Of a stretch of 64,000 nt of DNA, positions 1 to 64,000 are shown in pieces. This stretch comes from an uncultured Armatimonadia bacterium. GTDB taxonomy: Bacteria; Armatimonadota; Zipacnadia; Zipacnadales; UBA11051. Below the pieces are notes generated by a model. The model was not told the origin of the DNA. It made no database searches and saw only the letters and a list, made by a program, of their open reading frames with translations. The position numbers were made by a program, and so were the translations under genes. The DNA is taken from positions 6,155 to 70,154 of the forward strand of contig CAYMIN010000009.1 in assembly GCA_964390495.1 (NCBI GenBank), given 5' to 3'. Position 1 is the stretch's first letter. Every line of letters begins with the position of its first letter.

Positions 1-330
1 CGCAAGAGCCAATTCTTCATGAAAGATGAGATCGCGGTCAATGAGGATACGGTGCCGTACGCGGAGATGGTCCGGCGGGCGGCGGCTAAGCAACCTTTCC
101 TTGACACCGACCATACCCTGACCCATTTCCGCGAGCTGTGGAACTCCGACTTACTGCCCCTGACGGTTCCGGCGACCGCCGGCGGCATCGGCCAGGAGCA
201 GAAGATGCTGGATAGATGCGAAGAGCGCTGGCGGGCCAATGTCGAGAAATGGGTGCCGCCGGAGATTGACGAGGACAAGCTCAAGGCCCTGACGAAGCTG
301 CAGGAGCGGGCCGAAAAGGAGTTCCTGTAG
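1..330 (+). CDS. 5'-truncated CDS; C-terminal ~109 aa of an MttB-superfamily (trimethylamine/glycine-betaine:corrinoid) methyltransferase-like protein
   Basis: Frame 1 is open from window position 1 (RKSQFF upstream of the first Met). The tail ...RWRANVEKWVPPEIDEDKLKAL..ERAEKEF resembles C-termini of non-Pyl MttB/MtgB family proteins. Assignment by recollection of family C-termini only. Confidence 0.45.
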   Translation, partial: RKSQFFMKDEIAVNEDTVPYAEMVRRAAAKQPFLDTDHTLTHFRELWNSDLLPLTVPATAGGIGQEQKMLDRCEERWRANVEKWVPPEIDEDKLKALTKLQERAEKEFL

Positions 331-344
331 GCTCGGAGCTTAAC

Positions 345-1190
345 ATGGAGGTGATCGGACCGACCATGGAAACCGAGAAGCTGGAGGAGTATCAGGAGCT
401 GGCGACCAAGATCCGCGCCCACTGCCTGCACATGACCCATCGCGGCATGAGCGGGCACCTGGGCAGCATGTTGTCCATGGCCGACCTGCTGGCGGTGCTG
501 TACACCAGTATCCTGCAGGTGGACCCGCAGAACCCCGACTGGGACGAGCGCGACCGCTTCGTGCTCAGCAAGGGCCACGGTGGCGCGGCTGTCTATGCGG
601 TGCTGGCGGAGAAGGGCTTCTTCCCGATGGAGTGGCTGAATACCTACTACCTCGACGACGGCAAGCTGTCCGGCCACATCAGCCACCACGTCCCGGGGGT
701 GGAGTTCTCCACCGGATCGCTGGGCCATGGGCTGCCGGTGGCCGTCGGCATGGCACTGGCGGCGCGTAATGACGGCAAGCGGCATCGCATTTTTTGCCTG
801 ATGAGCGACGGAGACTGTAACGAGGGCTCGACCTGGGAGGCGCTGATGTTCGCCGCCCACCACCGGTTGGACAACCTCATAGTGATCGTGGACTACAATC
901 GCGTCCAGGCGCTGGGCAAGATGGAAAATGTCATCGAGATGGAGCCGTTTGCGCCCAAGCTGCATCTCTTCGGCTGGAGCGTGCGAGGCATTGACGGGCA
1001 TGATTACGAGGCTATCGAGACGACGCTGTCGGATCTGCCGTTCGAGCCGGGCAAGCCCTCATGGTTGCTGGCCAGCACCACCAAATGCAAGGGCATCAGT
1101 CGGCTGGAGAACACGGTCGGCAGTCACTACGGCTGTGTGAACGATGACGAACTGGCGGAGGCGCTGGCCGAATTGGGGGTGTCAGAATGA
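345..1190 (+). CDS. transketolase, N-terminal (TPP-binding) subunit of a split transketolase
   Basis: SKGHGGAAVYAVLAEKG and GSLGHGLPVAVGMA motifs. Stop overlaps the start of the next gene (ATGA). Confidence 0.85.
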   Translation: MEVIGPTMETEKLEEYQELATKIRAHCLHMTHRGMSGHLGSMLSMADLLAVLYTSILQVDPQNPDWDERDRFVLSKGHGGAAVYAVLAEKGFFPMEWLNTYYLDDGKLSGHISHHVPGVEFSTGSLGHGLPVAVGMALAARNDGKRHRIFCLMSDGDCNEGSTWEALMFAAHHRLDNLIVIVDYNRVQALGKMENVIEMEPFAPKLHLFGWSVRGIDGHDYEAIETTLSDLPFEPGKPSWLLASTTKCKGISRLENTVGSHYGCVNDDELAEALAELGVSE

Positions 1191-2113
1191 GAAGCGCATT
1201 CAACGAAGAGCTGCTCAAGATCGCCGCACAAGATGACCGCATCTACATGGTGCTGGCCGACATCGGCTATGGCGAGATCGAGCCGTTCGCGGAGGCCTTT
1301 CCCGACCGCTTCTACAACTGTGGGGTGGCCGAGCAGAACATGACCGGCGTCGCCTGCGGTCTGGCTATGGAAGGCAAGATCGCCATCACCTACTCGATCG
1401 CCAACTTCCCGACCCTGCGATGCCTGGAGCAGATTCGCAACGATGTCTGCTACCACGATCAGAACGTCAAGATCGTCATCATCGGCGGCGGACTGGCATA
1501 CGGCTCGCTGGGGGTGTCCCACCATTCCACCGAGGACATCGCCATCATGCGGTCGCTGCCGGACTGTGTGGTGGTGTGCCCGGCGGATATCCAAGAAGCC
1601 AGAGCCGCGACCCATGCCATGATCGAGCATCAGGGGGCCTTCTACTACCGCTGCGGCTATAAGAAGGAGCCCGACCTGCACCAAGGCCAGATTGATTTCC
1701 GCCTCGGCGAAGCGATCCAGGTCTCCGACGGCTCGGATGTTACGCTGATAGGGACCGGCACCGTGACCTACCGGGCCTGGCAGGCGGCGGAACTGCTGGC
1801 CGGCGAGGGCATCAAGGCCCGCGTAATCAGCATGCACACCGTCAAGCCGATAGACCGCGAGGCCATCGTTACCGCCGCCCGGCAGACCGGGGCAATCGTC
1901 ACCGTCGAGGAGCACAATATCTGCGGCGGTCTCGGCGGCGCAGTCGCTGAGGTCATCGCCGAGGCCGGAATCGGCATCCGCTTCAAGATGATTGCGCTGC
2001 CGGACCAGTATGTCCACATCGTCGGGACCCACGAATGGCTGCTGGACTACTACGGCTTCTCGCCCCAGGGCATCGCGAACATGGTGCAGGACTTGTTGGC
2101 GAGCGGAAACTAA
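1187..2113 (+). CDS. transketolase, C-terminal (pyrimidine-binding/C-terminal domain) subunit
   Basis: 4-bp overlap with the upstream subunit. Typical transketolase C-terminal half: FPDRFYNCGVAEQNMTGVA ... KPID. Confidence 0.85.
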   Translation: MRSAFNEELLKIAAQDDRIYMVLADIGYGEIEPFAEAFPDRFYNCGVAEQNMTGVACGLAMEGKIAITYSIANFPTLRCLEQIRNDVCYHDQNVKIVIIGGGLAYGSLGVSHHSTEDIAIMRSLPDCVVVCPADIQEARAATHAMIEHQGAFYYRCGYKKEPDLHQGQIDFRLGEAIQVSDGSDVTLIGTGTVTYRAWQAAELLAGEGIKARVISMHTVKPIDREAIVTAARQTGAIVTVEEHNICGGLGGAVAEVIAEAGIGIRFKMIALPDQYVHIVGTHEWLLDYYGFSPQGIANMVQDLLASGN

Positions 2114-2142
2114 TGGGTACTACATCCCAACGACCACATCCC

Positions 2143-2210
2143 CGACTGCCGCGTGGCTCGGGCTTCCAGCCCGAGGCCGTGCGCAGACGCTAGCGTCGGC
2201 GTGAGAGGAT
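2143..2210 (+). repeat. conserved ~67-nt leader element upstream of E1 alpha, related to the TTCCAGCCCGA repeat family
   Basis: Near-identical to 3206-3272 (actgccgcg..gggc.t.ccagcccgaggc.gtgcgcagacg...cgtcggc.tgagagga). Hairpin ctcgggc-ttcca-gcccgag. Palindrome GACGCTAGCGTC. Confidence 0.6.
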
Positions 2211-2224
2211 AATTCAAAGGAACC

Positions 2225-3196
2225 ATGAAACCGACTGAAGAGCAAATGAAAGCAATGCTGCGGACGATGCTAACCATCCGCGGCTTCGAGGCGACCGCCC
2301 GCGCGCTCTATACGGCTAACTGGGAGAGCGGCAACTTTTTGGGCGCGCTGCATTCTTACGAAGGCCAGGAGGCCGTCGCCACCGGCGCGTGCGCCTGCCT
2401 GAGGCAGGACGACTATGTCTTCAGCACCCATCGCGGCCACGGGCACTTCATCGCCAAGGGTGGGGACATCAAGGCAATGTTCGCCGAGCTACTCGGCAAG
2501 GAAGCCGGCTGCAGCCGCGGGCGCGGCGGCTCGATGCACATGTTCGACCCCGGAAAAGGTCTGATGGGCGGCAACGGCATTGTGGGCGGCGGGATTCCCC
2601 TGGCCCTCGGACCCGCCTTCGCCGCCAACTACCTAGGTAGTGACCAGGTCACCGTCACCTTCTTCGGTGACGGCGCCTCCAGCCAGGGCGTATTTCATGA
2701 GTCGTTCAACTTGGCGGCGCTCTGGGACCTGCCCTTGATCTTCGTCTGCGAGAACAACCGCTATGCCGTGGGTACGCCGGCCTCTCAAGGCATTTCGGTG
2801 CCTAACCTATCGGTTCGCGCCGCCGGCTACGGCTGCCCTGGAGTGACGGTGGATGGCGACGACCCGGTGGCCGTCTATGAGGCGGTCAGTGAGGCCATCG
2901 CCCACGCCCGCGCAGGTAACGGCCCCAGCCTCGTCGAGGCCGTGACCCACCGGCATAGCACACACTGTATGGTTATGCGCGAAACTCGCGAAGAGCCGGA
3001 ACTGGACAAAATGAAGGAGTATGACCCCATCCCCCGCTTCGAGCAGCGCCTGCAGGAAAGCGGCATCATCGGGGCCGACGAACTGACGCAACTCAAAGAG
3101 GAAGTGAGCCAACTCATCGAGGCGGCCGTGGCCTTCGCTGAAAACGCCGCCTTCCCTGATCCTGCGACGGTGGCCGATGGTCTGTGGGTAGGCTAG
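2225..3196 (+). CDS. 2-oxoacid (pyruvate/acetoin-type) dehydrogenase E1 component alpha subunit, TPP-dependent
   Basis: E1 alpha motifs HRGHGH, GGNGIVGGGIPLALG and FFGDGASSQG. AAAGGA RBS 4-9 nt upstream of the ATG. Confidence 0.85.
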   Translation: MKPTEEQMKAMLRTMLTIRGFEATARALYTANWESGNFLGALHSYEGQEAVATGACACLRQDDYVFSTHRGHGHFIAKGGDIKAMFAELLGKEAGCSRGRGGSMHMFDPGKGLMGGNGIVGGGIPLALGPAFAANYLGSDQVTVTFFGDGASSQGVFHESFNLAALWDLPLIFVCENNRYAVGTPASQGISVPNLSVRAAGYGCPGVTVDGDDPVAVYEAVSEAIAHARAGNGPSLVEAVTHRHSTHCMVMRETREEPELDKMKEYDPIPRFEQRLQESGIIGADELTQLKEEVSQLIEAAVAFAENAAFPDPATVADGLWVG

Positions 3197-3205
3197 GCGG
3201 GGCCC

Positions 3206-3272
3206 GAACTGCCGCGCACCCGGGCCTGCCAGCCCGAGGCAGTGCGCAGACGACATCGTCGGCATGAGAGGA
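3206..3272 (+). repeat. second copy of the conserved leader element, upstream of E1 beta
   Basis: Aligns to 2143-2210. Palindrome GACGA-CA-TCGTC carries compensatory changes relative to copy 1. Confidence 0.6.
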
Positions 3273-4259
3273 GAACTTAGAGCATTGGCAAAGACGCGAC
3301 AGGTTGTGTTCGCCCGAGCGCTCAATGAGGCGCTCCGTGAGGAGTTCGAGCGCGATGACAGCGTCTTCCTGGTCGGCGAGGAGGTCGGCGGGATCTTTGG
3401 TGTCACCAGGGGTCTGGACCGGCGCTTTGGTGAAAAGCGGGTGCGCTGCACCCCGATCTCGGAGGCGGCCTTCACCGGACTGGCCGTCGGCGCGGCGATG
3501 GTCGGCCTCCGGCCCATCGTCGAGATCATGTACCTCGACTTCGTCACCGTTTGCTGGGACCAGATCGCCAACCAGGCGGCCAAGCTGCGGTATATGTCCG
3601 GCGGCCAGATCAGCCTGCCCCTGGTAATTCGCGGCCAGCAGGGCAACCTCACCCGCGAGGCCGCCCAACATTCCCAACAGATCGAGGGCTGGTGCGCCCA
3701 AGTACCGGGGCTCAAGGTCGTGATGCCGGCCACCGTCGAGGACGCCAAGGGCCTCCTCAAGTCTGCCATTAGGGATGACAATCCGGTCATATTCGTCGAG
3801 CATCGCGGCCTCTATGACCTCAAGGGGCCTATGCCCAAAGGCGAGTACACCACCCCGCTCGGTGTGGCCAAGGTCCACCGCGAAGGCACCGATATCACCG
3901 TTGTCGCCACATCCCTAGCCTTGCAGAAGGCACTGGCAGCGGCGGAAGCCCTCGCCGATGAGATCAGCGTGGAGGTGGTGGACCCGCGCACACTGGTGCC
4001 GCTAGATACGGAGACGATTCTGCAATCGGTACGCAAGACCGGCCGGCTGCTGGTGGCTCACGACGCCCCGGTGCGGCTGGGCTTCGGAGCCGAAGTCGTG
4101 CGCGCGGTTACCGAAGAGGCCTTCGCAGCTCTGCAGACAGCACCTCGTGTAGTCGGCGGAACCAATCTGCCGATGCCGTATAGCTCGGTGCTGGAGGACG
4201 CTTGCATCCCCAGCGAAGATGACATCACACAAGCTATCCGACAGGTGGTGAAGAGTTAG
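3264..4259 (+). CDS. 2-oxoacid dehydrogenase E1 component beta subunit
   Basis: E1 beta / transketolase-like pyrimidine and C-terminal domains (ALNEAL.EE, FLVGEEVG ... ). Start ambiguous: ATG at 3264 or in-frame TTG at 3285, with GAGAGGAG RBS at ~3266-3273. The aminotransferase start abuts the stop codon. Confidence 0.8.
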   Translation: MRGELRALAKTRQVVFARALNEALREEFERDDSVFLVGEEVGGIFGVTRGLDRRFGEKRVRCTPISEAAFTGLAVGAAMVGLRPIVEIMYLDFVTVCWDQIANQAAKLRYMSGGQISLPLVIRGQQGNLTREAAQHSQQIEGWCAQVPGLKVVMPATVEDAKGLLKSAIRDDNPVIFVEHRGLYDLKGPMPKGEYTTPLGVAKVHREGTDITVVATSLALQKALAAAEALADEISVEVVDPRTLVPLDTETILQSVRKTGRLLVAHDAPVRLGFGAEVVRAVTEEAFAALQTAPRVVGGTNLPMPYSSVLEDACIPSEDDITQAIRQVVKS

Positions 4260-5618
4260 ATGAGAAGCCATGATGAGTTGGTGGAGGCGGCTCGCAAGCA
4301 CGTCTGGCTGCATTTCGCGCATTACGACGATATTGAGAAGCGGCCTAAGATCTTCGTGCGCGGCGAGGGGATGTATCTATGGGACGATGAGGGCAACAAG
4401 TACCTGGATACCTTCGCCTCGCTGCTGACTACTATCTGCGGCCATCACCGCCCCGAAGTGCATGAAGCGGTGCAGAAGCAGATGGAGCAGCTTGAGTTCT
4501 TCCCGAATTACCATGATTGCTACACCATCCCCTCCATCGAGCTGGCCGAGAAGTTGGCCGAGATCATGCCGGGCGACCTCTCTGTCGCTTTCTTCACGGG
4601 CGGCGGCTCGGAAGCCAACGAAAGCGCTATGAAGATGGCCCGCCAGTACTTCTGGGAGCAGGGCCAGCGCTCCCGCACCGGCATCCTGGCCAAACGTTTC
4701 AGCTACACCGGCGCTACTATGGGCACGATGTCGGCCACCGGTATCCCCTGGTTCTGGGAGACCTTCCAGCCGCGCATGCCCGGCTACGGCTTTTTCAACC
4801 CGGAATGGTACTACCATCGCGAGCTGGGCCTCGCTGAGGAGCAAGCCGGCAAGATCGCCCTGCAAGACCTGGAGGAACTCGTGGAGTTTGAGGGGCCGGA
4901 ATCTATTGCCGCCTTGATTATGGATCCGGTTTCCGGCTCCAACACCGGCTATTGGGTGCCCTCGGCCGCCTTCATGCAGGGCGTCCGCGAGCTATGTGAC
5001 AAACACGGCATCCTCTTGATCTTCGACGAAATCCAAGTCGGCTTCGGCAAGAGCGGCAAATGGTTCTGCTGCGAGCACTGGGACGTGGTGCCCGACATCA
5101 TGACCCTGGGCAAGGGCTTCTCCGGCGGCTATCTACCTCTCGCAGCGGCGGTAACCACCCAGAAGATCGCCGAGGTCTTCCGCAAGCCTGATGCGGAGTT
5201 CCGCCACGGCTTCACCTTCGGCGGCCATACCACCGCGTGCGCCGCAACTTTGGCCAATATCGAGATTATCGAGCGCGAAAACCTCGTGGACAGGGCCGCC
5301 GAGATGGGTACCTACCTGCGCGAAAAGCTGGAGGCGCTATACAAGTACCCCATCGTCGGCCACGTGCGCGGCATCGGCCTGCTGCTGGCCCTTGAGCTAC
5401 TCGAGGACCGCAAGACCTGGAAGAAGCTGGAGCCGGAAGGCGAGATCGGCGCCTGGGTGCGCGACCGCTGCTACGAGCTGGGCATGATCCTGCGCAACAA
5501 CGACGACATCTTGGTCTTTGCACCCTCCTTGACCATCACCAAAGACGAAGTTGACTACATGGTCGGCCTCACCGAGCAAGCGCTCGCAGAGGCGTGTGAG
5601 AAGTTCGGCAAAGGTTAG
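4260..5618 (+). CDS. class-III (omega-type) PLP-dependent aminotransferase
   Basis: LWDDEGNKYLD and FDEIQVGFGKSG motifs, with the PLP-lysine region (TLGKG). Confidence 0.8.
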   Translation: MRSHDELVEAARKHVWLHFAHYDDIEKRPKIFVRGEGMYLWDDEGNKYLDTFASLLTTICGHHRPEVHEAVQKQMEQLEFFPNYHDCYTIPSIELAEKLAEIMPGDLSVAFFTGGGSEANESAMKMARQYFWEQGQRSRTGILAKRFSYTGATMGTMSATGIPWFWETFQPRMPGYGFFNPEWYYHRELGLAEEQAGKIALQDLEELVEFEGPESIAALIMDPVSGSNTGYWVPSAAFMQGVRELCDKHGILLIFDEIQVGFGKSGKWFCCEHWDVVPDIMTLGKGFSGGYLPLAAAVTTQKIAEVFRKPDAEFRHGFTFGGHTTACAATLANIEIIERENLVDRAAEMGTYLREKLEALYKYPIVGHVRGIGLLLALELLEDRKTWKKLEPEGEIGAWVRDRCYELGMILRNNDDILVFAPSLTITKDEVDYMVGLTEQALAEACEKFGKG

Positions 5619-5625
5619 GGAGAAG

Positions 5626-6669
5626 ATGGCATACCCCACGGTTCTGCAGGACGTACAGACTTGCATTGACCTCGGCGTGCCCTCCCGGGTGCCGATTTTC
5701 CTCCTGGGTGAGGAGTTCGATGTCGAGCAGTATGATATTGACTATCGCACCTACATCACCAGCCCGGAGGATATGGTCAACTGCTGGGTGCAGGCCGTCG
5801 CGCGCTTCGACTATGACTGGATTCTGCTGCATCCCGACGACTACATCGAGTTCGAGCCGTTGGGCCTTGTGACGGCGGCAGATGAAAAGATCCCGCCATC
5901 GCCCATCGAGGAGTTGCCTGCAGATTACGACACTCTTAACAGCCTGGAAATACCCGATGCCCACAGCGCCGGGCGAATGCCGCATCATCTGGCCGGCCTG
6001 CAAGGCATCAAGGAGGCGATGGGCGACAGCATCTGCCTCGCGGGTCGCGTGGCGGCACCGTTCAGCTCGGTGTGCCTGCTTTACGGGGTGCAGGAAGCGC
6101 TGATGCTGATGATGACCGATCCGCAACTGTTCCGCGATACGGCCGAGTTCATGGCCGAATTGATGGTCTATTGGGCGCACGAGCAGATCAAGGCCGGCGC
6201 CGACGCCTTGTGGGTCGGGGATTGTGTGGCCTCATCGGGGTTCTTGTCGCCTGCGCACTACGAGGAGTTCGCCATGGCCGGAGCCGGCCGGGTCTGCGAT
6301 GCCATCAAAGACGCCGGCGCATGGGCGATCTACCACGGTGGCGAGCCCTCTCTGCCCCACCTCCAACTGGCGGCTCAGTTCCAGCCGAGTATGCTCAATG
6401 TGGGCGAAGACCTTGACCTGGCGGTCGCCAAACAAGCCCTAGGCGACCAAGTCTGTCTGTCCGGCAACCTCAACCCGATTCAGCTCTTCGAGGCCAAAGA
6501 CCTTGCACTGGTAGCAGAGGAGACGCTTCGAGTTATCGAGGCCGGCAAGCCGGGCGGCGGATATATCTTCAACAGCGGTGAGGGCGTGCCTCGGCAGACT
6601 GACCCCGAGATCATCGCCACGATGATGCAGGTGGCAAAGGAGCACTGCTGGTACGACCAGCAGGACTGA
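5626..6669 (+). CDS. uroporphyrinogen-decarboxylase (URO-D) family protein, MtaA/CmuA-like methylcobamide methyltransferase candidate
   Basis: URO-D fold signature spread over the length. Start placed at the ATG with an AGGGAGAAG RBS (MAYPTV...); the longer track ORF start is unlikely. Confidence 0.6.
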   Translation: MAYPTVLQDVQTCIDLGVPSRVPIFLLGEEFDVEQYDIDYRTYITSPEDMVNCWVQAVARFDYDWILLHPDDYIEFEPLGLVTAADEKIPPSPIEELPADYDTLNSLEIPDAHSAGRMPHHLAGLQGIKEAMGDSICLAGRVAAPFSSVCLLYGVQEALMLMMTDPQLFRDTAEFMAELMVYWAHEQIKAGADALWVGDCVASSGFLSPAHYEEFAMAGAGRVCDAIKDAGAWAIYHGGEPSLPHLQLAAQFQPSMLNVGEDLDLAVAKQALGDQVCLSGNLNPIQLFEAKDLALVAEETLRVIEAGKPGGGYIFNSGEGVPRQTDPEIIATMMQVAKEHCWYDQQD

Positions 6670-6674
6670 GTGAA

Positions 6675-7754
6675 ATGCAGCAGCACAAGGATACGCTAAA
6701 CTGCGCTGTCGTCGGCTATGGCCGCTATCACGACTTCGGGCGGATGCACTGCCGCTGGATCAGCGCCTGCCAGGAACTCAACCTGGTCGCCGTTTGTGAT
6801 ATGGACCCACAGGCCCGCCAACGCGCCGGCGGCGATTTTCCCGATGCGCGCCTTTATGCTTCGGTCGCTGAGATGCTCGCCGATGACGACATTGACATGG
6901 TCAGCGTCGTCACTCCCCATTTCACCCATACCGAAATCGCCACCGACTGCTTGCGGGCCGGCAAGCATGTAATCGTCGAAAAAGCGATGGCTACTAGCGT
7001 AGCCGACTGTACGGCCATGATTGAGGCCGCCGAGCGCGCCGGCCGCAAGCTGGCGGTATTTCACAATCGGCGCCATGACGGCAACTACCGCGCCATTCAG
7101 CGAGTAATCGCCGATGGCACCATCGGTGAGGTGTTCCACGTCGAGTGCTCGGAGGAAAGCTACACCGAGCCGCAGCAGTGGTGGTATTCCGAGCCCGACA
7201 AGTCCGGCGGGGCGCTGTTCTACTGGGGCCCTCATGCGGTGGACTGGGTGCTACACCTGGTGCCGTCGAGGGTGGCCCGGGTCGTCGGCGCCACCCAGAG
7301 GCGCGTCTGGTCACACGTGGACATCGCCGACGAGGTGCGCGCCTATCTCTGGTTTGAGAACGACGCGACCGCCACTATCACCTTCTCCCGCATCGCCGCC
7401 ATCCGCAAGCCTTTGTGGCGGATACTGGGCACCAAGGGTGGCATCGAGGATTCCAAGGTCGGCGTCTGCGAGGGCAACTACATCCCCCATTACCAGGAGC
7501 TGCTGGTGGGCGATGCCGGTGAAGGCCAGATCCGTGTGGTGACTGTGGATGGCGAGGAGAAAAGCGAGACTCTGGTTGACTATCTGGCCTCGGATTGGCT
7601 GACGTATTACCAGGACATGGCCGCCGCGGTCTTGCGCGATCAGCCGCTCCCGGTCACGGGAGAAGAGGGACGCATGACGGTGGCGGTCATGGCTGCGGCG
7701 CAGGAGTCGGGCGACCAAGGCGGAGTCATCATCGAGATGAGTGACTATGAGTGA
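6675..7754 (+). CDS. Gfo/Idh/MocA family NAD(P)-dependent oxidoreductase
   Basis: N-terminal Rossmann VVGYGR..., conserved EKPMA-like motif (VEKAMA), and a C-terminal alpha/beta domain. Confidence 0.8.
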   Translation: MQQHKDTLNCAVVGYGRYHDFGRMHCRWISACQELNLVAVCDMDPQARQRAGGDFPDARLYASVAEMLADDDIDMVSVVTPHFTHTEIATDCLRAGKHVIVEKAMATSVADCTAMIEAAERAGRKLAVFHNRRHDGNYRAIQRVIADGTIGEVFHVECSEESYTEPQQWWYSEPDKSGGALFYWGPHAVDWVLHLVPSRVARVVGATQRRVWSHVDIADEVRAYLWFENDATATITFSRIAAIRKPLWRILGTKGGIEDSKVGVCEGNYIPHYQELLVGDAGEGQIRVVTVDGEEKSETLVDYLASDWLTYYQDMAAAVLRDQPLPVTGEEGRMTVAVMAAAQESGDQGGVIIEMSDYE

Positions 7755-8034
7755 CAGCGCCGACGATGTTACGGTGCTGATCCCGGAGCCGCTGCGGGTC
7801 TACACCAACGGACACGCGCAGGTGAGCGTGCCGGCCGGCACCGTCGGTGAGGTGCTGTACCAGCTTGTCACCCGCTACCAGGAGATCGGGGCGCAGATAA
7901 TTGACGAAGCCGGCGTTCTGCGACATGGCGTGACAGTTGCAGTCAACGGCCAGGACATCCGCTTCGTCGGGCACCTCCAAGCTCCCGTGCGGCCCGGCGA
8001 GCAACTCCAGATCGTGGTGACGATGCTGGTCTAG
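7747..8034 (+). CDS. MoaD/CysO/ThiS-like beta-grasp protein lacking the C-terminal Gly-Gly
   Basis: The whole length aligns to long-form MoaD/CysO proteins (VTV.IP..LR.YT.G...V.V...TV.EVL..L...Y..., VAVNG.DIRF). It ends ...QIVVTMLV* instead of ...GG*. The start overlaps the upstream stop. Confidence 0.5.
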   Translation: MSDSADDVTVLIPEPLRVYTNGHAQVSVPAGTVGEVLYQLVTRYQEIGAQIIDEAGVLRHGVTVAVNGQDIRFVGHLQAPVRPGEQLQIVVTMLV

Positions 8035-8101
8035 GAAACAATTCGTGCTCCCCCGCGTCGAAATAGATAGAAATTCGACATCGAGACACGGAGACGACCG
8101 G

Positions 8102-9253
8102 ATGCGTGTAAGGCGCCTCATCATAGCGATATGGGTATTGGTATTGCTTTTCAGTGCCACCGCGGTGCTGGCCAGGCAGTGGTCTGAGCAGCGCGAGCAG
8201 GCCGTCGGTGCCGAAGTTGCCGAGCAGATCGAGAAGCAGTACAAGCTCTGGGAGGACGAGGCGAGCCAGAAGCAGGTCGAGGAAATCCTAGCCGAATTGG
8301 TGCCACACACCGACCGCCCGGATGTTGAGTATCTGGTGAAACTGCTGGACAGTGATGAGGTCAATGCCTGCAGCATACCCGGCGGCCGCATCTACGTGCA
8401 CCGAGGACTGATCGAGGAAGTCGAGTCCGTTGACGAGCTGGCCGCGGTAATGGCCCACGAGATTGCCCACAACTGCACTTATGACGCCATGGACCAGGCC
8501 GAGCGCAACCAGAAGCTATTCATCGGCGGGATCACGGCGGCGCTGGTGGCGATATTCGTCGGAGCCGACAGTAGCGAAATATCCGGCGTTCTGGCCGCCG
8601 GCTCGTATGTGCGCCAGGGGATTCTCAGCCGGTATTCCATTGACATGGAGCAGCGCGCTGACCTCAACGCCATCCGCTATCTGGCGGCTAGCAAGTACAA
8701 CCCCACCGGCCTGCTGACCTTTATGGAGCGGCTGCTGGCCCAGACCTACAAGACGGCGCGCCCCGACTACGGGATCTATGAGACCCACCCCCAGGCCACG
8801 GAGCGCTGCGCATATATCATCCAGGCCATCTATGACGCGGGGTTCGACATCAATCGGCGTGCGGTAACTAAGTGGGACCCGCCCAGCTTTGAGAGCATCG
8901 GCCCTGAAGAAACGCAGATAGACCGCCAAACAGCGCCGGCCAAGATATCACTGTGGGGCGAAGAGCTGGTCACCCTATACTATGCCGGCGAATATCCGGG
9001 CATTGACAAGCGCGCCGAGGCCATCTGCAAGCACCTCACGGAAGCGCTCGCGGCGGGCCTGGTGCTGTACCAGATAGACACTGCTGAGACTGACGGAACC
9101 TCTACGATCACGCTGCGGGGTCAGCCGATGATGAAAATCTATCCCGAGGACGTGCAATCAGAAGCAAGCTCACCCCAGGCTGTGGCCGACGGCATCGTCA
9201 GGGCGCTGGCCAGAGCCATGCACCGGGAGGAGCTGGCGCGGCGGTATCACTAG
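8102..9253 (+). CDS. membrane-anchored M48-family zinc metallopeptidase
   Basis: HEIAHN (HEXXH) and a downstream ETHPqatER motif. N-terminal hydrophobic anchor. GGAG RBS. Stop is immediately followed by the start of the lipoyl protein. Confidence 0.75.
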   Translation: MRVRRLIIAIWVLVLLFSATAVLARQWSEQREQAVGAEVAEQIEKQYKLWEDEASQKQVEEILAELVPHTDRPDVEYLVKLLDSDEVNACSIPGGRIYVHRGLIEEVESVDELAAVMAHEIAHNCTYDAMDQAERNQKLFIGGITAALVAIFVGADSSEISGVLAAGSYVRQGILSRYSIDMEQRADLNAIRYLAASKYNPTGLLTFMERLLAQTYKTARPDYGIYETHPQATERCAYIIQAIYDAGFDINRRAVTKWDPPSFESIGPEETQIDRQTAPAKISLWGEELVTLYYAGEYPGIDKRAEAICKHLTEALAAGLVLYQIDTAETDGTSTITLRGQPMMKIYPEDVQSEASSPQAVADGIVRALARAMHREELARRYH

Positions 9254-9760
9254 ATGGGCCAGCGCATCACCATCGAGAAGTGGGCCGAGAACCTCGAAGA
9301 AGTCACCCTTGCCCGCTGGCTGAAGGCCGAGGGCGACCACATCGTTGCCGGCGAAGTGCTGTGCGAGATCATCACCGATAAGGCCACCTTCGAGTACACC
9401 GCTGAGCAAGCCGGCACAATCGTCAGGATCTACGCCGCCGAGCGCAGTACCGTACCCGTCGGCTATATCATAGCCTTCCTCGCCACTGCCGGCGAGCAGC
9501 CGGACCCCGACATCGAGACCCACAATGAGAAGCTGCTTGCCGATAACCAACAGCAGGCGCAACTGGACCTCGACGATATTCTCTCAGCCGCCGGTGGAAA
9601 ACCTGCTCGACCGCGCGCAACCGCGGCCGCACGACGGCTGGCGCGCCAACTTCAGATTGACCTGCAGCAGGTCGCCGACTGGCTCAGTCCGCCCACCGAA
9701 CTGATTACCGAAGACCACGTGCAAGCATACTTGAGCGACAAAGGGAGCAGCGGTGATTGA
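9254..9760 (+). CDS. stand-alone lipoyl-attachment domain + peripheral-subunit (E3/E1) binding domain protein; E2 without a catalytic acyltransferase domain
   Basis: Lipoyl-lysine motif [11 protein letters not shown]. Ala/Pro-rich linker, then a PSBD-like segment [19 protein letters not shown]. Only 168 aa, with no CAT-like catalytic core (no DHRxxDG). Confidence 0.75.
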
Positions 9761-10499
9761 CCTAAGCGGCAAAGTGGCGCTGGTGACGGGTGGCTCGCGA
9801 GGCTTGGGCCGGGCCATCGCGGTACAGCTCGCCGAAGCCGGCGCGGAGGTTGCGGTCAATTACCTGCAGAACGCCGCAGCGGCTGAAGAGACCGGTCGCC
9901 TCATCACCGAATACGGACGCCGCTGCATTCTCTGCCAGGCGGACGTGAGCGACCGCGAGGCCGTCAAGGCGATGGTCGAGCAGGTTTCCCAGGAATTGGG
10001 CGGGCCGGATATCCTAGTCAACAACGCCGGCATCATCAGCGACCAGTTCCTCGCCTTCATGAAGCCGGAGCAGTGGGAGAGCGTCATTGCCACCTCCCTG
10101 ACCGGCGCCTTCAACTGCTGCCAGGCGGCCATGCGGCCGATGCTGAAAAAGCGCTGGGGTCGCATCGTCAATATCGCCTCTGATGCCGGCTTGATGGGCG
10201 ACTTGCGGCGCACCAACTACGCCGCCGCCAAGGGTGGTTTGATCGCCTTCACTAAGGCGCTGGCGCGTGAGGTTGTCGCCCAGGGCATTGTCGTCAATGC
10301 GGTGGCGCCGGGTGTCATCGAGACCGACCTGATCGCTGAGATGACCGACAAGCAGCGCGAGCAGATGTGCCAATTGATCCCAGCCGGTCGGTTCGGGCGG
10401 CCTGAAGAGGTCGCTCCCCTCGTGGCATTTCTGTGCTCGCAGCATGCCAATTACATCACCGGCCAGGTCCTCAGCGTTGACGGCGGCCTCCGCATGTAG
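9753..10499 (+). CDS. fabG: 3-oxoacyl-[ACP] reductase-like short-chain dehydrogenase (FabG family)
   Basis: GTG start with a [20 protein letters not shown] and NNAG motifs, YAAAK catalytic YxxxK. 8-bp overlap with the upstream gene. Confidence 0.8.
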
Positions 10500-10526
10500 C
10501 GCCTGAATCGGCTGTAATTCCCCGAC

Positions 10527-10555
10527 TTGCAAAGCCCACCTGAATCGTTTATATT
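10527..10555 (+). promoter_or_regulatory. sigma-70-like promoter candidate (TTGCAA-17 bp-TATATT) for the DUF47-pitA-fabF-KS-like-E1alpha transcript
   Basis: Hexamers read directly, with 17-nt spacing, inside the 213-bp gap upstream of the DUF47 gene. Confidence 0.45.
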
Positions 10556-10712
10556 GTGGGCGCGGATAGAAGTAATTCACCTCTACGATGGGATCGGATG
10601 CGTTACCGTAAACGTACATTCCCACGTACCGACCTGCCACTAGGCCTACCGCCACTTGCTATTGCTCCACTGTCACTTGCATCCAGCGACCTCAAGGGAA
10701 GGGACGGATATC

Positions 10713-11378
10713 ATGCCGGGGCGGAACCGTTTTCTTGACGGCCTGCAGCGGGTCATGCGTGCCTTCGCGCCGAGCGAAGAGAACTTCTTTGAGCTGTTCG
10801 AGGCTCTGGGCGACAAGGCCCTGGCGGCCGCCGAGTGCCTCGACGATGTCATGCAGAGGTTCCACCGTTTGCCGCTAGCTGTAGAGAGAATCGAGGACAT
10901 CGAGCACGAGGCCGACGAGATCGTCCACGAGGTAGTCAGGCGGCTCAACACCACCTTCGTCACCCCCGCCTTGTTCGACCGCGAGGACATCTACCGCGTT
11001 GCCGAACGCCTCGACGACATCATTGACCAAACCAAAGGCGCCATTGACCGCCTACAGCTTTTCAAGATTGAGAAGCCCACCGACAGGTGCAAAGAGCTGG
11101 TGAAAATCTTCGTGCAAGCGGCAGAGTGTCTGCAGAGCAACATGCACAACCTGGCCGGGCTCAAACCCACAGACTGCGAATACGTTGCCGAGGTCAACAC
11201 TCTGGAGAACCAGGCTGATGTGGTCAACCGGGCGGCCATGAGCGAGCTGTTCCAGTACGAAGGCGACCCCCGTCAGATCATGAAATGGCTGCAGATTTAC
11301 CAATTCATCGAAGAGGCGATTGATAGCTGCGAGGCGGCAGTCAATTTCGTCGAGGCAGTGGTGGTGAAGAATGCCTGA
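10713..11378 (+). CDS. DUF47 family protein (PhoU-like putative phosphate-transport regulator)
   Basis: Helical PhoU-like sequence. Conserved pairing with, and 8-bp overlap of, the downstream PiT transporter. Confidence 0.7.
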   Translation: MPGRNRFLDGLQRVMRAFAPSEENFFELFEALGDKALAAAECLDDVMQRFHRLPLAVERIEDIEHEADEIVHEVVRRLNTTFVTPALFDREDIYRVAERLDDIIDQTKGAIDRLQLFKIEKPTDRCKELVKIFVQAAECLQSNMHNLAGLKPTDCEYVAEVNTLENQADVVNRAAMSELFQYEGDPRQIMKWLQIYQFIEEAIDSCEAAVNFVEAVVVKNA

Positions 11379-12405
11379 CCTGCCGATCTGGGTCTGGGTG
11401 ACCGTCGCGGTGGCCCTGACCTTCGACTTCATGAACGGATTTCACGATACGGCCAACGCGATTGCCACTTCCGTGCTTACCCGGGCCTTGAGTATCCGTC
11501 AGGCGATTGTGTTCGCATCAGGCCTCAATTTCCTGGGTGCGGTGGTAAGCGTCAGGGTCGCCGCAACCATTGGCAAGGGCATCGTGGACCCGGCCGATAC
11601 CTCGCATACGGTAGTGCTGGCCGCTTTGCTCGGGGGCATTACTTGGCTGCTCATCACCTGGTATCTGGGCTTGCCGACGAGTTGCTCTCACGCTCTCGTT
11701 GGCGGAGTGATTGGAGCTGTACTGGCTGACCATACGACCCTTCAGGCCGGTGGCGGCATGCTGGGCTGGGGTGTTAACTACGGTGTGCTACAATACGCGG
11801 GGCTGACCAAGATATTCGTGTCTCTGCTACTGTCCCCGATATTCGGTGTGATCGTCGGTGTCGCGCTGATGATTACTCTGTTGCACATCTTCGGCCACTG
11901 CGCCCCGGCGGCGCTCAACCGCCATTTCAAGCGTTTCCAGATCATGTCCGCAGGCTTTATGGCCTTCAGCCACGGCTCCAACGACGCCCAGCAAGTCATG
12001 GGCATCATCACTCTTACACTGGTTGCGAGCGGAGCTCTAGGCACCTTTATAGTCCCCTTCTGGGTCAAGGTGTGCTCGGCCACTGCTATGGCTCTGGGCA
12101 CGGCCGCCGGCGGCTGGCGGATCATTAAAACAGTCGGCCGCAAGGTGATGGAACTGAAGCCGATCCACGGTTTTGCCGCCGAGACGGCTGCAGCCTCAGT
12201 CATCCAGTTCGCGACGCACTTCGGCGCTCCGGTCAGCACCACTCACGTCATCTCCACCGCCATAATGGGCGTGGGCCTATCTCACCGACTCACGGCGGTG
12301 AGATGGGGCGTAGTGGGGCAGATCGTCGGCGCTTGGATACTGACGCTCCCGATGTCTATGTTCTTCGGCGCGCTGGCTCACTGGATAATCCACAACTGGC
12401 TGTAA
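11371..12405 (+). CDS. pitA: PiT-family inorganic anion (phosphate/sulfate) transporter
   Basis: N-terminal FDFMNGFHDTANAIATSV and a repeated C-terminal GSNDAQ-type motif. Confidence 0.85.
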   Translation: MPDLPIWVWVTVAVALTFDFMNGFHDTANAIATSVLTRALSIRQAIVFASGLNFLGAVVSVRVAATIGKGIVDPADTSHTVVLAALLGGITWLLITWYLGLPTSCSHALVGGVIGAVLADHTTLQAGGGMLGWGVNYGVLQYAGLTKIFVSLLLSPIFGVIVGVALMITLLHIFGHCAPAALNRHFKRFQIMSAGFMAFSHGSNDAQQVMGIITLTLVASGALGTFIVPFWVKVCSATAMALGTAAGGWRIIKTVGRKVMELKPIHGFAAETAAASVIQFATHFGAPVSTTHVISTAIMGVGLSHRLTAVRWGVVGQIVGAWILTLPMSMFFGALAHWIIHNWL

Positions 12406-12428
12406 ACTCCGCACACAGGCGATGAGCG

Positions 12429-13655
12429 ATGCAGGCCAGGCTGTACCATGTTGCCATAACCGGGCTCGGGGTCGTCAGCCCTTTGGGCAGCGGCGCCAGT
12501 ACCCTCTGGGAGGGTTTGCTGGCCGGCTGTCGCGGTCTCACTAGCCTGACCAAATTCGACCCCACCGGCCTGCGCAACCAGAAGGCCGGCCAGGTTAATG
12601 ACTGGCAATTCGACCCCGCTGAATATGGCCTCCAGCAAGCGCCTGACGAGGCCACCCAGTTTCTGCTCGCTGCGGCGCACGAGGCGGTCGCCGATGCCGG
12701 TCTCGATGACCGTTTGCACCCAGGCGCGGAGCCTGTCGCGCAGGCAGGGGCAGTGCTGGGGACCAACTTCGGCGGCGCTGCTTCGTGGGAGAGCTACATC
12801 AACGGAGTACTGGTCGGCCGGCCCTCACCCACGGCTTTCGAGCAATTTAGCTTCCACGAGGCGCTATCCCTGCTATCCAGCAGCTTCGCCCTCAGTGGCC
12901 CCTGCAGCCAGCTCTCCATGGCCTGCGCCTCCGGAACTGCCGCTATCGGCTACGGAGCCGAGCTGATACGAACCGGCCAGGCCGAGCTGGTGCTGGTCGG
13001 CGGCTACGATGCCCTGGCTCCCAGTATTCTCAGCGGGCTAAGCCTACTCCGCACCATGACCGATGACGACCTCTATCCGTTTTCGGCCAACCGCAGTGGG
13101 ACCCTTTTCGGTGAGGGCGCGGGCGTGCTGGTGCTGGAGAACCTGCAGCGCGCCCACCAACGCCGCGTGCGCTGCTACGGCGAAGTCTTGGGGGCGTGGC
13201 AGAACAACAATGCTTACCACCTGACCGCCCCCGATGCCGGCGGTGCCGGTATGGCACGAGCCTTGCGGGGAGCGCTGCAGGTAGCGGGAATTGCCCCTGA
13301 GGACCTGGATCACATCAACGCCCACGGCACCGGGACAGAGTACCACGATGTGGCCGAGACCGAGGCGATCAAGGCCGTCCTCGGCCCGGCCGCTTACGAC
13401 ATAACCGTGGTGTCCATAAAGGGGGCTATCTCGCATCTGATGGGGGCAGCCGGGGCCGTCGAGGGTGTTGTGACAGCTCTAGCGCTCTTCCATCAGATGG
13501 TGCCGCCTACCACCAATTACGGCGATCCGGACCCGGCCTGTGACCTGGACTACGTTACCACCGGCGCGCGCCGCCAGCCTATCAAACACGCGGCCTCGCT
13601 CTCAGCCGGCATCGGCGGCGATAACGCGTGTGTGGTCCTGGGCCGGCTTATCTAG
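12429..13655 (+). CDS. fabF: beta-ketoacyl-[ACP] synthase II-like condensing enzyme (intact Cys-His-His triad)
   Basis: Active-site Cys in SMACASGTA, HGTGT present (INAHGTGTEYHD), and second His in SIKGAISHLMGAAG. Confidence 0.85.
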   Translation: MQARLYHVAITGLGVVSPLGSGASTLWEGLLAGCRGLTSLTKFDPTGLRNQKAGQVNDWQFDPAEYGLQQAPDEATQFLLAAAHEAVADAGLDDRLHPGAEPVAQAGAVLGTNFGGAASWESYINGVLVGRPSPTAFEQFSFHEALSLLSSSFALSGPCSQLSMACASGTAAIGYGAELIRTGQAELVLVGGYDALAPSILSGLSLLRTMTDDDLYPFSANRSGTLFGEGAGVLVLENLQRAHQRRVRCYGEVLGAWQNNNAYHLTAPDAGGAGMARALRGALQVAGIAPEDLDHINAHGTGTEYHDVAETEAIKAVLGPAAYDITVVSIKGAISHLMGAAGAVEGVVTALALFHQMVPPTTNYGDPDPACDLDYVTTGARRQPIKHAASLSAGIGGDNACVVLGRLI

Positions 13656-13659
13656 CAAC

Positions 13660-13766
13660 GCGTAGCTCGGCCTGCCCTGAGCTTGTCGAAGGACAGGTGA
13701 GAACGCGGTTCACCGCGTTCTCAGCTTCCAGCTCGAGGTCATTGCCGTGATTACACTGTGCCATTT
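13660..13766. repeat. long copy of a dispersed intergenic repeat element with two hairpins
   Basis: Aligns to 43974-44077 over ~105 nt, roughly 80% identical by eye. Hairpins cctgccc..ggacagg and gagaacgcgg-ttca-ccgcgttctc. Confidence 0.7.
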
Positions 13767-13794
13767 CACTCGGGGATAATCCAGACTACAGACT

Positions 13795-14799
13795 GTGAAA
13801 AACGCATCGTCTCAAAACCAGCGCATAGTCATCAGCGGAGCCGCACCGATTGCCTCCGTCGGCATCGGGCGCGAGGACTTCTTAGAGGGCCTGCGCGAAA
13901 ACCGCGCGGGCCTCGGCGCCTCGCAACGCCTGACTGATGCCGGCGGCTTCGCACAGGTGGCGGAGTGCCGCGACTTTGTGGTCGAGGACTATCTGGAGAG
14001 CAAGAAGACCTACCTCGACCGCTGCTCGGAGCTGGCGCTGGCGGCTGCGGCCCTGGCCTTCGCGGACGCCGGACTGGTCTGGTCGGAACTGGATGGCGAG
14101 CGGATCGGCCTATGCCTGGGCACCGCCTACGGCTGTCTCGAATCCATGACCAATCACACAGCGCGGGTGCAGGCCAAGGGCTTGCGTTTCGGCTCGCCGA
14201 TGATCTTCACCCACACAATGCCCAACTCACCCACGGCGCTGGTGGCCATCGAGTACGGTATCCACGGGCCGGCTGGGACCTTTTGCGCCGGCAGCATAGC
14301 GGCGGCCTGTGCGCTGGAGTTCGCCCTGCGCCGCCTCAAGAGCGGAGATGCCGACTTTGTACTGGCCGGCGGCTGTGAGGCACTGAGTGTCGCGCTGCTT
14401 GGCGGCCTGGGCGGCCCCGAGCGACTCGGGCCGGATTTCGTACCGGGTGAGGGCGCCTGCCTATTCGTCCTGGAGCGCATGCACACGGCAGCGGCCAGAG
14501 GTGCTGAGATGCTAGCCGAGATCGCCGCTGTCGGTCTGGCGGTGGCTACCGAAGCCAATCCCGACGCCGCTCTGGACGCCGCGTGCGCGCAAGCCGCTCT
14601 GACCGACAGGCCCGCGATATTCGCCCCGCCCGCCGCATACGGCCACACCTTCGGCACCTCAGTGGCTCTGGACATTTGTGCGGCACTCGGTAGTTTGAAA
14701 TCGGATGCGAGCTGCGATTGCATCGCCATAACCGGCCGCAGCGGCCTTACCGGCACTCATGCGCCGGCCGCTGCTGTCATCATCCGGAGCCTAACATGA
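13795..14799 (+). CDS. degenerate ketosynthase-like protein (KS partner/CLF-like); retains GHxxG His region but lacks the HGTGT motif
   Basis: KS N-terminal RIVISGAAPIASVGIG. Possible Cys in GPAGTFCAGS. No HGTGT, with ~25 residues missing before AAYGHTFGTS. 334 aa versus 408 aa for the FabF-like neighbour. Stop overlaps the start of the E1 alpha paralog. Confidence 0.65.
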   Translation: MKNASSQNQRIVISGAAPIASVGIGREDFLEGLRENRAGLGASQRLTDAGGFAQVAECRDFVVEDYLESKKTYLDRCSELALAAAALAFADAGLVWSELDGERIGLCLGTAYGCLESMTNHTARVQAKGLRFGSPMIFTHTMPNSPTALVAIEYGIHGPAGTFCAGSIAAACALEFALRRLKSGDADFVLAGGCEALSVALLGGLGGPERLGPDFVPGEGACLFVLERMHTAAARGAEMLAEIAAVGLAVATEANPDAALDAACAQAALTDRPAIFAPPAAYGHTFGTSVALDICAALGSLKSDASCDCIAITGRSGLTGTHAPAAAVIIRSLT

Positions 14800-15776
14800 G
14801 CTATCCAGCCAAGGAGTTAATCGCCCATTATCGGCTGATGGTCACCATCAGGGAGTTTGAGGAGGCTCTGGATGACCTCTTCAGTCAGGGACTAATCACC
14901 GGCACCGCGCACTTCTGCCGAGGCCAGGAAGCCTGTGCGGTGGGAGCCGTCGCGGCGCTGGAAGCCTCTGATTTGGTGACATCGAATCATCGCGGGCACG
15001 GCCATTTCATCGCCAAAGGCGCGGAACCGGGGCGGCTGATGGCTGAGCTGATGGGCAAGCGGGCCGGCTATTCCGGCGGGCGCGGCGGCTCCCAGCACAT
15101 GGCTGCCTTTGACCTCGGCTTCCTGGGCTCCAACGGAATAACTGCCGGTATGATACCGATCGCGACCGGGGCCGCAATGACCCAGAAGCTCAAGCAGACC
15201 GGCCGCGTCGTACTATGCTTCTTCGGCGACGGGGCTTGCGCTCAGGGCGCCTTTCACGAGGCGATCAACATGGGGGCGCTCTGGGAGCTGCCTATCGTCT
15301 ATTTCCTTGAGAACAATCTCTACGCAATGAGCACGCATGTCGGCGAGAATTTCAAGATCACGGAGCTCGTGCAGTTCGCTGACGCATACGGTCTGGCGGG
15401 GGTCAGCGTTGATGGCAATGACTACTTCGCAGTGCGAGCGACGGTCACTGAGGCTGTGAGCCTGGCCCGCTCCGGAGCCGGGCCGACGCTCATCGAGGCC
15501 CGCACCTACCGCATGTGCGGACACTCCAAGAGCGATGACTGCGAATACCGGTCTGATGAAGAAGAGCGAACCTGGGCGGCCCGGGACCCGCTGCTAGTCA
15601 TGAAAAGCCGGCTCATTGCCGACAGCATTATGGATGAAGCGACGGCGGCAGCAGCCGAGCAGCGAGCTGCCGACGATGTTGCAACGGCGATTGAGTTCGC
15701 CCGCCAAGCATCCGAACCTGACCCTGATACGCTCACCGAGGGGCTTTTCGCTGCTTCATACCTCAAGGCTCGGTAG
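14796..15776 (+). CDS. second 2-oxoacid dehydrogenase E1 alpha subunit paralog (TPP-dependent)
   Basis: HRGHGHFIAKG, GSNGITAGMIPIATG and FFGDGACAQG motifs. ATGA overlap with the KS-like gene. No cognate beta subunit downstream. Confidence 0.8.
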   Translation: MSYPAKELIAHYRLMVTIREFEEALDDLFSQGLITGTAHFCRGQEACAVGAVAALEASDLVTSNHRGHGHFIAKGAEPGRLMAELMGKRAGYSGGRGGSQHMAAFDLGFLGSNGITAGMIPIATGAAMTQKLKQTGRVVLCFFGDGACAQGAFHEAINMGALWELPIVYFLENNLYAMSTHVGENFKITELVQFADAYGLAGVSVDGNDYFAVRATVTEAVSLARSGAGPTLIEARTYRMCGHSKSDDCEYRSDEEERTWAARDPLLVMKSRLIADSIMDEATAAAAEQRAADDVATAIEFARQASEPDPDTLTEGLFAASYLKAR

Positions 15777-15935
15777 CTCTAAATACCACGCACGACCCCG
15801 CTGGGCGCAGAAGTAGCGATTCACCGAGGATTATATGAGGCGGTATGGAATGTTCTCATCGTCAACCGATAAAAATCTGCCGCAATTTTTGACCAAACAC
15901 ATCTAACTGAATCGGGTCACTATGGAGGGCTTCTG

Positions 15936-18900
15936 ATGCATTCATCTTACCAGGGTAACACTCTGCTGTTTAGGCTCGTTGCAGTAATGCTGTTTGTGCT
16001 GCTTTACCCGATATGCGTTGCCGCAGCCCCGGGCATCGGCGTCGCCTTTTTCGCCAATGCGACCCCCAACTGCCCCGCGCCTGAGGGCTTCGCGGCCAGT
16101 GACTGGGAATGGCGCCCGCTGTATGTGAGCAACTCCGGAAGCTTCGCTATGCCGCAGAACCCGAACCTCATCGGCAAACCGTTCCACTGGCAAAGTACGG
16201 TCGCGTGGAAGAACCACATGGGCGCTTCCCCGTGGGGCAACAGCGCGGATTTCGCGCACGACGGTCTGCCCTCGGGTGTGTGGCGCAGGTATTCGGAGAC
16301 ACTCTATCATCAAGTGAACGGTGCGGTCATCCCCAACCCGCAGGCGGTCCCGGGCTATGATGTACCGGATTACTATTTCCAGCACTACGGTGCAGGGGGC
16401 ACGATGTCGGCCGACCAGCTCCCCACCAACTGGTATCTCGATCCGATGAAGCGGTGGTTGGTCTGGTCGGCACTCACTGCTTCGGACGGAATTAGTAATT
16501 GGGGTGCGTATCAGGACATCAGCGGAATGTACAGCTTCGAGAAATGGGAAGGCGGGGAGGCCCGTACCCTGCAGTGCGGAGCGCGGATGGGCTCCGGTGG
16601 TGCGGGGCTCTTTGCCGGGCTGCTGGTCGCTGAGTATGCTCTGACTATCGCCTATGACCAGCAGGTGCAAGCCCTCAACCAACAGGTCGCGGCCTACCGT
16701 GCAGCCCAGATGCCCACCGAGCACGACTACTATGGCATTGATGACCCGTCGCTCGGTCAGCGGATCGTCGTCCGGCGCAAAGTCCCCAACTTTGCCATTC
16801 CTTCGGGCTGCGACTCGGGAATTGCGCCCACCCGCAACAGCCAGGGAAGTGTGGGTATTCGCACTCCGGAGCTGACGGCACCGCAGTCCGGAGAGGCCTC
16901 ACAATCCAAGGCCGTGACCTTCAACGAGAGCTTCACCACCGCGACGGTGCCGTTCCAGTTCAGCATCGAGCCGTCCTGTGAATCCGGCACTCCGTCATCG
17001 CAGTTCAGCGGCCGTTTCTCCCTCCGCCTGCACGAATATGGCGGCGGATGGCATGAGGTCCCCATCGCCGGCGTGAAGGCCGGCCAGTGGATCAGCCCCT
17101 GGAGCTACGTGCAGGACCGCGACACGGCCCCAAGCTGGAACAGCACCAATAACGCTGGTGAGGCAGTCTCGACCCAGGTCAGCACCAGTGGCACGAACTC
17201 ATTGGCCCTCGCCTGGTCGGGCGAGGTGATTGTGCGAGCGTATGACTGGGGCGTCAGTCACTTCGATAAGCTGGAGGTGAAGGCCACCGTTTCGGCCAAG
17301 GGCGCCGCGGGTGGAGAGACCACCAAGGCCCGAGGCTGGCTGTCGGTGCAACCGCTGTTCACCCGCAACATCGCCCAGGCGGGGCCGTGGGCGTCAAAGC
17401 AGCCCGGCCAGTCGGTTACCTTCTCGGCGGATACCAGCGTCATCCCAAGCAACGCCACCGCCACCACCTATACATGGACTTTCCCTGACGGCTCGACCCA
17501 GACCGGCAGCAGCGCCAGCTACACCTTCAACACTGCCGGCATCTATGATGTCAAGCTGAAGGTGGACCCGACCGTGCCCGATGTCGCACCCAATGCCTAC
17601 CTGTTCAACGATCCGGCGGGTGGACTCTCCTATGACATCTGTCGGGTTGCGGTCGGCCAGAGCTCGAATCCGGTCGACTCGTCCGACGCGGCCACTGTGC
17701 AGTTCCAGAACGTGACTGTAACGGCCACCGCCTCGCAGATCACCGCCGATTTCACCACCAACACACCCTTACAGGCGCTGTTTTCCTGGAGAATGGCACC
17801 GCCCGATTTCGTCGGCCCGATGCCTACCGGGCTTGAGGGCTACGTGACCGACCAGAATGCCACCACGAACCACCACCTCTCTGTCTCTGTGGACCAGGGA
17901 ACGCCCTACACCCTGAGCATCTCCGTGCAACCCGGCGGATCGGGCACCAAAGTGTACGCCCGCTACGACAACCAGCAACTCTGGAACATCATGACACCGA
18001 CCAGCGGCACGGGGTCCGTGGCCCTGTCATCGAGTACCGCCCCGGTCTCGTTCTCGGTCCCGACATTCGCAGGCACTCCCGGCCAGGCGCACATCACTTG
18101 GGCAAGCGATGTCGCCACCACCACGCGCGTGCAGTGGAGCGACCAGCTAAGCAGTCCCCCAAGCAGCGCCGCTGCCGCCGGCAACTACTATGATCCCACC
18201 TACACCACTGACCACGATGTGACCATCACAGGTCTGACGCCCGGCCAGACCTATACCTTCTATCTGTCGGGCGTACCGCAAGCGAGCACCGGGCACGTCT
18301 ATCTGCGACACCCCTATGCGCCGGGGTCGTCGCTTGCCCCTATCGGCTGGAGGTTCACTGTGCCGCAGTACTATGACTCCGGCAGTCGCGCGGGCGAGGC
18401 ACATCCGCTGGAGTACCTGACGGCTACATCACAGGAGGGGGGAGCTTTGCAGGTCCAGGCCGTCCTCCAGCAGCCGGGCCGGATTCGCCTGAACTACCGG
18501 CCATACGGCACTGGAGACTGGACAACCGGGACCTGGACGGACGCCTCCGGCACCCAGCAGTGGTCGCTGGCTCTGTCTCAAGGGCCGTATGAGCTGGTGG
18601 TGGATTGGGAGACACTCGGTGGTCAGATCATGTCCTCGCGACCATACGCTGTCGTGCACCAAGAGGTGGAGGAACCGCAGCCGGTGGGCTTGATCAGCGT
18701 CACTGTGGTGCGAGCCGACAATAGACAAAGACTGCAGGGCATCGGCGTATGCGTGGATACGTGGAGCAATCCGGACTTCGTAGGCGAGACCGATGCCAAT
18801 GGCAACATCATCTTCCATGACATCGCGGTCGGGGAGCACACTGTTTTCGCCTCGGAGGCGGGCTACCATTCGGCGAATCAGACGGTCACGGTGCAGGAGG

Positions 18901-19769
18901 ACCACGGGCACATCGTAGAACTGTGGCTTGGCATGAAATCCACCGTGTACGGCTCCATCAAGCTTGCCGCCGAGCATCGAAACGCGCGGCCACAACTGCC
19001 GAGAAAGCCCGTGGATGGCGGAGACGGCTTCTATTACGCAGACCAGATCAACGTCTCGGCGACCCCCGGCGGACCGACTGTGCAAAGCCATCGCGAGGAA
19101 GCCGCCGGTAGCTTCGAAGCAGGTATGAAGCAACACGGCTTCTATCTGTTCGAGGACCTTGCACCGGGCGCACACACTATCAACATTTCGCTGGCCGGGT
19201 GGACCACACAACCATATACGGTAAATATCACACAGCCCGGCCAGAAGATCCGCCATGACTTCGTCATCCAGCCTGCCCAGGAGCAGCAGGGGCAGGGCCA
19301 ACAGGTCGCAGTGCAGGCGAGCGCCTATTCGCCATACCGCTGCTCACGCATCGTCGGATGGGACTGGCTGCGGAGCAACGGAGCGGCCATCACCTTCGCC
19401 TTCTCTGGCGCGGAGTTCCGGGGCTGCGATCCAGCCGGCATTCGCCTGGAGGTCGAGGCCTTGTGTACCGACAAGGCCAGCGGCGGCGCCGGCTATAGTG
19501 CCGACCTAACCTTCCACCTCAGCGCAGGATCTCAGTCACACGTATGCAAGGTAGAGATGAAAAACCCGTTCGGGCCGCCTGACCCCAATCTGAGAACCGG
19601 CAAGGGCTACACGATAAACGGCAAGAGCGGAACGATACCGGCAGCCTTGATCAACCAGGCGATCGCCACCGGGCAGCTCACAGCGGCAATCACCTGGCCC
19701 TCGGATGTGAGTCCGCAAAACCGCCATGTCGCATTCAAACAAAGCTCCCTGACACTGAAGTCGCAATAG
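15936..19769 (+). CDS. 1277-aa secreted multidomain protein with PKD, fibronectin-III-like and carboxypeptidase-regulatory-like domains
   Basis: N-terminal signal peptide (LLFRLVAVMLFVLLYPICVAAA). PKD motif TYTWTFPDGSTQTGSSASYTFNTAGIYDVKLKV. Fn3-like ITWASDVATTTRVQW...LTPGQTYTFY. CarboxypepD_reg-like ISVTVV...GVCVDTW..ETDANGNIIFHDIAVGEHTV. GGAGGG RBS. Confidence 0.8.
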   Translation: MHSSYQGNTLLFRLVAVMLFVLLYPICVAAAPGIGVAFFANATPNCPAPEGFAASDWEWRPLYVSNSGSFAMPQNPNLIGKPFHWQSTVAWKNHMGASPWGNSADFAHDGLPSGVWRRYSETLYHQVNGAVIPNPQAVPGYDVPDYYFQHYGAGGTMSADQLPTNWYLDPMKRWLVWSALTASDGISNWGAYQDISGMYSFEKWEGGEARTLQCGARMGSGGAGLFAGLLVAEYALTIAYDQQVQALNQQVAAYRAAQMPTEHDYYGIDDPSLGQRIVVRRKVPNFAIPSGCDSGIAPTRNSQGSVGIRTPELTAPQSGEASQSKAVTFNESFTTATVPFQFSIEPSCESGTPSSQFSGRFSLRLHEYGGGWHEVPIAGVKAGQWISPWSYVQDRDTAPSWNSTNNAGEAVSTQVSTSGTNSLALAWSGEVIVRAYDWGVSHFDKLEVKATVSAKGAAGGETTKARGWLSVQPLFTRNIAQAGPWASKQPGQSVTFSADTSVIPSNATATTYTWTFPDGSTQTGSSASYTFNTAGIYDVKLKVDPTVPDVAPNAYLFNDPAGGLSYDICRVAVGQSSNPVDSSDAATVQFQNVTVTATASQITADFTTNTPLQALFSWRMAPPDFVGPMPTGLEGYVTDQNATTNHHLSVSVDQGTPYTLSISVQPGGSGTKVYARYDNQQLWNIMTPTSGTGSVALSSSTAPVSFSVPTFAGTPGQAHITWASDVATTTRVQWSDQLSSPPSSAAAAGNYYDPTYTTDHDVTITGLTPGQTYTFYLSGVPQASTGHVYLRHPYAPGSSLAPIGWRFTVPQYYDSGSRAGEAHPLEYLTATSQEGGALQVQAVLQQPGRIRLNYRPYGTGDWTTGTWTDASGTQQWSLALSQGPYELVVDWETLGGQIMSSRPYAVVHQEVEEPQPVGLISVTVVRADNRQRLQGIGVCVDTWSNPDFVGETDANGNIIFHDIAVGEHTVFASEAGYHSANQTVTVQEDHGHIVELWLGMKSTVYGSIKLAAEHRNARPQLPRKPVDGGDGFYYADQINVSATPGGPTVQSHREEAAGSFEAGMKQHGFYLFEDLAPGAHTINISLAGWTTQPYTVNITQPGQKIRHDFVIQPAQEQQGQGQQVAVQASAYSPYRCSRIVGWDWLRSNGAAITFAFSGAEFRGCDPAGIRLEVEALCTDKASGGAGYSADLTFHLSAGSQSHVCKVEMKNPFGPPDPNLRTGKGYTINGKSGTIPAALINQAIATGQLTAAITWPSDVSPQNRHVAFKQSSLTLKSQ

Positions 19770-19855
19770 TGGGGACATTATGCCGATCTGAAGGGCGGTG
19801 TGTGAGGACGTAGCAGAAATATGTGGCATAGATGTCTTGACACGGGGCCTGTTTC

Positions 19856-19897
19856 ACTACTATGATTAGTAGTACGTGTTATGGGGAATACTACTAG
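19856..19897. promoter_or_regulatory. candidate BlaI/MecI-type operator: ACTACTA-TGAT-TAGTAGT dyad plus a third ACTACTA half-site
   Basis: Perfect 7-bp inverted repeat with a 4-bp spacer, and a direct repeat of the half-site ~30 bp downstream. Lies 55-100 bp upstream of the BlaI-family repressor gene. Confidence 0.45.
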
Positions 19898-19952
19898 CAG
19901 GTAAGCAACTCGCCGAACCCGCTATCTGCGTCAACGCTCCAAGTAGCCGGAG

Positions 19953-20408
19953 GTGACCATCGTGGAAAAAGACAATGCGCCGGAGGTCCCCGTCTATCGC
20001 CCTGGCGAAGAGGGCCTGCAACAGACCCTGGGAGCCCTGGAAGCCCGCGTGATGAATGCCGTCTGGGACGTCGAGGGCCACGTCTCGGTGGAGCAGGTCC
20101 GCCAGAAGCTCGAGGAGCAGGGCAAGAAGGTCGCCTACACCACCGTCATGACCACCATGAGCCGCTTGTACAATAAGGGGCTGCTTAGCCGCGAGATGCG
20201 CGGCAAGGCCTACTACTATACCGCCGGCGTATCGCGCGGCGAGCTCGACACCAATGTCATCAGGCAGGTGATAGACGGCCTGCTGGGCACCTTTGCCGAA
20301 CCGGTCATGTCGTACTTCGTCGAGGCGCTGCGGGACAGCGACCCGGCCCAACTCGATTCGTTAGCAGCGATGATCGAAGAGAAGCGCAAGGAAGATCAAG
20401 GGGGTTAG
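19953..20408 (+). CDS. BlaI/MecI/CopY-family winged-helix transcriptional repressor
   Basis: VSVEQVRQKL...YTTVMTTMSRLYNKGLL.RE..GKAYYY matches the penicillinase-repressor family. GTG start (19953 or 19962), GGAGG RBS. Confidence 0.8.
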   Translation: MTIVEKDNAPEVPVYRPGEEGLQQTLGALEARVMNAVWDVEGHVSVEQVRQKLEEQGKKVAYTTVMTTMSRLYNKGLLSREMRGKAYYYTAGVSRGELDTNVIRQVIDGLLGTFAEPVMSYFVEALRDSDPAQLDSLAAMIEEKRKEDQGG

Positions 20409-20412
20409 CTTC

Positions 20413-21408
20413 TTGGCCGCTGTGCTGGCCGCGGCCCTGCTGTTGATCGTCTCTGGCGCAGTAATACAACTGCTCATCGCCCTGCCGGCAACGGCTGCAG
20501 CCGAATCACTTTCCGATGACAATCCCGCTAGCGCTGCCCGTTTCTGGCTGGCGGTTTGCCTGTTACCCCCGATCGCCGCCGTTCTGCTCACCAGCCTTTG
20601 CCTGATCGCCCCCTCAACTGCTGCTCTCTCACCGCACCTGGAGCGCGTCCGCTCGCACTTCTGCTGGCGAGGTCTGACCCAGGCGCCTGACGCGGTCTGG
20701 CACTTCCGCCTAGCCGCCACGCTCGCCGCTGCCGTCATCCTCTTCGCCCTATCACGTTTCATCTGGCGCTGGGTAAGCTCCCGGCGAGTGGAGAAGCTGG
20801 CGGCGCAGATGGCAGCAGGCAAGGACCAAAGCCACCTGCTAATTGCGAGAAGCGACCACGACTTCTCTTTTACTGTGGGGGTGCGCGAGGGTTTCGTGGT
20901 GGTGTCGCGCGGACTGGTGGACCGGCTCACGGATGAGCAATTGCGCGCCCTGCTGGCCCACGAGCAGGCCCATGTTGAGCGCAAAGATAATATGTGGCAT
21001 CTGATCGTCGAACTGGCCGGCACGCTTGCCTTGCCGATGCCGTTGGGCTTCCTCTCTGCTCAGCGCTGGCGGGCAGCGGCGGAAGCTGACTGTGATTTGC
21101 AGGCGGCCCAAGCTACCAGCCGGGAGACCGTCAGCCGGCTCCTGCTGATGCTGGAGCAGCAGACCCGCCCGCCGCAAGCCTCGCTGCCTGCCGGACTGAC
21201 CCCCGTATATCATGCCGGCATCTCCCCCAGTCACCGTGCCGGCCGCCTGATCGGCTCGCCCCGACCTTTGGTGGCGCCGCCGCTGGCAGTCGTGATCGCC
21301 GCCGAATTGGGCGCCATACTGATAGCAGTTGTGCTAGCCAGACGTTGGCTGTGGGATTCGCTTTACTGTGCCGGTGAGAGCCTGCTCAGGGTGATGGCCG
21401 GCCGGTGA
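20413..21408 (+). CDS. BlaR1/MecR1-like M56 membrane metalloprotease without a C-terminal penicillin-binding sensor domain
   Basis: N-terminal TM helices. HEQAH zinc motif in LLAHEQAHVERKD. 331 aa, versus ~585 aa for sensor-containing BlaR1. Immediately downstream of blaI. Start codon uncertain (TTG or GTG). Confidence 0.7.
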   Translation: MAAVLAAALLLIVSGAVIQLLIALPATAAAESLSDDNPASAARFWLAVCLLPPIAAVLLTSLCLIAPSTAALSPHLERVRSHFCWRGLTQAPDAVWHFRLAATLAAAVILFALSRFIWRWVSSRRVEKLAAQMAAGKDQSHLLIARSDHDFSFTVGVREGFVVVSRGLVDRLTDEQLRALLAHEQAHVERKDNMWHLIVELAGTLALPMPLGFLSAQRWRAAAEADCDLQAAQATSRETVSRLLLMLEQQTRPPQASLPAGLTPVYHAGISPSHRAGRLIGSPRPLVAPPLAVVIAAELGAILIAVVLARRWLWDSLYCAGESLLRVMAGR

Positions 21409-21506
21409 CCGCGCAGGCCGTGGCGGATGGCGTATCTCTTTTGCAAAAACCACCGGTTTGTGCTAAAATCTCGGCGATGGAGAACCTGGGTTTTGAGTGG
21501 AGCACT

Positions 21507-22103
21507 ATGCGCCGTGTCGGCATAATGGGCGGCACTTTTGACCCTATTCACCACGGGCATCTGGTCGCCGCCGAGCAGGTGTGTCAGGACTATGATCTGC
21601 AGCGCGTCGTTTTCATTCCCTCCGGCCGGTCTCCCCACAAGCCTGACGCCAAAATCAGCAGCGCTAAAGACCGCTATCTGATGGCGCTTCTGGCGACGAT
21701 TGATAGCCCCCGCTTCTCCGTGTCCCTGGTGGAACTGAGCCGTGATGAGATCACTTACACCATAGACACCTTGCGGCAGTTGCGGTTATGGACTGGGCCG
21801 CGTTGCCAACTGTATTTCATTGCCGGCGCCGACATGGCCCTGGACCTGCCCACCTGGCGGCAGCCGGACGCCGTCCTGGACGAATGTCACTTTATAGCCG
21901 TCGAGCGTCCGAGGTATGATTTGACCAATCTTGAGCAGGCAATCGGCCCGCAGCGGGCGGCCAAAATGCAGGTGGTAGCGGCTCCCACCCCGGATATCTC
22001 GGCTACGGACCTCCGCAAACGGGTCGCTGCAGGCACGTCCCTGGCTGGCCTGACTCCGGAGCCTGTCAGCCTGTATATCGCGGCAGCAGGGCTCTACAGT
22101 TAG
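21507..22103 (+). CDS. nadD: nicotinate-nucleotide adenylyltransferase
   Basis: GIMGGTFDPIHHGHL (H/TxGH motif). Confidence 0.85.
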   Translation: MRRVGIMGGTFDPIHHGHLVAAEQVCQDYDLQRVVFIPSGRSPHKPDAKISSAKDRYLMALLATIDSPRFSVSLVELSRDEITYTIDTLRQLRLWTGPRCQLYFIAGADMALDLPTWRQPDAVLDECHFIAVERPRYDLTNLEQAIGPQRAAKMQVVAAPTPDISATDLRKRVAAGTSLAGLTPEPVSLYIAAAGLYS

Positions 22104-22181
22104 CTCCTGCCGTGCAGGTGTGGCGGCGTTGCGGGCAGCAGGGACCGAAACCAAACCAGCAGCAGTCATTCGGAGCAAGAC

Positions 22182-23456
22182 ATGAAGAGCTCTCTCGATA
22201 TCGTCCTATACTTCCTGGCCATTGCCGTGATCGTCGGCGGAGCGCTGGGCGTGTACGACGCAGTGGTCTGCCCTACCGTGACCCGGCCGACCCCCGGTGT
22301 GGCTACCGATAGCGGTGAGCCGTGGTACCGGCCCAGCCACCTGCCTAGCGGCACGACCCTGCGCGTGGTCCTGCTGGGCGCTGATGAACGCAAGGACGAC
22401 CCCGGCCGCTCCGATACCTTGATTGTCGTTTTCATCAACCCAAGCTTGAAGAAAGTGGCCCTACTCTCGATCCCGCGCGATCTCCGGGTCCGTATCCCCG
22501 GCCACGGTTACGACAAGATTAATGCCGCCTTTGCAGAGGGTGGGCCTCAACTCACCGTTGCCACGGTCCGGGAATTGCTGGACCAGGATACTGACTACTA
22601 TGTGAAGGTCAATTTCGAGGGCTTTGTGAAGGTGGTGGACACCCTCGGCGGAGTTGACATAACTGTGCCTGACATCGAGGGGCCCAAAACTAATGGTGCC
22701 CATGAGGGCATGAACTATGACGACAACTGGGGCAATCTGCACATCGCGCTGAAACCGGGACGCCAGCACCTTGATGGCAGACAGGCTCTGGGATTCGTCC
22801 GCTACCGCAAGTCGAACGTTTACCGCACCCGCTCGGGCGTGAAATATCAGGTTGAGATCGGCGACCTGGAGCGCGCCGCCAACCAGCAGATGTTCATCAG
22901 GGAGCTGATGGACCAGAAGCTGCGGGTATCGCAATGGTGGCGACTGCTCAAGGCCGGCAGCCAGATAATGAACTATATCGAGACCGACATCGGCTGGCTC
23001 GAAGCCGTGGACATGTTCAAGGTCCTGAGGGCCGTCAAGCCCTCGGAGGTCCACTGTGCAACCGTGCCTATGGGCGGCCGCATGCACAACGGCGTCTGGT
23101 ACGGCGAGCTGCACGAAACGGCCTTTCACGAAGAGCTTAGCACGATCCAGGACCATCTCTATGGCCGCATCAACACTGACTGCCCGGTAGCGGTCTATAA
23201 CGGCTGCGGCAAGACCGGGATAGCCGGCCAGGCCGCCGAACTGCTGCGCCGCTACGGCTTCGAAGACGTCACCACCGACAACGCCGAGGAGTTCGACCAC
23301 CAGCGCACCTCAATCGAGTACCACGGCGACACCAAAGCCATAGCCGAGCGCGCCGCAGAGGCCATCGGCTGCGGACAAGTCGTCGCCGCCACCGGCCAGG
23401 AGGCGCACGCGCGGCTGGATATCGTGATCGGTGAAGACTTCCAGCCGCCGAGTTAG
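22182..23456 (+). CDS. LytR-CpsA-Psr (LCP) family cell-envelope phosphotransferase with C-terminal LytR_C-like domain
   Basis: N-terminal TM, then RSDTLIVVFINP...LSIPRDL...GYDKINAAF... and the GGVD.TVP core. Confidence 0.8.
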   Translation: MKSSLDIVLYFLAIAVIVGGALGVYDAVVCPTVTRPTPGVATDSGEPWYRPSHLPSGTTLRVVLLGADERKDDPGRSDTLIVVFINPSLKKVALLSIPRDLRVRIPGHGYDKINAAFAEGGPQLTVATVRELLDQDTDYYVKVNFEGFVKVVDTLGGVDITVPDIEGPKTNGAHEGMNYDDNWGNLHIALKPGRQHLDGRQALGFVRYRKSNVYRTRSGVKYQVEIGDLERAANQQMFIRELMDQKLRVSQWWRLLKAGSQIMNYIETDIGWLEAVDMFKVLRAVKPSEVHCATVPMGGRMHNGVWYGELHETAFHEELSTIQDHLYGRINTDCPVAVYNGCGKTGIAGQAAELLRRYGFEDVTTDNAEEFDHQRTSIEYHGDTKAIAERAAEAIGCGQVVAATGQEAHARLDIVIGEDFQPPS

Positions 23457-23492
23457 ATTCTTGAACCCGCAGCACCTAGGGCGGGCACCAGT

Positions 23493-23876
23493 TTGCACTC
23501 AGTTCAGGGAGGCGATTACTTGGGTTTGAATCCCAAAGAGAAGGCCGAGGCGATCGTCCAGGCGGTTCAGGACCGACGCGGCTTGGACATTGTACTGCTG
23601 GACATGCGACCGGTCACGACGATCTGCGATTACTTCGTTATCTGCCACGGGCGCTCGCCTCAGCATCTGGCAGCGATCGCCGAAGAAGTGCAGCAGCAGA
23701 TGGAGAAGCTCGGCATCCGGCCCGGCCACGTCGAGGGCAGCCGCGAGGGCCGATGGATACTCATTGACTACCTCCACGTGGTGGTGCACATCTTTTCCGA
23801 AGAGACCCGCCAGACCTATGATCTGCAGCGCCTCTGGGCCGACGCCAAGGTCGTCATAGAGCCTAGCGATGACTGA
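23493..23876 (+). CDS. rsfS: ribosome silencing factor RsfS (Iojap family)
   Basis: DIVLLDMRPVTTICDYFVICHG..S..H...IA and IDYLHVVVHIF. Conserved proximity to nadD. Confidence 0.85.
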   Translation: MHSVQGGDYLGLNPKEKAEAIVQAVQDRRGLDIVLLDMRPVTTICDYFVICHGRSPQHLAAIAEEVQQQMEKLGIRPGHVEGSREGRWILIDYLHVVVHIFSEETRQTYDLQRLWADAKVVIEPSDD

Positions 23877-24585
23877 TGAAATAGCCGACGACAGTCAGGT
23901 CGAGCTCGACAAGCTCCTGGCACGGGGCCAGCTTCTGCTTCGGACCGGCGACTTGGCCGGGGCCGAAGCGGCGGCCCTTGAGCTCGCCGAGCGGCATCCG
24001 GACAGCACCTCAGCCCACGAACAGCTTGGCGATGTCTATCTGGCTATGGGCAAATCGGCGCAGGCCCGCAGGCACTACCGCTGCGCCCTCCAGATCGAGC
24101 CGGCCAATGCCGATGCCGAGCGCAAGTTCGCTGCTGCGCTAGTTAACATGTCGCCTGAGGAGCAGCGACGCCAGGCGATCCGGGGGCTTGTGAGCGGCTC
24201 TGACGATTATCAACCGAGTGCTCGCCGGCCGCTCAATGCGGTAGTAGCGGCTGTGATATTCCCGGGCCTGGGACAGCTCTATAACCGCCAGTACGAGAAG
24301 GGCCTGGCGCTTTTCGGCGGCGCCGCCGTGCTGGTCATGCTGCTGTTTTACGGCTTCGTCATCAATCCCTGGAGCATCGTGGCACATCAGGCCGCCGGCA
24401 AGAGCCTTACCTGGCAGCAACAGATCGAACTGGCCCAGAAGGTGCTCGCGAACATGTCAATAGGCTATTGGGCGCTGCTGATATGCGGCACTATGGTATT
24501 GGTGGCCGTCTATGTTTACTGCATCTACGACGCCCACAGAACCGCTCAGGAGCAGGTAGATACTCCCGAGGGACTGGGAGTCTAG
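23869..24585 (+). CDS. TPR-repeat protein with C-terminal two-helix membrane domain
   Basis: TPR-like helices in residues 1-110, then hydrophobic segments around the GLGQLYNRQYEKG motif. 8-bp overlap with rsfS. Confidence 0.6.
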   Translation: MTDEIADDSQVELDKLLARGQLLLRTGDLAGAEAAALELAERHPDSTSAHEQLGDVYLAMGKSAQARRHYRCALQIEPANADAERKFAAALVNMSPEEQRRQAIRGLVSGSDDYQPSARRPLNAVVAAVIFPGLGQLYNRQYEKGLALFGGAAVLVMLLFYGFVINPWSIVAHQAAGKSLTWQQQIELAQKVLANMSIGYWALLICGTMVLVAVYVYCIYDAHRTAQEQVDTPEGLGV

Positions 24586-24681
24586 CGGCGAATCCTGATA
24601 GGCCAGGTTGACACGTGTTGAACTTTTATACTAAGCTGTTCCCAAGCATGACGGCATATTTGCGATTGGGAGGCAACACAA

Positions 24682-24942
24682 GTGCGTGGGCGTGTAAAAT
24701 GGTTTGACGCCCAAAAGGGCTACGGCTTCATCGAGCGCGAGGACGAGGAGGATGTTTTCGTCCACTACTCGGCGATTCAGGAAGAGGGCTACAAGACGCT
24801 CGATGACGGCGAGGAGGTAGAGTTCGACGTGGTGCAGGGCGACCGCGGCCCACAAGCTGCGAACGTCGTGCGCATGGGCGGCTCTAGCGCATCGCCGGTA
24901 TCTGACGAAGAAGACGAAGCCGATACCGAGTCGGTTTGGTAG
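24682..24942 (+). CDS. cold-shock protein (CspA family) with an acidic C-terminal extension
   Basis: GTG start with a [21 protein letters not shown] (RNP1) and VFVHYSAI (RNP2). ~20-aa tail rich in D/E. Confidence 0.85.
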
Positions 24943-24988
24943 TCAAGCTCAGCACCAGTGCAGCTAATCGAGACCTAGAGTAAGCGAC

Positions 24989-25033
24989 AACCCCGGGGTC
25001 CTCCGAGGGAGGAGAAGGCTGAGGGGTTTTTTG
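24989..25033 (+). terminator. rho-independent terminator downstream of csp
   Basis: GC-rich hairpin (CCCC/GGGG outer stem, CCTCC-GAG-GGAGG inner stem) followed by TTTTTT. Confidence 0.6.
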
Positions 25034-25088
25034 CGATTCCTAAACGGAGGCACGATAGGGCTTATAGACATACAACGCCCTGCCGAAG

Positions 25089-26885
25089 ATGGCCAGGCGG
25101 AGAAGCATTGCATACAGGTTGGGTAGATATTATTTCCACATTCTTGAAAGAAGCGTCCGCCGTTCGGACCTTTCTCAGTATTCGCTGATTCTGGCTGCAG
25201 GAGCTCTGGTCGGGGTCCTAGCCGGCGGCGGCGCAGTTGCCTTCCGCTTGCTGATTGAGTACTTCCACATGGTGTTCTTCACGCAGCTACCTCACGCCTT
25301 CGCCTTCATGGGTGACAGCTACGTGATACTTGCGCCTGGGATCGGCGCGCTGTTGGGCGGCGCCCTGGTCCATCTGCTGGCACCCGATGCCGGCGGTAGC
25401 GGCATACCTCAGGTTATGGAAGCAGTGGTGGCGCAAGGCGGCAAGATCCGCGGCCGCGTCGCCGTGGTTAAGGCGCTCGCCTCCTCACTGACTGCCGGCT
25501 CCGGTGGCTCGGTCGGCCGCGAAGGCCCGATCGTGCATATCGGGTCGGCGCTCGGTTCGCTGATTGCCCAGGTTTGTGGCCTCAATCGCACGCGCATCCG
25601 CACCTTGCTGGCCTGTGGCGCGGCCGCCGGGATTGCTGCCACCTTCAACTCCCCCCTGGCCGGTGCCTTCTTTGCCCACGAGATCATCCTGTCAGAGGTC
25701 GGCGCCGAATCGTTTGCCGCAGTGGTGGTCTCCGCAGTCACTGCGTCAGTCATCGGCCATGCGGCCTTTGGCGATTCCCCGGCCTTTCTGATACCCGAAT
25801 ACAAACTCGCCACCTTAGGCGAATTGCCGTTCTTCTTCGTGTTAGGATTGGCAGCAGCGGCAGCGGCAGTGGTCTTCACCCGGGTGCTATATGCCGTCCA
25901 GGACCTGTTCGCGGCATCTCGGCTGCCGATATGGCTCACCGCAGCCATTGGCGGGCTCTTGGTGGGCTTGATTGGCTACTTCTATCCCGCCGTCCGTTGC
26001 ATCGGGTATGACAGGATCAGGGAAATCTTGATCGGCCAGGAAACGGCCGCCGGGCTGCTATTGCTTCTATGTGTGCTTAAAATTGTGGCAACATCGCTGA
26101 GTATCGGCTCCGGCGGCTCCGGCGGCCTGGTGGCGCCTTCGCTGTTCATAGGAGCCGTTTTGGGGGCCGGACTCGCCCGCCTGACTGCCAGCTATACCGT
26201 GACGACCACACCGGCCTACGCGCTGGTGGGTATGGGGGCCACCTTTGCGGCCGCCAGTCATGCCCCCATCACCTCGGTCCTGACCGTGTTCGAACTGACC
26301 CGGGACTATAGCATGATACTGCCTCTGATGCTGGCCTGTGGCGTGGCTACCATCGCCGCCCGTATGATGTACCGCTTCTCGATCTTCAACTTCTACTTGG
26401 TGCGACGCGGCATCCACTACTCCCTGAGCCGGGACACGCGGCTGCTGGATCAAATCACCGTCAGCGAAGCGATGGCAACCGACATCATGACGGTGCCCCC
26501 TGACATGCCCGTGTCGCAGGCTGCTCACCTTTTCGATCAGACCAAGCACCACGGCTTCCCGATTGCCGATGACAACGGCATCCTGCACGGCATCATCTCT
26601 CTGGGTGATGTGCGCGAGGCCCTGGCGCGCGGCCGACACAACATCACCGTCCAGGAAGCGGGCACCCACGACCTGATTGTCGCCTTCCCGGACGAAACCC
26701 TCAATGACGCCTTGCGCAAGCTGGGCCTGCGCGATATCGGCCGGCTGCCCGTAGTCGAGCGCGATTGTCATACCAGACTCGTCGGGCTAGTCACCCGCAA
26801 AAACATTATCGGCGCGTACAACAGGGCCCTGGTCAAGCTGCACACCCATCTGGACGAGACCGTCAAACCGGAACACATCGAATAG
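25089..26885 (+). CDS. ClC-family voltage-gated chloride channel / H+-Cl- antiporter with C-terminal CBS pair
   Basis: GSGIPQV and GREGP selectivity motifs and a GxFxP-like region. Two C-terminal CBS domains. Confidence 0.85.
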   Translation: MARRRSIAYRLGRYYFHILERSVRRSDLSQYSLILAAGALVGVLAGGGAVAFRLLIEYFHMVFFTQLPHAFAFMGDSYVILAPGIGALLGGALVHLLAPDAGGSGIPQVMEAVVAQGGKIRGRVAVVKALASSLTAGSGGSVGREGPIVHIGSALGSLIAQVCGLNRTRIRTLLACGAAAGIAATFNSPLAGAFFAHEIILSEVGAESFAAVVVSAVTASVIGHAAFGDSPAFLIPEYKLATLGELPFFFVLGLAAAAAAVVFTRVLYAVQDLFAASRLPIWLTAAIGGLLVGLIGYFYPAVRCIGYDRIREILIGQETAAGLLLLLCVLKIVATSLSIGSGGSGGLVAPSLFIGAVLGAGLARLTASYTVTTTPAYALVGMGATFAAASHAPITSVLTVFELTRDYSMILPLMLACGVATIAARMMYRFSIFNFYLVRRGIHYSLSRDTRLLDQITVSEAMATDIMTVPPDMPVSQAAHLFDQTKHHGFPIADDNGILHGIISLGDVREALARGRHNITVQEAGTHDLIVAFPDETLNDALRKLGLRDIGRLPVVERDCHTRLVGLVTRKNIIGAYNRALVKLHTHLDETVKPEHIE

Positions 26886-26889
26886 CGGG

Positions 26890-27627
26890 GTGGCGATGGA
26901 CTCCCAAGCGCGAGAACTGCTCATTATCGTCGCAACCTATAACGAAAGCGAGAATATCCCCATCCTTATCGCTAAGCTGAGGGAGCTACCGGTACCCGCG
27001 CACCTGCTGGTGGTGGATGACAACTCCCCCGACGGCACCGGCCGAATCGTGGAAGAACTCGCCGAGCAAACGCCCGCAGCCATCCGCGTCTTGCACCGCA
27101 GCGGTAAGCTCGGATACGCCTCGGCGCTGCGTGAGGGCTTCGCCCTGGGGCTGGCCGAAGGCTATAAGGTTATCATGACGATGGACGCCGACCTGTCTCA
27201 CGACCCGGCCAAGATCCCCGAAATCTACGCAGCCACTGAGCACCACGATGTGGTGCTGGGCTCGCGCTATGTCCCCGGCGGCGGGACCGTCAACTGGCCG
27301 CTGCATCGGCGCTTGCTCAGCCGCACCGCCTCGCGCTTGGCCCGGTTGCTGGCCGGCCTACGGGCTTCTGACTGCACCGGCGGCTTCCGCGCCTACCGCA
27401 GCCCTATCATCACCGCCGCAGGTCTGCTTGACAGCAACACCGAGGGCTACTCCTTTTTGGTCGAGACGCTGTTCAAATGCCAACGTGCCGGCGCCAGTAT
27501 CGGCGAGGTACCGATACTTTTTGCCGACCGCCGGCTGGGCACCTCGAAGATTTCCAAAAAGATTATCCTCGAGGCCGGCTGGGTGCTGCTGAAGCTATTC
27601 TGGTGGCGACTCACCCGTAAGCCCTGA
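26890..27627 (+). CDS. GT2 polyprenyl-phosphate glycosyltransferase (Dpm1/ArnC-like)
   Basis: LLIIVATYNESENI, VVDDNSPDGT, MDADLSHDP (DXD-like). Confidence 0.8.
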   Translation: MAMDSQARELLIIVATYNESENIPILIAKLRELPVPAHLLVVDDNSPDGTGRIVEELAEQTPAAIRVLHRSGKLGYASALREGFALGLAEGYKVIMTMDADLSHDPAKIPEIYAATEHHDVVLGSRYVPGGGTVNWPLHRRLLSRTASRLARLLAGLRASDCTGGFRAYRSPIITAAGLLDSNTEGYSFLVETLFKCQRAGASIGEVPILFADRRLGTSKISKKIILEAGWVLLKLFWWRLTRKP

Positions 27628-27774
27628 GTGCAACACAGGCGACGTCGTGCTTGGCTTGGCAGGCAGACCCGGGCGTTCTCATTTCTCGATGCAGGTCTCT
27701 TTCCTTTTGGTTTCAGCAGGAAGGTATTCGGAGCAAATTGTGGAACCTAGACTGAGACACACAAGAAGCGATGG

Positions 27775-27791
27775 GCGGTGTCGGACACCGC
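27775..27791. promoter_or_regulatory. 17-bp perfect palindrome GCGGTGTC-G-GACACCGC upstream of the DegT-family gene
   Basis: Read directly. Lies ~45 bp upstream of the RBS-supported start at 27835. Confidence 0.3.
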
Positions 27792-27834
27792 TTTAGCACT
27801 CGTAATTGGGATACGATATAGGAGGAATACTCAA

Positions 27835-29109
27835 ATGTCCGAGAAGCTAGCGATTGACGGCGGTGAGAAGGTCAGAGCAGAGCCGTTTCCGCCCTGGCCG
27901 TATTTCGACCAGGAAAGCATCGAGGCGGCCATGGAGCCGTTGCGCAGCGGCAAGGTCAACTATTGGACCGGCTCGGTCGGCCAGCAGTTCGAGAGTAAGT
28001 ACGCCGAGTGGTGCGGCTGCAAGTATGGCATCTCAACCAACAGCGGCACCAGCGCTTTGCATGTGGCAATGGCCGGCGCGCTTAACATCGGCCCCGGGGA
28101 TGAGGTGATCGTCCCCAGCTACACCTTCATCGCTTCCTCGATGTCCATCGCCCAGGCCGGCGCCGTGCCGGTATTCGCCGATGTCGAAAAACTCACCCAC
28201 ACCATTGCTCCGGCTTCCATCGAGGAGAAGATCTCCGACCAGACCAAGGCCATCGTTCCGGTGCATCTCTACGGCTGCATGTGCGACATGGACCCGATTA
28301 TGCAGATTGCCGAGAAGCACGGGCTGTATGTGATTGAGGACTTCGCCCAAGCCCCCGGCGGTGAGTACAAAGGCAAGCAGGCCGGCAGTATCGGGCACGT
28401 CAACGCCACCTCCTTCTGCCAGAGCAAGCACTTCACCACCGGCGGCGAGGGCGGTTGCGTGGTCACCGACAACGAGGATTGGGCCTGGAATGCCCGCGCC
28501 TTCCGCGACCACGGCTATGACGTATCCGAGCGGATGCGGCTGCTGGAGCTAGAGGAGAAGCTGCCTTACATCCACAACCGCATCGGTTTCAACTTCCGCA
28601 TGACCGAGATGCAGTCGGCCATCGGCCTGCGCCAACTCGAACTGATGGACACCTGGCATCTGCCTACGCGCCGTCGCAATGCCAAGATCCTTGACGAAGA
28701 GCTGCAGGACCAGCCGTACATCCTGGCGCTGCCGATTGATACCGAGGAGCGCAAGAACGCCTACTGGATGTACCCGATCATCCTGGATACGGATAATATC
28801 ACGGTTGATGCCCGGCAGTTCTTCCAGGCGGTGGCTGCCGAGGGCGTGCCGGCCGGGCCTGTGATGTGGCCTGAAGGCTACAAGGAGAAGTGCTATGCCG
28901 AGCATGTCGGCTTCGGCGAGTTGGCCTACCCGTTCAAGGACCCGGCCACCAGGCCTGAGGCCGTGGACTACAAGAACATGGAGATGGCCAACGCCGTCTG
29001 GGTCGAGAGCCGCACCTTCTTCGTACCGCCGCATCCCACCTATGAAGAGCAAGACATGCGCGACATTGCCACAGCAATCAAGAAGGTCGGCGCAGCCTAC
29101 GCCAAGTAA
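27835..29109 (+). CDS. DegT/DnrJ/EryC1/StrS-family PLP-dependent sugar aminotransferase (ArnB-like) with C-terminal extension
   Basis: AGGAGGAA RBS 8 nt upstream. GTSALHVAMAGALNIGPGDEVIVPSYTFIAS and the PLP-Lys region (SFCQSKHFTTGGEGG). Confidence 0.8.
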   Translation: MSEKLAIDGGEKVRAEPFPPWPYFDQESIEAAMEPLRSGKVNYWTGSVGQQFESKYAEWCGCKYGISTNSGTSALHVAMAGALNIGPGDEVIVPSYTFIASSMSIAQAGAVPVFADVEKLTHTIAPASIEEKISDQTKAIVPVHLYGCMCDMDPIMQIAEKHGLYVIEDFAQAPGGEYKGKQAGSIGHVNATSFCQSKHFTTGGEGGCVVTDNEDWAWNARAFRDHGYDVSERMRLLELEEKLPYIHNRIGFNFRMTEMQSAIGLRQLELMDTWHLPTRRRNAKILDEELQDQPYILALPIDTEERKNAYWMYPIILDTDNITVDARQFFQAVAAEGVPAGPVMWPEGYKEKCYAEHVGFGELAYPFKDPATRPEAVDYKNMEMANAVWVESRTFFVPPHPTYEEQDMRDIATAIKKVGAAYAK

Positions 29110-29344
29110 GCAGGCCTCAGCGGTTAAACCGCCGGAGGGCAGCTATGAAGCGTCGGGGCATCTGCCCGGCGCTTTGCTGTGTTCCGCTGACGATCTTGAT
29201 GCCGAGCAAATAGTCGTTATGCTATAATACCAGCGCCAGAAAACACAAACAGCGAGGCCCGGGCTGCTGGCAGTGGTGCCGGGCTTGACGCAATTGTCAT
29301 TCGGGCGACGGCCACGGCGCTTCTGGCCCAAAGGAGTTGCTGCT

Positions 29345-29812
29345 ATGACCGCCAAAGATATCATGCAACCCGACTTCGTCTGCGTGCAGCCGGATATGCC
29401 TCTGAGGCAGGCGGCCGAGCTGATGACGGAGCAACGCAAGCTGCTACTGCCGGTGATTGACGCGGAAGGCTGCGGACAGGGAGTTCTGATGGAGGCCGAC
29501 CTGCTACGGGTGGTGCTACCCAAGTATTTAGACGGTCTGGCCAGCCTCAACTTTCTGCCGGAGGCCTGCGACTTGTTCGACCTCAATGTGAAGATCCCCA
29601 GCCTCAAGGTCCAAGATGTTATCGGCCAGCGCAAGCTCTACACCGTTAAACCGGATACCAAGGCGATGGAGATCGCCCACGTCATGCTCACCGAACAGAT
29701 ATCGTCGGTAGCTGTCGAGAAGGATGGCAAGATCGTCGGGATCGTCACTCGCGGCAGCCTGGTGCGTCACATCTTCGAGCACCTACTCTGTGAGGAAGAG
29801 CAGCAGCAATGA
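29345..29812 (+). CDS. CBS-pair domain protein
   Basis: Two CBS motifs (TAKDIMQPDFVCV..., ITEQISSVAVEKDGKIVGIVT). AAGGAG RBS. Stop overlaps the permease start. Confidence 0.75.
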   Translation: MTAKDIMQPDFVCVQPDMPLRQAAELMTEQRKLLLPVIDAEGCGQGVLMEADLLRVVLPKYLDGLASLNFLPEACDLFDLNVKIPSLKVQDVIGQRKLYTVKPDTKAMEIAHVMLTEQISSVAVEKDGKIVGIVTRGSLVRHIFEHLLCEEEQQQ

Positions 29813-31161
29813 ATTACCCTGCCATAGGCGCGGTGGCAATATTCCTCGTCACTTACATACTTCTGGCCACCGAGAAGGTCCACAAAACCAAGGCGGTGCT
29901 GGCCGGCGCGGTCTTGATGATACTGCTCGGCATCGTCAGCCAGCGCACTGCCTTCCACGGGGGGCAAGCCAAGTACCTCGAGAACGTGTACATCGAGGGT
30001 ATTGACTGGAACACCATCATGCTGCTCATCGGCATGATGATCATCGTCAACATCATCCGCACCACCGGAGCCGTCGAGTTTTTGGCCATCAAGTCCGCCA
30101 AGGCCGTCCACGGCCATCCCACTCTCATCATTGTGCTGCTTTGCGTCATCACAGCCGTATTGTCGGCATTCCTGGACAACGTGACCACGGTGATCATCAT
30201 AGCGCCGGTGGCTATCCTAATCTTTGAGCGCCTGGAAAGCGATCCGGTTCCCTGCCTAATATCTGTTATCTGCGCCTCTAACATTGGCGGGACGGCAACA
30301 CTTATCGGGGACCCGCCTAATATCATCATCGGCTCGGCAGCGCGTCTGAGCTTTCTCGACTTTCTATCGGTGGACGCCCCTGTGGCGATCGTCTCGATGC
30401 TGGCGCTCTTGGTGGCGATAGCTCTATTTCTACATCCCCGTCTCTCGGTAAGTCAGCAAGTGCGCGAACGCGTCATGGAGTTTGATGAGAGCGCGGCGAT
30501 TACCGACTGGAGCCTGCTGCGCCGCTGCCTTGTGGTTCTGGGGATCACACTGATAGGCTATGTCGTTCATGACCGGCTTAGTCTGGAGCCGGCAACTATA
30601 GCTCTGGGCGGCGCGGCACTGCTGCTGCTGCTTCACACCGACGGCCCGGAAGAGGCGCTCGAGCGCGTTGAGTGGCCCACCATTTTTTTCTTCATTGGCC
30701 TCTTCATAATGGTAGCCGGCCTGGTGGAGAGCGGCGTAATGGAGATGCTGGGGCAAGGCTTCAGAACCTTCACTGGCGGCAACACCGCGGCAATGACCAT
30801 GCTGATGCTCTGGGGCTCAGGTATCATGTGCGCAGTAGTCAACAACATCGCCTATACCACCATGATGACGCCGCTGATCACAACCATCGCGCTCTCCGCA
30901 CATCCTGCAGCAGCCACCGCGTCATGGGTGGAAATATATCATTCGCCCGAAATACTGCCGCTGTGGTGGGCGCTCTCACTGGGCGCGTGTTTGGGTGGCA
31001 ACATGACGTATGTGGGTTCGGCCGCTAATGTGGTGGTCGTGGGTATCGCTGACGGCAGTGATCACCCGATTGGCTTCGGTCGCTACCTCAAGTACGGTGT
31101 GCCGATTGCCTTCGCGTCGCTGCTGCTGGCCACCTTGTGGTTGTGGCTGCTGTTCTTGTAG
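29809..31161 (+). CDS. ArsB/NhaD-superfamily anion permease
   Basis: ~12 TM helices with an internal repeat and NhaD/ArsB-like hydrophobic pattern. Family call by overall architecture only. Confidence 0.6.
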   Translation: MNYPAIGAVAIFLVTYILLATEKVHKTKAVLAGAVLMILLGIVSQRTAFHGGQAKYLENVYIEGIDWNTIMLLIGMMIIVNIIRTTGAVEFLAIKSAKAVHGHPTLIIVLLCVITAVLSAFLDNVTTVIIIAPVAILIFERLESDPVPCLISVICASNIGGTATLIGDPPNIIIGSAARLSFLDFLSVDAPVAIVSMLALLVAIALFLHPRLSVSQQVRERVMEFDESAAITDWSLLRRCLVVLGITLIGYVVHDRLSLEPATIALGGAALLLLLHTDGPEEALERVEWPTIFFFIGLFIMVAGLVESGVMEMLGQGFRTFTGGNTAAMTMLMLWGSGIMCAVVNNIAYTTMMTPLITTIALSAHPAAATASWVEIYHSPEILPLWWALSLGACLGGNMTYVGSAANVVVVGIADGSDHPIGFGRYLKYGVPIAFASLLLATLWLWLLFL

Positions 31162-31198
31162 GGGTGGGTAACGACGGGGCCGCCAGGAGGATAATGCA

Positions 31199-31630
31199 AT
31201 GAGCAATACACAACGTTTCGGCATTTCCATGCCCGCTGATCTGCTGCAAGCCTTCGATGAACTCATCGCCAAGCAGGGCTATGCCAACCGCTCCGAGGCC
31301 ATCCGCCATATCGTCCGCGACTTCCTGATCCAGCGCCAGTGGATGATGCCCGAAGGCCACGTCGTCGGCACTATCACTATCGTCTATGACCATCACGTCC
31401 GCGGACTGCAATCACGGCTGATTGACCTACAACATCAACATGAACACATCGGTCACATCTCCTGCACCACCCACGTACACCTCGACCATGAGAATTGCGT
31501 GGAGGTTATGGTGGTTGAGGGCACTGCGGAAGAGGTGCGCCAGCTTGCCGACACCATCATCAGCGCCCGTGGGGTCAAGCACGGCCAACTCTCCTGCACC
31601 GGCGTGACACCGCTCAAGCACGCTCACTAG
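31199..31630 (+). CDS. nikR: nickel-responsive transcriptional regulator NikR
   Basis: RHH N-terminus QGYANRSEAIRHIVRDF. High-affinity Ni-site residues in HEHIGHISCTTHVHLDHENCVE. RGVKHGQLSC C-terminus parallels E. coli NikR. Confidence 0.9.
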   Translation: MSNTQRFGISMPADLLQAFDELIAKQGYANRSEAIRHIVRDFLIQRQWMMPEGHVVGTITIVYDHHVRGLQSRLIDLQHQHEHIGHISCTTHVHLDHENCVEVMVVEGTAEEVRQLADTIISARGVKHGQLSCTGVTPLKHAH

Positions 31631-31749
31631 GCAAGCTGAACAAGCCTGTGCCCCGACCGATTTTGGTTTGCAGAATCTGCCTGGCGGGAATATTGCTATT
31701 TGGGAATTGTTCAATCGGCACCTGACCGTACCCAAGGAGGAGAGCCGTT

Positions 31750-32202
31750 ATGTCACCTGCGCTGATCTGGCTGATTGTGGGGCTTGGCCTGCTCATCATT
31801 GAGCTTTTCACCATGACCTTCTTCTTGATGTGGCTGGCCTGTGGCGCGCTGCTGGCGGCCGTTGCGGCCTTCTTCACCAGCGCCGCCTGGGTGCCGTGGA
31901 TGGTCTTTTCGGTCGCCACGGTGGTGCTCTTGATCGCTACCCGGCCTCTGGCCCGCAGCATGCACGGCAGCGTCACCGTCCCCTCCAATGTGGACCGCCT
32001 CGTCGGCCAGACGGCGGTCGTCCTGGAGACCATCGACAATCTCCACAATACCGGCCGGGTGCGCATCGAATCCGATGAATGGCGCGCCCGCAGTGCCGGC
32101 GATGCTATCGCCCAGGGCCAACACGTCATCGTCAAGAGCGTCGAAGGCACTACCTTGATGGTAGAGCTCCCCGACGCCGAGACAACTGCAACAGACCAGT
32201 AG
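31750..32202 (+). CDS. NfeD-family membrane protein (short form, OB-fold C-terminus)
   Basis: Two N-terminal TM helices and a C-terminal beta-rich domain. Immediately upstream of an SPFH gene (canonical operon). Confidence 0.8.
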   Translation: MSPALIWLIVGLGLLIIELFTMTFFLMWLACGALLAAVAAFFTSAAWVPWMVFSVATVVLLIATRPLARSMHGSVTVPSNVDRLVGQTAVVLETIDNLHNTGRVRIESDEWRARSAGDAIAQGQHVIVKSVEGTTLMVELPDAETTATDQ

Positions 32203-32288
32203 CCGAGTCGCCGCCGACGCCGTTCCGCCTCATCAGTATGTCCGTTAGTACGGTGCGAATGCGGTCGCAACCAAGGAGTTGACAAGCG

Positions 32289-33230
32289 ATGAGTTGGGCA
32301 GGTTGGATTGTCTTAGCGATTCTGGCACTTGTGGTCGTGGGCAAGGCGGTCTATATCGTCCGCCAGCACCAGCGAGGTGTGGTGGTGACCTTCGGCAAAT
32401 ACTCGAGGACGGTGCAGCCGGGGCTGGTGTTCGTCTTCCCCTTCGTCCAGGGCATTACCCTGGTGGACATGCGCGAGACGGTCCTTGATGTGATGCCGCA
32501 GGAGGTCATCACCGAGGATAACGCTCTGGTGACCGTGGATGCGATCGTGTACTACGAGATCACCGATCCCTTCCGCAACCTCTACAATGTCACCGACTTC
32601 CGCATGGCGGCGGTCAAGCTGGCCCAGACCAACCTACGTAACGTAGTCGGCGATATGGAGCTTGACGAGGTGCTGACCTCCCGCGAGACAGTCAATGCCC
32701 AGTTGCGGCAAATCCTCGACGACGCTACCGATAAGTGGGGCGTGCGCGTCACCCGCGTCGAGTTGCAGACCATCGAGCCGCCCGCCGACATCATTCAGGC
32801 CATGAGCCAGCAGATGAAGGCTGAGCGCCTCAAGCGTGCCGCGATCCTCGAGGCCGAGGGCCTGAGGCAGGCCGCGATTCTCAAAGCCGAGGGTGAGCGC
32901 CAGGCCCGCATCAACATCGCCGAGGGTGAGGCGGAAGCGATCAAGAAGGTGGCAGACGCCGAGAAGTACCGCGAGATCGCGGTGGCCCAAGGCGAAGCCC
33001 AAGCTATCACCACCGTCTTCGACGCCATTCACGCCGGCGATCCCACACCCGACCTGTTAGCGATTAAGTATCTCGAGGCGCTCGCCGATATCGCCGACGG
33101 TGAAGCCACCAAGATCTTCTTGCCGCTGGAAGCGATGGGCGTCCTGGGAAGCATGGCCGCTATCGGTGAGGCCTTCAAAGACGTTCAGCCGCCGGCAGCC
33201 AAAGGTCAAGTGGCTCCATCGGACGGGTAG
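32289..33230 (+). CDS. SPFH/band-7 (stomatin/prohibitin-like) protein
   Basis: N-terminal TM and band-7 core (YIVRQHQRGVVVTFGKY..., VDAIVYYEI.DP). C-terminal coiled-coil with EA-rich repeats. Confidence 0.85.
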   Translation: MSWAGWIVLAILALVVVGKAVYIVRQHQRGVVVTFGKYSRTVQPGLVFVFPFVQGITLVDMRETVLDVMPQEVITEDNALVTVDAIVYYEITDPFRNLYNVTDFRMAAVKLAQTNLRNVVGDMELDEVLTSRETVNAQLRQILDDATDKWGVRVTRVELQTIEPPADIIQAMSQQMKAERLKRAAILEAEGLRQAAILKAEGERQARINIAEGEAEAIKKVADAEKYREIAVAQGEAQAITTVFDAIHAGDPTPDLLAIKYLEALADIADGEATKIFLPLEAMGVLGSMAAIGEAFKDVQPPAAKGQVAPSDG

Positions 33231-33243
33231 TAGCTAGCTCTGG

Positions 33244-34218
33244 ATGGGAGCCGACGACGCAATGAAGCGGATCGTCAGCGTCAGCTTGGGGTCGAAAAGC
33301 CGAGACGCCAGCGCCACCGTTGAGATATTCGGCCAGCAGTTCCATCTGGAACGGGTCGGCACTGACGGCGACATCGCGGCCGCTCGGCGGATCATCTCCG
33401 AGCTCGATGGTCAGGTTGAGGCGATCGGGCTCGGTGGTATAGACCTCTATCTGGTCTGTGGGCGCCGTCGCTGGACGATCCGCGATGCGGCCAAGCTGGC
33501 GCGCGCCGCCAAGACCACTCCGGTCGTGGATGGCAGCGGCCTCAAGGACACTCTCGAACGCCGCGCCATCCGCGTGCTGCACGAAGAGGGACTCCTGGTC
33601 CCGCCTTCGTCTGCCCGTGATCCCGAGGCCGGCCCCCACTCCACCAAGGTCCTCATCGTTTCCGCGGTGGACCGCTTCGGCATGGCCGAAACCTTCGCCG
33701 AACTCGGCTACGACTGCCGCTTCGGGGATCTCATTTTCGCCCTGGGGCTGCCGCTCGTCCTAGCCTCGCTGACCTGGATCAAGCTCGCGGCCATAACCCT
33801 CCTGCCCCTTCTGACGCGCCTCCCCTTCACTGTCCTCTACCCCACTGGCAGCAAACAGGAGAGCCAGACCGGAAGAGCGCCTAAACACTTCGCGTGGGCC
33901 GACATCATCGCGGGGGACTTCCACTATATCAGGCGCAACTTACCTGCTGAGGGCGACTTACTGCGGGGCAAGACCATCATCACCAATACCACCACCGAGG
34001 CCGACATGCAGTTGCTGCGCGGCCTGGGCCTGCACCGGCTCATTACGACCACACCGCGCCTGGAGGGCCGCTCCTTCGGCACCAACATGATGGAGGCGGC
34101 GCTGCTGGCGCTGTCCGACAAGCCGTTTGCCGAGATCGGCCGCGACGATTACCTCGAAATGCTCGATAGAATGGAGTACGGCCCCTCGGTGGAACTACTC
34201 AACGACCCCAACAGGTGA
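33244..34218 (+). CDS. conserved hypothetical protein (unassigned family)
   Basis: ORF with good codon usage, 13 bp after the SPFH gene. No motif I can assign confidently. Start could be the internal Met (MKRIV) at 33262. Confidence 0.5.
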   Translation: MGADDAMKRIVSVSLGSKSRDASATVEIFGQQFHLERVGTDGDIAAARRIISELDGQVEAIGLGGIDLYLVCGRRRWTIRDAAKLARAAKTTPVVDGSGLKDTLERRAIRVLHEEGLLVPPSSARDPEAGPHSTKVLIVSAVDRFGMAETFAELGYDCRFGDLIFALGLPLVLASLTWIKLAAITLLPLLTRLPFTVLYPTGSKQESQTGRAPKHFAWADIIAGDFHYIRRNLPAEGDLLRGKTIITNTTTEADMQLLRGLGLHRLITTTPRLEGRSFGTNMMEAALLALSDKPFAEIGRDDYLEMLDRMEYGPSVELLNDPNR

Positions 34219-34453
34219 AGCTGGCGTCTTGGGCTGTCCAGTCTCTGTATATGACTCTTCGGCGTGCGGTGCTTCATGGAAGCCAGGCCATGAAACTGGC
34301 TCTGATGCACAACAATCTCCAGGACGACGGGCATCCCTGCCTGTCGCGAAACGGGGACAGGCGAGGATGCCTGTCCTCCAGGATGGGGTTGTGGGGGCGA
34401 GGCGTCACCGGCTGCCTTGCCTGTCCACTCCTCTAACGCCCCAAGCTGAGCAA

Positions 34454-35890
34454 TCACAGCTCCCGTCGGTGGCGCAGGTACTTCTCCTCCATATTCAGTT
34501 CTTCCAGCAGCTTGACGTAATCGGCGTGAAGCTCTCTGGCGATTTCCGGATGCTCGCCGATGACGTTTTGCTGCTGGCCGGGGTCCTCAGCTAGGTCATA
34601 GAGCTCCGGCGGCGGGATCCTGTCCCCTACTACCACGGCGTCGCGGCTCTCATCGTCCACGATGCTGGTGACATGCGATACCGGCGGCGCGTCGGGGCTG
34701 CCGAAGTGTACCAGGCACCAGTTGCCTTTGGTCACTGTTACCGGCCGTCCGCCGTTGGGATCGTGGGCCAGCGAGGCGGTCGTGACAGCGAAATCGCGAT
34801 TGCTTTGGCGCTCGCCGTTGATGATCGGCAGCAGACTGGCTCCGTGCATGGTCCCGGGGTCGGGTGCGCCGCTGAATTGCAAAATCGTCGGCATCAGGTC
34901 AGGCGGCTGGGCATAAGCTGAGACGCGCTTGCCCGTAGTCTGTTCGGGCATCCGGATCAGCAGCGGAATGTGCGCCACCTCCTCATAAAGCTGGACGATG
35001 GCGTGACCCTGCTGTTGAATCAGGCTCTTGCCGGTCAGCCCGTGCTCGCCCAGATAAAAGCCGTGGTCCGTGGTGAAGATGACCATGGTCTCGTCCAGCA
35101 CGCCGAGTTGGTCCAGGCGCTGCAGCAGGTAGCCCACCCAGGTGTCCACCAGGCTGACCTCGCCCGCATACAAGGCCCGCATGTGCTGCAACTCCGCCTC
35201 GGTGTAAACGTCGGCCGGACCGTAATTCGGGTAGTAGCAGATCTCGCCCCGATAGTTGGGATCAGCGTACAGGTCGGCGTACCACTTCGGCGGGTCGAAC
35301 GGCTCATGGGGGTCGAAGGTGTCCACGTACATGAAAAAAGGCTGCTGGTAGTTGTCTTCCAGCCAGCGAGCGGCTGTCATCATAGTGCGGGCCGGGAAGT
35401 AATCCTGCTCCTCCCGCCGCCACGAGGTATTGCGGATATACTGCCTGACGCTGTTGACGCCGCCATAGCGGATCTTGGCTTCGGAGCTGGGCAGCGGCGG
35501 ATCTGCCGGCGCTGACTTCCAGTTATCGTTCTCCTCCCCGCGGATCCAGTCATAGGCCGAGAAGCCGCGGAAGAAGTTCTGCTGGCCCCTGGCGATGTGG
35601 GGAGTATCCACGCAGAAGTACGTGGTGTAGCCGGCCCGGCCCAGCGCCTCCGCAACCACCGGCTTATCGGCAGGCAGCGGCGACCAGTCGAAATCAATGA
35701 AAGTGAACTGCCCTGTCATCACGTCACAGCGGTTGGGTACGGTCGGGAAAGACGCTGCGTAGGCGTTGTCGAAAATGGAGGCTTCGGCGGCCAGCCGGTC
35801 CAGGTTCGGCGTCCGTATCCAGTCATTGCCGTAGCAGCCCAGATGGTCGCGACGCATCGTGTCCGAGATGATGACTACCACATTCTTCAT
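34454..35890 (-). CDS. cytoplasmic sulfatase-like / alkaline-phosphatase-superfamily enzyme with Thr in the nucleophile position
   Basis: VVIISDTMRRDHLGCYGN metal-binding start. FPTVPNRCDVMTGQ replaces the sulfatase C/S-x-P-x-R, putting Thr at the nucleophile position as in EptA/LtaS-type transferases. No signal peptide. Confidence 0.7.
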   Translation of the reverse strand: MKNVVVIISDTMRRDHLGCYGNDWIRTPNLDRLAAEASIFDNAYAASFPTVPNRCDVMTGQFTFIDFDWSPLPADKPVVAEALGRAGYTTYFCVDTPHIARGQQNFFRGFSAYDWIRGEENDNWKSAPADPPLPSSEAKIRYGGVNSVRQYIRNTSWRREEQDYFPARTMMTAARWLEDNYQQPFFMYVDTFDPHEPFDPPKWYADLYADPNYRGEICYYPNYGPADVYTEAELQHMRALYAGEVSLVDTWVGYLLQRLDQLGVLDETMVIFTTDHGFYLGEHGLTGKSLIQQQGHAIVQLYEEVAHIPLLIRMPEQTTGKRVSAYAQPPDLMPTILQFSGAPDPGTMHGASLLPIINGERQSNRDFAVTTASLAHDPNGGRPVTVTKGNWCLVHFGSPDAPPVSHVTSIVDDESRDAVVVGDRIPPPELYDLAEDPGQQQNVIGEHPEIARELHADYVKLLEELNMEEKYLRHRREL

Positions 35891-35934
35891 AATTGCAGCT
35901 CCTCTTGATGCTCATCACAGTGCCGCATTCCATT

Positions 35935-37944
35935 CTAGAACACGGCATAGTAACGCCTTGAAACGGCACCCTCGATGAACAGGCTGAGCACTGACCAGCC
36001 GATGCCGCCAATGAGGTAGTGGGCGACCACATAGCCGATGAACAGCGGTATCAGCCGGCGGAATAGCCGAATGCCTCCGATCTTCAGGATCGCCCCCTTG
36101 ACGATCCACACACACAAAAAAGCGAACCACAGCGGTGTCGAAGGCCCGTAGGCCAGGGCCACTACGAAGCCAAGCGGATGCAGCGGGAAGCGCAGCCATA
36201 TCATCCTGGCCATCGCTAGTCCTAACGTAATCAAGGCGCCGCTGGCGATTGCGCCGGTGTGCTGCCAGTCGGGACCGGTCGGCGATTCGATCCGCCCCAC
36301 CATCCCCGTGTACGCCCCTACGGTGTCCGCCGTCCGCCAGTCCTGATTATTCGGGTGACTCTCCAGGACATTGAGCCCGTTCGCGTAGAAAGTGGTGAAA
36401 TGGCCCCAGAAGGCCAGTGTCAGGCCGGCTAGGAACGCCACCACCAACAAGGCCGAGAGCGCCCGCCGGTTGAGGCCGCCGGCCTTGCCGATCTGGAAAG
36501 CATCGGTCTGATTCGAGGTCATTATCTGCGTCGGGTGGAAGCGCGACAGAAACGCCAGCATCTCGAATACAACCATAGTGCGTTTCCCGCCCGCTGCCAG
36601 CACCCCTCGCGAGCCGATCGCGTAGAGAATCGTGTATTGCGGTAGCCGGTAGGGATACACGAAGTCATGTGCCACACCGACCTCGGCCCGTACGCGACCG
36701 TAGGTAAGGCCATAAGCCAGCACGATAAGGAAAAACGGCAGCGCGATTTTCAAGCTCATTCCCGAAAGCGTCATCCAGCCCACAACCATAGCGCCGCCGG
36801 CGGCCATGCCGATTATCGCCCAGCGGTAAGGCAGCGGCTCACGGCTGTCATCTATCCCCGGCGCTCGCCCGAAACCCTTGGCGAATACCTCCCGCAGATG
36901 CCCCTTGGCCACCCACAGCACCAGCACCGCCATCATCAGGTAGCCGCCGGCGCTCTGCTCCTGCATGTACGGCCAGCCGGGCGGCTCGTACCCGACTATG
37001 GCCCCGCCGACTGCCGCCAACTTGGCCAGGGCCGTGCAGGCGAAGATGCTGAAACACAGCTCCTGGGAGACCAGATAGCCGAAGCCGAAATACTGCGGAG
37101 TGCTGGACACCACCAGCGGATTCACCGCCGACCAGGGCCGCTCGGTGAAGAATTCGTTGAGGCTCCTGCTCTGCTCGATGGTCGGCACCGCCGGGTTAAC
37201 CGCGTGGGCGATGTTGAGGCCATTGTAGATGACTGCCATCAGTACCCCGACCCACGTCATCGGGTTAGTGAGAAAGTTGGCGAAAGCGCCTCGGGCGCTG
37301 GTGCCCTGCACCATCTCCATCGGCAGTTGCACCAGCGGGTACGGCAAATGCTCGCCGTCCGACCACTGCTTCGACATGATGCTCATCAGCGACATCGTGC
37401 ATACAAATAGCCCCAGGAAAAACAGCGTCCACAGCGCCAGGGGCTTGCCCCACACCGCCCAGGGCAGCCCGGTCTCGCTCAGTCCCTCATACATCTCGGT
37501 GATCCGCTGCAGCGACTGCGGCGCGTACCACGAAGGGATCAGGTGAGTGTATTCGGCCAAGTGGTTCTCCGGGGTCGCGTAGTACTGCATCACTGTCAAG
37601 CGGGGCAAGAACGAGCGGATACCGTAGGTGCCACAGAACGGTATCGCGATGATCATCAGGATATAGACCACCAGCAGCTCGCGCCGGGAAATGTTGAACC
37701 GCCCCAGCAGGCGTTGTCCCAGGGGATAAAGCGCCACCATCAGCGCCAGCACGGTGACGGCCGGTATCGGTGGGATGCCGCTGGCAATGTAGCGGCCGGT
37801 GACCAGCTCGATACGGCTCACCATCAGGTTGAAGATGAATATGAAGACCAGCGCCAGCAGCACGGCTCGCAGGGTGATGCCGCCAAGCTCAGGCTGCGCG
37901 GCGGCTTGCTCTTCGGGACTTGCGCTAGTTTCCTGGGTAGCCAT
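35935..37944 (-). CDS. 669-aa polytopic integral membrane protein of unknown function
   Basis: >14 predicted hydrophobic helices along the length. No recognisable catalytic motif. 25-bp gap to the upstream GHMP kinase gene and 44-bp gap to the downstream sulfatase-like gene. Confidence 0.7.
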   Translation of the reverse strand: MATQETSASPEEQAAAQPELGGITLRAVLLALVFIFIFNLMVSRIELVTGRYIASGIPPIPAVTVLALMVALYPLGQRLLGRFNISRRELLVVYILMIIAIPFCGTYGIRSFLPRLTVMQYYATPENHLAEYTHLIPSWYAPQSLQRITEMYEGLSETGLPWAVWGKPLALWTLFFLGLFVCTMSLMSIMSKQWSDGEHLPYPLVQLPMEMVQGTSARGAFANFLTNPMTWVGVLMAVIYNGLNIAHAVNPAVPTIEQSRSLNEFFTERPWSAVNPLVVSSTPQYFGFGYLVSQELCFSIFACTALAKLAAVGGAIVGYEPPGWPYMQEQSAGGYLMMAVLVLWVAKGHLREVFAKGFGRAPGIDDSREPLPYRWAIIGMAAGGAMVVGWMTLSGMSLKIALPFFLIVLAYGLTYGRVRAEVGVAHDFVYPYRLPQYTILYAIGSRGVLAAGGKRTMVVFEMLAFLSRFHPTQIMTSNQTDAFQIGKAGGLNRRALSALLVVAFLAGLTLAFWGHFTTFYANGLNVLESHPNNQDWRTADTVGAYTGMVGRIESPTGPDWQHTGAIASGALITLGLAMARMIWLRFPLHPLGFVVALAYGPSTPLWFAFLCVWIVKGAILKIGGIRLFRRLIPLFIGYVVAHYLIGGIGWSVLSLFIEGAVSRRYYAVF

Positions 37945-37969
37945 ATCTACCTCGGGCGAAGACGCTCCC

Positions 37970-38989
37970 TTACCAGCACAGAATGCCGTGGATATCTATG
38001 CTGCAGTCGAAGATCCTGGCCTGCGCCTCGCGCAAGGCCTGGCGCACGGCAAATTCGCGGTTGGGTGCCGCGAAGAAGACCATCGTACCGCCACCACCGG
38101 CGCCGCACACGCGACCACCCGTCGCGCCGGCTGCCATCGCGGTCGCGAAAAGCTGCTCCAGACGTTCGTTAGTCACATCGGGGTGCAACTGCTTGTGAAG
38201 CTGCCAGACCTCCGTCAAGATCGGCCCGATGGTATCCACCTTGCGGTCCAGAAGCTCCCGCCGCAACCGCTCGGCAAACTCGCTCATGCCCTGCAGGGCG
38301 CCGACGACCTGCCCAGCCCCGGCCAGTACACCAGCGGCTACCGCATCGAGAATTGACTTGGCGGGCCGCGAGATGCCACTGTAGCATACCACCATGCTCT
38401 TCTCAAGCTGCGCCATGCTTCTGGCGTCCAGCGGGATCAGGTTGATCTCGATGCCGCGCCCGCTGGCGACAGGCCAGTGCTTCATGAACTTCATGCCCCC
38501 GCCAGTCACCGGGCTGTATTGGTCCTGCCAGCCGTAGGTGGTGTCCAGAGCCGCGGTCTCGCAGTCCCGGGCCATCTCCGCCATCTCGTACGCCGACAGC
38601 CCATGACCGGTCAGAGCATCAAGCGCGGCGATGATACAGGTCGCGATTGTCGAGGACGATCCCAGTCCGGCACCGCTGGGCATCTCGGAATAGGTGGTCA
38701 GCTCCATGCCGCAGGGAAGATCAAAGCGCCTGATCAGTTCCTGGGCCAGGCCCAGCTCGCCCTTGGCGTCCAATTCCTCTGGAGACGCCACCTCGACACG
38801 CAAATCGCCATGATCCGGTGCATTGAGGATGATCCGTTCGTCCTGGCGGGGCGCCAGATGGGCGTAGATGTACTTGTTGATGGTGGCGTTGATGATGCTG
38901 CCGCCGAACTGCCGGCAGGCGGGCACGTAATCGGTCATGCCCACCAGGTCCACCCGTAGCGGCGAACGCACTGTAATATCTTCGGCCAT
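37970..38989 (-). CDS. GHMP-family sugar kinase (HddA/fucokinase-like)
   Basis: PLRVDLVGMTDY...GGSIINATINKYIY N-terminus. PSGAGLGSSS ATP-binding motif. C-terminal GAGGGG. Confidence 0.8.
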   Translation of the reverse strand: MAEDITVRSPLRVDLVGMTDYVPACRQFGGSIINATINKYIYAHLAPRQDERIILNAPDHGDLRVEVASPEELDAKGELGLAQELIRRFDLPCGMELTTYSEMPSGAGLGSSSTIATCIIAALDALTGHGLSAYEMAEMARDCETAALDTTYGWQDQYSPVTGGGMKFMKHWPVASGRGIEINLIPLDARSMAQLEKSMVVCYSGISRPAKSILDAVAAGVLAGAGQVVGALQGMSEFAERLRRELLDRKVDTIGPILTEVWQLHKQLHPDVTNERLEQLFATAMAAGATGGRVCGAGGGGTMVFFAAPNREFAVRQALREAQARIFDCSIDIHGILCW

Positions 38990-39010
38990 CCTCAGACCTC
39001 AGCGAAATCG

Positions 39011-39829
39011 CTACTTCTTCGCATCATCAAGATAGCGGCGCAGCACCTCAGCGTTCTGCGGCAGGATCTCCTCCGGCGGGAGCCACCCGATCCACTCGCC
39101 TGACAGCGCGCCCTGGAAGTCAATCGTGCTCAGCAGTTGCACGGCCTCGTCGTGAGGGATGTCGCCCTCGCCAGTCAGGCACAGCTCGACCTTCCCGTTC
39201 TCGTCTATGATGCCGTCATGGATGTGGCAGTGCCGCGCGTGGCCCTTGACATGCTCAAAGGCCTCGGCCATGCTCATGCCGTGAGTCACCGGGTGCATGA
39301 TGTCCCAACACACCTGCACGTGCGGATGGTCGGCCATGTTGATGACCTCCATCAGGTCATTGGCCAGGCAGTAGGCGTCATGGCTTTCCATGCACAGATA
39401 GACTTCGGTGCCTGCAGCGGCCTCGGCAGCGGCCCGCAGTGCTTCGGCCACGTACTTCTTAGCATCGGCGAAGTCCATGCCCTCCGGGGTCCCGCCGCCG
39501 AACACGCGCAGGTGGTGGCAGCCCACATCATCGGCCAACTCAATGAAGCGCCTAGTGATGTCAACGCTCTCCTGCCGCTCTCTGGCCTCGGCCTTCGCGT
39601 AGCTGCGCGAGGTAGCGATGCAGCTCATAGTGATGCCGGTGTCCTCGAACGCCGCCTTGATCGCGGCCCGCTCCTTTTTGGTCGTCTCGAGCTCCACGCC
39701 GTGCTTCTGTTGGTCGGTCTCAGCCCGGGGCTCGACCGCATCGTAGCCGTAGCGAATCGCGGCAGTCAGGACTTCGTTGAGGTCCCAGTCGGGGCATACC
39801 CATGTCATAAAGCTCAGTTGCATGATCAC
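39011..39829 (-). CDS. xylose-isomerase-like TIM-barrel sugar-phosphate isomerase/epimerase
   Basis: AP-endonuclease-2/xylose-isomerase TIM-barrel pattern with conserved His/Glu/Asp metal ligands. Confidence 0.7.
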   Translation of the reverse strand: MIMQLSFMTWVCPDWDLNEVLTAAIRYGYDAVEPRAETDQQKHGVELETTKKERAAIKAAFEDTGITMSCIATSRSYAKAEARERQESVDITRRFIELADDVGCHHLRVFGGGTPEGMDFADAKKYVAEALRAAAEAAAGTEVYLCMESHDAYCLANDLMEVINMADHPHVQVCWDIMHPVTHGMSMAEAFEHVKGHARHCHIHDGIIDENGKVELCLTGEGDIPHDEAVQLLSTIDFQGALSGEWIGWLPPEEILPQNAEVLRRYLDDAKK

Positions 39830-40464
39830 TTCTCACCTTTCTCATGGCTCATTCTCTTGACCAGTACGCACCTACTGTCCGAGTAGTAATACCGCAGCAG
39901 CAGCTCTTCGCCGTGCCCCTCCGCCAGCCCGATGCGACTTGTCACCACCACGGGCCGCTCCGGCCGGCTCCGGTCCGCCGCAACGTACAGCGGGGACCCA
40001 TCGAGCCGCGAGCGGTTGTCATCGCGGTCTATGCCTAGCGCCTGGGTCAGTTTCCCTGGGCCGCTGGCTAAATCCTCCAGCCGCTGGCGATTGCGCCGCT
40101 TTTGCATCAGCTCAATGCCGAGCAGCGGCTCCAGGGCGCGGATCAAAACGGCCCCAGGGAAGTTTATGGCCCCGGCGACCGCATCGAGGCAGCAGCGGGT
40201 GTGGATCGCATATACATAAGCCGTCCCTGGCGCTTCCCACATCACACTGTTGCGCGGGGTCTTGCCACGGGCGGCGTGACAGCCATCATCACCACAAGCC
40301 AAGTACGCTTCCGTCTCCACGATCCGCCCGGCGCAGATACCCTCTTCAGTCTCCTTGACCAGTATCTGCCCCAGCAAGCTGGCGGCGACCAGTTCAGCGG
40401 GCCGCGCATAAAAAGATGCCGGCAGAATCCGCCGGCGGAGCTGCTGAATCTCAGAGTTCCGCAT
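39826..40464 (-). CDS. mpg: DNA-3-methyladenine glycosylase (Mpg/AAG family)
   Basis: ARPAELVAASLLGQILV...RIVETEAY...GPGKL.QALGI motifs. Confidence 0.8.
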   Translation of the reverse strand: MRNSEIQQLRRRILPASFYARPAELVAASLLGQILVKETEEGICAGRIVETEAYLACGDDGCHAARGKTPRNSVMWEAPGTAYVYAIHTRCCLDAVAGAINFPGAVLIRALEPLLGIELMQKRRNRQRLEDLASGPGKLTQALGIDRDDNRSRLDGSPLYVAADRSRPERPVVVTSRIGLAEGHGEELLLRYYYSDSRCVLVKRMSHEKGEK

Positions 40465-40528
40465 CTGATGCTGGTTCTTCGGCGATTAGGCGCTTCCCTG
40501 CCTGAGCCGAGGTCGCTAGAGGGCGACT

Positions 40529-41197
40529 TCAGTCATCAGCCTTGGTCCACAGTGCATCCTTGGCTGTGGCCTCGATCGCGCTCAGCCACTTGGAGTGACC
40601 GTCGCAGTAGCCGTAGTTACCGCCGCCGTTGTGACGCCTGGCCACATTACTCAAGGCCGGGTCGTCGGCGGGGTTGTCGTCGACATCACGCTGGCTAGGG
40701 CCGTAGATGCACATGCCTCCGGCGTCGTGGAAGCCCTGGTCGGGGTCGTCGCCGATAAGTATGGTGCCGGCCGGTATCGGGATCCCACCCAGCTTGCAGC
40801 CCGCGCTGCTGCTGATGCTCCCGCTCGCAGCCCGATAACCGAAATTCTGGTAATTCCACCCGTAGCCGATATGCTGGTTGGGATAACTGGGGCAAACTAT
40901 GATCTGGGTGTTCTTCACATATGGCATCAGGGCCTGGTACCAGTAAATGTTCGTCGGCGTCCCGGCCTCACCCCACGCGGAGGCATAGGGCAGCGTTTCA
41001 TCATAGTCCTGGGCGTACATCATGATGCCCAGCATCAACTGCTTGACGTTTGACAGGCAGCTCGATTGTCGGGCCTTCTCCCGCGCGCGGGCGAAGACCG
41101 GGAACAAAATGGCCGCCAGGATCGCGATAATCGCGATCACCACTAGCAGTTCAATCAGCGTGAAACCTCGCCGGCTCATATCATCACCCCTATCCAT
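40529..41197 (-). CDS. prepilin-type N-terminal cleavage/methylation domain protein with DUF1559 (H-X9-DG) domain
   Basis: [25 protein letters not shown] class-III signal. C-terminal [13 protein letters not shown]. Likely start at the internal Met ([12 protein letters not shown]). Confidence 0.8.
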
Positions 41198-41447
41198 AAT
41201 ACAGCGTTCTATATTTAGTTCGGCGCGGGCAGGCTAGATTCCTGCCGGAAAATGCTTCGCCTTTGAGAGAACTATACCCAAATCGTTGCTTCCCTACACC
41301 CCCGAAAACGCGCGGAACAGGCGACTATCCCAGTTCTTCCCAGGTGCTGCACTTCGAGCCCGAAAGCAGGTCTGGCGCTGCCAAGTGGTGAACTACTGTG
41401 TGTCGGCAAGCTCCTACCAATAGCCGGTTACTCACGGGAGGTCTTCC

Positions 41448-42236
41448 ATGATCAAGTTAGGATTGTCGGGGCGCATCATCGAGGAGAGCGGGCCGAGCTA
41501 TCGGATGCCCGTCAGCGACTTTATTGCCAAAGCTGCTGAGATTGGCTATCGCGGTGTCGAGTTGCGCTCCGGCCAGCTAGACCACGAGACTAGCGACGAA
41601 CAGGTCGCGGAAATAGCTCAGGCGCTCACCACCAACAATGTCGCCTGTGCCTTTGCCAATTGTCTGGTTGCGCAGACGCCCGAGAATACGCAGAATCTCC
41701 GCCGCATGGCCGAGGTGGCCCGCTCGCTGGCCGCACCCTATCTGCGCATGGGCGCCGGCGATATCGAATGGGTACAGCAGGCCTGCGACATCAGCGTTGA
41801 GTTCGAGGTAAGCATCATCGTCCAGATTCACACCAATACGCCACTGGAGACCGTGGAGGGGGCGCTGCGGGTCTGCGAGCAGGTTGACCGGCCCAACTTC
41901 GGCCTTACCTACGAGCCGGCCAACTTCGTGCTGGCAGGCCGTGACTACGGCCAGCAAGCCCTTGAGCAGCTCGGCGACAAGCTCTTCAACGTTTCGCTGC
42001 AGAACCTCAAGCCGGTTGATACCACCGAGGGCGAGGGCGTCATCGCGCATCAGCAGCGCGGCTTCGTGCGTTGCCGTCCCGACGATCCCGAGGGCGTCAA
42101 TTTCGACAAGGTCTTCGGAGCGCTGAAGGCGGTCGGCTATAACGGCTACGCCACGCTGATTGAGCCGATATCACCGGTGATGGACAACCTGGAGATGGCC
42201 GCAGCTTACTACGACAAACTCAACCCGCTGTGCTGA
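41448..42236 (+). CDS. xylose-isomerase-like TIM-barrel protein (second, divergent paralog)
   Basis: TIM-barrel sugar-phosphate isomerase/epimerase pattern. GGGAGG RBS. Confidence 0.65.
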   Translation: MIKLGLSGRIIEESGPSYRMPVSDFIAKAAEIGYRGVELRSGQLDHETSDEQVAEIAQALTTNNVACAFANCLVAQTPENTQNLRRMAEVARSLAAPYLRMGAGDIEWVQQACDISVEFEVSIIVQIHTNTPLETVEGALRVCEQVDRPNFGLTYEPANFVLAGRDYGQQALEQLGDKLFNVSLQNLKPVDTTEGEGVIAHQQRGFVRCRPDDPEGVNFDKVFGALKAVGYNGYATLIEPISPVMDNLEMAAAYYDKLNPLC

Positions 42237-42263
42237 GGTCCGACGATTCCAGGAGATAGTGAC

Positions 42264-42749
42264 ATGCGAGGCCGTCTGGCTGAGGACATACTGGCGCTGC
42301 TGGTGGCTGTCGTGGTCTGCCAACTGGCCGGCGCGGTCGGTGCCCTGTTCACCGCTCCCGCGATACCAGGCTGGTACAGCCAACTTGCCAAGCCGCCGTT
42401 TAATCCCCCATCGTGGGTATTTGCGCCCGTCTGGATGTTGCTGTATCTGCTGATGGGCGTTTCAGCGTTCTTGGTGTGGCGCAAGGTCCGCGCCGTGCCC
42501 GGTGCCAAACTCGCGCTGGCTGTGTTTAGCGTCCAACTGCTGCTCAACGCGGCCTGGTCGCCGGTGTTTTTCGGTCTGCAATCACTCCTGGGCGGGCTCT
42601 GTGTCATCATTCCCCTGTGGATCGCGATCGTGGCGACAATAGCGTTGTTCTGGCGCATTTCCGCGGCGGCGGGTGCATTGCTGGTGCCTTACCTCCTGTG
42701 GGTGAGCTTCGCCGCGGTACTGAACTACTCGATATACACGCTTAACTGA
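42264..42749 (+). CDS. tspO: TspO/MBR tryptophan-rich sensory protein
   Basis: Five TM helices. Trp-rich motifs PPSWVFAPVW and NAAWSPVFFG. Confidence 0.85.
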   Translation: MRGRLAEDILALLVAVVVCQLAGAVGALFTAPAIPGWYSQLAKPPFNPPSWVFAPVWMLLYLLMGVSAFLVWRKVRAVPGAKLALAVFSVQLLLNAAWSPVFFGLQSLLGGLCVIIPLWIAIVATIALFWRISAAAGALLVPYLLWVSFAAVLNYSIYTLN

Positions 42750-42925
42750 TAAGCGCAACGCCGGTAGGCACCTTCGTACTGGCGGAGGCGTTCAGCTTCG
42801 ACGGTTTATTTCCCCACGCAGGAGGAATCCCTGTCTTGGTATCGAAGCTAGCCTAAGCACGCGGCCAGTCACAGTGGCCCGTGCTCAGTACCCAAACGTG
42901 TCGCTTTATTCGTAGGAGGTCGCAA

Positions 42926-43954
42926 ATGGAATACCGACAGCTTGGTCGTACCGGTACGCGCGTCTCAAAGCTGTGTCTGGGCACGATGAACTTCGTCGGC
43001 AGCACGGACCTCGATGAGGCCAAGCGCATTGTTGATGAGGCAATTGACGGAGGTATCAATTTCATAGACACCGCCGACTGCTACGCCCGTGGCGGCTCCG
43101 AGGAGTATCTGGGCATGGCCCTGCAGGAGAACGGGCACCGCGACGATGTGGTGGTGGCAACCAAAGCCGTGGCGAACATGGGTGACGGACCCAACGACCA
43201 CGGAGCCAGCCGCTACCATCTCACCCGTGCCGTCGAGGCCAGCCTCAAGCGTCTGCAGACCGACCGCATTGACCTGTTCTACCTCCACATCACCGACATC
43301 TCCACTCCCATTGACGAGATCCTCGATACCCTCGATGTCCTGGTGCGGCAGGGCAAGATTCTCTACATCGGCACCTCGAAGTGGCCGGTGCCGCTGATCA
43401 TGGAGCTGCTGGCGCTGAGCGACAAGCACGGTCTGCCGCGCACCGTCGCCGAGCAGCCCCCCTACAACCTCACCGACCGGCGCATCGAGATGGAGCTGGT
43501 GTGGACCTGCCTGCGCCACGGCATCGGCATCGTGCCCTTCGGGCCGTTGGCAGGCGGCATTCTCAGCGGCGTATATCGCAAAGGTCAGCCGGCTCCCGCA
43601 GGCCATAAGTTCAAGGAAATCGGCCAGCGCGACGGTCACAACCGCTACACCGAAGCGACTATGGACCTAGTCGAGAAGCTGATGCCGCTGGCTGAGGCGC
43701 GGGGCGTGACGCTGGCCGAGTTCTCCACCGCCTGGCTGATGCAGCGGCCGGGGATCACCGCACCGATAGCCGGGCCGCGTACGGTCGAGCACCTGCGCTC
43801 TTCGCTCAAGGCGTGCGAGATCGAGCTGACGCAGGAGGAGTTGGATAAGGTGGATGAGGCCATCCCGCCGGGCACCAATCTGACCAACTACTGCACGCTG
43901 TATGAGCGGATGTGCCGCGCCGTCAACAAGCCCGAGCCGCTGGGGGCGTTCTAA
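42926..43954 (+). CDS. aldo/keto reductase (AKR11/YhdN-like), paralog 1 of 3
   Basis: MEYRQLGRTGTRVS..LCLG, INFIDTADCY, and a C-terminal NADP-binding region. AGGAGG RBS. Confidence 0.85.
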   Translation: MEYRQLGRTGTRVSKLCLGTMNFVGSTDLDEAKRIVDEAIDGGINFIDTADCYARGGSEEYLGMALQENGHRDDVVVATKAVANMGDGPNDHGASRYHLTRAVEASLKRLQTDRIDLFYLHITDISTPIDEILDTLDVLVRQGKILYIGTSKWPVPLIMELLALSDKHGLPRTVAEQPPYNLTDRRIEMELVWTCLRHGIGIVPFGPLAGGILSGVYRKGQPAPAGHKFKEIGQRDGHNRYTEATMDLVEKLMPLAEARGVTLAEFSTAWLMQRPGITAPIAGPRTVEHLRSSLKACEIELTQEELDKVDEAIPPGTNLTNYCTLYERMCRAVNKPEPLGAF

Positions 43955-43973
43955 GCCCGAAGTACCCACCAGC

Positions 43974-44077
43974 GCGTAGCTCGGCCTGCCCCGAGCCTGT
44001 CGAAGGGCAGGTGAGAATGCGTCAGCATTCTCAGCTTCCAGCCCGAGGCCGTTGGGGTGACCACAGTGCGCCGTTTT
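43974..44077. repeat. second long copy of the intergenic repeat element
   Basis: Aligns to 13660-13766. Hairpins cctgccc..gggcagg (perfect) and gagaatgc-gtca-gcattctc, with compensatory substitutions relative to copy 1. Confidence 0.7.
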
Positions 44078-44181
44078 GCTCGCGTTCGCAAAAGCCCACG
44101 GCATCACTGTCAGCATGTTAGCAGAATCTACCTAGCTTCAGTCGGAAACCTGACCGACGCGACAAGAATAAGGAGGCAGTC

Positions 44182-45207
44182 ATGGAGTACCGACAACTGG
44201 GCCGCACCGGAACCAGAGTCTCAGAGCTCTGTCTCGGCTTGATGATTGACAGTCTGACCGATGAACAGACCTTTATAGACATCGTCAATGAGGCGATTGA
44301 TCTGGGCATCAACTTCCTTGACACCGCCGACTGCTACGGCACCGGCGAATCGGAGCGGCGCTTGGGCAAGGCGCTGGCGCAAAACGGCAAGCGCGATGAC
44401 ATCGTGCTGGCGACCAAAGCCGTCGCGGGCATGGGCCCCGGGCCTAACGACCACGGCGCCAGCCGCTATCACCTCTCCCGCGCAGTCGAGGCCAGCCTCA
44501 AGCGCCTGCAGACCGACCGCATTGACCTGTTCTATCTCCACATCGTGGACATCACCACCCCGCTGGACGAGATCTTCGGCCAGCTCGACATTCTGGTCAA
44601 GCAGGGCAAGATCCTCTATGTCGGCACCTCCAAGTGGCCGGTACCGCTGATCATGGAGGGCCTGATGATGCACGAGAAATACGGCTATCCGCGTATCGTT
44701 GCTGAGGAGCCACCTTACAGCCTCTGCGACCGCGGTATCGAGAACGAACTGGTGTGGACCTGCCTGCGCCACGGCATCGGTCTGTGTACGTGGGGACCAC
44801 TGGCCAGCGGCATCCTCGGCGGCGCCTATCGCAAGGGCCAGCCCTTCCCGGAGGGGCATCGCAAGTCAACGGTGGACCCTTCCGAAGACAAGCGCTTGAC
44901 CGAGGGTGCTCTCGACCTGATCGAGAACCTGATCCCGCTGGCCGAGGCCAGAGGCATAACGCTGCCCGACTTGTGTCACGCCTGGCTGCTGCAGCGGCCC
45001 GGCATCACCGCCCCCATCATCGGCGCGCGCAAGGTCGAGTATCTCCAGGCCGCGGTCAAGGCCACCGAGATCGAGCTAACCCAGGAAGAACTCGACAAAA
45101 TTGATGAATTCGCGCCGCCGGGCAGCGCAGTCAGCAACTACTACGACGGCAATGTCTATGCCCGCATGCGCAATGCCATCAACACCGACAACCCGCTGGG
45201 CTACTGA
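44182..45207 (+). CDS. aldo/keto reductase, paralog 2 of 3
   Basis: ~70-75% identical to the flanking AKRs by eye. AAGGAGG RBS. Confidence 0.85.
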   Translation: MEYRQLGRTGTRVSELCLGLMIDSLTDEQTFIDIVNEAIDLGINFLDTADCYGTGESERRLGKALAQNGKRDDIVLATKAVAGMGPGPNDHGASRYHLSRAVEASLKRLQTDRIDLFYLHIVDITTPLDEIFGQLDILVKQGKILYVGTSKWPVPLIMEGLMMHEKYGYPRIVAEEPPYSLCDRGIENELVWTCLRHGIGLCTWGPLASGILGGAYRKGQPFPEGHRKSTVDPSEDKRLTEGALDLIENLIPLAEARGITLPDLCHAWLLQRPGITAPIIGARKVEYLQAAVKATEIELTQEELDKIDEFAPPGSAVSNYYDGNVYARMRNAINTDNPLGY

Positions 45208-45224
45208 GGCCGGCGCACAGCCAC

Positions 45225-45262
45225 TGTCGCGTAGGTCGGGCTTCCAGCCCGACAATGCCGTA
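45225..45262. repeat. short variant of the same repeat family (gcgtaggtcgggcTTCCAgcccgac...)
   Basis: Shares the 5' gcgtag.tcgg and 3' cttccagcccga / caatgccgtaatg blocks with the long copies, but lacks the central ~50 nt. 7-bp stem gtcgggc/gcccgac around the TTCCA loop. Confidence 0.55.
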
Positions 45263-45321
45263 ATGCCAACTCGCTGCACGGACAGACAACCATCAACTCT
45301 CAGCTAGCCAGGAGGAACACC

Positions 45322-46356
45322 ATGGAGTACCGACAGCTAGGCCGCACCGGAACCAGAGTTTCACAGCTTTGCCTCGGCACCATGAACTTCGGCAATGTCA
45401 CCGATGAGCCGACCGCCCACCAGATGATTGATGAAGCTCTCGACGCGGGGATCAACTTCATTGACACCGCCGATTGCTACCAACGGGGCGTCTCGGAGGA
45501 GTTTATCGGCAGGGCGCTGGCCGAGAACGGCAGGCGCGATGACATCGTGCTGGCAACTAAAGCCGTCGCGGGTATGGGCGAAGGGCCCAACGATCACGGC
45601 GCCAGCCGCTACCACCTGTCGCGCGCGGTTGAGGCCAGCCTCAAGCGCTTGCAAACCGAGCGCATTGACCTGTTCTACCTGCACGTCGTGGATATCACCA
45701 CGCCGATGGATGAGATCTTCGGCCAGCTCGACGTGCTGGTCAAGCAGGGGAAGATCCTCTACGTGGGGACCTCGAAATGGCCGGTGCCGCTGATTATGGA
45801 GGGGCTGATGATGCACGAAAAGTACGACTACCCGCGCATCGTCGCCGAACAGCCGCCATATCAACTATGCGACCGCGGCATCGAAATGGAGCTGGTCTGG
45901 ACCTGCCTGCGCCAAGGTATCGGCATCGTCCCGTGGGGACCGCTGGCCTACGGGTTGCTTACCGGAATGTACCGCAAGGGCCAGCCGATTCCCGAAGGCC
46001 ACCGCTGGTCAGGTGCCGACCCCGACGCCAACAAGCGCTTCACCCATGCGGCCTTGGACCTGGTGGAGAAGCTGATTCCCATCGCCGAGGCTAAGGGCAT
46101 TGACCTACCGGCAATGGCACATGCCTGGCTGCAACAGCGGCCCGGCATCACCTCCCCGATCGTCGGCCCGCGCACTATCGAGCATCTACGCGCCGCCCTG
46201 GCGACCACCGAGATCACCTTCACCCAGGACGAACTTGACGCGATTGATGAGGCCATCCCGCCGGGCACGTGGGTAAGCGACTTCTACTTCGGCAACACCT
46301 ACGCCCACCTGGTGCGCTCGATCAATGACCCGGAGGACCCGACCGGATACCATTGA
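45322..46356 (+). CDS. aldo/keto reductase, paralog 3 of 3
   Basis: Same family signature. AGGAGGAA RBS. Confidence 0.85.
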   Translation: MEYRQLGRTGTRVSQLCLGTMNFGNVTDEPTAHQMIDEALDAGINFIDTADCYQRGVSEEFIGRALAENGRRDDIVLATKAVAGMGEGPNDHGASRYHLSRAVEASLKRLQTERIDLFYLHVVDITTPMDEIFGQLDVLVKQGKILYVGTSKWPVPLIMEGLMMHEKYDYPRIVAEQPPYQLCDRGIEMELVWTCLRQGIGIVPWGPLAYGLLTGMYRKGQPIPEGHRWSGADPDANKRFTHAALDLVEKLIPIAEAKGIDLPAMAHAWLQQRPGITSPIVGPRTIEHLRAALATTEITFTQDELDAIDEAIPPGTWVSDFYFGNTYAHLVRSINDPEDPTGYH

Positions 46357-46503
46357 GCCGGCCGGCCTTCCTAGGCAGTCGGGCCAGCGTTTTGTGGGGC
46401 GGGGCTATATTGCCACCGCCCCATTAGGCCACTGCCCACTCAACCTCAATAGCAACAGCCACTGCCAGCCTGAGCGAGGCAAAGGCCAACAGAATGCGCC
46501 AGG

Positions 46504-47445
46504 TCAGAAATGTACCCGGCCAATCTTCAGCCGCTCGCTGCGCTGGAGGTTGGCCATCAGGACCGCGGTAGCGATGGAGTACAGTCTCGCCTCGGGACTA
46601 TCGGCGCGCGAGGTGAGAATCACCGGAGCTGCTGCCCCCACCAGCACCCCGGCTATGCGTCCCTTGGCCAAGAAGCTGAACGACTTGGCCAGGATGTTGC
46701 CGGCCTCGATGTCAGGGACCACCAGGATATCGCACCTGCCGGCTACATCTCCCGTGATCCCCTTGATGTCAGCGGCCAATACCGACACGGCATTGTCGAG
46801 TCCGAAGGGGCCGTCCACTATGCAATCAGGGAACTGCCGGCGCGTCGCCATCGTGCGAAGCGCCGCCGCTTCAACGGTGACCGGCATTTTGGGGTTAACC
46901 ACCTCGACGGCACCTAGGACACCGACCCGCGGGCGCTCGATGCCGAAGCAGCGAGCCAAGTACACAGCATTCATGATAATATCACCCTTGGTGGTCAGGT
47001 CCGGGGCAATGTTCATGCCGCCGTCAGTGATGAAGGTGAGTCGGCCGCGGTCGAGGGTTTCCAGGATGAAGATATGGCTCATGATCGACCCGGTGCGCAA
47101 GCCGGCTTCCTTGTCGAGGACCGCGCGCAGAAAGTCGTCGCTGTGGATATGGCCCTTCATCAGCAAATCGGCCCGGCCTTCGCGGACAGCCAGGGTGGCC
47201 AGGTGTGCGGCCTGCAGGTCATCGGCCTCGTCAATGATCTCAACGTCACTGAGATCGAGGGCGACCTCCTCGGCCAGCGGCTCAATCAGAGCGCGGCGGC
47301 CCACCAGCAGCGGGCGAGCCAAGTCCATATTCATGGCGGCCTTGACCGACTCGATGACCGGTCGCCTTTCAGCCACTGCCACGGCAACCGTGCGGATCGG
47401 GTAGTTGGCAGTAGCCTCAGCGAGTTCCTCAAATTTGGTGATCAT
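46504..47445 (-). CDS. phosphate acyltransferase of the Pta/Ptb family (phosphate butyryl/acetyltransferase-like)
   Basis: Family-wide conserved blocks (ILVVPDIEAGNI, SRADS). Confidence 0.75.
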   Translation of the reverse strand: MITKFEELAEATANYPIRTVAVAVAERRPVIESVKAAMNMDLARPLLVGRRALIEPLAEEVALDLSDVEIIDEADDLQAAHLATLAVREGRADLLMKGHIHSDDFLRAVLDKEAGLRTGSIMSHIFILETLDRGRLTFITDGGMNIAPDLTTKGDIIMNAVYLARCFGIERPRVGVLGAVEVVNPKMPVTVEAAALRTMATRRQFPDCIVDGPFGLDNAVSVLAADIKGITGDVAGRCDILVVPDIEAGNILAKSFSFLAKGRIAGVLVGAAAPVILTSRADSPEARLYSIATAVLMANLQRSERLKIGRVHF

Positions 47446-47459
47446 ATGGTGTGCTCCTC

Positions 47460-48296
47460 CTAAAGACGCTGCTTGAGAGCAGCATTGACGGCTTCGATGG
47501 CACTGTTAGGTGTGGAGGCGCCGGCAGTTATACCTACTCTGACAGCGCCGGCAACCCATTCGGGTTGGAGCTCCTCGGCGCGCTCTATATGGTAAGTGCG
47601 AGGATTGACTTCGGAGCAGATCTCGGCCAAGCGCGCCGTGTTGGCGCTGTGGTAGCCGCCGATGACGATCATTACATCAACCTCCCTAGCCGTGGCTAGG
47701 GAAGCCTCCTGCCGCTGAGTCGTAGCACCACAGATGGTGTTACTGACGGTGAGCAGCCGCACGCGCGGCAGCAGCTCACTGACCAGGGCGTCGAGATTAT
47801 CCATGCGCTGGGTCGTCTGGCAGACCACGGCGACACGGTCCTTGAGCTGCAGTCCGTCCAGGTCCTGGGGGCCCTCGACGATGACTGCACGACCGCCGGT
47901 GTGCTCTCTGATGGAGCGGGCCTCGGGATGCTCGGGCTCGCCGAGGATGATGACCTGCCAGTCTTCGTCGCAGAGCCGTTGAGCCTCGCGTTGGGCCCGA
48001 GCAACAAACGGGCAGGTAGCGTCCAGTACCACAACACCGCGGGCTCGGGCCGCGCGCTCAACCGCAGGGTCGCAGCCGTGGGTGCGGATCATGAGCGTCT
48101 CGCCCGGCTGCATGTCACTGACCTGCTCCACCACCCGAACGCCCTGCTGCTGAAGCTGCTCGACCACCTGCGGGTTATGAATCAGAGGCCCAAAAGTGGC
48201 GCTGAGCTGCTTCTCCCGGATGGCTTCCCCGGCCATATCCAGCGCTCGCCGCACCCCGAAGCAGAAGCCGGCCCCCTTGACGATCACTATTTCCAT
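47460..48296 (-). CDS. ispH: 4-hydroxy-3-methylbut-2-enyl diphosphate reductase
   Basis: MEIVIVKGAGFCFGVRRA..., three Cys ligands, LIHNPQVV. Start taken at the internal Met of the track ORF. Confidence 0.85.
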   Translation of the reverse strand: MEIVIVKGAGFCFGVRRALDMAGEAIREKQLSATFGPLIHNPQVVEQLQQQGVRVVEQVSDMQPGETLMIRTHGCDPAVERAARARGVVVLDATCPFVARAQREAQRLCDEDWQVIILGEPEHPEARSIREHTGGRAVIVEGPQDLDGLQLKDRVAVVCQTTQRMDNLDALVSELLPRVRLLTVSNTICGATTQRQEASLATAREVDVMIVIGGYHSANTARLAEICSEVNPRTYHIERAEELQPEWVAGAVRVGITAGASTPNSAIEAVNAALKQRL

Positions 48297-48307
48297 GCCT
48301 GTTCCTT

Positions 48308-49207
48308 CTAGCTGTCGCGCTCCAGGAGCAAGTTCACCAGTTGCACCCACAAGTCGTTGCGAGCCTGCAGGACCTCGGCTGCGGCGATTGCCATCCGTGC
48401 CACCTCCTGCGCGCGCTGTCGCGAACCGGCTACCCCCAAAAGCGCCGGATAAGTCATCTTCTGCGAGGCCCGATCAGCCCCCACCGGCTTCCCGAGCCGC
48501 GCCTCAGTGCCGGTTGCATCCAAAATATCGTCAGTAATCTGGAACAGGAGGCCGAGGTGATGGGCATACTCGCTGAGCGTCCGCAGCGGAGCGTCTTCAG
48601 CAAGCGCTAGGATCGCGCCAGTACGGGCCGCTGCGACAATCAGCTTGGCCGTCTTATTGGTGTGGATGAAGCTGAGCAGATTGGCTTCCGGCGGTTGGTT
48701 CTCCGCCTCAATGTCTGCAGCTTCGCCCCCGATCAGCCCCATCGCGCCGGTCGCCTCAGCGAATTCGCCGATAACGCGGACAATTGCCGCAGGATCAATT
48801 CCACTCGTCCGCACCGAGGCAAGTAGCTCGAAGGCCCGCACGATCAGAGCATCCCCGGCCAGCAGGGCCGTATGTTGATCGAACTGAGTGTGGCATGAGG
48901 GCAGGCCACGGCGCATCGGGGAGTCGTCAATACACGGCATGTCGTCGTGAATCAGCGAGGCAGCGTGCATGAACTCGATGGCGACGGCGGCGGGTAGTAC
49001 GGCTTCGGTGGTGAGGCCGAACATCTCAGCGGCCTGAATGGTGATAAAGGCGCGGACGCGCTTACCTCCCTGGACACTATACCTCATAGCGGCCAGCAAG
49101 CGCGCCGCCGGCCCCACCGGCTCGGGCAAGAAGCCGTTGAGCCCTTGCTCTATCAGGGCTTGGGTTGCTGCGAGGTGCTGGGCTATGTCCATTGTATGCA
49201 GTCTCAA
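48308..49207 (-). CDS. polyprenyl diphosphate synthase (GGPP/FPP synthase family)
   Basis: First DDxxD (IHDDMPCIDD), second DDxxD (ITDDILD). Confidence 0.85.
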   Translation of the reverse strand: MRLHTMDIAQHLAATQALIEQGLNGFLPEPVGPAARLLAAMRYSVQGGKRVRAFITIQAAEMFGLTTEAVLPAAVAIEFMHAASLIHDDMPCIDDSPMRRGLPSCHTQFDQHTALLAGDALIVRAFELLASVRTSGIDPAAIVRVIGEFAEATGAMGLIGGEAADIEAENQPPEANLLSFIHTNKTAKLIVAAARTGAILALAEDAPLRTLSEYAHHLGLLFQITDDILDATGTEARLGKPVGADRASQKMTYPALLGVAGSRQRAQEVARMAIAAAEVLQARNDLWVQLVNLLLERDS

Positions 49208-49230
49208 AAAGGGGCAGCGATAAACGCCCC

Positions 49231-50277
49231 TCAGCTAATGTCACCGGTGCCGATCAGGACGCGCTTGGGCTGGGGCTCCTCAATGGTCTGCTGTTCAACG
49301 ACTTCCTTGGCCACCTGTTTGTCGTTGTGCTTCTTGATGCGGTAGGTAACTTTGCGCCGCCCCGCCTTGCCAGGGAACGAGACACGCTTCTCGCCGCGTT
49401 TCAGCGCCGGCGAGTGCTGCTGGTTGACCGGCGGCGGGATGCTTTCTTCGCATGTAGCCTCCAGGACGGTCACCACAGTGATGGCTGGGACGGCGACACC
49501 GACTTTGAGCTTCTCGCCGGGATGAATCGTGCGCCCCTTTAGGCCGGGATTGGCCTGATAAAGCTCGCCCACACTCAGATGGTGGGCACTGGCGATCTTT
49601 TCCGGAAAGTCGCCCGCTTTGACGACATAAACCTTGGGCTGGCGCCTGACTTGGGTCAACTGCCCGACGACCTTGCGAATGTCCGTAGAGATGCTCTCGG
49701 GACGCTCGCCCGAGGCGCAGACGTTGACTTCGGGTACCAGCTTCTGAGACACGACGGTCGCGGCGTCGTCGCCGATATACTGAGACTTGAGCGTGTCGAG
49801 CACTTTCTGAGCGAGGTTTTCCGAGGCCAAAATCGCGATATTGACGCCGTTGACGTTGATGGCCGCAGCCTCAACCTTGACGCTGACCTTATCCTTGAGA
49901 GCCTCAACGGCCTCATCTACGGAGAGCACGGGCCGCTCATCCACAGCCCAGGTCTCGTCTTCCCATTTCTGCTCGATGCAGGCCTCGCCGGGCAGTTGCC
50001 CTTTGGCGGCGCCGACAAGGCGTTGGCGGACGGTCTCGGCATCCCTCTGACTGGCTACCAAGCAGCAGATTTCGTTATCCACAACAATGGCGCGGGCAAA
50101 GTGCCTGCGCTGGCCGAGGGCATTGAATAGAAGCACAGCCAGCACCAGCGCCACACAAACGGCCAGAGCGGCGCGATAGACGCGGAGGCTACGTTCCAGC
50201 CGCTCGATGTTGCGCCGGGCCAGGCGCAGCAGTTCGGCGCTGTCCTCGTTTTCGAAGGCCATCACTAGCACCGTCAC
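49231..50277 (-). CDS. cell-wall-binding protein with LysM and G5-like domains (YabE-like)
   Basis: N-terminal TM. LysM: YVVKAGDFPEKIASAHHLSVGELYQANP. G5-like beta-rich C-terminus. Confidence 0.65.
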   Translation of the reverse strand: MTVLVMAFENEDSAELLRLARRNIERLERSLRVYRAALAVCVALVLAVLLFNALGQRRHFARAIVVDNEICCLVASQRDAETVRQRLVGAAKGQLPGEACIEQKWEDETWAVDERPVLSVDEAVEALKDKVSVKVEAAAINVNGVNIAILASENLAQKVLDTLKSQYIGDDAATVVSQKLVPEVNVCASGERPESISTDIRKVVGQLTQVRRQPKVYVVKAGDFPEKIASAHHLSVGELYQANPGLKGRTIHPGEKLKVGVAVPAITVVTVLEATCEESIPPPVNQQHSPALKRGEKRVSFPGKAGRRKVTYRIKKHNDKQVAKEVVEQQTIEEPQPKRVLIGTGDIS

Positions 50278-50343
50278 AGGTGCGGCGCGGCCCCAAGAAC
50301 GGTCTTATGCCGCGCCGCATAGGACTAGTCGGTTGCTGCTAGG

Positions 50344-51645
50344 TTATGCGTTCTTCTCGGCTTTGAGTAGCTCCACGGCTCTATCAATTTGCTTCTGGTG
50401 CCATTCCTCGAAGGTATAGGTGGCATCAGGGTCGGGCTCCGGGAAGATGTACTCAGGCTTGACGCCGCGATCGCCGTTCTCGTCCTCCTTGCCCAAGTCG
50501 GTAAGTTCCGGCGTCAGATAGACGGCGGTTGAGAGGAACAGGGCGGAGCCGTCGCGCATCTCGATAATCGTCTGCACCTTCGACTTCCCGAAGGTGTGGT
50601 GGCCCGCGACTTTGGCACGGCCGCGTTCCTGGAGCGCACTGGCCACGATCTCCGAAGCGCTGGCACTGCCCCGATCCACCAAAACCAGCATCGGCAGTGT
50701 GTCAGGGACCTCGGTGCCCGGGGAGGCATTGAGCGCCTGAGGCTCACTGTCACGCCCCTTGATATAGACTACCGGCCCACCATCGAGAAAGAAGCCGGCC
50801 ACGCCTACAGCGGCGTCGAGAATCCCTCCGGGGTCCATGGACATATCCAGCAGCAAGGCTTCCATGCCCTGCTTGGAGAGGTCTGTGACGGCTTTGGCCA
50901 TTTCATTCTCGGCGAGCTGGTTGAAGTTACGCAGCCAGATATAGCCGATCTTGCCATCCAACATCTCATACTCGAGGGTGGGCAGGTCCACCTTGGCCCT
51001 GATTATCTCTACATCAAAGCTGTCCGCGCGGCCTTCACGGATCAGGGTAAGAACCACCGGGGTCCCGCGCTTGCCGCGAATCTGGCGCACTACTTGCTGC
51101 AGGGTCTGGCCCTTGACGAGCTTCTGGTCAACTTTGATGATCTGATCCCCGGGGCGCAGCTCGGTACTGGCGGCTGGTCCCTCGGGGAGTACCGAACTGA
51201 CTACCACCCGCTGGTCGTGGCCGGTGTCATCGCTCTGGGCCTCCAGCACGGCGCCGATGCCGTCGAAATGGCCTTCGCTCTCGGTGCGGAAGTCCTTGAA
51301 CTCCTCGGGGGCCAGGAAGCGGCTGTAGGGGTCCTCGAGGGCGGCTAACATGCCGCGGACAGCGCCGTAAGTGAGCCGCTTGTCATCCTCCACAGGATAG
51401 ACGTAGTTGATCTTGATCTTCTCCCGCACCTGCCAGAAAGTCGCGAGCGGGGACAGATCGGTGACCGTCGGTATGTCGTAGTCGCTAGCGTGTTGATAGA
51501 CACCGGGTATTATCTGGGCCAGCGAGGCCGACAGCGGCAATATCTTGCCGTCACTCATTACCTGCGCGGTCGTGACGGCCCCGATGGCAAAGGAGACTGC
51601 AGCAACAAGCACGCCGGCTATGCCTAGATAGATGTTGCGCTTCAT
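50344..51645 (-). CDS. ctpA: carboxyl-terminal processing protease (S41, CtpA-like) with PDZ domain
   Basis: S41 catalytic Ser/Lys blocks (GGPVVYIKGRDSEPQA..., SASASEI). PDZ segment. Signal anchor. Confidence 0.85.
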   Translation of the reverse strand: MKRNIYLGIAGVLVAAVSFAIGAVTTAQVMSDGKILPLSASLAQIIPGVYQHASDYDIPTVTDLSPLATFWQVREKIKINYVYPVEDDKRLTYGAVRGMLAALEDPYSRFLAPEEFKDFRTESEGHFDGIGAVLEAQSDDTGHDQRVVVSSVLPEGPAASTELRPGDQIIKVDQKLVKGQTLQQVVRQIRGKRGTPVVLTLIREGRADSFDVEIIRAKVDLPTLEYEMLDGKIGYIWLRNFNQLAENEMAKAVTDLSKQGMEALLLDMSMDPGGILDAAVGVAGFFLDGGPVVYIKGRDSEPQALNASPGTEVPDTLPMLVLVDRGSASASEIVASALQERGRAKVAGHHTFGKSKVQTIIEMRDGSALFLSTAVYLTPELTDLGKEDENGDRGVKPEYIFPEPDPDATYTFEEWHQKQIDRAVELLKAEKNA

Positions 51646-51676
51646 TTTAGATCCTAAGCCTCCAGGAACTTGCGGA

Positions 51677-52840
51677 TTATAGGTAATTCATGGGATTGAC
51701 ATGTCTGCCGTTGACCCGCACCTCGAAATGCAGGTGGTTGCCGGTGGAGCGGCCGGTGGTGCCGCAGCGACCGATCATCTGGCCGCGGCTCACGTTCTGG
51801 CCCCGGCACACGCGCAGACTCCCCGACTGCAGGTGACCATAGACGGTGGACATCCCGCTGCCGTGGTCTATGATCACGCACACGCCATAGGCGCCGCGCC
51901 AGCCAGCATAGATCACACGCCCGGCAGCGGCGGCCTTGATCGGGGTACCACCGGCTCGCGCGATGTCAATCCCCGTGTGCATCTTCCGGTAGCCGAGGAT
52001 CGGGTGCATGCGCATCCCATAGGGTGAGCTGAGGCGGCCGGTCATCGGCCAGGCGAAGGTGCCGGCCCATTTGCCCTTGTAGCTCCCGCCGACGCCGCTG
52101 CCACTGGCCAGCTTGGCCAGCATCTCGCCAATGGCCCTAGATTCGGCCTCAAATTGGGCCAGTTGCCTCTCGTAGGTGGCGCGGTCGGTGCTTGCCTTGT
52201 GGAGCAACTGCTGGGCCGTGGCCTTCTTCTCTGCTACCGCGTTGCGCTGCTGGGTGACCTTGCGCCGCAAGCTGATCTGCTCTTGCTCTTTGGAGCGAAG
52301 TTGCGCCTGTTGTTGGTCGCGGCGTTTGTGGTAGTCCAGCATTGCCTGGAGCAATCGGCTGTCCTCGGCGGCCATCCGGGCATTGAACTCGGCGCGGTTG
52401 GCGAAATCGTTAAAGTCGGCGGCATTGAGCAAGACTTCCACGTAGCTGGGTGTGCCGCTCTTAAAGGTGACCAGGATGCGCTGCTCGGTTTCGCTTTTGT
52501 GGCGGTTGAGCGTGGCTTCGGTGTTAGCCAACTCCTGCTTGACGCGGCGGATAGTCACGCGGGTGCTTTCGAGCTGCCACTCCGCGGCTTTGAGATGCCT
52601 CTCAGCCTCGGCCAGGTCCTGCTGGGCCTCGACAAGCTCGTTGCGATAGGTGGCCTGCTCGGCCTTAGCGGTCTTCAGTTTCCTGCGGGCCTCGGCTTTC
52701 TCCCGCTCAATACGATTGAGGCTGCGGCGCAGTTGCGACCCGCTCTGGGCGCTGGCCTGGTTGCCAGCAGTGAAGATGCTGATAGCAACCAGAAATGCCG
52801 CCAGCGTCGAAAAGGCCCGCAAGCCGTTGCTGTTGTGCAT
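51677..52840 (-). CDS. M23 peptidoglycan DD-metalloendopeptidase with N-terminal coiled coil (EnvC-like FtsEX effector)
   Basis: Long coiled-coil, then HTGIDIA...G.PI.AAAAG.V.YAGW...YG..VIIDHG....TVYGHL. Confidence 0.85.
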   Translation of the reverse strand: MHNSNGLRAFSTLAAFLVAISIFTAGNQASAQSGSQLRRSLNRIEREKAEARRKLKTAKAEQATYRNELVEAQQDLAEAERHLKAAEWQLESTRVTIRRVKQELANTEATLNRHKSETEQRILVTFKSGTPSYVEVLLNAADFNDFANRAEFNARMAAEDSRLLQAMLDYHKRRDQQQAQLRSKEQEQISLRRKVTQQRNAVAEKKATAQQLLHKASTDRATYERQLAQFEAESRAIGEMLAKLASGSGVGGSYKGKWAGTFAWPMTGRLSSPYGMRMHPILGYRKMHTGIDIARAGGTPIKAAAAGRVIYAGWRGAYGVCVIIDHGSGMSTVYGHLQSGSLRVCRGQNVSRGQMIGRCGTTGRSTGNHLHFEVRVNGRHVNPMNYL

Positions 52841-52855
52841 GCAAAGCTCCCCCGT

Positions 52856-53755
52856 TTAGGCCTCGGAGAGGTAGCGATTGGCGCTGATAAAGGCGCCGGC
52901 AGTGCCGAATAGCGCCCCGGCCAGGATAAGCCCCAGGGCAAAGGCTGTCAAGAACTGTGCCGAGTACACGATCTTTATGAACTTCAGGCTGTCGGCCAGA
53001 TAAGAGTGCAGATACACGTAACCAATGATCAGCACGATAGCGGCCAAGAGGCCACCGACGATGCCCTGAAACGCCCCCTCAAACAGAAGCGGCGCTCTAA
53101 TGAACCAGTTGGTGGCTCCGACAAGCTGCATGATGCGTATTTCGCGCCGGCGGGCATAGATGGTGAGGCGGATGGTGGTACTGACGATGAGCATGGTGCC
53201 CGCAACCAGCAGCAGGCCGAGTACCAGACCACTGACCTTAATGCCGTGAGACAGTATCAGGAGCTTGTCGAACACCGAGCGGCTGTAAGAGGCCTCCTCA
53301 ACACCGGGCATCTGCTGGGCCAGTTCGGCGACGGCTGCCATGTCATCAGGGTCGGTGACTTTGACGCGGACAATGTCGGGCAAGGGGTTGTGAATGATCT
53401 TGAGGGCTTCAGGGTCCACGCCGGTCATCTCGGCCCATTCCTGGAGCGCCTCCTGCTTGCTGACAAACTCAGTCTTTTCGACGCGCAAATCGCCGTGGAG
53501 TTCGGCCTCGATATCACCGGCATTGGCCTCATCTTCGAGATAGACACTGATAAAGACGCTCTTAGCCTGGACCCCGGCCATGTAGTCGAGATTGATAGCG
53601 CCTACGACAAAGGCGCCGAGTATCGCCAGAGAGACGGCCATATTACCGATAGCGGCAAAGGTGATGAGCAGATTGCGGCGGATCGCCGTCCAGGTTTCCA
53701 GGAGGATGAAGTCAAGCCCGCTACGTTCCATCGTAGCTGCCCCCCTGCTTGGCAT
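52856..53755 (-). CDS. ftsX: cell-division ABC transporter permease FtsX
   Basis: FtsX topology with a large periplasmic loop and C-terminal TM triplet. Overlaps the ftsE stop. Start may be the internal MERSGLD Met. Confidence 0.85.
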   Translation of the reverse strand: MPSRGAATMERSGLDFILLETWTAIRRNLLITFAAIGNMAVSLAILGAFVVGAINLDYMAGVQAKSVFISVYLEDEANAGDIEAELHGDLRVEKTEFVSKQEALQEWAEMTGVDPEALKIIHNPLPDIVRVKVTDPDDMAAVAELAQQMPGVEEASYSRSVFDKLLILSHGIKVSGLVLGLLLVAGTMLIVSTTIRLTIYARRREIRIMQLVGATNWFIRAPLLFEGAFQGIVGGLLAAIVLIIGYVYLHSYLADSLKFIKIVYSAQFLTAFALGLILAGALFGTAGAFISANRYLSEA

Positions 53756-54407
53756 CCCTGACTATAGCGCCCTGGACGAGGTTGATGACGCGCTTGCGCA
53801 TGCGGTCAACGATGTATTTATCATGAGTACCAACAACCACAGTGGTGTCGCGTTGCGCGATGTTGGCCAGGAGTTGGACAATATCCCACGAGACGTCGGG
53901 GTCCACATTGCCGGTCGGCTCATCCGCCAGCAGCACGGGTGGAGCGTTGACCAGGGCCCGGGCGATGGAAACGCGCTGCTGTTCGCCTCCGGAGAGCTGG
54001 TGCGGGAAGGCATCGCTCTTATCGGCAAGCCCGACAAGCTCCAGGCTGATTGGGACCTTGTGGTGCTTCTCCTTGCGACCGCTGCCGAGCACGTCAAGGG
54101 CGAATCCGACATTCTCCCAGACCGTCTTATCCGGCAGCAGGCGGAAGTCCTGGAAGACCACTCCGACCTGCCGGCGCAGATATGGCACCATGCGCCGGGG
54201 CAGGGCCGCGACATCCTGGCCGGCCACAACTACGCGGCCCTCGGTGGGAACGAAGTCGCGATAAATCAAGCCCAGTAGCGAGCTCTTACCACTACCCGAT
54301 GCGCCGACCAGGAAACAGAACTCACCGCGCTCGATGTGCAGGTCTATGGAGCGCAAGGCCCGGGTCCCGTCAGGGTAAACCAGGCCGACACCTTCCATGT
54401 GTATCAT
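53721..54407 (-). CDS. ftsE: cell-division ABC transporter ATPase FtsE
   Basis: Walker [13 protein letters not shown] signature [15 protein letters not shown]. Walker [12 protein letters not shown]. Confidence 0.9.
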
Positions 54408-54647
54408 AGCTGGTCGCCATCTTCTGTTGCGAAGCAAGACTGGGTATGTTTCTGCGAGATTCTGTGAATCCAGTATAGCAAAAACCGCAGTCAGAAGCAA
54501 CCAATTCAGCTACGACAAGCAGTTTGGGGCCACCAGGCAGGTAATCGGGCCAAGGGCCCCGAAGTAATTCCAATCCGGCAAGCGATTCCGGCCCGGCGAT
54601 GCTATGATGTAATACTAGACCGAGCGAAGAGGGGATATAGGGCTGCT

Positions 54648-55403
54648 ATGAGAACTTCAACATTGCTTACACGTGTGTGGCTGTTGGTGCTAGTGGTAGT
54701 GGTTGCGGGCTGTGTCGGCGGCTGCAAGCGTCCCGACCGGCTGTTGAGCCGGGATGAGGAAGTCCGGCTTGGACAAGAAGCCGGAGACGACTTCGAGCGC
54801 GAGCACGGCCGCGATTATGATCAGCGGCGCAACGCGATGCTGCAGCGGATCGGGCGCCGGATCGAGCAGGTCGCCGAGCCACCGGACTATCCCTACGACT
54901 TCCGGGTACTCGCCGATGATGCCGTGAATGCGGTGGCATTCCCGGGCGGCCGCATCTACTTCTACCGGGGCATATTCCAGGCGCTTGGCTACGACGAGGC
55001 GCAACTGGCATGGGTTGCCGGTCATGAGGTCACCCACATATCGCGCCAGCACGCTTGTCGTCGCATCGAGAAGTCGTTGGGCTACGAACTGGTAATCCAA
55101 CTGATCTTCGGCAAGGACACCGCCGGCCAGATAGCCGGCCTGGTGGCGGGCCTAATGCTGCAGGACTACGGGCGGGATAACGAGTTCGAGGCCGACCGTA
55201 TGGGAGTGGAATACGCCCACGCAGCAGGCTATGACCCGACGGCGGCGCTGGCGGTACTGCAGAAGTTCAGCGAGATGCAGGGCGAGGACCCCAGCGATTT
55301 CGAGCTGCTGTTTATGAGCCATCCCGGAAGTACCGCCCGCAGCGATGCTATCAAGAGCCACCTGCGCCAGCGCGGCTGGCGCGGCAAGTACTTCGCGCCC
55401 TGA
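54648..55403 (+). CDS. M48-family metallopeptidase lipoprotein
   Basis: Lipobox LVVVVAGCVGGC. HEVTHISRQH (HEXXH). MSHPGSTARSDAI motif. Confidence 0.75.
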   Translation: MRTSTLLTRVWLLVLVVVVAGCVGGCKRPDRLLSRDEEVRLGQEAGDDFEREHGRDYDQRRNAMLQRIGRRIEQVAEPPDYPYDFRVLADDAVNAVAFPGGRIYFYRGIFQALGYDEAQLAWVAGHEVTHISRQHACRRIEKSLGYELVIQLIFGKDTAGQIAGLVAGLMLQDYGRDNEFEADRMGVEYAHAAGYDPTAALAVLQKFSEMQGEDPSDFELLFMSHPGSTARSDAIKSHLRQRGWRGKYFAP

Positions 55404-55482
55404 AGGGCGGGCGTAGAGGGATGCGGCCTTGGTGCGGCAGTTGCCGGTGAGCCAGCGCACGCGTTTGAGGCTGCGGTGATTT

Positions 55483-56763
55483 ATGCCTGAGCCGATAGAG
55501 CTGATGCACATCTTCCGTTCTGCAGCGCCCTTCATCTGCAACCAGGCGCTGGCGCTGATCTCGCGCTTGCCCCGCCAACGCTTCCATACCACGGTTGCGG
55601 GCGAACTGGATCGGCGTACCAAACGGCGGCTGGCGATGAGCCGGGCGCGGTGGGTGCAGATGCCCCTGCCTACCGACCTCCAGCCGCTGCTGCAGATCGG
55701 TACCGCCCGGCGCCTGGCCCGCCTGTTTGCCGGTCAAGGTACCGCCCTGGTGCATGCTCACGGCTTCCAGGCGGGGTTTACTGCGCTGCTTGCCAGGCGT
55801 CATCTGGCCGATGGGCCGGCGATCATTTGCAGTCCGTACGGTCCGCCGGGACTGGCTGACCGCTCGGGCCTCGCCCGGCAATCGGTGGTGACGGCGGCGC
55901 GCTGGGTGATGCGCCAGGCCGATGTGGTCGCGGTGCAGTCTGAGCACGAGGCCGCACAACTCGCCAGTCTGCTCCCCGGCAAGCAAGCTAATCTACGGGT
56001 GGTGCCCGAGGGTGTTGTACTGGAGAGCCTGCGGGAGGACTTCGAGCCGGGCACTAAGCGCCGGCTGGTGGGCTTGGACCCGATGGCTGCAATCGTCGGG
56101 GTAATGTCGCCGCCGGACGGAAGCGGCATCTCGGAGTTCCTCGAGGCCGCACGCCTAGTGATGGATAGCAGGCCGAACGTGGAGTTCGTGTCAATCGGCC
56201 AGGGCGCCAAGACCGAGCAGTTTGTCGAGGCTGCGCACCAGTTGGGCCTGAGCGGATGCACCGTGTTTCTGGGCGACCGGGCCGATATTGTGGAGATAAT
56301 CGCCTCCCTGAATGCCCTGGTGATCCCGGCCGACTACTCCGGCTGCCGGCGCTATGCGGTTCACGCTCTGGCCAGCAACATCCCGCTGATCGTCGCCGCC
56401 GATGGCGGGCTGCCCGACCTGGTGAGTGAAATCAAGCAGGCGCGCATTGTTGCTCCGGGCGATGTGGTCGCCATCGAGAAGGCGATTGCTGGGTTTCTCG
56501 ACACCGTACCCCCCGGCGACACCGATGCGCTAGCGGATGACGAACTCGGCTTCAGCCAGCGCGAACTGCTAGTATCGGGGATGGTCATAGACTTTGATAC
56601 CGTCGGTCTCGATCCGGTCCCAGGGCGCGAACTGAGCGAAGAACAGCAGGCCATACAGCAGACCATCGAGCGGTTCAGCATGCAGCAGGTGGCGCGTCAT
56701 CTCGCCGATCTCTACCTGCAAGTGGCCAGCATCAGCACGGCCGACGAGAAAAGCATTGATTGA
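55483..56763 (+). CDS. GT4-family (group 1) glycosyltransferase
   Basis: GT-B fold with an E-x7-E-like C-terminal region. Family call on overall similarity. Confidence 0.65.
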   Translation: MPEPIELMHIFRSAAPFICNQALALISRLPRQRFHTTVAGELDRRTKRRLAMSRARWVQMPLPTDLQPLLQIGTARRLARLFAGQGTALVHAHGFQAGFTALLARRHLADGPAIICSPYGPPGLADRSGLARQSVVTAARWVMRQADVVAVQSEHEAAQLASLLPGKQANLRVVPEGVVLESLREDFEPGTKRRLVGLDPMAAIVGVMSPPDGSGISEFLEAARLVMDSRPNVEFVSIGQGAKTEQFVEAAHQLGLSGCTVFLGDRADIVEIIASLNALVIPADYSGCRRYAVHALASNIPLIVAADGGLPDLVSEIKQARIVAPGDVVAIEKAIAGFLDTVPPGDTDALADDELGFSQRELLVSGMVIDFDTVGLDPVPGRELSEEQQAIQQTIERFSMQQVARHLADLYLQVASISTADEKSID

Positions 56764-58268
56764 GCATGGCATACTTCTTGGGCATAGATGTCGGGACGAC
56801 GCTAGTCAAGGCCCTGGTCGCCGATGAGGCGGGCCGGGTGGTTGAGGAGGCCGGCGTCGAGTACGGCTACAGCCAGCCGCACCCGGGCTGGGCCGAGCAG
56901 AATGCCGAGGACTGGTGGGGCTGCCTGAAACAGGTTACGCGGGCCGTTGCCGGCCGACTTGCGGAGCCACCGGTGGCCCTGGCGCTCTCGACCCACGGCG
57001 ACACGATGGTGCCGGTGGATGCCGATAATCACCCGCTGCTGCCGGCGCGACTGTGGCTCGACAACCGGACCGCCGCGCAAGTGGCCCGCCTGGTGGACCA
57101 AGTACCCCAGCAGCAGTGGCTGGAGGTAACGGGCAGTCGCTTGGCGGCCTATGCGGCCGCCGCCAGCCTGGCCTGGTGGGCCGACGAGCGCCCTGCGATA
57201 TTCGCCCGAGCCGCCCGCTTCTGCCTGGTGCAGGATTACCTGACGGCGCGGCTGACCGGACGCCACCTGGCGGATGCGCCCAATGCCTCCCGCACGTTGA
57301 TTTTCGATCTGCACACCCGTGACTGGTGTGAGGCGCTGCTGGCCGCGGTCGGCGTCGAGCGCGAGCGGCTGCCGGTCGCCGCCGAGTCAGGTACGCCGGT
57401 AGGTAATTTGACGCGGGAGGCCGCCGGGGAACTGGGCCTGCCGCCGGAGACGTTGGTTGTGCTCGGGGCCCACGATCAGACCGCGGCCGCGATCGGCTGC
57501 GGGGCCGTCAAGCCGGGCACGGTGATGCTCTCCACCGGCACCGCCTGGGTGGTGCTGGGCGCCGCCGATGAACTGCATATTGACCCGGGCGGACGGCTGC
57601 AGACTTACTGCCATGCCATGCCTGGAGGCATTGCTATTCTGGGGGCCTATGCCGGCGGTTCGCTGCTGCGCTGGGCCCGGGATAACTTCTCCCAGCTTGC
57701 CGATGCCGACGCGGCCGACTATGACACCATCGTAGCTGAAGCACAGGCAGCCGAACAGGCAGGACGCGGCCCGCTGGTGTTCTTGCCGCATTTCTACGGC
57801 TCCGGACCGCCGCTGCGGCGCACTTATGCCCTGGGGGCGCTGACCGGACTGCAACTGCAGCACACCCGCGCAGACATATACCTGGCGCTGCTCAGAGGGG
57901 TCGCTACCCAGACAGCCGCGGCCCTGGCGACGATGGCGGAGATGGGCTACGATATCGGGGAGGTGCGGATGATCGGTGGTGGCGCCCAGAGCGACTTCTG
58001 GGCCCAGCTTGTGGCCGATGCCCACGGCGCGCCGCTGGAGTTGCCCGTGGTATCGGAGGCGGCGGCCTACGGTGCGGCGATGCTAGCCGCCATCGGTTCC
58101 GGCCACCTCGCATCGGCAGAGCAGGTGGCCGAGAGGGTCGCCATCCGCAAACAGATTGTCCCACGCCCGCAAGCCTCAGCCGTCGCGCCCGAATGGCACA
58201 CCCGGTATCTTGAGGCACTTGATGGAACCTGGCAAGCGCTTGCGGGCTATCGCGCCGAATACCGCTAG
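56760..58268 (+). CDS. FGGY-family carbohydrate kinase (xylulokinase-like)
   Basis: LGIDVGTT...KAL N-terminus and an FGGY C-terminal block (MIGGGAQSDFWAQLVADAHGAP). 4-bp overlap with the GT4 gene. Confidence 0.8.
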   Translation: MSMAYFLGIDVGTTLVKALVADEAGRVVEEAGVEYGYSQPHPGWAEQNAEDWWGCLKQVTRAVAGRLAEPPVALALSTHGDTMVPVDADNHPLLPARLWLDNRTAAQVARLVDQVPQQQWLEVTGSRLAAYAAAASLAWWADERPAIFARAARFCLVQDYLTARLTGRHLADAPNASRTLIFDLHTRDWCEALLAAVGVERERLPVAAESGTPVGNLTREAAGELGLPPETLVVLGAHDQTAAAIGCGAVKPGTVMLSTGTAWVVLGAADELHIDPGGRLQTYCHAMPGGIAILGAYAGGSLLRWARDNFSQLADADAADYDTIVAEAQAAEQAGRGPLVFLPHFYGSGPPLRRTYALGALTGLQLQHTRADIYLALLRGVATQTAAALATMAEMGYDIGEVRMIGGGAQSDFWAQLVADAHGAPLELPVVSEAAAYGAAMLAAIGSGHLASAEQVAERVAIRKQIVPRPQASAVAPEWHTRYLEALDGTWQALAGYRAEYR

Positions 58269-58478
58269 TACACTGAATCGGCAGACGCCAATGGCCCCTG
58301 TCCCGGCCTTAGCGAAGGCCCCATCCCGATGGGCCAAGCAGCCAGCGACTTTTCGTCACTTCTGTCCGAGGCAGGACTGGGATCATTAGGCGCCTCGCTG
58401 AGATTACGTGTCCGGATAATGTCTTCTCCATCCGGTCAGGCCGCCTCGAGTTCGACACTATGTAAGGCTTGGAATCGT

Positions 58479-61154
58479 ATGCTAAATGATGCAGAACTGA
58501 CACCGATGTACCGACAATGGGCCCGGGCCAAGCGGGACTATCCCGATGTCCTGATGCTTTTCCGCATGGGCGATTTCTACGAGATGTTCGGTGAGGATGC
58601 CGAGATCGGCGCGCGTGTGCTGGAATTGACGCTCACCAGCCGCGGTATGGGCAACAAGGGCCGGATCCCGATGTGCGGCGTACCCCACCACGCAATCGGC
58701 CGCTACCTGAAGACACTCGTGGAGAAGGGCTACCGGGCGGCGATCTGCGAACAGGTCGAGGACCCCAAGCAAACCAAGGGCCTGGTACGGCGGCAGGTCA
58801 CGCGCGTGGTCACGCCGGGGACGCTGCTGGAGGATGAACTGATCGGGGACAGCGGCTACAATTTCCTGACCTCGATTGCCAAAATCGGCCCGGCCTATGG
58901 GGTGGCGACAGTTGACGCCTCCACCGGCGAGTTTGTAGTGACTCAGATTGATGCAGCCAGCGACAGCCAGCCGGCTGTGGCGGCTACGCTGCCGGAGATG
59001 AGGACCCCGGGCCTGGAGCCGACGCTGGCCGCGATGCTGGATGAGCTAGTGCGGCTGCAGCCGGCTGAAGTGGTCCTCAGCGCCGACCTGAGCGAGGACG
59101 AACCGACTCACGCCGCTATCAGTGAGGCTTTGCCTGTGCCGATCAATCCGGCGCCGCCCGACAGCGGCTTCACATCTCCCGCCCAGCAGTTGCAGGAGCA
59201 CTTCGGCGTCGCGACGCTGCACGGCTTCGGGTGCCAGGACCAGCCGGCGGCAGTGGCAGCGGCGGCTCAGGCCCTCCGCTACCTGCAGAGCGTGCAACTG
59301 GAGGCGATGCCCCGTCTCACCGGCCTGACGACCTATTCCACCAGCGATTTCATGGTGATAGACGCCGCGACACGGCGCAACCTGGAGCTGGTGCGCTCGT
59401 TGCGAGATGGTAGCAAGCGCGGCACGCTGCTGGAGCTGCTGGACCAGACGGAGACGCCGATGGGAGCTCGGGCGCTACGCTCCGCCCTGCTGCAGCCGCT
59501 TCTGAGCCTGGAACAGATCAATCTGCGCCTGGATGCGGTGGAGAATCTCAGCTCCGGGACGATTCTGGCCGACCAGCTGCGCCAGCGACTGGATGAGATT
59601 TACGATCTGGAGCGCCTCGCCAGCCGCGCCTCTGCCGGCACGGCCAACGCCAAGGACCTGCGTGCCCTCTGCAGCTCGCTGCAGCAGCTTCCCGAGATCC
59701 GCCGGGAGCTCGACAGCGCCACCGCGCACCTGCTCAAGACCATCCAGAGCCGCATTGACCCGCTGGAGGAGCTCACCGAGCTGCTGGAACGCGCCATCGT
59801 CGAGGACCCGCCGGTGCAGATCACCGAAGGCGGCATCATCCGCCCAGGCTACAACGCCGAGCTGGATGAGTTGCGCGACGGTGCCGCCGCCGGTCGCGAT
59901 TGGATCGCCCAACTGCAGGACGGCGAACGCGCCCGCACCGGCATCAAGTCACTGAAGGTCGGCTTCAACAAGGTTTTCGGCTACTATATCGAGGTCAGCA
60001 AGCCTAACCTCGACCTGGTGCCGGAGGACTACGAGCGCAAGCAGACGCTGGTCAACGCCGAGCGCTTCATCACCCCGCAGCTCAAGGAGCAGGAGGCGCG
60101 GATCCTCGGCGCCGATGAGCGCAGTCAGGAACTGGAGTACCAGCTTTTCGGGGAAGTGCGACAGCAGGTCGCCGCAGTCAGCGACCGGATTATGTCCAGC
60201 GCCCGGGCGATAGCCGAACTGGACATGCTCATCTCCCTGGCGGCCGCCGCGGTGCAGTACAACTATACTAAACCGCAGGTCAACACCTCCGCCGAATTGC
60301 GCATCGTTGACGGCCGCCACCCGGTGGTGGAACAGGCCCTGCTCAGCGAGCTGTTTGTGCCTAATGACGCGCACCTCGACTGCGAGAAGGACCAGCTCCT
60401 GATAGTGACAGGGCCGAACATGGCCGGCAAATCCACCTACCTGCGTCAGGTGGCGCTGATCGCCTTGATGGCGCAGATGGGCAGCTTCGTGCCGGCGAGG
60501 TCGGCCACGGTCGGGCTGTTGGACCGCATATTTACGCGCGTCGGGGCCAGCGATGACCTGGCCAGCGGGCGTTCGACATTCATGGTGGAGATGACCGAGG
60601 CGGCCAATATTCTCCAGAATGCCACCGACAGAAGTCTGGTTGTACTCGATGAGATCGGGCGCGGCACCTCGACCTATGATGGCATGTCCCTGGCATGGGC
60701 GGTGGCGGAATATCTGGTCAAGAGCATCGGGGCCAAAACGCTGTTTGCTACCCATTACCATCAGCTCAACGAGCTTGCCGAGCTACTTGAGCCGGTCAAG
60801 AATCTGCGGGTTACGGTCAAGGAAGAGGGAGATGAGATAATCTTTCTACGTAAGATCGTCCCCGGTGGCACGGACCGTTCCTACGGCATTCAGGTGGCGC
60901 GGCTGGCAGGACTCCCGGATGCGGTAGTCGAGCGGGCCAAGGCAGTGCTGCATACGCTCGAGCAGCAGGACCTGGCGGCCGGTCCCAGCGCCGAAGCGGT
61001 CAGTAAGGTGGCCGATACGGTGCAGTTGCGGCTGTTCGAGGGGGTGCGCGATCCGGTGGTGGAAGAACTCAAGCAGTTGGACCTGGACACGATGTCGCCG
61101 CTGGAGGCGCTGACGAAGCTCAAGCAGTTGCAGGACGAGGCCGGTCAGGACTGA
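58479..61154 (+). CDS. mutS: DNA mismatch repair protein MutS
   Basis: TPMYRQW...LFRMGDFYEMF mismatch-binding domain. Walker A GPNMAGKST. DEIGRGTSTYDG. Start placed at the MLNDAELTPM Met inside the longer track ORF. Confidence 0.9.
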   Translation: MLNDAELTPMYRQWARAKRDYPDVLMLFRMGDFYEMFGEDAEIGARVLELTLTSRGMGNKGRIPMCGVPHHAIGRYLKTLVEKGYRAAICEQVEDPKQTKGLVRRQVTRVVTPGTLLEDELIGDSGYNFLTSIAKIGPAYGVATVDASTGEFVVTQIDAASDSQPAVAATLPEMRTPGLEPTLAAMLDELVRLQPAEVVLSADLSEDEPTHAAISEALPVPINPAPPDSGFTSPAQQLQEHFGVATLHGFGCQDQPAAVAAAAQALRYLQSVQLEAMPRLTGLTTYSTSDFMVIDAATRRNLELVRSLRDGSKRGTLLELLDQTETPMGARALRSALLQPLLSLEQINLRLDAVENLSSGTILADQLRQRLDEIYDLERLASRASAGTANAKDLRALCSSLQQLPEIRRELDSATAHLLKTIQSRIDPLEELTELLERAIVEDPPVQITEGGIIRPGYNAELDELRDGAAAGRDWIAQLQDGERARTGIKSLKVGFNKVFGYYIEVSKPNLDLVPEDYERKQTLVNAERFITPQLKEQEARILGADERSQELEYQLFGEVRQQVAAVSDRIMSSARAIAELDMLISLAAAAVQYNYTKPQVNTSAELRIVDGRHPVVEQALLSELFVPNDAHLDCEKDQLLIVTGPNMAGKSTYLRQVALIALMAQMGSFVPARSATVGLLDRIFTRVGASDDLASGRSTFMVEMTEAANILQNATDRSLVVLDEIGRGTSTYDGMSLAWAVAEYLVKSIGAKTLFATHYHQLNELAELLEPVKNLRVTVKEEGDEIIFLRKIVPGGTDRSYGIQVARLAGLPDAVVERAKAVLHTLEQQDLAAGPSAEAVSKVADTVQLRLFEGVRDPVVEELKQLDLDTMSPLEALTKLKQLQDEAGQD

Positions 61155-61178
61155 GCTTGCCATCGCGAGCCGCGCTGT

Positions 61179-62213
61179 TTACAACAATCCTCGGCGCGGA
61201 GCGAACTCCCCGGCGGCTCCCTCCATGATGTCCAACTGATCCAGGACCTTGCCGGTGCCCATTGCCACCGAGGAAATCGGGTCTTCGGGTACGTGTACCG
61301 GAATGCCGGTCTCTAGATACAGCAGGCGGTCCAGCCCATTGAGCAGCGCCAGGCCGCCGGTGAGAGTGATGCCGCGCTGAATGATGTCGGCGGCCAGTTC
61401 GGGCGGAGTACGTTCTAGCTGGCTCTTAACGGCCTCGATGATCTGGCTGATGTTCTCAGCCATTGCCTCCCGGACCTCATGGGAGCTTACCGCTACGGTT
61501 TTGGGCAGGCCGGAGACGATGTCCAGGCCGCGCACCTCCATCTCCTGTTCCTCTTCCGGCTCGAACGCCGAGCCGATCTCCTGCTTGATGGTCTCGGCCG
61601 TGCGCTCGCCGATGTCGAGGTTATAGACATGGCGGATATGGCGGGTGATGGCCTCGTCCAGCATCGTGCCTCCGACCCGCAGCGAGTCGCTGATCACTAT
61701 ACCGCCCAGGGAGATGACGGCGATATCGGTGGTGCCGCCGCCGATGTCCACGACCATATTACCACCGGGGCTGGCGATCGGCAGGCCGACACCGATAGCT
61801 GCAGCCATCGGCTCTTCGATGGGGATGACCTTGCGGGCTCCGGCGGCCCGGGTAGCCTCGAGGGCGGCTCGCTCCTCGACGGCGGTAGCACCTGAGGGGA
61901 TACAGATTACCACTAGGGGCTTGAAGAATCGCGCACGACTGCCGCAGGCCTTGCGGATCAGGTAGCGCAGCATCTCGCGGGTGACCGAGTAGTCGGCTAT
62001 GACTCCGTCGCGCAGGGGCCTGAGGGCGACGATATTGCCGGGCGTGCGGCCGAGCATCTCCTGGGCCTGATGGCCGACGGCGAGCACGCGTTTGGTCTGC
62101 TCGCTGATAGCTACCACAGAAGGCTCGCGGACCACAATACCCCGCCCGCGAGCGAATACAATGATAGTAGCGGTGCCGAGATCAATTCCGATACGTTCAC
62201 CGATGCCAAGCAT
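61179..62213 (-). CDS. mreB: rod-shape-determining actin homolog MreB
   Basis: IGIDLGTA, DIGGGTTD, typical MreB length. Confidence 0.9.
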   Translation of the reverse strand: MLGIGERIGIDLGTATIIVFARGRGIVVREPSVVAISEQTKRVLAVGHQAQEMLGRTPGNIVALRPLRDGVIADYSVTREMLRYLIRKACGSRARFFKPLVVICIPSGATAVEERAALEATRAAGARKVIPIEEPMAAAIGVGLPIASPGGNMVVDIGGGTTDIAVISLGGIVISDSLRVGGTMLDEAITRHIRHVYNLDIGERTAETIKQEIGSAFEPEEEQEMEVRGLDIVSGLPKTVAVSSHEVREAMAENISQIIEAVKSQLERTPPELAADIIQRGITLTGGLALLNGLDRLLYLETGIPVHVPEDPISSVAMGTGKVLDQLDIMEGAAGEFAPRRGLL

Positions 62214-63495
62214 TCCGCGCCTTGTCGTCCTCTACAGATGGCGTGCTGGTTATGGTGGCGCCGAGCTGCTGCAGTTTGCCTTCGAGGTTCTCGTAGCCGC
62301 GCGCCAGGAACTCAGCGCCGCTAATCTCGGTATAGCCGTCGGCAGCCAGGCCGGCCACCACCAGGGCCGATCCGGCGCGGATGTCGGTGGCTTCGACCGG
62401 CGCCCCGTACAACTTCGGCACACCTCTGATGATTGCCACACTGTCCTTCAACTGCATGTCAGCACCCATCCGCTTCAGTTCATCTATGTAGTTGAAGCGG
62501 GCCTCGAAGATCGTCTCCTGGATCACCGTCGTGCCAACGGCGAGAGCCCCGAGAACGCCGGCATTAGGCTGCAGATCGGTCGGAAAGCCGGGGTAAGGAG
62601 CCGTGGTGACCTCAAAGGCGTGCGGGCGCTTGTCCGCGATTGCGTGTACGTAATCGGGCCCGCTTTCAACTTTTAGGCCGGCCCTTTGCAGCAGATTGAG
62701 CACCACCCCCATGTGGCGCGGCTCGACGGCTCGCACCGTAACATCGCCGCGGGCGACACCACACGCTATCAAGAAAGTGCCGGCCTCCATGCGGTCGGGG
62801 ACTGAGCGGAAGCGGCAGCCGTGGAGCTTCTCGACGCCCTTGATGACCACGATGTCGGTGCCGACCCCACGGATATCGGCGCCGGCTTGCTGGAGGAACT
62901 GCTGGCAGCAGATCACTTCCGGCTCGCGGGAGGCATTCTCAATCACGGTCACGCCATCCGCCAGCACGGCCGCCAGCATGACGTTGACGGTAGCGCCGAC
63001 ACTGCGGTAGCGGCTGTCCATATACATGCGACTACCTGTGAGCTTGTCGGCGCGGGCGCGCATGATACCGTGGCGTTCCTCTACCACGGCACCGAGCGCC
63101 CGGAAGCCACTAAGATGGTAGTCAACGGGTCGCGAGCCGATGACACACCCGCCCGGCAGCGGCACCTCCGCCTCGCCGAGGCGTCCCAACAGTGCCCCGG
63201 CCACATAAAAAGAGCCCCGCATCTTTCGCACCAGATCATACGGGGCACTTACCGAGGTTATGTGGCTTGCATCAATGCTGAGTACCGAGCGCTCAATAAA
63301 CTCGCACTTGGCTCCCAGGGCACGCAACATGTCAATCATTGCGTTGATATCGTCAATGCGGGGGACGTTTTCGATGATGCTCTGATCGGCGATCAGCAGG
63401 GCAGCAGCCAGCAGCGGCAGGGTGCCATTCTTCGAGCCGCTGACTGTGATCTCGCCACCGAGGGGATTGCCGCCGTGGATCTTGATGGTTGCCAC
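62197..63495 (-). CDS. murA: UDP-N-acetylglucosamine 1-carboxyvinyltransferase
   Basis: KI.GG..L.G...VSGSKN and the active-site Cys region (LPGGCVIGSRPVD). Confidence 0.9.
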   Translation of the reverse strand: MATIKIHGGNPLGGEITVSGSKNGTLPLLAAALLIADQSIIENVPRIDDINAMIDMLRALGAKCEFIERSVLSIDASHITSVSAPYDLVRKMRGSFYVAGALLGRLGEAEVPLPGGCVIGSRPVDYHLSGFRALGAVVEERHGIMRARADKLTGSRMYMDSRYRSVGATVNVMLAAVLADGVTVIENASREPEVICCQQFLQQAGADIRGVGTDIVVIKGVEKLHGCRFRSVPDRMEAGTFLIACGVARGDVTVRAVEPRHMGVVLNLLQRAGLKVESGPDYVHAIADKRPHAFEVTTAPYPGFPTDLQPNAGVLGALAVGTTVIQETIFEARFNYIDELKRMGADMQLKDSVAIIRGVPKLYGAPVEATDIRAGSALVVAGLAADGYTEISGAEFLARGYENLEGKLQQLGATITSTPSVEDDKARNAWHR

Positions 63496-63577
63496 GATAA
63501 CTCCCTCCCAGTATCCCTCATTAGCTGCGTCTAGGCTGCAAACGGTTGCTGCGATGCCGGCGGGCCGGCCGTTGCCC

Positions 63578-63997
63578 TCAGCCTAGCATACCAGCTTTTC
63601 CCGCGGCGTGCAAGCGGTTCAGCGCTCTGGCCAAAGCCAGTCTGGCGCGGTCGGCATCAATCAACTCGCGTTCCACACCCCGGTAGGCGGTCTCCAGACG
63701 CTGCTTCGCCCGCTGCATCGCCTGCTGCGCTCGCTCGATATCAATCTCACTGGCCATTTCTGCAGCATCGGCCAGCAGCATCACCCGATTGTCGAAAACC
63801 TCCATCACCCCGCCGGCCACGGCAGCGTACTCATCGCCGGCGGGGGTATGCAGAGTGACTACGCCGGTGGTCAGATTGGTCAGAAGCGGGGCGTGTCCAC
63901 GCCTGACTCCCAGGTAGCCCAGGCCGCCGGGCGCAACCACGCCCTCAACAGGCCCCTCATATTCTACACCAGATTGGGTCACAATCTCAACTACCAA
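63578..63997 (-). CDS. atpC: F-type ATP synthase epsilon subunit (start at or just beyond the window edge)
   Basis: N-terminal beta-sandwich then C-terminal helical hairpin, typical of AtpC. TTG start 3 nt from the window end, so the true start may lie outside. Confidence 0.7.
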   Translation of the reverse strand: MVVEIVTQSGVEYEGPVEGVVAPGGLGYLGVRRGHAPLLTNLTTGVVTLHTPAGDEYAAVAGGVMEVFDNRVMLLADAAEMASEIDIERAQQAMQRAKQRLETAYRGVERELIDADRARLALARALNRLHAAGKAGMLG

Positions 63998-64000
63998 TTC

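Follow-up and report, generated by a model that had tools for sequence, protein, structure and literature searches.

The first 15.8 kb of the window, the 64,000-nucleotide stretch of DNA analyzed here, carry 17 co-oriented genes on the + strand (positions 1 to 15776). Taken as a whole, they are probably best explained as a mosaic run that includes an E1-lipoyl-ketosynthase cassette in which an acyl group may be handed from one component to the next. It is very likely that the run combines at least three evolutionary units, placed head to tail as a mosaic, and that such a cassette exists. The cassette, composed of a lipoyl protein (Lip), FabG, a ketosynthase (KS), a KS-like partner (dKS), E1alpha and, ancestrally, E1beta, is conserved across Armatimonadota.

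This conservation was observed in a synteny set of 46 (about 50) related Armatimonadota loci, with denominators that differ by gene. KS lay immediately upstream of dKS in 42 of 42 loci and E1alpha downstream of dKS in 32 of 38, while E1beta was present in 12 of 26, FabG in 21 of 35 and Lip in 15 of 35. The complete arrangement of the run was found only in close relatives with dKS identities of at least 57% (L017, L022, L023 and L062). More distant Armatimonadota keep only KS-dKS-E1alpha, with or without E1beta and often with Lip-FabG. The search for lipoyl-plus-peripheral-subunit-binding-domain (PSBD)-only, KS-like and E1 alpha genes found them together in dozens of species-level genomes, which bears out an earlier proposal, made from the sequence alone, that these genes belong together.

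Profile searches against Pfam and NCBIfam established the domain content of all 17 genes and agreed with every domain call of that sequence-only reading. Its shared strand stands, but its count of 16 genes does not, as two genes between FabG and KS had been overlooked: a DUF47/PhoU_div protein (10713..11378; PF01865, 80.3 bits) and a PiT/PHO4 inorganic phosphate transporter (11371..12405; PF01384, 310 bits), both on the + strand like all genes of the run. These genes (unit 2, 10713-12405), missing from the close relatives L014, L020 and L021, are a phosphate-uptake pair inserted into the conserved cassette (unit 3, 9254-10499 and 12429-15776). The first gene encodes a 492-aa MttB-family protein and starts, in the source contig, 1,149 nt upstream of the window and 228 nt after a divergent HpcH/HpaI aldolase gene. 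The same genes occur, identical, in ENA and JGI assemblies (JGI contig Ga0180431_10000100). Homologs are labelled Armatimonadota or Zipacnadia, with the class label 'Candidatus Zipacnadia' on the closest relatives, and the host genome is a compact Armatimonadota genome.

Many junctions in the run are overlapping or near zero, as reported earlier, with short spacings of -8, -8, -8, -4, -4, 0, 0, 5, 7, 14 and 23 nt. A uniform spacing of 0 to 8 bp does not hold, given the latter two values and wider gaps of 67, 88, 111, 139 and 213 nt (the 88-nt gap becomes 67 nt with an alternative ATG start at 3264). Gaps of at most 25 nt account for 12 of 16 junctions in the run versus 14 of the window's 34 other junctions, a modest enrichment (Fisher p=0.035). 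The repeat elements previously placed in the gaps were recovered, none assigned to a strand: two copies of about 80 nt, 78% identical to each other, at 2140-2219 (family D6) and 3203-3282, and an element between KS and dKS at 13649-13772 (families D9 and D11), which is related to 43963-44082. Copies outside the run lie at 43963-44082 and 45223-45252. An internal promoter proposed near 10527 fared less well: the site is present at 10527-10555 with a 9/12 match, but the region holds no more promoter-like sites than shuffles do (5 versus 4.5 expected).

The common strand and tight junctions had led to the view of a single, translationally coupled pathway made up of all 16-17 genes, for a 2-oxoacid-primed lipid or polyketide or for quaternary-amine catabolism, a view we now consider improbable. 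It is favored by the full gene order kept at about 57-78% dKS identity in the four close relatives, and one Lip could in principle supply both E1 paralogs of the run. However, synteny splits the run into three blocks, and gene order falls apart beyond the close family. The cassettes of L013 and L018 have ThiC/SurA/NadE/RsmI where the left half would be. The + strand series, a stretch of about 35 kb, also continues past the run to ~34.2 kb through unrelated genes (PKD protein, BlaI/BlaR1, NadD, LCP, RsfS, GT2, DegT, CitMHS and SPFH, with a 598-aa ORF at 25089-26885), so co-orientation defines no module. Likewise, a protease predicted to be exported and the phosphate transporter abut their neighbors as tightly as the metabolic genes do, and tight spacing is thus no evidence of a shared pathway.

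The left block (unit 1, up to 9253) is intact in close relatives only. It opens with the 3′ end of the MttB-superfamily gene (1..330; the fragment scores 19.1 bits with Pfam MTTB), followed by the N-terminal, TPP-binding subunit of a transketolase (345..1190; PF00456, 159 bits) and its C-terminal, pyrimidine-binding subunit (1187..2113; PF02779 and PF02780), which overlap by 4 nt. Next come a PDH/acetoin-type E1 alpha (E1alpha1, 2225..3196; PF00676, 279.7 bits), which among solved structures is closest to human-type PDH E1 alpha, its partner E1 beta (3285..4259; PF02779 and PF02780), and a class-III, omega-type aminotransferase (4260..5618; PF00202, 330 bits) that scores under every NCBIfam equivalog cut-off. 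A URO-D/MtaA-like protein (5626..6669; PF01208, 173.9 bits) is far under the cut-offs of the MtaA/CmuA and HemE models. The block ends with a Gfo/Idh/MocA oxidoreductase (6675..7754; PF01408, PF22725 and PF02894), a ThiS/MoaD-fold protein (7747..8034; PF02597, 31 bits) whose C terminus, ...IVVTMLV, lacks Gly-Gly in relatives also, and an M48, BepA/LoiP-like metalloprotease (8102..9253; PF01435, 93.6 bits; NCBIfam BepA-like, 83.8 bits). The hydrophobic N-terminal signal or anchor read from the translation of the latter predicts its export.

Left-block genes are also found without KS/dKS, in the same order in L062, as MttB-AT-E1a-E1b in L064, and interleaved with GH3, GH116-like and 6-hairpin glycosidases in L070, which argues further against a single pathway. 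The block most likely serves to break down a sugar-derived or amine substrate, a low-resolution assignment. The quaternary-amine version of the earlier idea is weak: the full-length MttB-like protein of the run (L004, 8508-9986) reaches 98.6 bits on TIGR02369 versus a cut-off of 525, and profile searches found no corrinoid protein in the run beside the MttB-like and MtaA-like genes.

The cassette begins with Lip (9254..9760), a free-standing protein of 168 aa with a lipoyl domain (PF00364), a PSBD (weak PF02817 match) and no E2 catalytic core in the profile search. Its family numbers 224 members; among the 120 listed, all but two are 160-237 aa long, and none has an E2 core domain, only lipoyl and PSBD. 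The lipoyl-Lys K43 is invariant in the family alignment and the PSBD helices are conserved. One Lip homolog stands alone beside KdsA/Lpt-like genes. The second gene encodes a FabG-type 3-oxoacyl reductase (9753..10499; TIGR01830, 297.7 bits, marginally under the cut-off of 297.75). Beyond the inserted pair lies KS (12429..13655; PF00109 and PF02801), a FabF-like ketosynthase with intact Cys166/His299/Lys331/His336, a set invariant in 21 of 21 and 29 of 29 family members; its AF2 model (pLDDT 87.5) has a FabF fold.

KS is followed by dKS (13795..14799), a truncated, chain length factor-like (CLF-like) KS-fold protein matched by PF00109 only. In alignments its catalytic Cys is replaced by S, D, A or other residues and the segment of the first His (His1) is deleted, and dKS is predicted on these grounds to be a catalytically dead partner. 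The AF2 model (pLDDT 92.4) is a confident, compact thiolase fold that most closely resembles FabFs and the KS and CLF chains of KS/CLF complexes, with the ishigamide complex (its KS chain) and actinorhodin KS/CLF among the top matches. Natural KS-dKS fusions, 709-711 aa in length, were found (e.g., P0216). The last gene, E1alpha2 (14796..15776; PF00676, 265 bits), overlaps dKS by 4 nt and has an intact GDG...NN TPP motif. It is 40% identical to E1alpha1, and PDH-type E1alpha proteins are the nearest solved structures to both. With 52-86% identity to the E1 alpha downstream of dKS in relatives, E1alpha2 and not E1alpha1 is, as judged by these values, the cassette ortholog. The window E1 beta shares 44-49% identity with cassette E1 betas, versus 58-98% among the latter, and by the same comparison is a paralog, not an ortholog.

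This gene content allows us to propose, tentatively, a hand-off from E1 through Lip to KS/dKS. The PDH-type E1 would decarboxylate a 2-oxoacid, most likely pyruvate, and reductively acylate the lipoyl-lysine of Lip, docked on E1 through its PSBD. Because no E2 acyltransferase core is present, the acyl group would pass straight to the KS/dKS heterodimer, which would condense it with malonyl-ACP, and FabG would reduce the product to a 3-hydroxyacyl thioester. Acyl-Lip would thus prime a KS/CLF-like pair for a single reduced extension; with no dehydratase or enoyl reductase in it, the cassette alone would stop at a short 3-hydroxyacyl unit. The earlier idea of a 2-oxoacid-primed lipid or polyketide fits the cassette in this form, but not the whole run. 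Lipoyl-to-KS transfer has no described precedent. Related logic is found in QncN/L/M, where a TPP enzyme, a lipoyl/acyltransferase protein and an ACP supply an assembly line with a C2 unit (as summarised in PMC6335953), and in AmcF-AmcG, a KS with a motif-less partner that acts on a 2-oxoacid-derived starter (PMC10698177).

FabG scores like an ordinary FabG, and AcpS, of the housekeeping PPTase type, is immediately upstream of FabG in 8 loci, which fits housekeeping fatty-acid synthesis equally well. KS/dKS might then be the phylum's heterodimeric FabF-type elongase, while E1alpha/E1beta and Lip would belong to a normal pyruvate/acetoin dehydrogenase with E2 core and E3 encoded elsewhere, the two being neighbors only through acetyl-CoA/fatty-acid co-regulation. 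We regard this as rather unlikely, although the FabF-type fold and catalytic residues of KS and the very wide retention of the cassette agree with it. So do the Fimbriimonadaceae-like loci L046, L048, L053, L054, L057 and L061, with AcpS-FabG-KS-dKS and neither E1alpha nor Lip, which indicate that KS/dKS can work without E1. However, KS reaches 326 bits versus a FabF equivalog cut-off of 494, and FabF of the housekeeping type is a homodimer that requires no dead partner, whereas dKS is always adjacent and sometimes fused, which points to a specialised KS/CLF-type system. No fabD, fabH, acpP or fabZ adjoins the cassette in any locus examined, and the missing E2 core of the listed Lip relatives also counts against an ordinary dehydrogenase. 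Anaerobes with the Wood-Ljungdahl pathway are not generally expected to carry a classical PDH complex. Zipacnadia are described as such anaerobes (PMC10290634).

Also against a housekeeping role are the 8 deeper-lineage loci in which the cassette runs on, after E1beta, into a cluster that in most comprises GT2, ACP, hydr2_PEP-like, hydr1_PEP-like and GT4 genes (within the sequence fetched, L043 is without hydrolase matches and L025 without GT4). The ACP best matches the cispentacin ACP AmcB (64 bits, under the cut-off of 80). The hydrolases are of two kinds, both exosortase-A-type. At the window locus and in its close family, the cassette's own E1beta, ACP, AcpS, hydrolases and glycosyltransferases were not found, and the pathway here would depend on genes beyond those located. 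These losses, and the interruption by DUF47-PiT and repeats, would also suit a decaying leftover of an ancestral Lip-AcpS-FabG-KS-dKS-E1a-E1b-GT2-ACP-hydrolase-GT4 cluster whose product is no longer made. That is highly improbable: none of the five retained genes is truncated and the motifs described above are intact. Moreover, at least 10 relatives at the species level, with 57-78% dKS identity, share the same reduced set, which argues for purifying selection.

For the E1-lipoyl-ketosynthase cassette, the GT2, dedicated ACP, two hydrolases and GT4 of the deeper lineages suggest an acyl unit that decorates a glycan or glycolipid. The cassette represents an undescribed gene set of the Armatimonadota, in which a ketosynthase pair is linked with both a PDH-type E1 and a lipoyl carrier that stands free of any E2 core.

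ORF listing and profile scans against Pfam and NCBIfam bore out nearly all of the domain calls previously made for the run of co-oriented genes at the left end of the window (1-15776). The run encodes the end of an MttB-family protein, a split transketolase, an E1 alpha and an E1 beta, a class-III aminotransferase, a URO-D family protein, a Gfo/Idh/MocA oxidoreductase, a ThiS/MoaD-fold protein, an M48 peptidase, a 168-aa protein with lipoyl and E3-binding domains (called Lip here), FabG, a complete ketosynthase (KS), a KS-like protein that matches the N-terminal KS domain alone (dKS), and a second E1 alpha. The first gene is cut by the window edge; as a whole, it codes for a 492-aa MttB-family protein, starts 1,149 nt upstream and lies 228 nt from a divergent HpcH/HpaI aldolase gene. 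The sequence-only reading had counted 16 genes on the same strand. The shared orientation was right, but there are 17 genes, as a DUF47/PhoU_div gene (10713-11378, + strand; PF01865, 80.3 bits) and a PHO4/PiT phosphate transporter gene (11371-12405, + strand; PF01384, 310 bits) located between FabG and KS had been overlooked. The permease gene follows the DUF47 gene directly, with an 8-nt overlap, and both Pfam matches are full-length. Compared with known DUF47 (YkaA/PhoU_div)-PiT systems the pair is ordinary, and some members of the family carry it in the interval from FabG to KS.

The run had been described as having gaps or overlaps of 0 to 8 bp. This applies to the junctions of -8, -8, -8, -4, -4, 0, 0, 5 and 7 nt but not to the others, which measure 14, 23, 67, 88, 111, 139 and 213 nt. 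Spacing is nevertheless somewhat tighter than in the remainder of the window, with gaps of at most 25 nt at 12 of the 16 junctions in the run versus 14 of 34 outside it (p = 0.035). Co-orientation is not peculiar to the run: the + strand series continues to approximately 34 kb with genes for a PKD-domain protein, BlaI/BlaR1, NadD, an LCP protein, RsfS, a 598-aa ORF, a GT2 enzyme, DegT, a CitMHS transporter and an SPFH protein. Promoter-like hexamers are found at 10527-10555, where an internal promoter had been placed, but such sites are no commoner than in shuffled sequence. As promoter and terminator counts equal the shuffled expectation, this site cannot be called an internal promoter.

The larger gaps had also been said to hold repeat elements, which is true of three of the five. 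The ~80-nt family found there belongs to a set of GC-rich intergenic repeats of ~80-120 nt located between co-oriented genes (2140-2219, 3203-3282, 13649-13772, 43963-44082 and 45223-45252). They have hairpin-like cores (...GGCTTCCAGCCCGAGGC...), are without Rfam match in the window scan, and look like REP/MITE-type elements. Scanning the whole window against Rfam at gathering thresholds gave zero matches, and thus neither the larger gaps nor the repeats are explained by a riboswitch or a known RNA. Copies of the repeat also lie between three tandem paralogs at 42881-46356, which are spaced 1,140-1,256 nt from start to start and are 67-86% identical over matching nucleotide segments; the middle copy, the one scanned, is an aldo/keto reductase (PF00248). 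On the - strand at 34454-37944, a sulfatase gene adjoins a gene for a 669-aa DUF6785/DUF6784 protein.

The window is part of JGI metagenome contig Ga0180431_10000100 (110 kb), genes identical to those of the window were found on JGI contig Ga0309772_1000071 and on ENA contig k141_884206 (175 kb), and homologs of the most distinctive window proteins carry the label Armatimonadota. The nearest GTDB genomes, at 78% identity, are an unclassified MAG and one labeled 'Candidatus Zipacnadia', an Armatimonadota class which, in excerpts of its description, comes from anoxic sediments and carries the Wood-Ljungdahl pathway (PMC10290634).

The organization of the run was compared with that of homologous loci using dKS as the anchor, in five metagenome neighborhoods, one further neighborhood and 45 species-representative genome loci, onto which all window proteins were mapped by tblastn. 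Neighbor counts were taken over 46 Armatimonadota loci, with denominators representing the loci with enough sequence to judge. KS is directly upstream of dKS in 42/42 cases, and an E1 alpha lies downstream of dKS in 32 of 38, followed by an E1 beta in 12 of 26. Upstream of dKS, FabG occurs in 21/35 loci and Lip in 15/35. The full order, i.e., E1 beta, aminotransferase, URO-D, Gfo/Idh/MocA, MoaD-like, M48, Lip, FabG, (DUF47-PiT), KS, dKS, E1 alpha, BlaI and BlaR1, was confined to relatives whose dKS is 57-78% identical. Among these, DUF47-PiT is absent from three loci (L014, L020 and L021), which indicates that the pair is an insertion, and in two others (L013 and L018) ThiC, SurA, NadE and RsmI are directly upstream of M48, showing that the left half can be detached. 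Genomes at greater distance have KS-dKS-E1 alpha-E1 beta or Lip-FabG-KS-dKS-E1 alpha-E1 beta alone, in otherwise unrelated surroundings.

The proposal that the whole run forms one module of 16 or 17 genes is thus not supported, since these genes are co-inherited in close relatives only and form separate blocks elsewhere. The narrower association that it contained, of the lipoyl-only protein, the KS pair and an E1 alpha, recurs across Armatimonadota, and there is good support for these genes forming a unit. Overall, the run is a composite, the right part of which (9254-10499 and 12429-15776, hereafter the cassette) represents a conserved, so far undescribed association of a PDH-type E1, a core-less lipoyl carrier, a KS/CLF-like pair and a ketoreductase.

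Matches to dKS in four Planctomycetales/Planctomycetota loci (L055, L056, L058 and L060) were not retained as members of the family because no KS or E1 alpha match lies beside them; in L055, the one inspected, the match is inside a full-length 492-aa ORF. Another locus, L047, has two IS200-like transposase copies and duplicated ORFs without Pfam match between the cassette E1 alpha and E1 beta (12684-14990). These extra ORFs were rejected as cassette genes since they are IS200-like or lack Pfam matches and all but one were seen in that locus only; they were read as insertions, which the cassette tolerates between its genes. In the window, a gene for a 1,277-aa secreted-looking protein with PKD and CarboxypepD_reg domains and no NCBIfam match (15936-19769) lies between the second E1 alpha and BlaI/BlaR1. 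In L014, L017 and L020-L023 that E1 alpha is directly followed by BlaI-BlaR1, and the 1,277-aa gene is therefore an insertion specific to the window organism.

The E1 subunits of the run belong to two sets. The left E1 alpha (E1alpha1, 2225-3196) and that of the cassette (E1alpha2, 14796-15776) are 40% identical. The E1 alphas that follow dKS in relatives have 52-86% identity to E1alpha2 versus 41-48% to E1alpha1, and their ortholog is E1alpha2. The E1 betas of the cassettes are 58-98% identical among themselves and 44-49% identical to the E1 beta of the window, which by its distance is the partner of E1alpha1. The cassette's own E1 beta is lost from the locus in the window lineage, and no second E1 beta, of the cassette type or other, was found within the 64-kb window. 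The E1 genes have PF00676, PF02779 and PF02780, the GDG...NN motif is present in both E1 alphas, and the closest solved structures of both are PDH-type E1 alphas. Both E1 alphas and the E1 beta are of the heterotetramer type of pyruvate and acetoin dehydrogenase complexes, and Lip, with its lipoyl domain harboring a TDKA lysine and its peripheral subunit-binding domain (PSBD), resembles the N-terminal half of an E2 of such complexes. In contrast to these complexes, the run has neither E2 core nor E3, and E1alpha2 has no adjacent E1 beta in the window lineage.

The left block was compared in a metagenome scan anchored on E1alpha1, which yielded three contexts. In a close relative (L062) the order is MttB, the two transketolase halves, E1alpha1, E1 beta, aminotransferase, URO-D, Gfo/Idh/MocA, MoaD-like and M48. 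A second locus (L064) has MttB, aminotransferase, E1 alpha and E1 beta, with 35-60% identity. The third (L070) has homologs of the aminotransferase, MttB, E1 alpha, E1 beta, URO-D and the N-terminal transketolase half in another order, with 40-73% identity; GH3, GH116-like and 6-hairpin glycosidase-like genes lie between them. KS and dKS are absent from the L064 and L070 contigs. Upstream of the block in the source contig are three genes of the AGE family (GlcNAc-2-epimerase fold) and the HpcH aldolase gene. The left-block genes thus represent a recurring association of their own, the context of which is apparently carbohydrate processing.

The presence of MttB-family and URO-D/MtaA-family proteins in one run is reminiscent of MttB/MtaA corrinoid systems, and excerpts of the description of the host class report a Wood-Ljungdahl pathway (PMC10290634). 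However, the two genes are five genes apart and their products score far below the family cut-offs: 98.6 bits versus 525 for the MttB-like protein, and 86-92 bits versus 235-244 for the URO-D protein against MtaA-type subfamily models, with lower scores still against the MtaA/MtbA equivalogs. No corrinoid protein with a B12-binding domain is encoded in the run or directly upstream, and in L070 both homologs lie among glycoside hydrolases. The ThiS/MoaD-fold protein (7747-8034) ends in ...IVVTMLV, without Gly-Gly, in all relatives (L014, L017, L020-L023 and L062), making a sulfur carrier or ubiquitin-like modifier unlikely.

In the cassette KS, Cys166, His299, Lys331 and His336 are invariant in 21/21 and 29/29 sequences, and the model has a FabF fold. 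KS is however divergent, with 326 bits versus a cut-off of 494 for the FabF equivalog, and its match to the cispentacin synthase subunit AmcF is also sub-threshold (232 bits versus 325). The best PDB sequence match of KS is a KS heterodimer (9s5h), which is not among the fold-search results and on which a literature search found nothing relevant. The dKS protein is approximately 80 residues shorter than KS, and the PF00109 part alone is matched. The catalytic Cys is replaced by Ser in the family of the window and by Asp, Ala or others elsewhere, the segment with the first His is deleted, and a YGHTFGA motif aligns with the second His. Its AF2 model is confident (pLDDT 92.4, pTM 0.93) and in fold best matches the KS chain of the ishigamide KS/CLF complex, FabFs, and both chains of the actinorhodin KS/CLF complex. 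An active acyltransferase with a Ser nucleophile was considered for dKS and discarded, as family members differ in the residue that occupies the Cys position. In other Armatimonadota, two homologs of 709-711 aa (P0216 and P0217) are natural single-chain fusions of the products of 12429-14799, in which residues 1-405 correspond to KS (59%) and residues 428-692 to dKS (56%). These fusions are strong indirect evidence that KS and dKS act as a heterodimer.

The pair thus resembles the KS/CLF of type II PKS systems (ishigamide Iga11/12 and cispentacin AmcF-AmcG), with a Cys-His-His KS and an adjacent, co-translated KS-fold partner devoid of the catalytic Cys. It differs from them in that dKS is shorter than a CLF by some 80 residues and has Ser, Asp, Ala or others where classical CLFs have Gln, and in that the window locus lacks a cyclase, an aromatase, an adenylating loader and a dedicated ACP. 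For none of these systems has coupling to an alpha/beta E1 and a lipoyl carrier been described. The main alternative is that KS/dKS and FabG, with AcpS, form the housekeeping elongation synthase of the phylum, the E1 genes being their neighbors for reasons of regulation. A FabG score near the threshold fits such a synthase, but the divergence of KS and its dead partner argue against it, as does the absence of other fab genes nearby: by Pfam annotation, fabH, fabD, acpP, fabZ and fabI are all missing beside the cassette in the run and in L009-L015 and L061.

The nature of Lip is also at odds with a housekeeping synthase. Lip of the window has matches to PF00364 and, weakly, to PF02817 only; the PF00198 acyltransferase core is absent from it, and no E2 core is encoded in the run. 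Nor is an E3, i.e., a pyridine-nucleotide-disulfide oxidoreductase domain, encoded in the 17 genes of the run and the 3 downstream genes. The Lip family comprises 224 proteins. Among the 120 matches listed, all but two are 160-237 aa long, almost all have an Armatimonadota source label, and a lipoyl domain is accompanied in most by a recognized E3-binding domain but in none by an E2 core domain. The lipoyl lysine K43 (TDKA/TEKV) is invariant in the family, and both PSBD helices are conserved. A biotin carrier was rejected because the motif is TDKA, typical of lipoyl domains, and not AMKM. One homolog with 41% identity, in a Planctomycetota-labeled bin (L142, 10001-10501), lies between KdsA-like (DAHP_synth_1) and LptD_N-like genes; with no KS or E1 nearby, it is uninformative for the cassette.

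Deeper-branching lineages have an extended, ancestral form of the cassette. AcpS is directly upstream of FabG-KS-dKS in eight loci (L043, L045, L046, L048, L053, L054, L057 and L061), with the order Lip-AcpS-FabG in L043, and Fimbriimonadaceae-like genomes have AcpS-FabG-KS-dKS without E1 or Lip. Both the proximity of AcpS to FabG and the existence of an E1-less variant favor the housekeeping synthase. Against it, the cassette is linked to a glycosyltransferase cluster. In eight loci (L025, L041, L043, L044, L045, L047, L049 and L051) the E1 beta gene is followed by genes for a GT2 enzyme and an 87-aa ACP, which among NCBIfam models is closest to the cispentacin ACP AmcB (64 bits versus a cut-off of 80). 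In most of them, two alpha/beta hydrolase genes and two or three GT4 glycosyltransferase genes come next, the exceptions within the fetched sequence being L043, without hydrolase matches, and L025, without GT4. ACP and AcpS, each present in eight distant loci and together in three, were searched for without success in the 64 kb of the window. Neither the window nor its close relatives have orthologs of the GT2, hydrolase and GT4 genes.

For the two hydrolases, the nearest families are the exosortase-A-associated hydrolase 2 and hydrolase 1, and this continuation resembles the unexplained ACP/hydrolase set of exosortase-A (PEP-CTERM) polysaccharide loci, most of the eight loci having GT2, ACP, hydr2_PEP-like, hydr1_PEP-like and GT4 genes. 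The scores are however under the NCBIfam cut-offs (105 versus 203; 136 versus 168), no exosortase was seen, and the ACP and hydrolase genes are missing from the window and close relatives.

For the cassette itself, we propose a pathway in which E1 would decarboxylate a 2-oxoacid, most likely pyruvate because of the E1 type, and acylate Lip tethered via its PSBD. As no E2 core is available, KS/dKS would accept the acyl group that the lipoyl arm carries and condense it with malonyl-ACP, and FabG would reduce the product. With neither dehydratase nor enoyl reductase, the cassette alone would give a short 3-hydroxyacyl thioester. In the deeper lineages, the neighboring genes for glycosyltransferases, an ACP and hydrolases suggest that the acyl unit modifies a glycan or glycolipid. 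Taken as a whole, this CoA-independent starter hand-off, in which a PDH-type E1 acylates Lip, the acyl-dihydrolipoyl arm directly primes a KS/CLF-like heterodimer, and the short 3-hydroxyacyl product decorates a glycan or lipid, is a tentative and rather unlikely scenario. The hand-off would take the place of the E2 acyltransferase core and also of FabH or an acyltransferase loader. In the window organism, the cassette has no E1 beta of its own and no ACP nearby, and to operate it would need the upstream E1 beta or genes located elsewhere in the genome.

The literature on lipoyl proteins with ketosynthases and E1 and on Armatimonadota fatty-acid genes gave no description of the cassette. The only described case found there of lipoyl chemistry feeding a carrier-protein pathway is that of QncN/QncL/QncM (quinocarcin) and the homologous SclQ1-4, in which, according to a summary of earlier work, a TPP-dependent E1/transketolase-type enzyme supplies glycolicacyl-ACP to a thiotemplate assembly line, the TPP-bound fragment reaching an ACP by way of a lipoyl group (PMC6335953). 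The window too has a split transketolase, but its genes are in another, separately inherited block. QncL/SclQ4 has an E2-type acyltransferase domain and delivers to a dedicated NRPS ACP, whereas Lip has no catalytic domain, and the cassette uses a PDH alpha/beta-type E1 with a KS/CLF-like pair and a ketoreductase as partners. In the AmcF-AmcG system, a KS and a motif-less partner perform a single extension on a 2-oxoacid-derived starter (PMC10698177). Both precedents are partial, as in neither does an alpha/beta E1 occur together with a carrier-only lipoyl protein and a KS pair.

Shared orientation and overlapping stop and start codons do not delimit pathways in this compact, strand-biased genome, as an exported protease and a phosphate transporter are part of the same 'coupled' series. 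If the housekeeping explanation is right, the cassette would represent a phylum-specific heterodimeric FabF, which is still unusual but of narrower interest. The 2-oxoacid dehydrogenases with their swinging lipoyl arm and the thiolase-fold condensing enzymes that build fatty acids and polyketides are textbook machineries for which, to our knowledge, no direct exchange is known. Should the cassette function in the proposed way, it would link the two, provide a starter-unit route bypassing acyl-CoA, and offer a compact test system of five or six small soluble proteins. Acyl donation from a lipoyl arm to a ketosynthase would then represent a new mode of initiation for a fatty-acid or polyketide chain.

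Follow-up and report, generated by a model that had tools for sequence, protein, structure and literature searches.

Two methyltransferase-fold proteins in a conserved bacterial gene cluster with ThDP enzymes and an omega-transaminase

Introduction

Each MttB-superfamily member characterised to date is a methyltransferase that depends on a corrinoid (PMC13080624, PMC12155760, PMC12478193). In the non-pyrrolysine member MtgB, the glycine-betaine residues are R312, H348 and F356, and this Arg is conserved among the characterised non-pyrrolysine members (PMC13080624). MtpB, MtcB and MtyB of E. limosum each methylate the same corrinoid protein, MtqC, so that these three MT1s provide a precedent for a shared carrier (PMC12155760). 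MtgBCD of aerobic marine bacteria (Ruegeria pomeroyi) shows that MttB-superfamily enzymes function outside strict anaerobes and classical methylotrophy; it relies on a dedicated cobalamin-binding protein (MtgC) and a methyltransferase (MtgD), which are reported to be co-located with glycine-betaine genes (PMC12478193). In the TMA system of methanogens, pyrrolysine-containing MttB is combined with MttC and the URO-D family zinc proteins MtbA/MtaA.

Two-subunit transketolases are the C-C cleaving step in dedicated sugar catabolic operons, as in sulfo-TK SqwGH and the apulose-4-phosphate transketolase AptAB. Neither the SqwGH nor the AptAB pathway is known to include a transaminase, an E1 alpha/beta pair, or MttB-like or URO-D-like proteins. 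Here we describe a cluster in which all of these are found together. No characterised pathway with a matching gene set was found.

Results

Gene organization

The window is a 64 kb stretch of DNA from an uncultured Armatimonadia bacterium. The ENA contig ERZ27256770:k141_884206 (L001) matched it with 0 mismatches over 11,190 nt and supplied the start of the MttB-like gene, which precedes the window by 1,149 nt (L001:8508). The complete ORF (L001:8508-9986) encodes 492 aa, over which no in-frame stop or UAG was found. The genes are as follows (window coordinates).

1..330, +: MttB-superfamily gene, last 109 codons (492-aa full gene on the identical contig; PF06253, 79.3 bits at full length)
345..1190, +: split transketolase, N-terminal (ThDP/PP-domain) subunit (PF00456, 159 bits; 6yak, 235 bits)
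1187..2113, +: split transketolase, C-terminal (Pyr + C-domain) subunit (PF02779 and PF02780; 4-nt overlap with the preceding gene)
2255..3196 (longest ORF from 2225), +: E1 alpha, PDH/acetoin-type ThDP enzyme (PF00676, 280 bits)
3285..4259 (longest ORF from 3264), +: E1 beta (PF02779 and PF02780; NF006667, 372 bits)
4260..5618, +: class III (omega-amine) aminotransferase (PF00202, 330 bits)
5626..6669, +: URO-D-fold protein, "type A" (PF01208, 174 bits; neither HemE nor MtaA)
6675..7754, +: Gfo/Idh/MocA NAD(P) oxidoreductase (PF01408, PF22725, PF02894)
7747..8034, +: ThiS/MoaD/SAMP-like small beta-grasp protein (PF02597, 31 bits)
8102..9253, +: M48 peptidase (PF01435, 93.6 bits)
9254..9760, +: lipoyl domain (TDKA motif) with E3-binding domain (PF00364, 49 bits; PF02817, 19 bits)
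9753..10499, +: SDR (FabG-like) oxidoreductase, final gene in the run (PF13561, 225 bits)

The original prediction had placed an MttB-like gene, a split transketolase, E1 alpha/beta, an aminotransferase and a URO-D gene in one operon-like run ending at 6669. Pfam profiles confirmed all five assignments at their positions, and the run was found to reach 10499 with the Gfo/Idh/MocA, ThiS-like, M48 peptidase, lipoyl/PSBD and SDR genes. All genes lie on the + strand with intergenic gaps of -4 to 141 nt, and our best reading of window positions 1-10499 plus 1.15 kb upstream is a single co-directional 12-gene operon. The operon limits were not delimited by promoter and terminator scans. At positions 9753-15776, the SDR gene is followed by two KAS genes and another E1 alpha gene.

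MttB-like and URO-D-fold proteins

Against PF06253, the fragment in the window alone scored 19.1 bits (E 3.7e-4), short of the gathering score of 25, and the 492-aa protein reached 79.3 bits (E 2e-22), which bore out its proposed membership of the MttB family. Its AF2 model (pLDDT 93.4) was matched by Foldseek to MtgB (9yce, TM 0.75) and MttB (7xcl, TM 0.73); identity was 18%. Like the non-pyrrolysine enzymes MtgB, MtpB, MtcB, MtyB and MthB, it is a PF06253 TIM-barrel of ∼490 aa with no in-frame UAG and an aromatic-rich substrate-pocket region. In contrast to MtgB, it carries W322, Y360 and G369 at the positions of R312, H348 and F356 (PMC13080624). In the profile alignment, F327 occupies the Pyl334 position of MttB; in MttB, the residue at the MtgB R312 position is Tyr rather than Arg. 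D108, H237 and R282 are invariant in 69 MttB-like sequences, and C109, C210, H320 and E324 are kept in at least 90% of them. These conserved polar residues lie at or adjoin predicted beta-strands, and in the profile alignment H237, H320 and E324 are not shared with MttB or MtgB. The best reading of these alignments is that the active site is probably non-canonical.

The URO-D-fold protein scored 174 bits against PF01208, and its AF2 model (pLDDT 94.5) superimposed best on MtaA (4ay8, TM 0.88, rmsd 2.1 Å), with TM 0.83-0.86 to HemE; sequence and predicted fold thus support superfamily membership for both TIM-barrel proteins. The proposed function as a methylcorrinoid methyltransferase fared differently. 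An MtaA/CmuA-type assignment was rejected at 86.7 against the NCBIfam cut-off of 235.4 and with no Cys in the H-x-C zinc motif: YHGGE replaces the MtaA LHICG site, so that the His is retained and the Cys lost. HemE was likewise rejected (83.3 against the TIGR01464 cut-off of 303). The N-terminal RQAGR motif of HemE is deleted and FNLGHG is changed to FNSGEG, whereas D71 aligns with the Asp of the E. coli HemE FSD motif, which we take to be the catalytic Asp. The gene also differs from hemE in its setting, a carbohydrate/amine operon rather than a haem operon.

ThDP enzymes, transaminase and accessory proteins

In the PDB, the transketolase N subunit matched the split-chain enzyme 6yak best (235 bits). 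Residues equivalent to H26, H66, H100, D155, N185 and H261 of E. coli TktA were retained in 19 out of 19 orthologues, and the C subunit retains those of E411, H473 and R520. From these alignments, the catalytic residue set is predicted to be kept in full, with Gly at the H461 equivalent. The enzyme resembles SqwGH and AptAB in its two subunits, here with predicted intact catalytic residues including the R520 equivalent.

E1 alpha scored just under the cut-off for PDH E1 alpha (TIGR03182, 352 against 394 bits), and its best PDB match was also a PDH E1 alpha (210 bits). As in AcoAB-AcoC and PDH, the E1 is heterodimeric, and the top NCBIfam match of the lipoyl/E3-binding protein was acetoin dehydrogenase E2. 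Unlike those systems, the cluster contains no E3, the lipoyl protein has no acyltransferase catalytic domain, and its gene occurs in few loci (also L008/L049, L012, L013 and L040). It is possibly an acyl or electron acceptor for E1. The solved relatives closest to the aminotransferase were the class III enzyme 6io1 (356 bits), then amine, putrescine and polyamine:pyruvate transaminases, which identify it by homology as an omega-amine type. The Gfo/Idh/MocA protein gave weak matches to inositol, glycoside-3 and levoglucosan dehydrogenase models.

Conservation across phyla

We inspected ∼20 kb per genome around orthologous MttB-like genes. Loci from other genomes were informative when they had at least 5 kb of flank, and in 39 of these 44 the MttB-like gene adjoined a transaminase, E1 or transketolase gene; the other five showed no partner gene. 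Gene orders vary among the 39, but the same families flank the orthologue in all of them, far more often than chance would allow. The hosts belong to at least nine named phylum-level groups, including Armatimonadota, Planctomycetota, Acidobacteriota, Latescibacterota and Spirochaetes, as well as unclassified MAGs. Where each flank extended for at least 8 kb (15 loci), a transaminase was present in 13, E1 in 11, URO-D in 10 and transketolase in 9. Transaminase orthologues lay within 10 kb of the MttB-like gene in 29/44 loci, in many directly adjoining. About one in two informative loci contained both the MttB-like and the URO-D-fold gene, and the short contigs L038 and L064 showed this pair with no transaminase or ThDP gene. 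URO-D type A homologues were also found without any MttB-like gene.

The conserved core comprises the MttB-superfamily TIM-barrel protein, a class-III omega-transaminase, one or two heterodimeric ThDP enzymes (split transketolase and/or PDH/acetoin-type E1 alpha/beta), the URO-D/MtaA-fold protein and an NAD(P) oxidoreductase. The last is Gfo/Idh/MocA or SDR: Gfo orthologues or different Gfo genes recur across the related loci, and SDR genes lie within the cluster in Planctomycetota and Spirochaetes. The gene order of the window is retained in the close relatives L012 and L013, the only loci to keep the ThiS-like and M48 peptidase genes, which fall outside the core. In L014-L017, E1 alpha and E1 beta are separated by the transketolase genes. 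Conservation of the core does not extend to the KAS genes. Several families recur nearby: ROK (12 loci), ABC sugar transporters, SSF, Polysacc_deac_1, Cyclase, Amidohydro_2, BNR_2, sulfatase/SGSH_C and AP_endonuc_2. Further genes occur at single loci, namely three AGE-family genes in L001, GH20, SIS and Dak in L006, and GH172 and GH32/43 in L007. This conserved linkage of the MttB-like gene to ThDP enzymes and a transaminase makes a shared pathway very likely.

Search for corrinoid machinery

The original prediction allowed for a corrinoid protein upstream and suggested looking there for it and for a RamA-like activase. Neither was found in the 9.6 kb upstream, and with the 64 kb window added there is still no sign of a corrinoid protein, an activase or a cobalamin riboswitch; Pfam annotations precomputed over 74 kb of contig also contain no corrinoid machinery. 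Around the orthologous MttB-like gene, no corrinoid protein, pterin-binding MT2 or activase was detected in 61 related loci. A phmmer search of these loci with the E. coli MetH B12 domain, the sole positive control for B12-domain detection, gave 0 matches, and a DxHxxG..SxL..GG regex gave no credible ones. When the unassigned ORFs of these loci (130-480 aa) were surveyed with Pfam, PF02310, PF02607, PF00809 and the RACo families all stayed below two members (top 25 single-member families listed). More distant MttB-like relatives (30-36% identity) have GH2, GH36, BNR and sulfatase neighbours, and corrinoid proteins are absent there.

The locus thus differs from the non-pyrrolysine MttB systems, whose corrinoid protein, MT2 and RamA/RamQ activase had no counterpart detected near the MttB-like gene, and in its transaminase/ThDP/sugar-uptake context. 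It shares an MttB-fold and URO-D/MtaA-fold pair with the methanogen TMA system but has no pyrrolysine, no MttC and no CoM context, and its hosts are bacterial. No MtgC- or MtgD-type genes were found, in contrast to MtgBCD (PMC12478193).

Discussion

The cluster had been proposed to hold the two catalytic halves of an amine demethylation system, and this is borne out in part. The superfamilies and folds stand; no corrinoid protein was detected nearby, which counts against the proposal, pyrrolysine and the conserved Arg are missing, and URO-D homologues occur without an MttB-like gene. We lean, at a little short of an even chance, toward a conserved cassette that breaks down an amine-bearing carbohydrate-like compound and in which both TIM-barrel proteins have non-canonical roles.

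The main rival, which has a real but minor share of the probability, is a canonical corrinoid system: the MttB-like protein would act as an MT1 on a non-acidic N-methyl or quaternary amine and pass the methyl group to a corrinoid protein whose gene lies elsewhere in the genome; the URO-D-like protein would be an MT2 or second MT1, and the demethylated amine would then be transaminated and ThDP-cleaved. The folds match both halves of the methanogen methylamine systems (MttB and MtbA/MtaA), the characterised superfamily is corrinoid-dependent throughout (PMC13080624, PMC12155760), and a carrier can be shared, as MtqC is (PMC12155760). Corrinoid chemistry is feasible in the host, since its closest relatives, anaerobic sediment Armatimonadota, carry partial Wood-Ljungdahl pathways (PMC10290634). 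The pocket aromatics W322, F326, F327 and Y360 could accommodate a cationic nitrogen, the R312 position lacks Arg in MttB too, and about half of the informative loci, L038 and L064 among them, have both folds. However, neither the 61 loci nor the 74 kb of contig yielded a carrier, an activase or a pterin-binding MT2, and the search for a cobalamin riboswitch was negative. In the URO-D-like protein the MtaA Zn-ligand Cys is missing; the protein falls far under the MtaA/CmuA cut-off and has homologues that stand alone. The characterised bacterial methylcorrinoid:THF MT2s (MtgA, MtqA and MthA) are moreover pterin-binding proteins and are not known to have a URO-D fold. A single MT1 would not convert a trimethylammonium group to the primary amine required by the transaminase, and the cluster is also present in Pirellulaceae and in MAGs of Acidobacteriota, which are largely aerobic lineages.

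A biosynthetic cluster for an amino sugar, aminocyclitol or unusual lipid/cell-envelope component is improbable. Gfo/Idh/MocA, transaminase and transketolase do act together in the kanosamine to aminoDAHP (kanosamine/AHBA-type) route, and the SDR, KAS and further E1 alpha genes downstream would suit such a role, but the KAS genes do not travel with the core, the transaminase is class III omega-amine rather than DegT/AHBA-synthase type, and the recurrent uptake systems, ROK, glycoside hydrolases, deacetylases and sulfatases form a neighbourhood typical for catabolism. That the MttB-like and URO-D-like genes are passengers whose adjacency to a ThDP/transaminase operon is meaningless is strongly disfavoured, with very little probability left to it. 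Undelimited operon ends, URO-D type A genes in other contexts and the five partnerless loci are set against the same partners in 39/44 loci from nine named phylum-level groups in varied orders, transketolase genes inserted between E1 alpha and E1 beta in L014-L017, and one strand with close spacing in the window.

For the catabolic cassette, we read the substrate as a nutrient such as an amino sugar, aminopolyol or N-substituted derivative, a class that we infer together with the order of steps. Neighbouring ABC or SSF transporters would take it up under control of the ROK regulator, and CE4, cyclase or amidohydrolase genes nearby would provide N-deacylation where required. The MttB-like and URO-D-like proteins would then carry out one or two preparatory steps on the ammonium-bearing substrate, presumably without a dedicated corrinoid carrier; this role is a placeholder, and they may use a different chemistry (acid/base catalysis, metal catalysis or direct group transfer). 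The transaminase would remove the amino group to give an alpha-hydroxy-ketone or keto-sugar for ThDP-dependent C-C cleavage by transketolase and E1, the latter passing an acyl unit to the lipoyl carrier, and the oxidoreductase would set the redox state. A putative role in feeding 2-oxo and sugar-phosphate intermediates, as originally suggested, is plausible. Since the B12 carrier that such methyltransferases normally need was detected neither here nor in the 61 loci, the two "methyltransferase" folds may have a function not yet described, in the breakdown of amine-bearing sugar-like nutrients.

Gene Content of the Run and Its Upstream Sequence

Gene identities across the run were assigned from an ORF listing and Pfam scans. 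An exact-protein look-up returned the 175-kb ENA contig ERZ27256770:k141_884206 (L001), and 11,190 nt of the window match it without a single mismatch. Window position 1 is position 9657 of L001, and L001 supplied a view of 9.6 kb upstream. The genes named in the original prediction were each confirmed, as follows:

1-330: 3' end of the MttB-like gene, on an ORF entering from upstream; PF06253 (MTTB) 19.1 bits, E 3.7e-4, profile positions 403-497 of 500
L001:8508-9983: the whole MttB-like gene, 492 aa, no in-frame stop; PF06253 79.3 bits, E 2e-22
345-1190 and 1187-2113: the two halves of a split transketolase (Pfam)
2255-3196: E1 alpha (Pfam)
3285-4259: E1 beta (Pfam)
4260-5618: class III aminotransferase, 330 bits
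5626-6669: URO-D family protein, 174 bits

The assignment of the first ORF to the MttB family holds for the full-length protein, since its 79.3 bits exceed the PF06253 gathering cut-off of 25; the window fragment alone, at 19.1 bits, falls below it. The co-directional run goes past 6669 with genes for a Gfo/Idh/MocA oxidoreductase, a ThiS-like protein, an M48 peptidase, a protein with lipoyl and E3-binding domains and an SDR, and ends at 10499. Promoter and terminator sites were no more numerous than in shuffled sequence and were uninformative on the operon limits.

Upstream in L001 are a divergent HpcH/HpaI aldolase gene, three AGE-family (GlcNAc 2-epimerase-like) genes, and genes for a Tricorn/PD40 protein and a PKD protein. 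AGE-family paralogues adjoin the cluster together with the divergent aldolase gene in Armatimonadota loci only (three in L001, L001:1-7523; five in the related locus L013, L013:810-9004). The ThiS/MoaD/SAMP-like beta-grasp gene and the 3' end of the Gfo gene overlap, and the M48 peptidase gene comes next (window 7747-9253); the beta-grasp/M48 pair, which could serve in small-protein tagging or processing, was kept only in two related loci (L012 and L013). The ThiS-like, M48, HpcH and AGE genes were rejected as core members, being kept only in close Armatimonadota relatives.

Further along the window, genes for a KAS I/II-like protein (12429-13655), a second ketoacyl-synthase-like protein (13795-14799) and a third E1_dh alpha-type ThDP protein (14718-15776, 265 bits; no E1 beta partner adjoining) are grouped together, and three aldo/keto reductase paralogues stand in tandem (42881-46356). 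A protein with prepilin-type N_methyl and SBP_bac_10 (DUF1559) domains is encoded at 40529-41197 on the reverse strand, and five further copies were found in the neighbourhoods of related loci; this domain pairing is typical of Planctomycetota and related glycan degraders. The remainder of the window, by precomputed Pfam matches and our own Pfam scan, holds housekeeping and envelope genes, and ARAGORN found no tRNA genes in the 64 kb.

Conservation of the Gene Cluster

A survey with one genome per species returned 61 loci carrying an orthologue of the MttB-like gene. The closest were from Ca. Zipacnadia/Armatimonadia (86-60% identity); the other hosts were Latescibacterota, Planctomycetota, Acidobacteriota, Spirochaetes, Omnitrophota, Ratteibacteria, Eubacteriales and Gemmatimonadota. 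All ORFs of the 61 loci were searched with the window proteins and the E. coli MetH B12 domain. Flanking sequence of 5 kb or more on one side was available for 44 loci. Of these, 29 carry the orthologous transaminase, 27 E1 alpha, 24 E1 beta, 19 a URO-D protein and 18 the split transketolase, and 39 of the 44 had at least one of transaminase, E1 or transketolase. In 15 loci both flanks reach 8 kb or more, and 13 of these hold the transaminase. The 12-gene order of the window was kept in L012 and L013, and the transketolase genes lie between E1 alpha and E1 beta in four other loci (L014-L017). The varying gene order argues for selection on linkage rather than common descent of one arrangement.

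A Pfam census of 224 unassigned neighbour ORFs (130-480 aa) yielded ROK regulators (12), ABC sugar transporter parts, further Gfo genes, Amidohydro_2, Cyclase, polysaccharide deacetylase, class IV aminotransferase, BNR_2, sulfatase/SGSH_C and AP_endonuc_2. Single loci had further additions: GH20, SIS, Dak1/2 and a glycyl-radical enzyme in L006, GH172, GH32/43 and SSF in L007, and SSF and a lipoyl protein in L008. The glycyl-radical enzyme of L006 (Armatimonadota MAG GCA_013178155.1; L006:17770-19929) is a 719-aa PFL-like protein encoded directly after E1 alpha and 6 kb from the MttB-like gene; E1 beta of this locus is found near Dak1/Dak2, 6 kb away in the opposite direction.

The MttB-Like Protein

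The MttB-like protein is a divergent member of the MttB superfamily. It scored 98.6 bits against TIGR02369 (trimethylamine methyltransferase MttB proper), below the cut-off of 525, and its closest solved relative by sequence was MtgB (38 bits). An AlphaFold (AF2) model built from 69 homologues (pLDDT 93.4) gave Foldseek matches at E 2e-21 with TM 0.75-0.77 to 9yce/2qne and TM 0.73 to 7xcl; 4yyc was also matched. Against MtgB, MttB and the S. meliloti homologue the model reached TM 0.73-0.77 at 16-19% identity, and the next matches, MtmB, TM <0.4. The predicted structure thus has the MttB/MtgB-type TIM-barrel fold.

In a profile alignment to MttB and MtgB, the pyrrolysine position (X in 7xcl) is F327; the gene has no in-frame UAG. 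MtgB R312 is aligned to W322, H348 to Y360 and F356 to G369, with the Y97 region unaligned; of the substrate site of characterised non-Pyl members (R312 and the cation-pi aromatics Y97 and F356), R312 and F356 are therefore not kept. The conserved Arg has been reported in every member of known function (PMC13080624). Since the R312 position is Tyr in MttB itself, the missing Arg counts against an acidic quaternary amine as substrate, not against methyl transfer as a whole. Polar and aromatic residues that are invariant or nearly so are numerous in the clade, and several lie at or beside predicted beta-strands (among them D108, C109, C210, H237, R282, H320, E324 and Y360); in the profile alignment, H237, H320 and E324 are not common to MttB or MtgB. 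These residues may hint at acid/base or metal chemistry.

Homologues at 53% identity or higher number more than 120, every one from a metagenome or MAG, and identity within the clade stays at 48% or more over nine named phylum-level groups. When 1.8 billion cluster representatives were searched exhaustively, the clade proved compact: only a few 50%-identity clusters are close, the remainder being a continuum at 23-40% identity. Three distant relatives from this continuum adjoin GH2, GH36, BNR, M14 peptidase and sulfatase genes, with corrinoid proteins absent there. In one related locus, the cluster with the MttB-like orthologue also contains another MttB-family paralogue, which is highly divergent (23 bits to the window protein) and is encoded directly 3' of the transaminase gene (L036:8570-10033).

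The URO-D-Like Protein

The original prediction took the URO-D-family protein for a methylcorrinoid methyltransferase, and this was not borne out. The protein scored below the NCBIfam cut-offs of TIGR01463 (MtaA/CmuA; 86.7 vs. 235.4), NF041608 (MtbA; 76.6 vs. 600) and NF040654 (MtaA; 70.8 vs. 400), and likewise below that of TIGR01464 (HemE; 83.3 vs. 303). By these profile scores it is equally distant from MtaA/CmuA and HemE. Its predicted model (pLDDT 94.5) can be superposed on either, with a slightly closer fit to MtaA (TM 0.88 vs. 0.85).

In alignments with MtaA and with E. coli HemE, the MtaA zinc motif LHICG is replaced by YHGGE (IYHGGE). H237 of the URO-D-like protein is invariant in 56 homologues and the zinc-site Cys position is Gly, so the MtaA-type zinc ligands (His-x-Cys plus a distal Cys) are not present as a set. 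The HemE motif RQAGR is deleted and FNLGHG is changed to FNSGEG (His to Glu); of the HemE features tested, only the Asp aligned to the FSD-motif Asp is retained. We take the FNSGEG region to be the equivalent of the MtaA distal Cys ligand site.

At the position of the MtaA zinc site, a second URO-D type from the related loci reads H-x-D-G-N. Second and third URO-D subfamilies with this motif replace or accompany the window type beside the MttB-like gene (L038, L052, L053, L064 and others), and L052 holds both types. Homologues of the window type at 43-57% identity also occur without any MttB-like gene; the pairing of the two proteins is therefore not obligate.

The two proteins belong to the MttB and URO-D superfamilies. 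They do not satisfy the defining features that were tested for MttB proper, for characterised non-Pyl quaternary-amine methyltransferases, for MtaA/MtbA and for HemE.

Transaminase, ThDP Enzymes and Lipoyl Protein

The nearest solved relative of the transaminase was the class III aminotransferase 6io1, followed by amine, putrescine and polyamine:pyruvate transaminases. Its substrate is likely a primary amine other than an alpha-amino acid. The closest solved structure to the transketolase was the split transketolase 6yak. Equivalents of E. coli H26, H66, H100, D155, N185, H261, E411 and H473 were kept in 19/19 orthologous subunit pairs. The phosphate-site check was partial, as R358 and S385 fall in a terminal alignment gap; the R520 equivalent is kept and H461 is Gly.

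The E1 proteins resemble those of PDH/acetoin systems yet scored under the equivalog cut-off. The lipoyl protein (9254-9760, 168 aa) combines a lipoyl domain (TDKA motif) with an E3-binding domain (PSBD); it has no acyltransferase catalytic domain and is therefore a free-standing lipoyl carrier. By Pfam, the E2 acyltransferase (2-oxoacid_dh) domain is absent from it and no E3 was found in the window; the genes do not make up a 2-oxoacid dehydrogenase complex (E1+E2+E3). Similar small lipoyl genes are present in L008/L049 and L040.

Search for Corrinoid Machinery

The original prediction of a corrinoid-type C1 or amine demethylation route placed the corrinoid gene possibly upstream. No corrinoid protein was found in the 9.6 kb upstream or in the window. 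Over ~74 kb of contig (L001 upstream plus the window), Pfam scans detected no B12-binding protein, RamA-type activase or pterin-binding methyltransferase, and no PF02310/PF02607 corrinoid protein beside or near the candidate substrate:corrinoid methyltransferase (MT1); the rest of the window has no second MttB or URO-D gene. The Rfam search found no cobalamin riboswitch, nor any other family at the gathering threshold, in the 64-kb window or in seven related loci (150 kb). The expectation of a corrinoid gene nearby therefore fails over ~74 kb of this contig.

The same was seen in the related loci. The E. coli MetH B12 domain gave 0 matches by phmmer to all ORFs of the 61 loci. A DxHxxG..SxL..GG regex, positive on MetH, gave 14 matches, all rejected as corrinoid proteins because they were antisense ORFs or belonged to other families. 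B12-binding, pterin-binding and activase families were absent among census families with at least two members, and RamA/RamQ-type activases and a pterin-binding partner methyltransferase (MT2) were absent from the contig Pfam lists and the recurrent neighbour families.

Discussion

The evidence best supports a conserved cassette for the catabolism of an amine-bearing, carbohydrate-like compound. Uptake of the compound, and optionally its deacylation, would be followed by one or two steps carried out by the two TIM-barrel proteins (MttB-like and URO-D-like); transamination would then give an alpha-hydroxy-ketone for C-C cleavage by the ThDP enzymes and a final redox adjustment. Gene content, synteny, family and fold membership and the lack of a co-located corrinoid carrier are observed; we infer the class of substrate, the sequence of the steps and that the route needs no corrinoid protein. 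None of the specific candidates considered (sulfoquinovose via sulfo-TK, apiose, kanosamine, choline/ethanolamine, serinol, phosphonates and cobamide remodelling) matches the whole gene set, and all were set aside for want of evidence.

The main rival is the corrinoid route with its carrier encoded elsewhere in the genome. It is credible, because every characterised member of the MttB superfamily is corrinoid-dependent, a single corrinoid protein of E. limosum, MtqC, serves three MT1s (PMC12155760), and partial Wood-Ljungdahl pathways are found in the closest relatives, which are anaerobes (PMC10290634). However, carrier and activase genes were detected in none of the 61 loci, the URO-D-like protein lacks the zinc-site Cys, and one MT1 cannot convert a quaternary amine to a transaminase substrate. 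With somewhat less than even confidence, we put forward that the tightly conserved MttB-like clade and non-canonical URO-D-fold proteins have been recruited into carbohydrate/amine catabolism without a corrinoid carrier, giving a deamination/ThDP-cleavage pathway; a new function for the fold likewise has a substantial chance, though again somewhat below even. The association of these genes is real and widely conserved.

Literature searches on this gene combination, and on both annotation phrases together, returned nothing relevant, and we found no description of the cluster. The Zipacnadia paper does not mention these genes. MAGICdb files such genes as 'MtxB', and the MttB-like gene would be 'MtxB' with substrate unassigned under its naming (PMC10653893).

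If the recruitment reading is true, the MttB superfamily would gain its first case of non-corrinoid, or free-cofactor, chemistry. The pathway would also be an undescribed one: an omega-transaminase would deaminate an amine-bearing sugar-like compound, and two ThDP enzymes would cut it. MttB-family genes commonly serve metagenome surveys as markers of methylamine or quaternary-amine demethylation, e.g., for methane precursors and TMA turnover; this rule would misread the MttB-like clade and the distant relatives beside glycosidases unless they are corrinoid methyltransferases. Should they be methyltransferases, the cluster points to a so far unrecognised methylated amine, linked to sugar metabolism, as substrate. 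The URO-D-like protein is a second, uncharacterised branch of the URO-D fold. The hosts concerned (Zipacnadia, Planctomycetota and Acidobacteriota) are abundant sediment and soil heterotrophs, and either way the ~10 genes and two well-predicted proteins are concrete targets.

Follow-up and report, generated by a model that had tools for sequence, protein, structure and literature searches.

A REP-containing unit repeated before the E1 alpha and E1 beta genes of an uncultured Armatimonadia bacterium

Introduction

The intercistronic structure between malE and malF of E. coli is a REP. Protective structures at intergenic 3' ends lead to differential decay within operons (PMC5927463). Translation is lowered by REPs that lie fewer than 16 nt away from a stop codon (Liang et al. 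2015, cited by PMC12306157). One class of these elements, the GTAG-tagged REPs, is mobilised by RAYT or TnpA-REP tyrosine transposases (Nunvar 2010, PMC2817692; Di Nocera 2013, PMC3733652). In these REPs the tag variants GTRG and GTGG are tolerated, double changes that preserve the palindrome are found among copies, and clusters of REPs are reiterated together with flanking DNA (PMC3733652). Armatimonadota are not among the phyla named in that survey.

Here we analyse two similar spacers that precede the E1 alpha and E1 beta genes of an uncultured Armatimonadia bacterium. The initial annotation had described them as a shared structured leader whose palindromes differ by compensatory changes, and had proposed a dedicated cis-regulatory RNA coordinating the two E1 subunits. 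We find a unit of two parts, one assigned to a dispersed REP family and the other to the native leader of E1 beta; the unit as a whole was probably duplicated locally.

Results

Two copies of one unit in the E1 spacers

The window is the whole stretch of 64,000 nt that was analysed (assembly GCA_964390495.1). Adding about 6 kb on the upstream side (L001, L226) and about 4 kb on the downstream side (L231) brought the covered part of the source genome to some 74 kb. The genes and spacer units concerned are the following.

1187..2113, + strand: upstream gene, transketolase C-terminal subunit (PF02779/PF02780, gene call; stop TAA at 2111-2113)
2140..2212, + strand: putative composite unit before E1 alpha, made of the 5' flank ACTGCCGCG, a REP, a linker, a small hairpin and an SD-like block (repeat search, blastn-short, nhmmer)
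2225..3196, + strand: E1 alpha gene, 323 aa (PF00676, 279.7 bits; gene call; start ATG at 2225)
3203..3275, + strand: putative composite unit before E1 beta, a degenerate REP lying 5' of the native hairpin and SD (repeat search, blastn-short, leader alignment)
3285..4259, + strand: E1 beta gene, 324 aa (PF02779 and PF02780; gene call; called start TTG at 3285)

Both spacers lie inside a tightly packed cluster of co-directional genes. The two units align without gaps, 58 of 73 positions being identical (2140-2212 against 3203-3275; 79.5%, far above chance), and in the repeat search of the 64-kb window the similarity extended to 80 nt at 78%, again gapless (2140-2219 against 3203-3282). Repeat search and blastn-short therefore confirm that look-alike segments precede the two genes, at the places first reported. 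The identity of about 85% given for them is reached only in a 44-nt core (2166-2209 against 3229-3272; 88.6%, E = 2e-8, blastn-short in the 64-kb window), whereas the whole unit stands at about 79%. The region is 100% identical in three independent assemblies (ENA ERZ27256778, JGI 3300017991 and JGI 3300029258).

Searched as an nhmmer profile, on sequence only, the full-length 73-nt unit matched 2140-2212 and 3203-3275 and nothing else in 1.48 Mb, which included about 430 kb of REP-rich relatives. A 24-nt pattern spanning the junction was likewise confined to the two E1 spacers, shuffled sequences giving an expectation of 0.

Assignment of the 5' half to a REP family

Five REP copies were found in the window, all of them in spacers.

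2153..2175, + strand: REP proper of the E1-alpha copy; tag GTGG (2153-2156), stem CTCGGGC (2157-2163) with GCCCGAG (2169-2175), loop TTCCA (2164-2168)
3216..3238, + strand: degenerate REP of the E1-beta copy; GCAC in place of the GTGG tag, remaining stem CGGGC (3221-3225) with GCCCG (3232-3236)
13653..13740, + strand: composite r13, nested like r44, between two ketoacyl-synthase genes (model R1, 12.4 bits at 13653-13690)
43967..44052, + strand: composite r44, a tagged REP variant (43967-44004), a nested palindromic insert and the REP right half GCTTCCAGCCCGAGGCCGT (44034-44052); R1, 21.6 bits
45222..45262, + strand: best REP copy of the window, CGCGTAGGTCGGGCTTCCAGCCCGAC, with an aldo/keto reductase paralogue on either side (R1, 51.9 bits, E = 1.6e-9)

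The family consensus, CGCGTAG-GTCGGGC-TTCCA-GCCCGAC, is 26 nt long and almost invariant; its GT(A/G)G tag is unpaired, its G+C-rich stem has 7 bp and its loop reads TTCCA. The E1-alpha stem-loop, with 7 bp and the same loop, falls within the range for REP stem-loops (5-13 bp, usually 6-9), and its tag is the tolerated variant GTGG. This copy was recognised at 2144-2184 (47.8 bits, E = 1.2e-8) by model R1, a covariance model built from 62 external copies, none of which came from this genome. In the E1-beta copy, 5 bp of the stem are left together with one C.A mismatch. Model R1 did not detect it (weakest listed match 6.9 bits, E <= 10), and its membership of the family would follow from its likeness to the E1-alpha copy (79% identity). 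GTAG is the tag at 45222, 43967 and 13653, and the copy at 45222 has the 5' flank ACTGYCGCG in common with both E1 copies. Composites appear to have been copied elsewhere in the window too: r13 and r44 are 87.5% identical over 80 nt.

Each of the five copies has + strand genes on both sides, and its tag, or what remains of it, stands 7-38 nt past the upstream stop. REPs are expected between co-directional or convergent genes, close to where the upstream ORF ends, and the five copies agree with this; the same pattern was described for uni-REPs (PMC3733652).

Outside the window, the hairpin 17-mer matched at least 113 loci of a genome-contig collection. GTAG or GTGG stands one base 5' of the stem in 64 of the 125 matches listed, and most of them also have CGCGTAGGTCGGGCTTCCAGCCCGAC. 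Model R1 gave 97 matches in related MAGs (433 kb of loci, mostly Armatimonadota), these loci having been picked for containing a match. The family also occurs in MAGs labelled as several other phyla. External copies stand alone, in tandem or in inverted pairs (L018, L071, L053, L056). Among tagged external copies, 37 of 66 fall in long stop-free runs, by a test that, like simple ORF calling, is unreliable in G+C-rich DNA. Where two co-directional neighbours could be assigned outside the window, on crude gene calls, 16 copies had the orientation of the genes and 9 the opposite one. Since both orientations occur, an orientation-dependent RNA role for the REP family is not indicated.

A Y1_Tnp (RAYT-like) ORF was found in one related MAG (L068, 673-1248 on the minus strand; PF01797, 25.8 bits for a cut-off of 23), flanked by inverted copies of the hairpin at 607-623 (+) and 1298-1314 (-), and a partial homologue lies at the end of a Zipacnadia contig (L109). 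With an approximate RAYT sequence and then the L068 protein as queries, neither the window nor the 6 kb added upstream yielded a RAYT gene. For the source organism, copy number and RAYT association are extrapolated from these relatives and may be similar.

On these grounds we assign the 5' half of each unit (about 2144-2184 and 3207-3247) to a dispersed family of GTAG-tagged REPs. The likeness to the described elements covers the stem and short loop, the tag of the E1-alpha copy, the subfamilies with complementary stem changes and the position near the upstream stop between co-directional genes. Judging from related MAGs, it would extend to many dispersed intergenic copies in singletons, tandems and inverted dimers and, from one such MAG, to a Y1 transposase with inverted copies. 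Unlike plain GTAG-tagged REPs, one E1 copy comes with what appears to be a duplicated piece of native leader, and the other has lost its tag. REPINs and BIMEs are approached by relatives, which have true inverted doublets, but each E1 unit holds a single REP, and its second hairpin is unrelated to it in sequence. The E1 spacers gave one R1 match each, minus-strand matches being the same palindrome reversed, and no inverted pair 20-100 bp apart was seen. The exact consensus was not found in a literature search.

The 3' half and the native E1-beta leader

The 3' halves contain the following elements.

2186..2197, + strand: small palindrome GACGC-TA-GCGTC (hairpin 2), putatively copied from the E1-beta leader, its homology to relatives' E1-beta leaders running through the E1-beta copy
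2203..2209, + strand: SD-like GAGAGGA, 16 nt 5' of the E1-alpha ATG (2225)
3249..3260, + strand: native small hairpin GACGA-CA-TCGTC, from the match to the Zipacnadia orthologue leader
3266..3273, + strand: native E1-beta SD GAGAGGAG; GAGAGGAG(A/C)ACT is kept in two orthologous leaders (L218, L227)

Both palindromes read as the initial annotation had described them. Orthologous E1alpha-E1beta spacers measure 45 nt in Zipacnadia (90% E1-beta identity), and 59, 42 and 21 nt at 77, 73 and 68% identity. In none of these four lineages does the spacer contain a REP, and the composite unit is absent from all four operons. Orthologous spacers keep GAGAGGAG(A/C)ACT..AGAG.ATTGGC. In the anchored register, the 21 nt located 5' of the E1-beta SD match the Zipacnadia orthologue at 12 of 21 positions (shuffle p = 0.0025). 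The two closest lineages (L218 and L227) have a small hairpin of other sequence directly 5' of the SD. A universally conserved hairpin at this place was considered and rejected, because the feature is unclear in L224 and L229 and absent from L233, the 68% orthologue. These comparisons identify the 3' half, small hairpin plus GAGAGGAG, as the native translation-initiation leader of E1 beta.

The situation before E1 alpha is different. Relatives have other E1-alpha leaders (GGCGGAGAGATTATG and GACGGAGACAACATG), and in L227 the leader is a plain 20-nt spacer. Because these leaders are unrelated to that of the window, the E1-alpha copy would be the secondary one. Its GAGAGGA lies 16 nt from the ATG and is therefore probably a passenger; a further SD-like AAGGA is present at 2217-2221, nearer the start. 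Both copies do end in TGAGAGGA, as was first noted of a shared RBS block, but the spacing to the start codons differs (16 nt for E1 alpha against 11-13 nt for E1 beta), and what had been taken for a common regulatory part corresponds to the ancestral E1-beta SD.

Folding, covariation and regulatory signals

In the small palindrome a single pair differs between the copies, C-G against A-T, and it would close a 2-nt loop. RNAalifold, run on the two copies, predicted 22 pairs, none of which had changed on both sides, and left the palindrome pair unpaired. The compensatory changes thus do not amount to covariation: they concern one pair in two sequences. The unit being absent from orthologues, there are no independent lineages in which covariation could be followed. 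Double changes that preserve a palindrome are, besides, a general property of the REP family here.

Clustered changes do keep or improve pairing. TGG to CAC makes a perfect GCGCAC/GTGCGC stem, GCGCAC (3214-3219) being the exact reverse complement of GTGCGC (3242-3247), and CTAG to ACAT falls in hairpin 2. Selection on structure would account for these changes, and so would templated mutation.

Fold z-scores of the E1 spacers were weak (-0.7 to -1.7). Sequestration of the SD was considered and rejected, as the SD is unpaired in all predicted folds. Rfam 15 gave no match in the whole window at gathering thresholds; in 2050-3350 the best matches of an E-value scan reached 14-20 bits, against gathering scores of 40-96. 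A scan for promoter-like or terminator-like sites was negative in both spacers, and no T-run of the kind found in intrinsic terminators or attenuators follows either hairpin.

Discussion

Origin of the two copies

We consider it likely that the shared unit is a composite of a REP and the native E1-beta leader, locally duplicated, and that its hairpins are generic intercistronic ones. One REP would first have inserted between E1 alpha and E1 beta, immediately before the native hairpin and SD. A piece of about 80 nt, comprising the REP, the hairpin, the SD and a few bases, would then have been copied to a site 1063 nt further upstream, between the transketolase and E1-alpha genes, where it took the place of the older E1-alpha leader. 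REP-anchored ectopic gene conversion is one conceivable route, duplication another. The copies would later have diverged by about 20%, the E1-beta copy losing its tag. The E1 copies differ by 20.5%, whereas four-fold sites of E1 beta are 64.5% identical to Zipacnadia, that is 35.5% different. With less divergence between the copies than at neutral sites relative to the nearest relative, recency alone explains their similarity.

Alternative readings

A cis-regulatory RNA leader, dedicated or exapted, would offer a protein, an sRNA or a processing RNase the same target at both places, and would match the amounts of E1 alpha and E1 beta. We regard it as unlikely. Before the two subunit genes of a single enzyme the unit does have the same orientation and a similar distance from the end of the REP hairpin to the start codon (49 nt for alpha, 46 nt for beta), the differences between copies favour pairing, and the two closest orthologues place a small hairpin of their own before the E1-beta SD. 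However, the 5' half is a multi-copy REP, orthologous operons do without the unit, L227 having a plain 20-nt spacer before E1 alpha and L233 no small hairpin, and the distance from SD to start is not the same in the two copies. The SD is free in all predicted folds, the z-scores are weak, Rfam gives no match, RNAalifold finds no compensatory pair, and recency explains the likeness. What stands of the initial annotation is a common hairpin-forming unit whose differences tend to keep or improve pairing; a dedicated leader coordinating the E1 subunits is not supported.

It is rather improbable that the unit is one longer non-autonomous mobile element of about 75 nt (REP hairpin, second hairpin and outward SD) inserted twice independently. 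Some REP subfamilies do carry conserved 3' extensions of about 40 nt, in this window (r13, r44) and in MAG CSMAG_1176 (L102), and both flanks of the REP are common to the two E1 copies. Against this, the E1-beta copy has a 3' part whose orthologues are the REP-free E1-beta leaders of relatives, and the 1.48 Mb searched contained no third full-length copy. The 3' half GTGCGCAGACGNNNNCGTCGGC gave 102 matches to metagenome contigs, all of them chance matches with unrelated flanks; since the known copies from JGI 3300017991 and 3300029258 were not returned, the source organism is missing from that collection, which makes the outcome a weak negative. A generic REP or MITE, the outcome that the initial annotation had set against its own proposal, is therefore a true description of the 5' half only, which is multi-copy in the window and present in scores in related MAGs, and not of the 73-nt unit with its two sites in 1.48 Mb.

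Finally, an operator for a dimeric DNA-binding protein, formed by the 12-bp palindrome GACGCTAGCGTC or GACGACATCGTC before each E1 gene, is very improbable: the E1-alpha palindrome is perfect over 12 bp and the symmetric change keeps the two-fold symmetry, but with a repressor one would expect the half-site bases to be conserved, not both changed, neither of these spacers within a packed co-directional cluster has a promoter-like site, orthologues have unrelated small palindromes there, and the pattern occurs nowhere else in the window, at up to 3 mismatches, in a convincing context.

Likely effect on the transcript

Under the preferred origin, a REP joined to a copied native leader, the stable hairpins would act as generic intercistronic structures in a long co-directional cluster and not as a specific sensor or riboregulator, to judge from E. 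coli REPs. An effect on mRNA decay or translation termination is likely by this analogy. The hairpins may be barriers to 3'-5' exonucleases, stabilising upstream mRNA segments. In this the locus would resemble the malE-malF spacer and the protective structures of PMC5927463, with a stable hairpin inside a polycistronic unit and an expected exonuclease block; it differs from malE-malF in that the same structure precedes two consecutive cistrons. A stem within about 15 nt of the upstream stop may also obstruct terminating ribosomes. The E1-beta copy is placed for this, with 12 nt from the stop to the first predicted pair (3209), like the stop-proximal REPs of Liang, Rudd & Deutscher (2015, as cited in PMC12306157). 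The E1-alpha copy, with a gap of 32 nt, is beyond the 15-nt range, and the effect itself is known from E. coli.

We think improbable a further step in which the duplicated composite was exapted, giving both E1 cistrons the same processing, stability and initiation context and so helping a 1:1 ratio of E1 alpha to E1 beta. If this were true, a selfish REP would have carried a functional ribosome-binding leader from a gene to its neighbour.

Meaning

Nothing in these results points to a dedicated regulatory RNA at the E1 genes. The case calls for caution, as a shared structured leader with compensatory changes can mimic a riboregulator; here the likely ingredients are a REP palindrome and a recently copied native leader. 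It also brings to light a GTAG-type REP family that is abundant in Armatimonadota, in class Zipacnadia and others, beyond the phyla named in PMC3733652. In this lineage, copying of REP spacers appears to take along functional sequence from their flanks, such as an SD, which is one way to rewire operon leaders. If the hairpins shape the decay of this long catabolic operon, a mechanism of the malEFG type would extend to a poorly studied phylum.

A shared unit ahead of both E1 genes

The spacer between the stop codon of the transketolase C-terminal subunit gene (2111-2113) and the E1 alpha ATG (2225) measures 111 nt, and that between the E1 alpha stop (3194-3196) and the called E1 beta start, a TTG at 3285, measures 88 nt (sequence read over 1900-3500; both E1 identities confirmed by Pfam). 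They are the largest gaps in a tightly packed, co-directional cluster extending from MTTB through a short-chain dehydrogenase, where the sole other gap above 20 nt is 67 nt long. Each contains one copy of a 73-nt unit, made of a repetitive extragenic palindrome (REP) followed by a small hairpin (hairpin 2) and a Shine-Dalgarno sequence (SD):

2140-2212, unit ahead of E1 alpha
3203-3275, unit ahead of E1 beta

The initial annotation had proposed that both genes share a structured leader, and a repeat search of the window confirmed the shared unit: an ungapped 80-nt alignment of 2140-2219 with 3203-3282 has 78% identity, with a core (2166-2209 versus 3229-3272) at 88.6% (E = 2×10−8). The quoted palindromes are present as described. 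Over the 73-nt unit, 58 positions are identical. The junction pattern was found only at the two E1 spacers, with 0 expected in shuffles. By fuzzy matching and nhmmer in 1.48 Mb, the whole unit matches end to end at these two spacers only, and so does the 3′ half sought separately, other matches being to the REP part alone. When public metagenomes were scanned for the 3′ half, only chance matches came up; this result carries little weight, since the organism's own known copies were not returned either. The E1-spacer sequence is 100% identical across three independent assemblies, and population variation is therefore absent there.

A 26-codon ORF (2113-2193), starting in a TAATG overlap with the transketolase stop, crosses the REP and terminates at a TAG in the hairpin 2 loop; as nothing equivalent exists in the E1-beta spacer, it is probably fortuitous. 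About 12.5 kb farther downstream is a second E1-alpha-like gene (15037-15336 versus 2478-2777, DNA 73-74% identical, two stretches). Elsewhere, an apparent 503-nt gap holds a cold-shock-domain protein gene (24682-24942; PF00313, 106 bits), followed at about 25010-25050 by a G+C hairpin and T-run that looks like its terminator.

The 5′ half belongs to a REP family

Across a collection with one genome per species, the 17-mer TCGGGCTTCCAGCCCGA matched at no fewer than 113 loci. Among the matches listed, 64 of 125 had GTAG or GTGG exactly one base 5′ of the stem, mostly reading CGCGTAG-GTCGGGC-TTCCA-GCCCGAC, and the closing pair was G..C (52) or C..G (8) in 60 of these 64; the rest, among them four near-identical Variovorax loci, were chance matches whose flanks are unrelated. 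Tagged copies, again among the matches listed, were numerous per MAG in Candidatus Zipacnadia, a class of Armatimonadota (PMC10290634), and in other Armatimonadota, and fewer in MAGs labelled Poribacteria, WS1, Planctomycetota and others. Single copies, tandems and inverted pairs all occurred. With a covariance model trained on 62 external copies only (R1), 97 matches were found in 433 kb of related-MAG loci, across which two basal stem pairs covary (GC 76, CG 11; UA 89, GC 3, CG 1).

These features match the definition of GTAG-tagged REPs, in which a 6-9 bp stem with a short loop bears a terminal GTAG or GTRG, subfamilies differ by complementary stem changes, and copies sit close to the upstream stop where the neighbouring genes are co-directional or convergent (PMC3733652). 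That survey does not list Armatimonadota. The E1 copies are one new and one decayed member of this kind.

A Y1 transposase domain (PF01797, 25.8 bits) was identified in an ORF of a Fimbriimonas MAG (L068, region 607-1314); inverted hairpin copies lie on either side of this ORF, as has been described for REP-associated tyrosine transposases (RAYTs). Compared with the main family, these copies have their GTGG 4 nt farther away from the stem. The ORF is missing from the ORF listing though its frame is open across the region, which suggests that a conventional start codon is absent or the gene is damaged.

Besides Armatimonadota, the REP hairpin was also seen in MAGs labelled Poribacteria (L064, L069, L108; contigs of 2.5 and 5.6 Mb), WS1 (L067, L099), Gemmatales (L079), a Caldithrix MAG (L026) and Anaerolineales (L081, L112). 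Copies there are tagged with GTAG or a sequence close to it and in most cases show all 26 nt of CGCGTAGGTCGGGCTTCCAGCCCGAC. Binning error is unlikely for those on multi-megabase contigs, and the phylum spread of this single REP sequence is unusually wide.

REP copies in the window, with R1 score
45222-45262, REP, 51.9 bits
2144-2184, REP of the E1-alpha copy, 47.8 bits
43967-44004, tagged REP variant, 21.6 bits
13653-13690, tagged REP variant, 12.4 bits

The E1-beta copy was undetected by R1 in the window scan. Identity between 45223-45252 and 2145-2174 is 90%, and the right half of the motif recurs at 44034-44052 and 13715-13740. Each of the five window copies has co-directional genes on both sides and follows the upstream stop codon at a distance of 7-38 nt. 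In a tandem array of three aldo/keto reductase paralogues (42926-46356; PF00248, DNA identity 67-82%), the second and third spacers hold REP copies, and none lies upstream of the first gene.

The 3′ half resembles the E1-beta leader of relatives

Orthologous operons were located via E1-beta homologues; the three Zipacnadia MAGs (L218-L220) have the gene order of the window.

E1alpha-E1beta spacer length (E1-beta identity)
Window, 88 nt
Zipacnadia, three MAGs, 45 nt (90%)
L227, 59 nt (77%)
L229, 42 nt (73%)
L233, 21 nt (68%)

No R1 match was found in the E1alpha-E1beta spacers of the relatives listed. The 3′ end of the window unit is conserved in their leaders: CGCAAGCCGTATCGTTTGCGC-GAGAGGAGAACTCAGAGCATTGGCAAAC in Zipacnadia, CGCAGACGACATCGTCGGCAT-GAGAGGAGAACTTAGAGCATTGGCAAAG in the window and ..GTGCCAATGGCAT-GAGAGGAGCACT.. 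in L227. In the 21 nt 5′ of the SD, window and Zipacnadia agree at 12 positions, in the register set by the adjacent alignment (shuffle p = 0.0025), and at the equivalent place L218 and L227, the two closest orthologues, each have a small hairpin that differs in sequence. Conservation in REP-free spacers points to hairpin 2 and the "RBS block" as E1 beta's native leader; the novelty of this lineage would then be some 45-48 nt of REP inserted 5′ of it.

The relatives' E1-alpha leaders are unlike that of the window (Zipacnadia, GGCGGAGAGATTATG; L227, a 20-nt spacer with GACGGAGACAACATG). Because it contains E1-beta-leader sequence, the E1-alpha unit appears to be a secondary copy of the composite. 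GAGAGGA stands 16 nt before the E1-alpha ATG versus 11-13 nt before the E1-beta TTG; at such unequal distances the block, noted initially as shared, is not placed like a common ribosome-binding site.

REPs occur in these spacers in relatives too. The Zipacnadia transketolase-E1alpha spacer has its own REP, in opposite orientation directly after the stop codon (R1 32.2 bits), and the L236 orthologue has a stem-variant REP before E1 beta; the E1 spacers are recurrent REP landing sites. The L236 spacer reads GGAG-GACAGGC-TTCCT-GCCTGTC-AATGCCGTT, its stem altered on both sides relative to 45232-45262. In L233, a 370-nt spacer (2473-2842) after E1 beta (68% orthologue) is full of G+C-rich palindromes, its edges, GAGTCGGGC... 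and ...GCCCGACCTACGG, resembling inverted REP ends. The relatives differ in gene order around the E1 genes (L221/L222, L224, L229, L233 and L236 compared with 345-4259), and REP-like hairpins recur in their spacers. L221 has E1alpha, TK-N, TK-C, E1beta, and the transketolase pair is absent beside the E1 genes in L224, L229 and L233.

Divergence of the two copies

The two E1 copies differ at 20.5% of positions, less than the four-fold degenerate sites of E1 beta between window and Zipacnadia (35.5%), so that a copy event after the split would explain their identity with no need of selective constraint. Identity by segment is 72-89%, no higher in the hairpins than in the rest of the unit.

The palindrome differences had been read as compensatory. 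RNAalifold on both copies gave 0 pairs changed on both sides; the C-G versus A-T pair in question would close a 2-nt loop and is left open. Three changes are one-sided, from G.U to Watson-Crick in the E1-beta copy. The differences are clustered: with TGG→CAC the tag is lost and GCGCAC can pair perfectly with GTGCGC 22 nt downstream, and CTAG→ACAT falls at the centre of hairpin 2. Templated mutation in quasi-palindromes yields multi-base, palindrome-perfecting changes, and the clusters fit this process and selection for pairing equally.

Regulation and origin of the repeat

Nothing specific supports a dedicated regulatory leader. The predicted 57-nt folds are stable, at -26 to -31 kcal/mol, but shuffling this G+C-rich sequence gives energies just 1.7 sd less favourable; none of the folds pairs the SD. 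Rfam gave no match for a structured RNA family at gathering scores in the whole window, and only noise by E-value threshold in 2050-3350; neither E1 spacer has a sigma-70-like promoter or intrinsic-terminator-like site. The regulatory reading is quite improbable. The repeat is real and its explanation ordinary: a REP and a copied leader account for it.

If transcribed, the hairpins would act as generic intercistronic structures. In E. coli, intergenic 3′ structures shield upstream operon segments from 3′-5′ exonucleases and set subunit stoichiometry (PMC5927463). When a REP lies less than 16 nt from a stop codon, the gene upstream is translated less (Liang et al. 2015, cited in PMC12306157). 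The gap between the upstream stop and the start of pairing in the predicted stem is 12 nt in the E1-beta copy and 32 nt in the E1-alpha copy.

Two composite repeats (13649-13772 and 43963-44082), 87% identical and 30 kb apart, represent a REP subfamily with a conserved 3′ extension of about 40 nt, also found in MAG CSMAG_1176 (L102, 409-480). Their left arm is split by the same nested palindromic insert of about 57 nt (CCTGCCCYGAGCYTGTCGAAGGRCAGG + GAGAAYGCG..CGCRTTCTC); the nested composite was therefore itself copied, and REP-plus-flank reiteration thus happens in this genome. Reiteration of REPs together with flanking DNA has been described (PMC3733652).

Our comparisons show that the E1 unit joins a REP-family palindrome to native leader sequence, and a local copy event probably accounts for its two occurrences. 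Candidate routes would be REP-anchored gene conversion, duplication, or transposase-mediated mobilisation with flanking DNA. The twist of the E1 case is that a piece of a functional leader was copied along with the REP.
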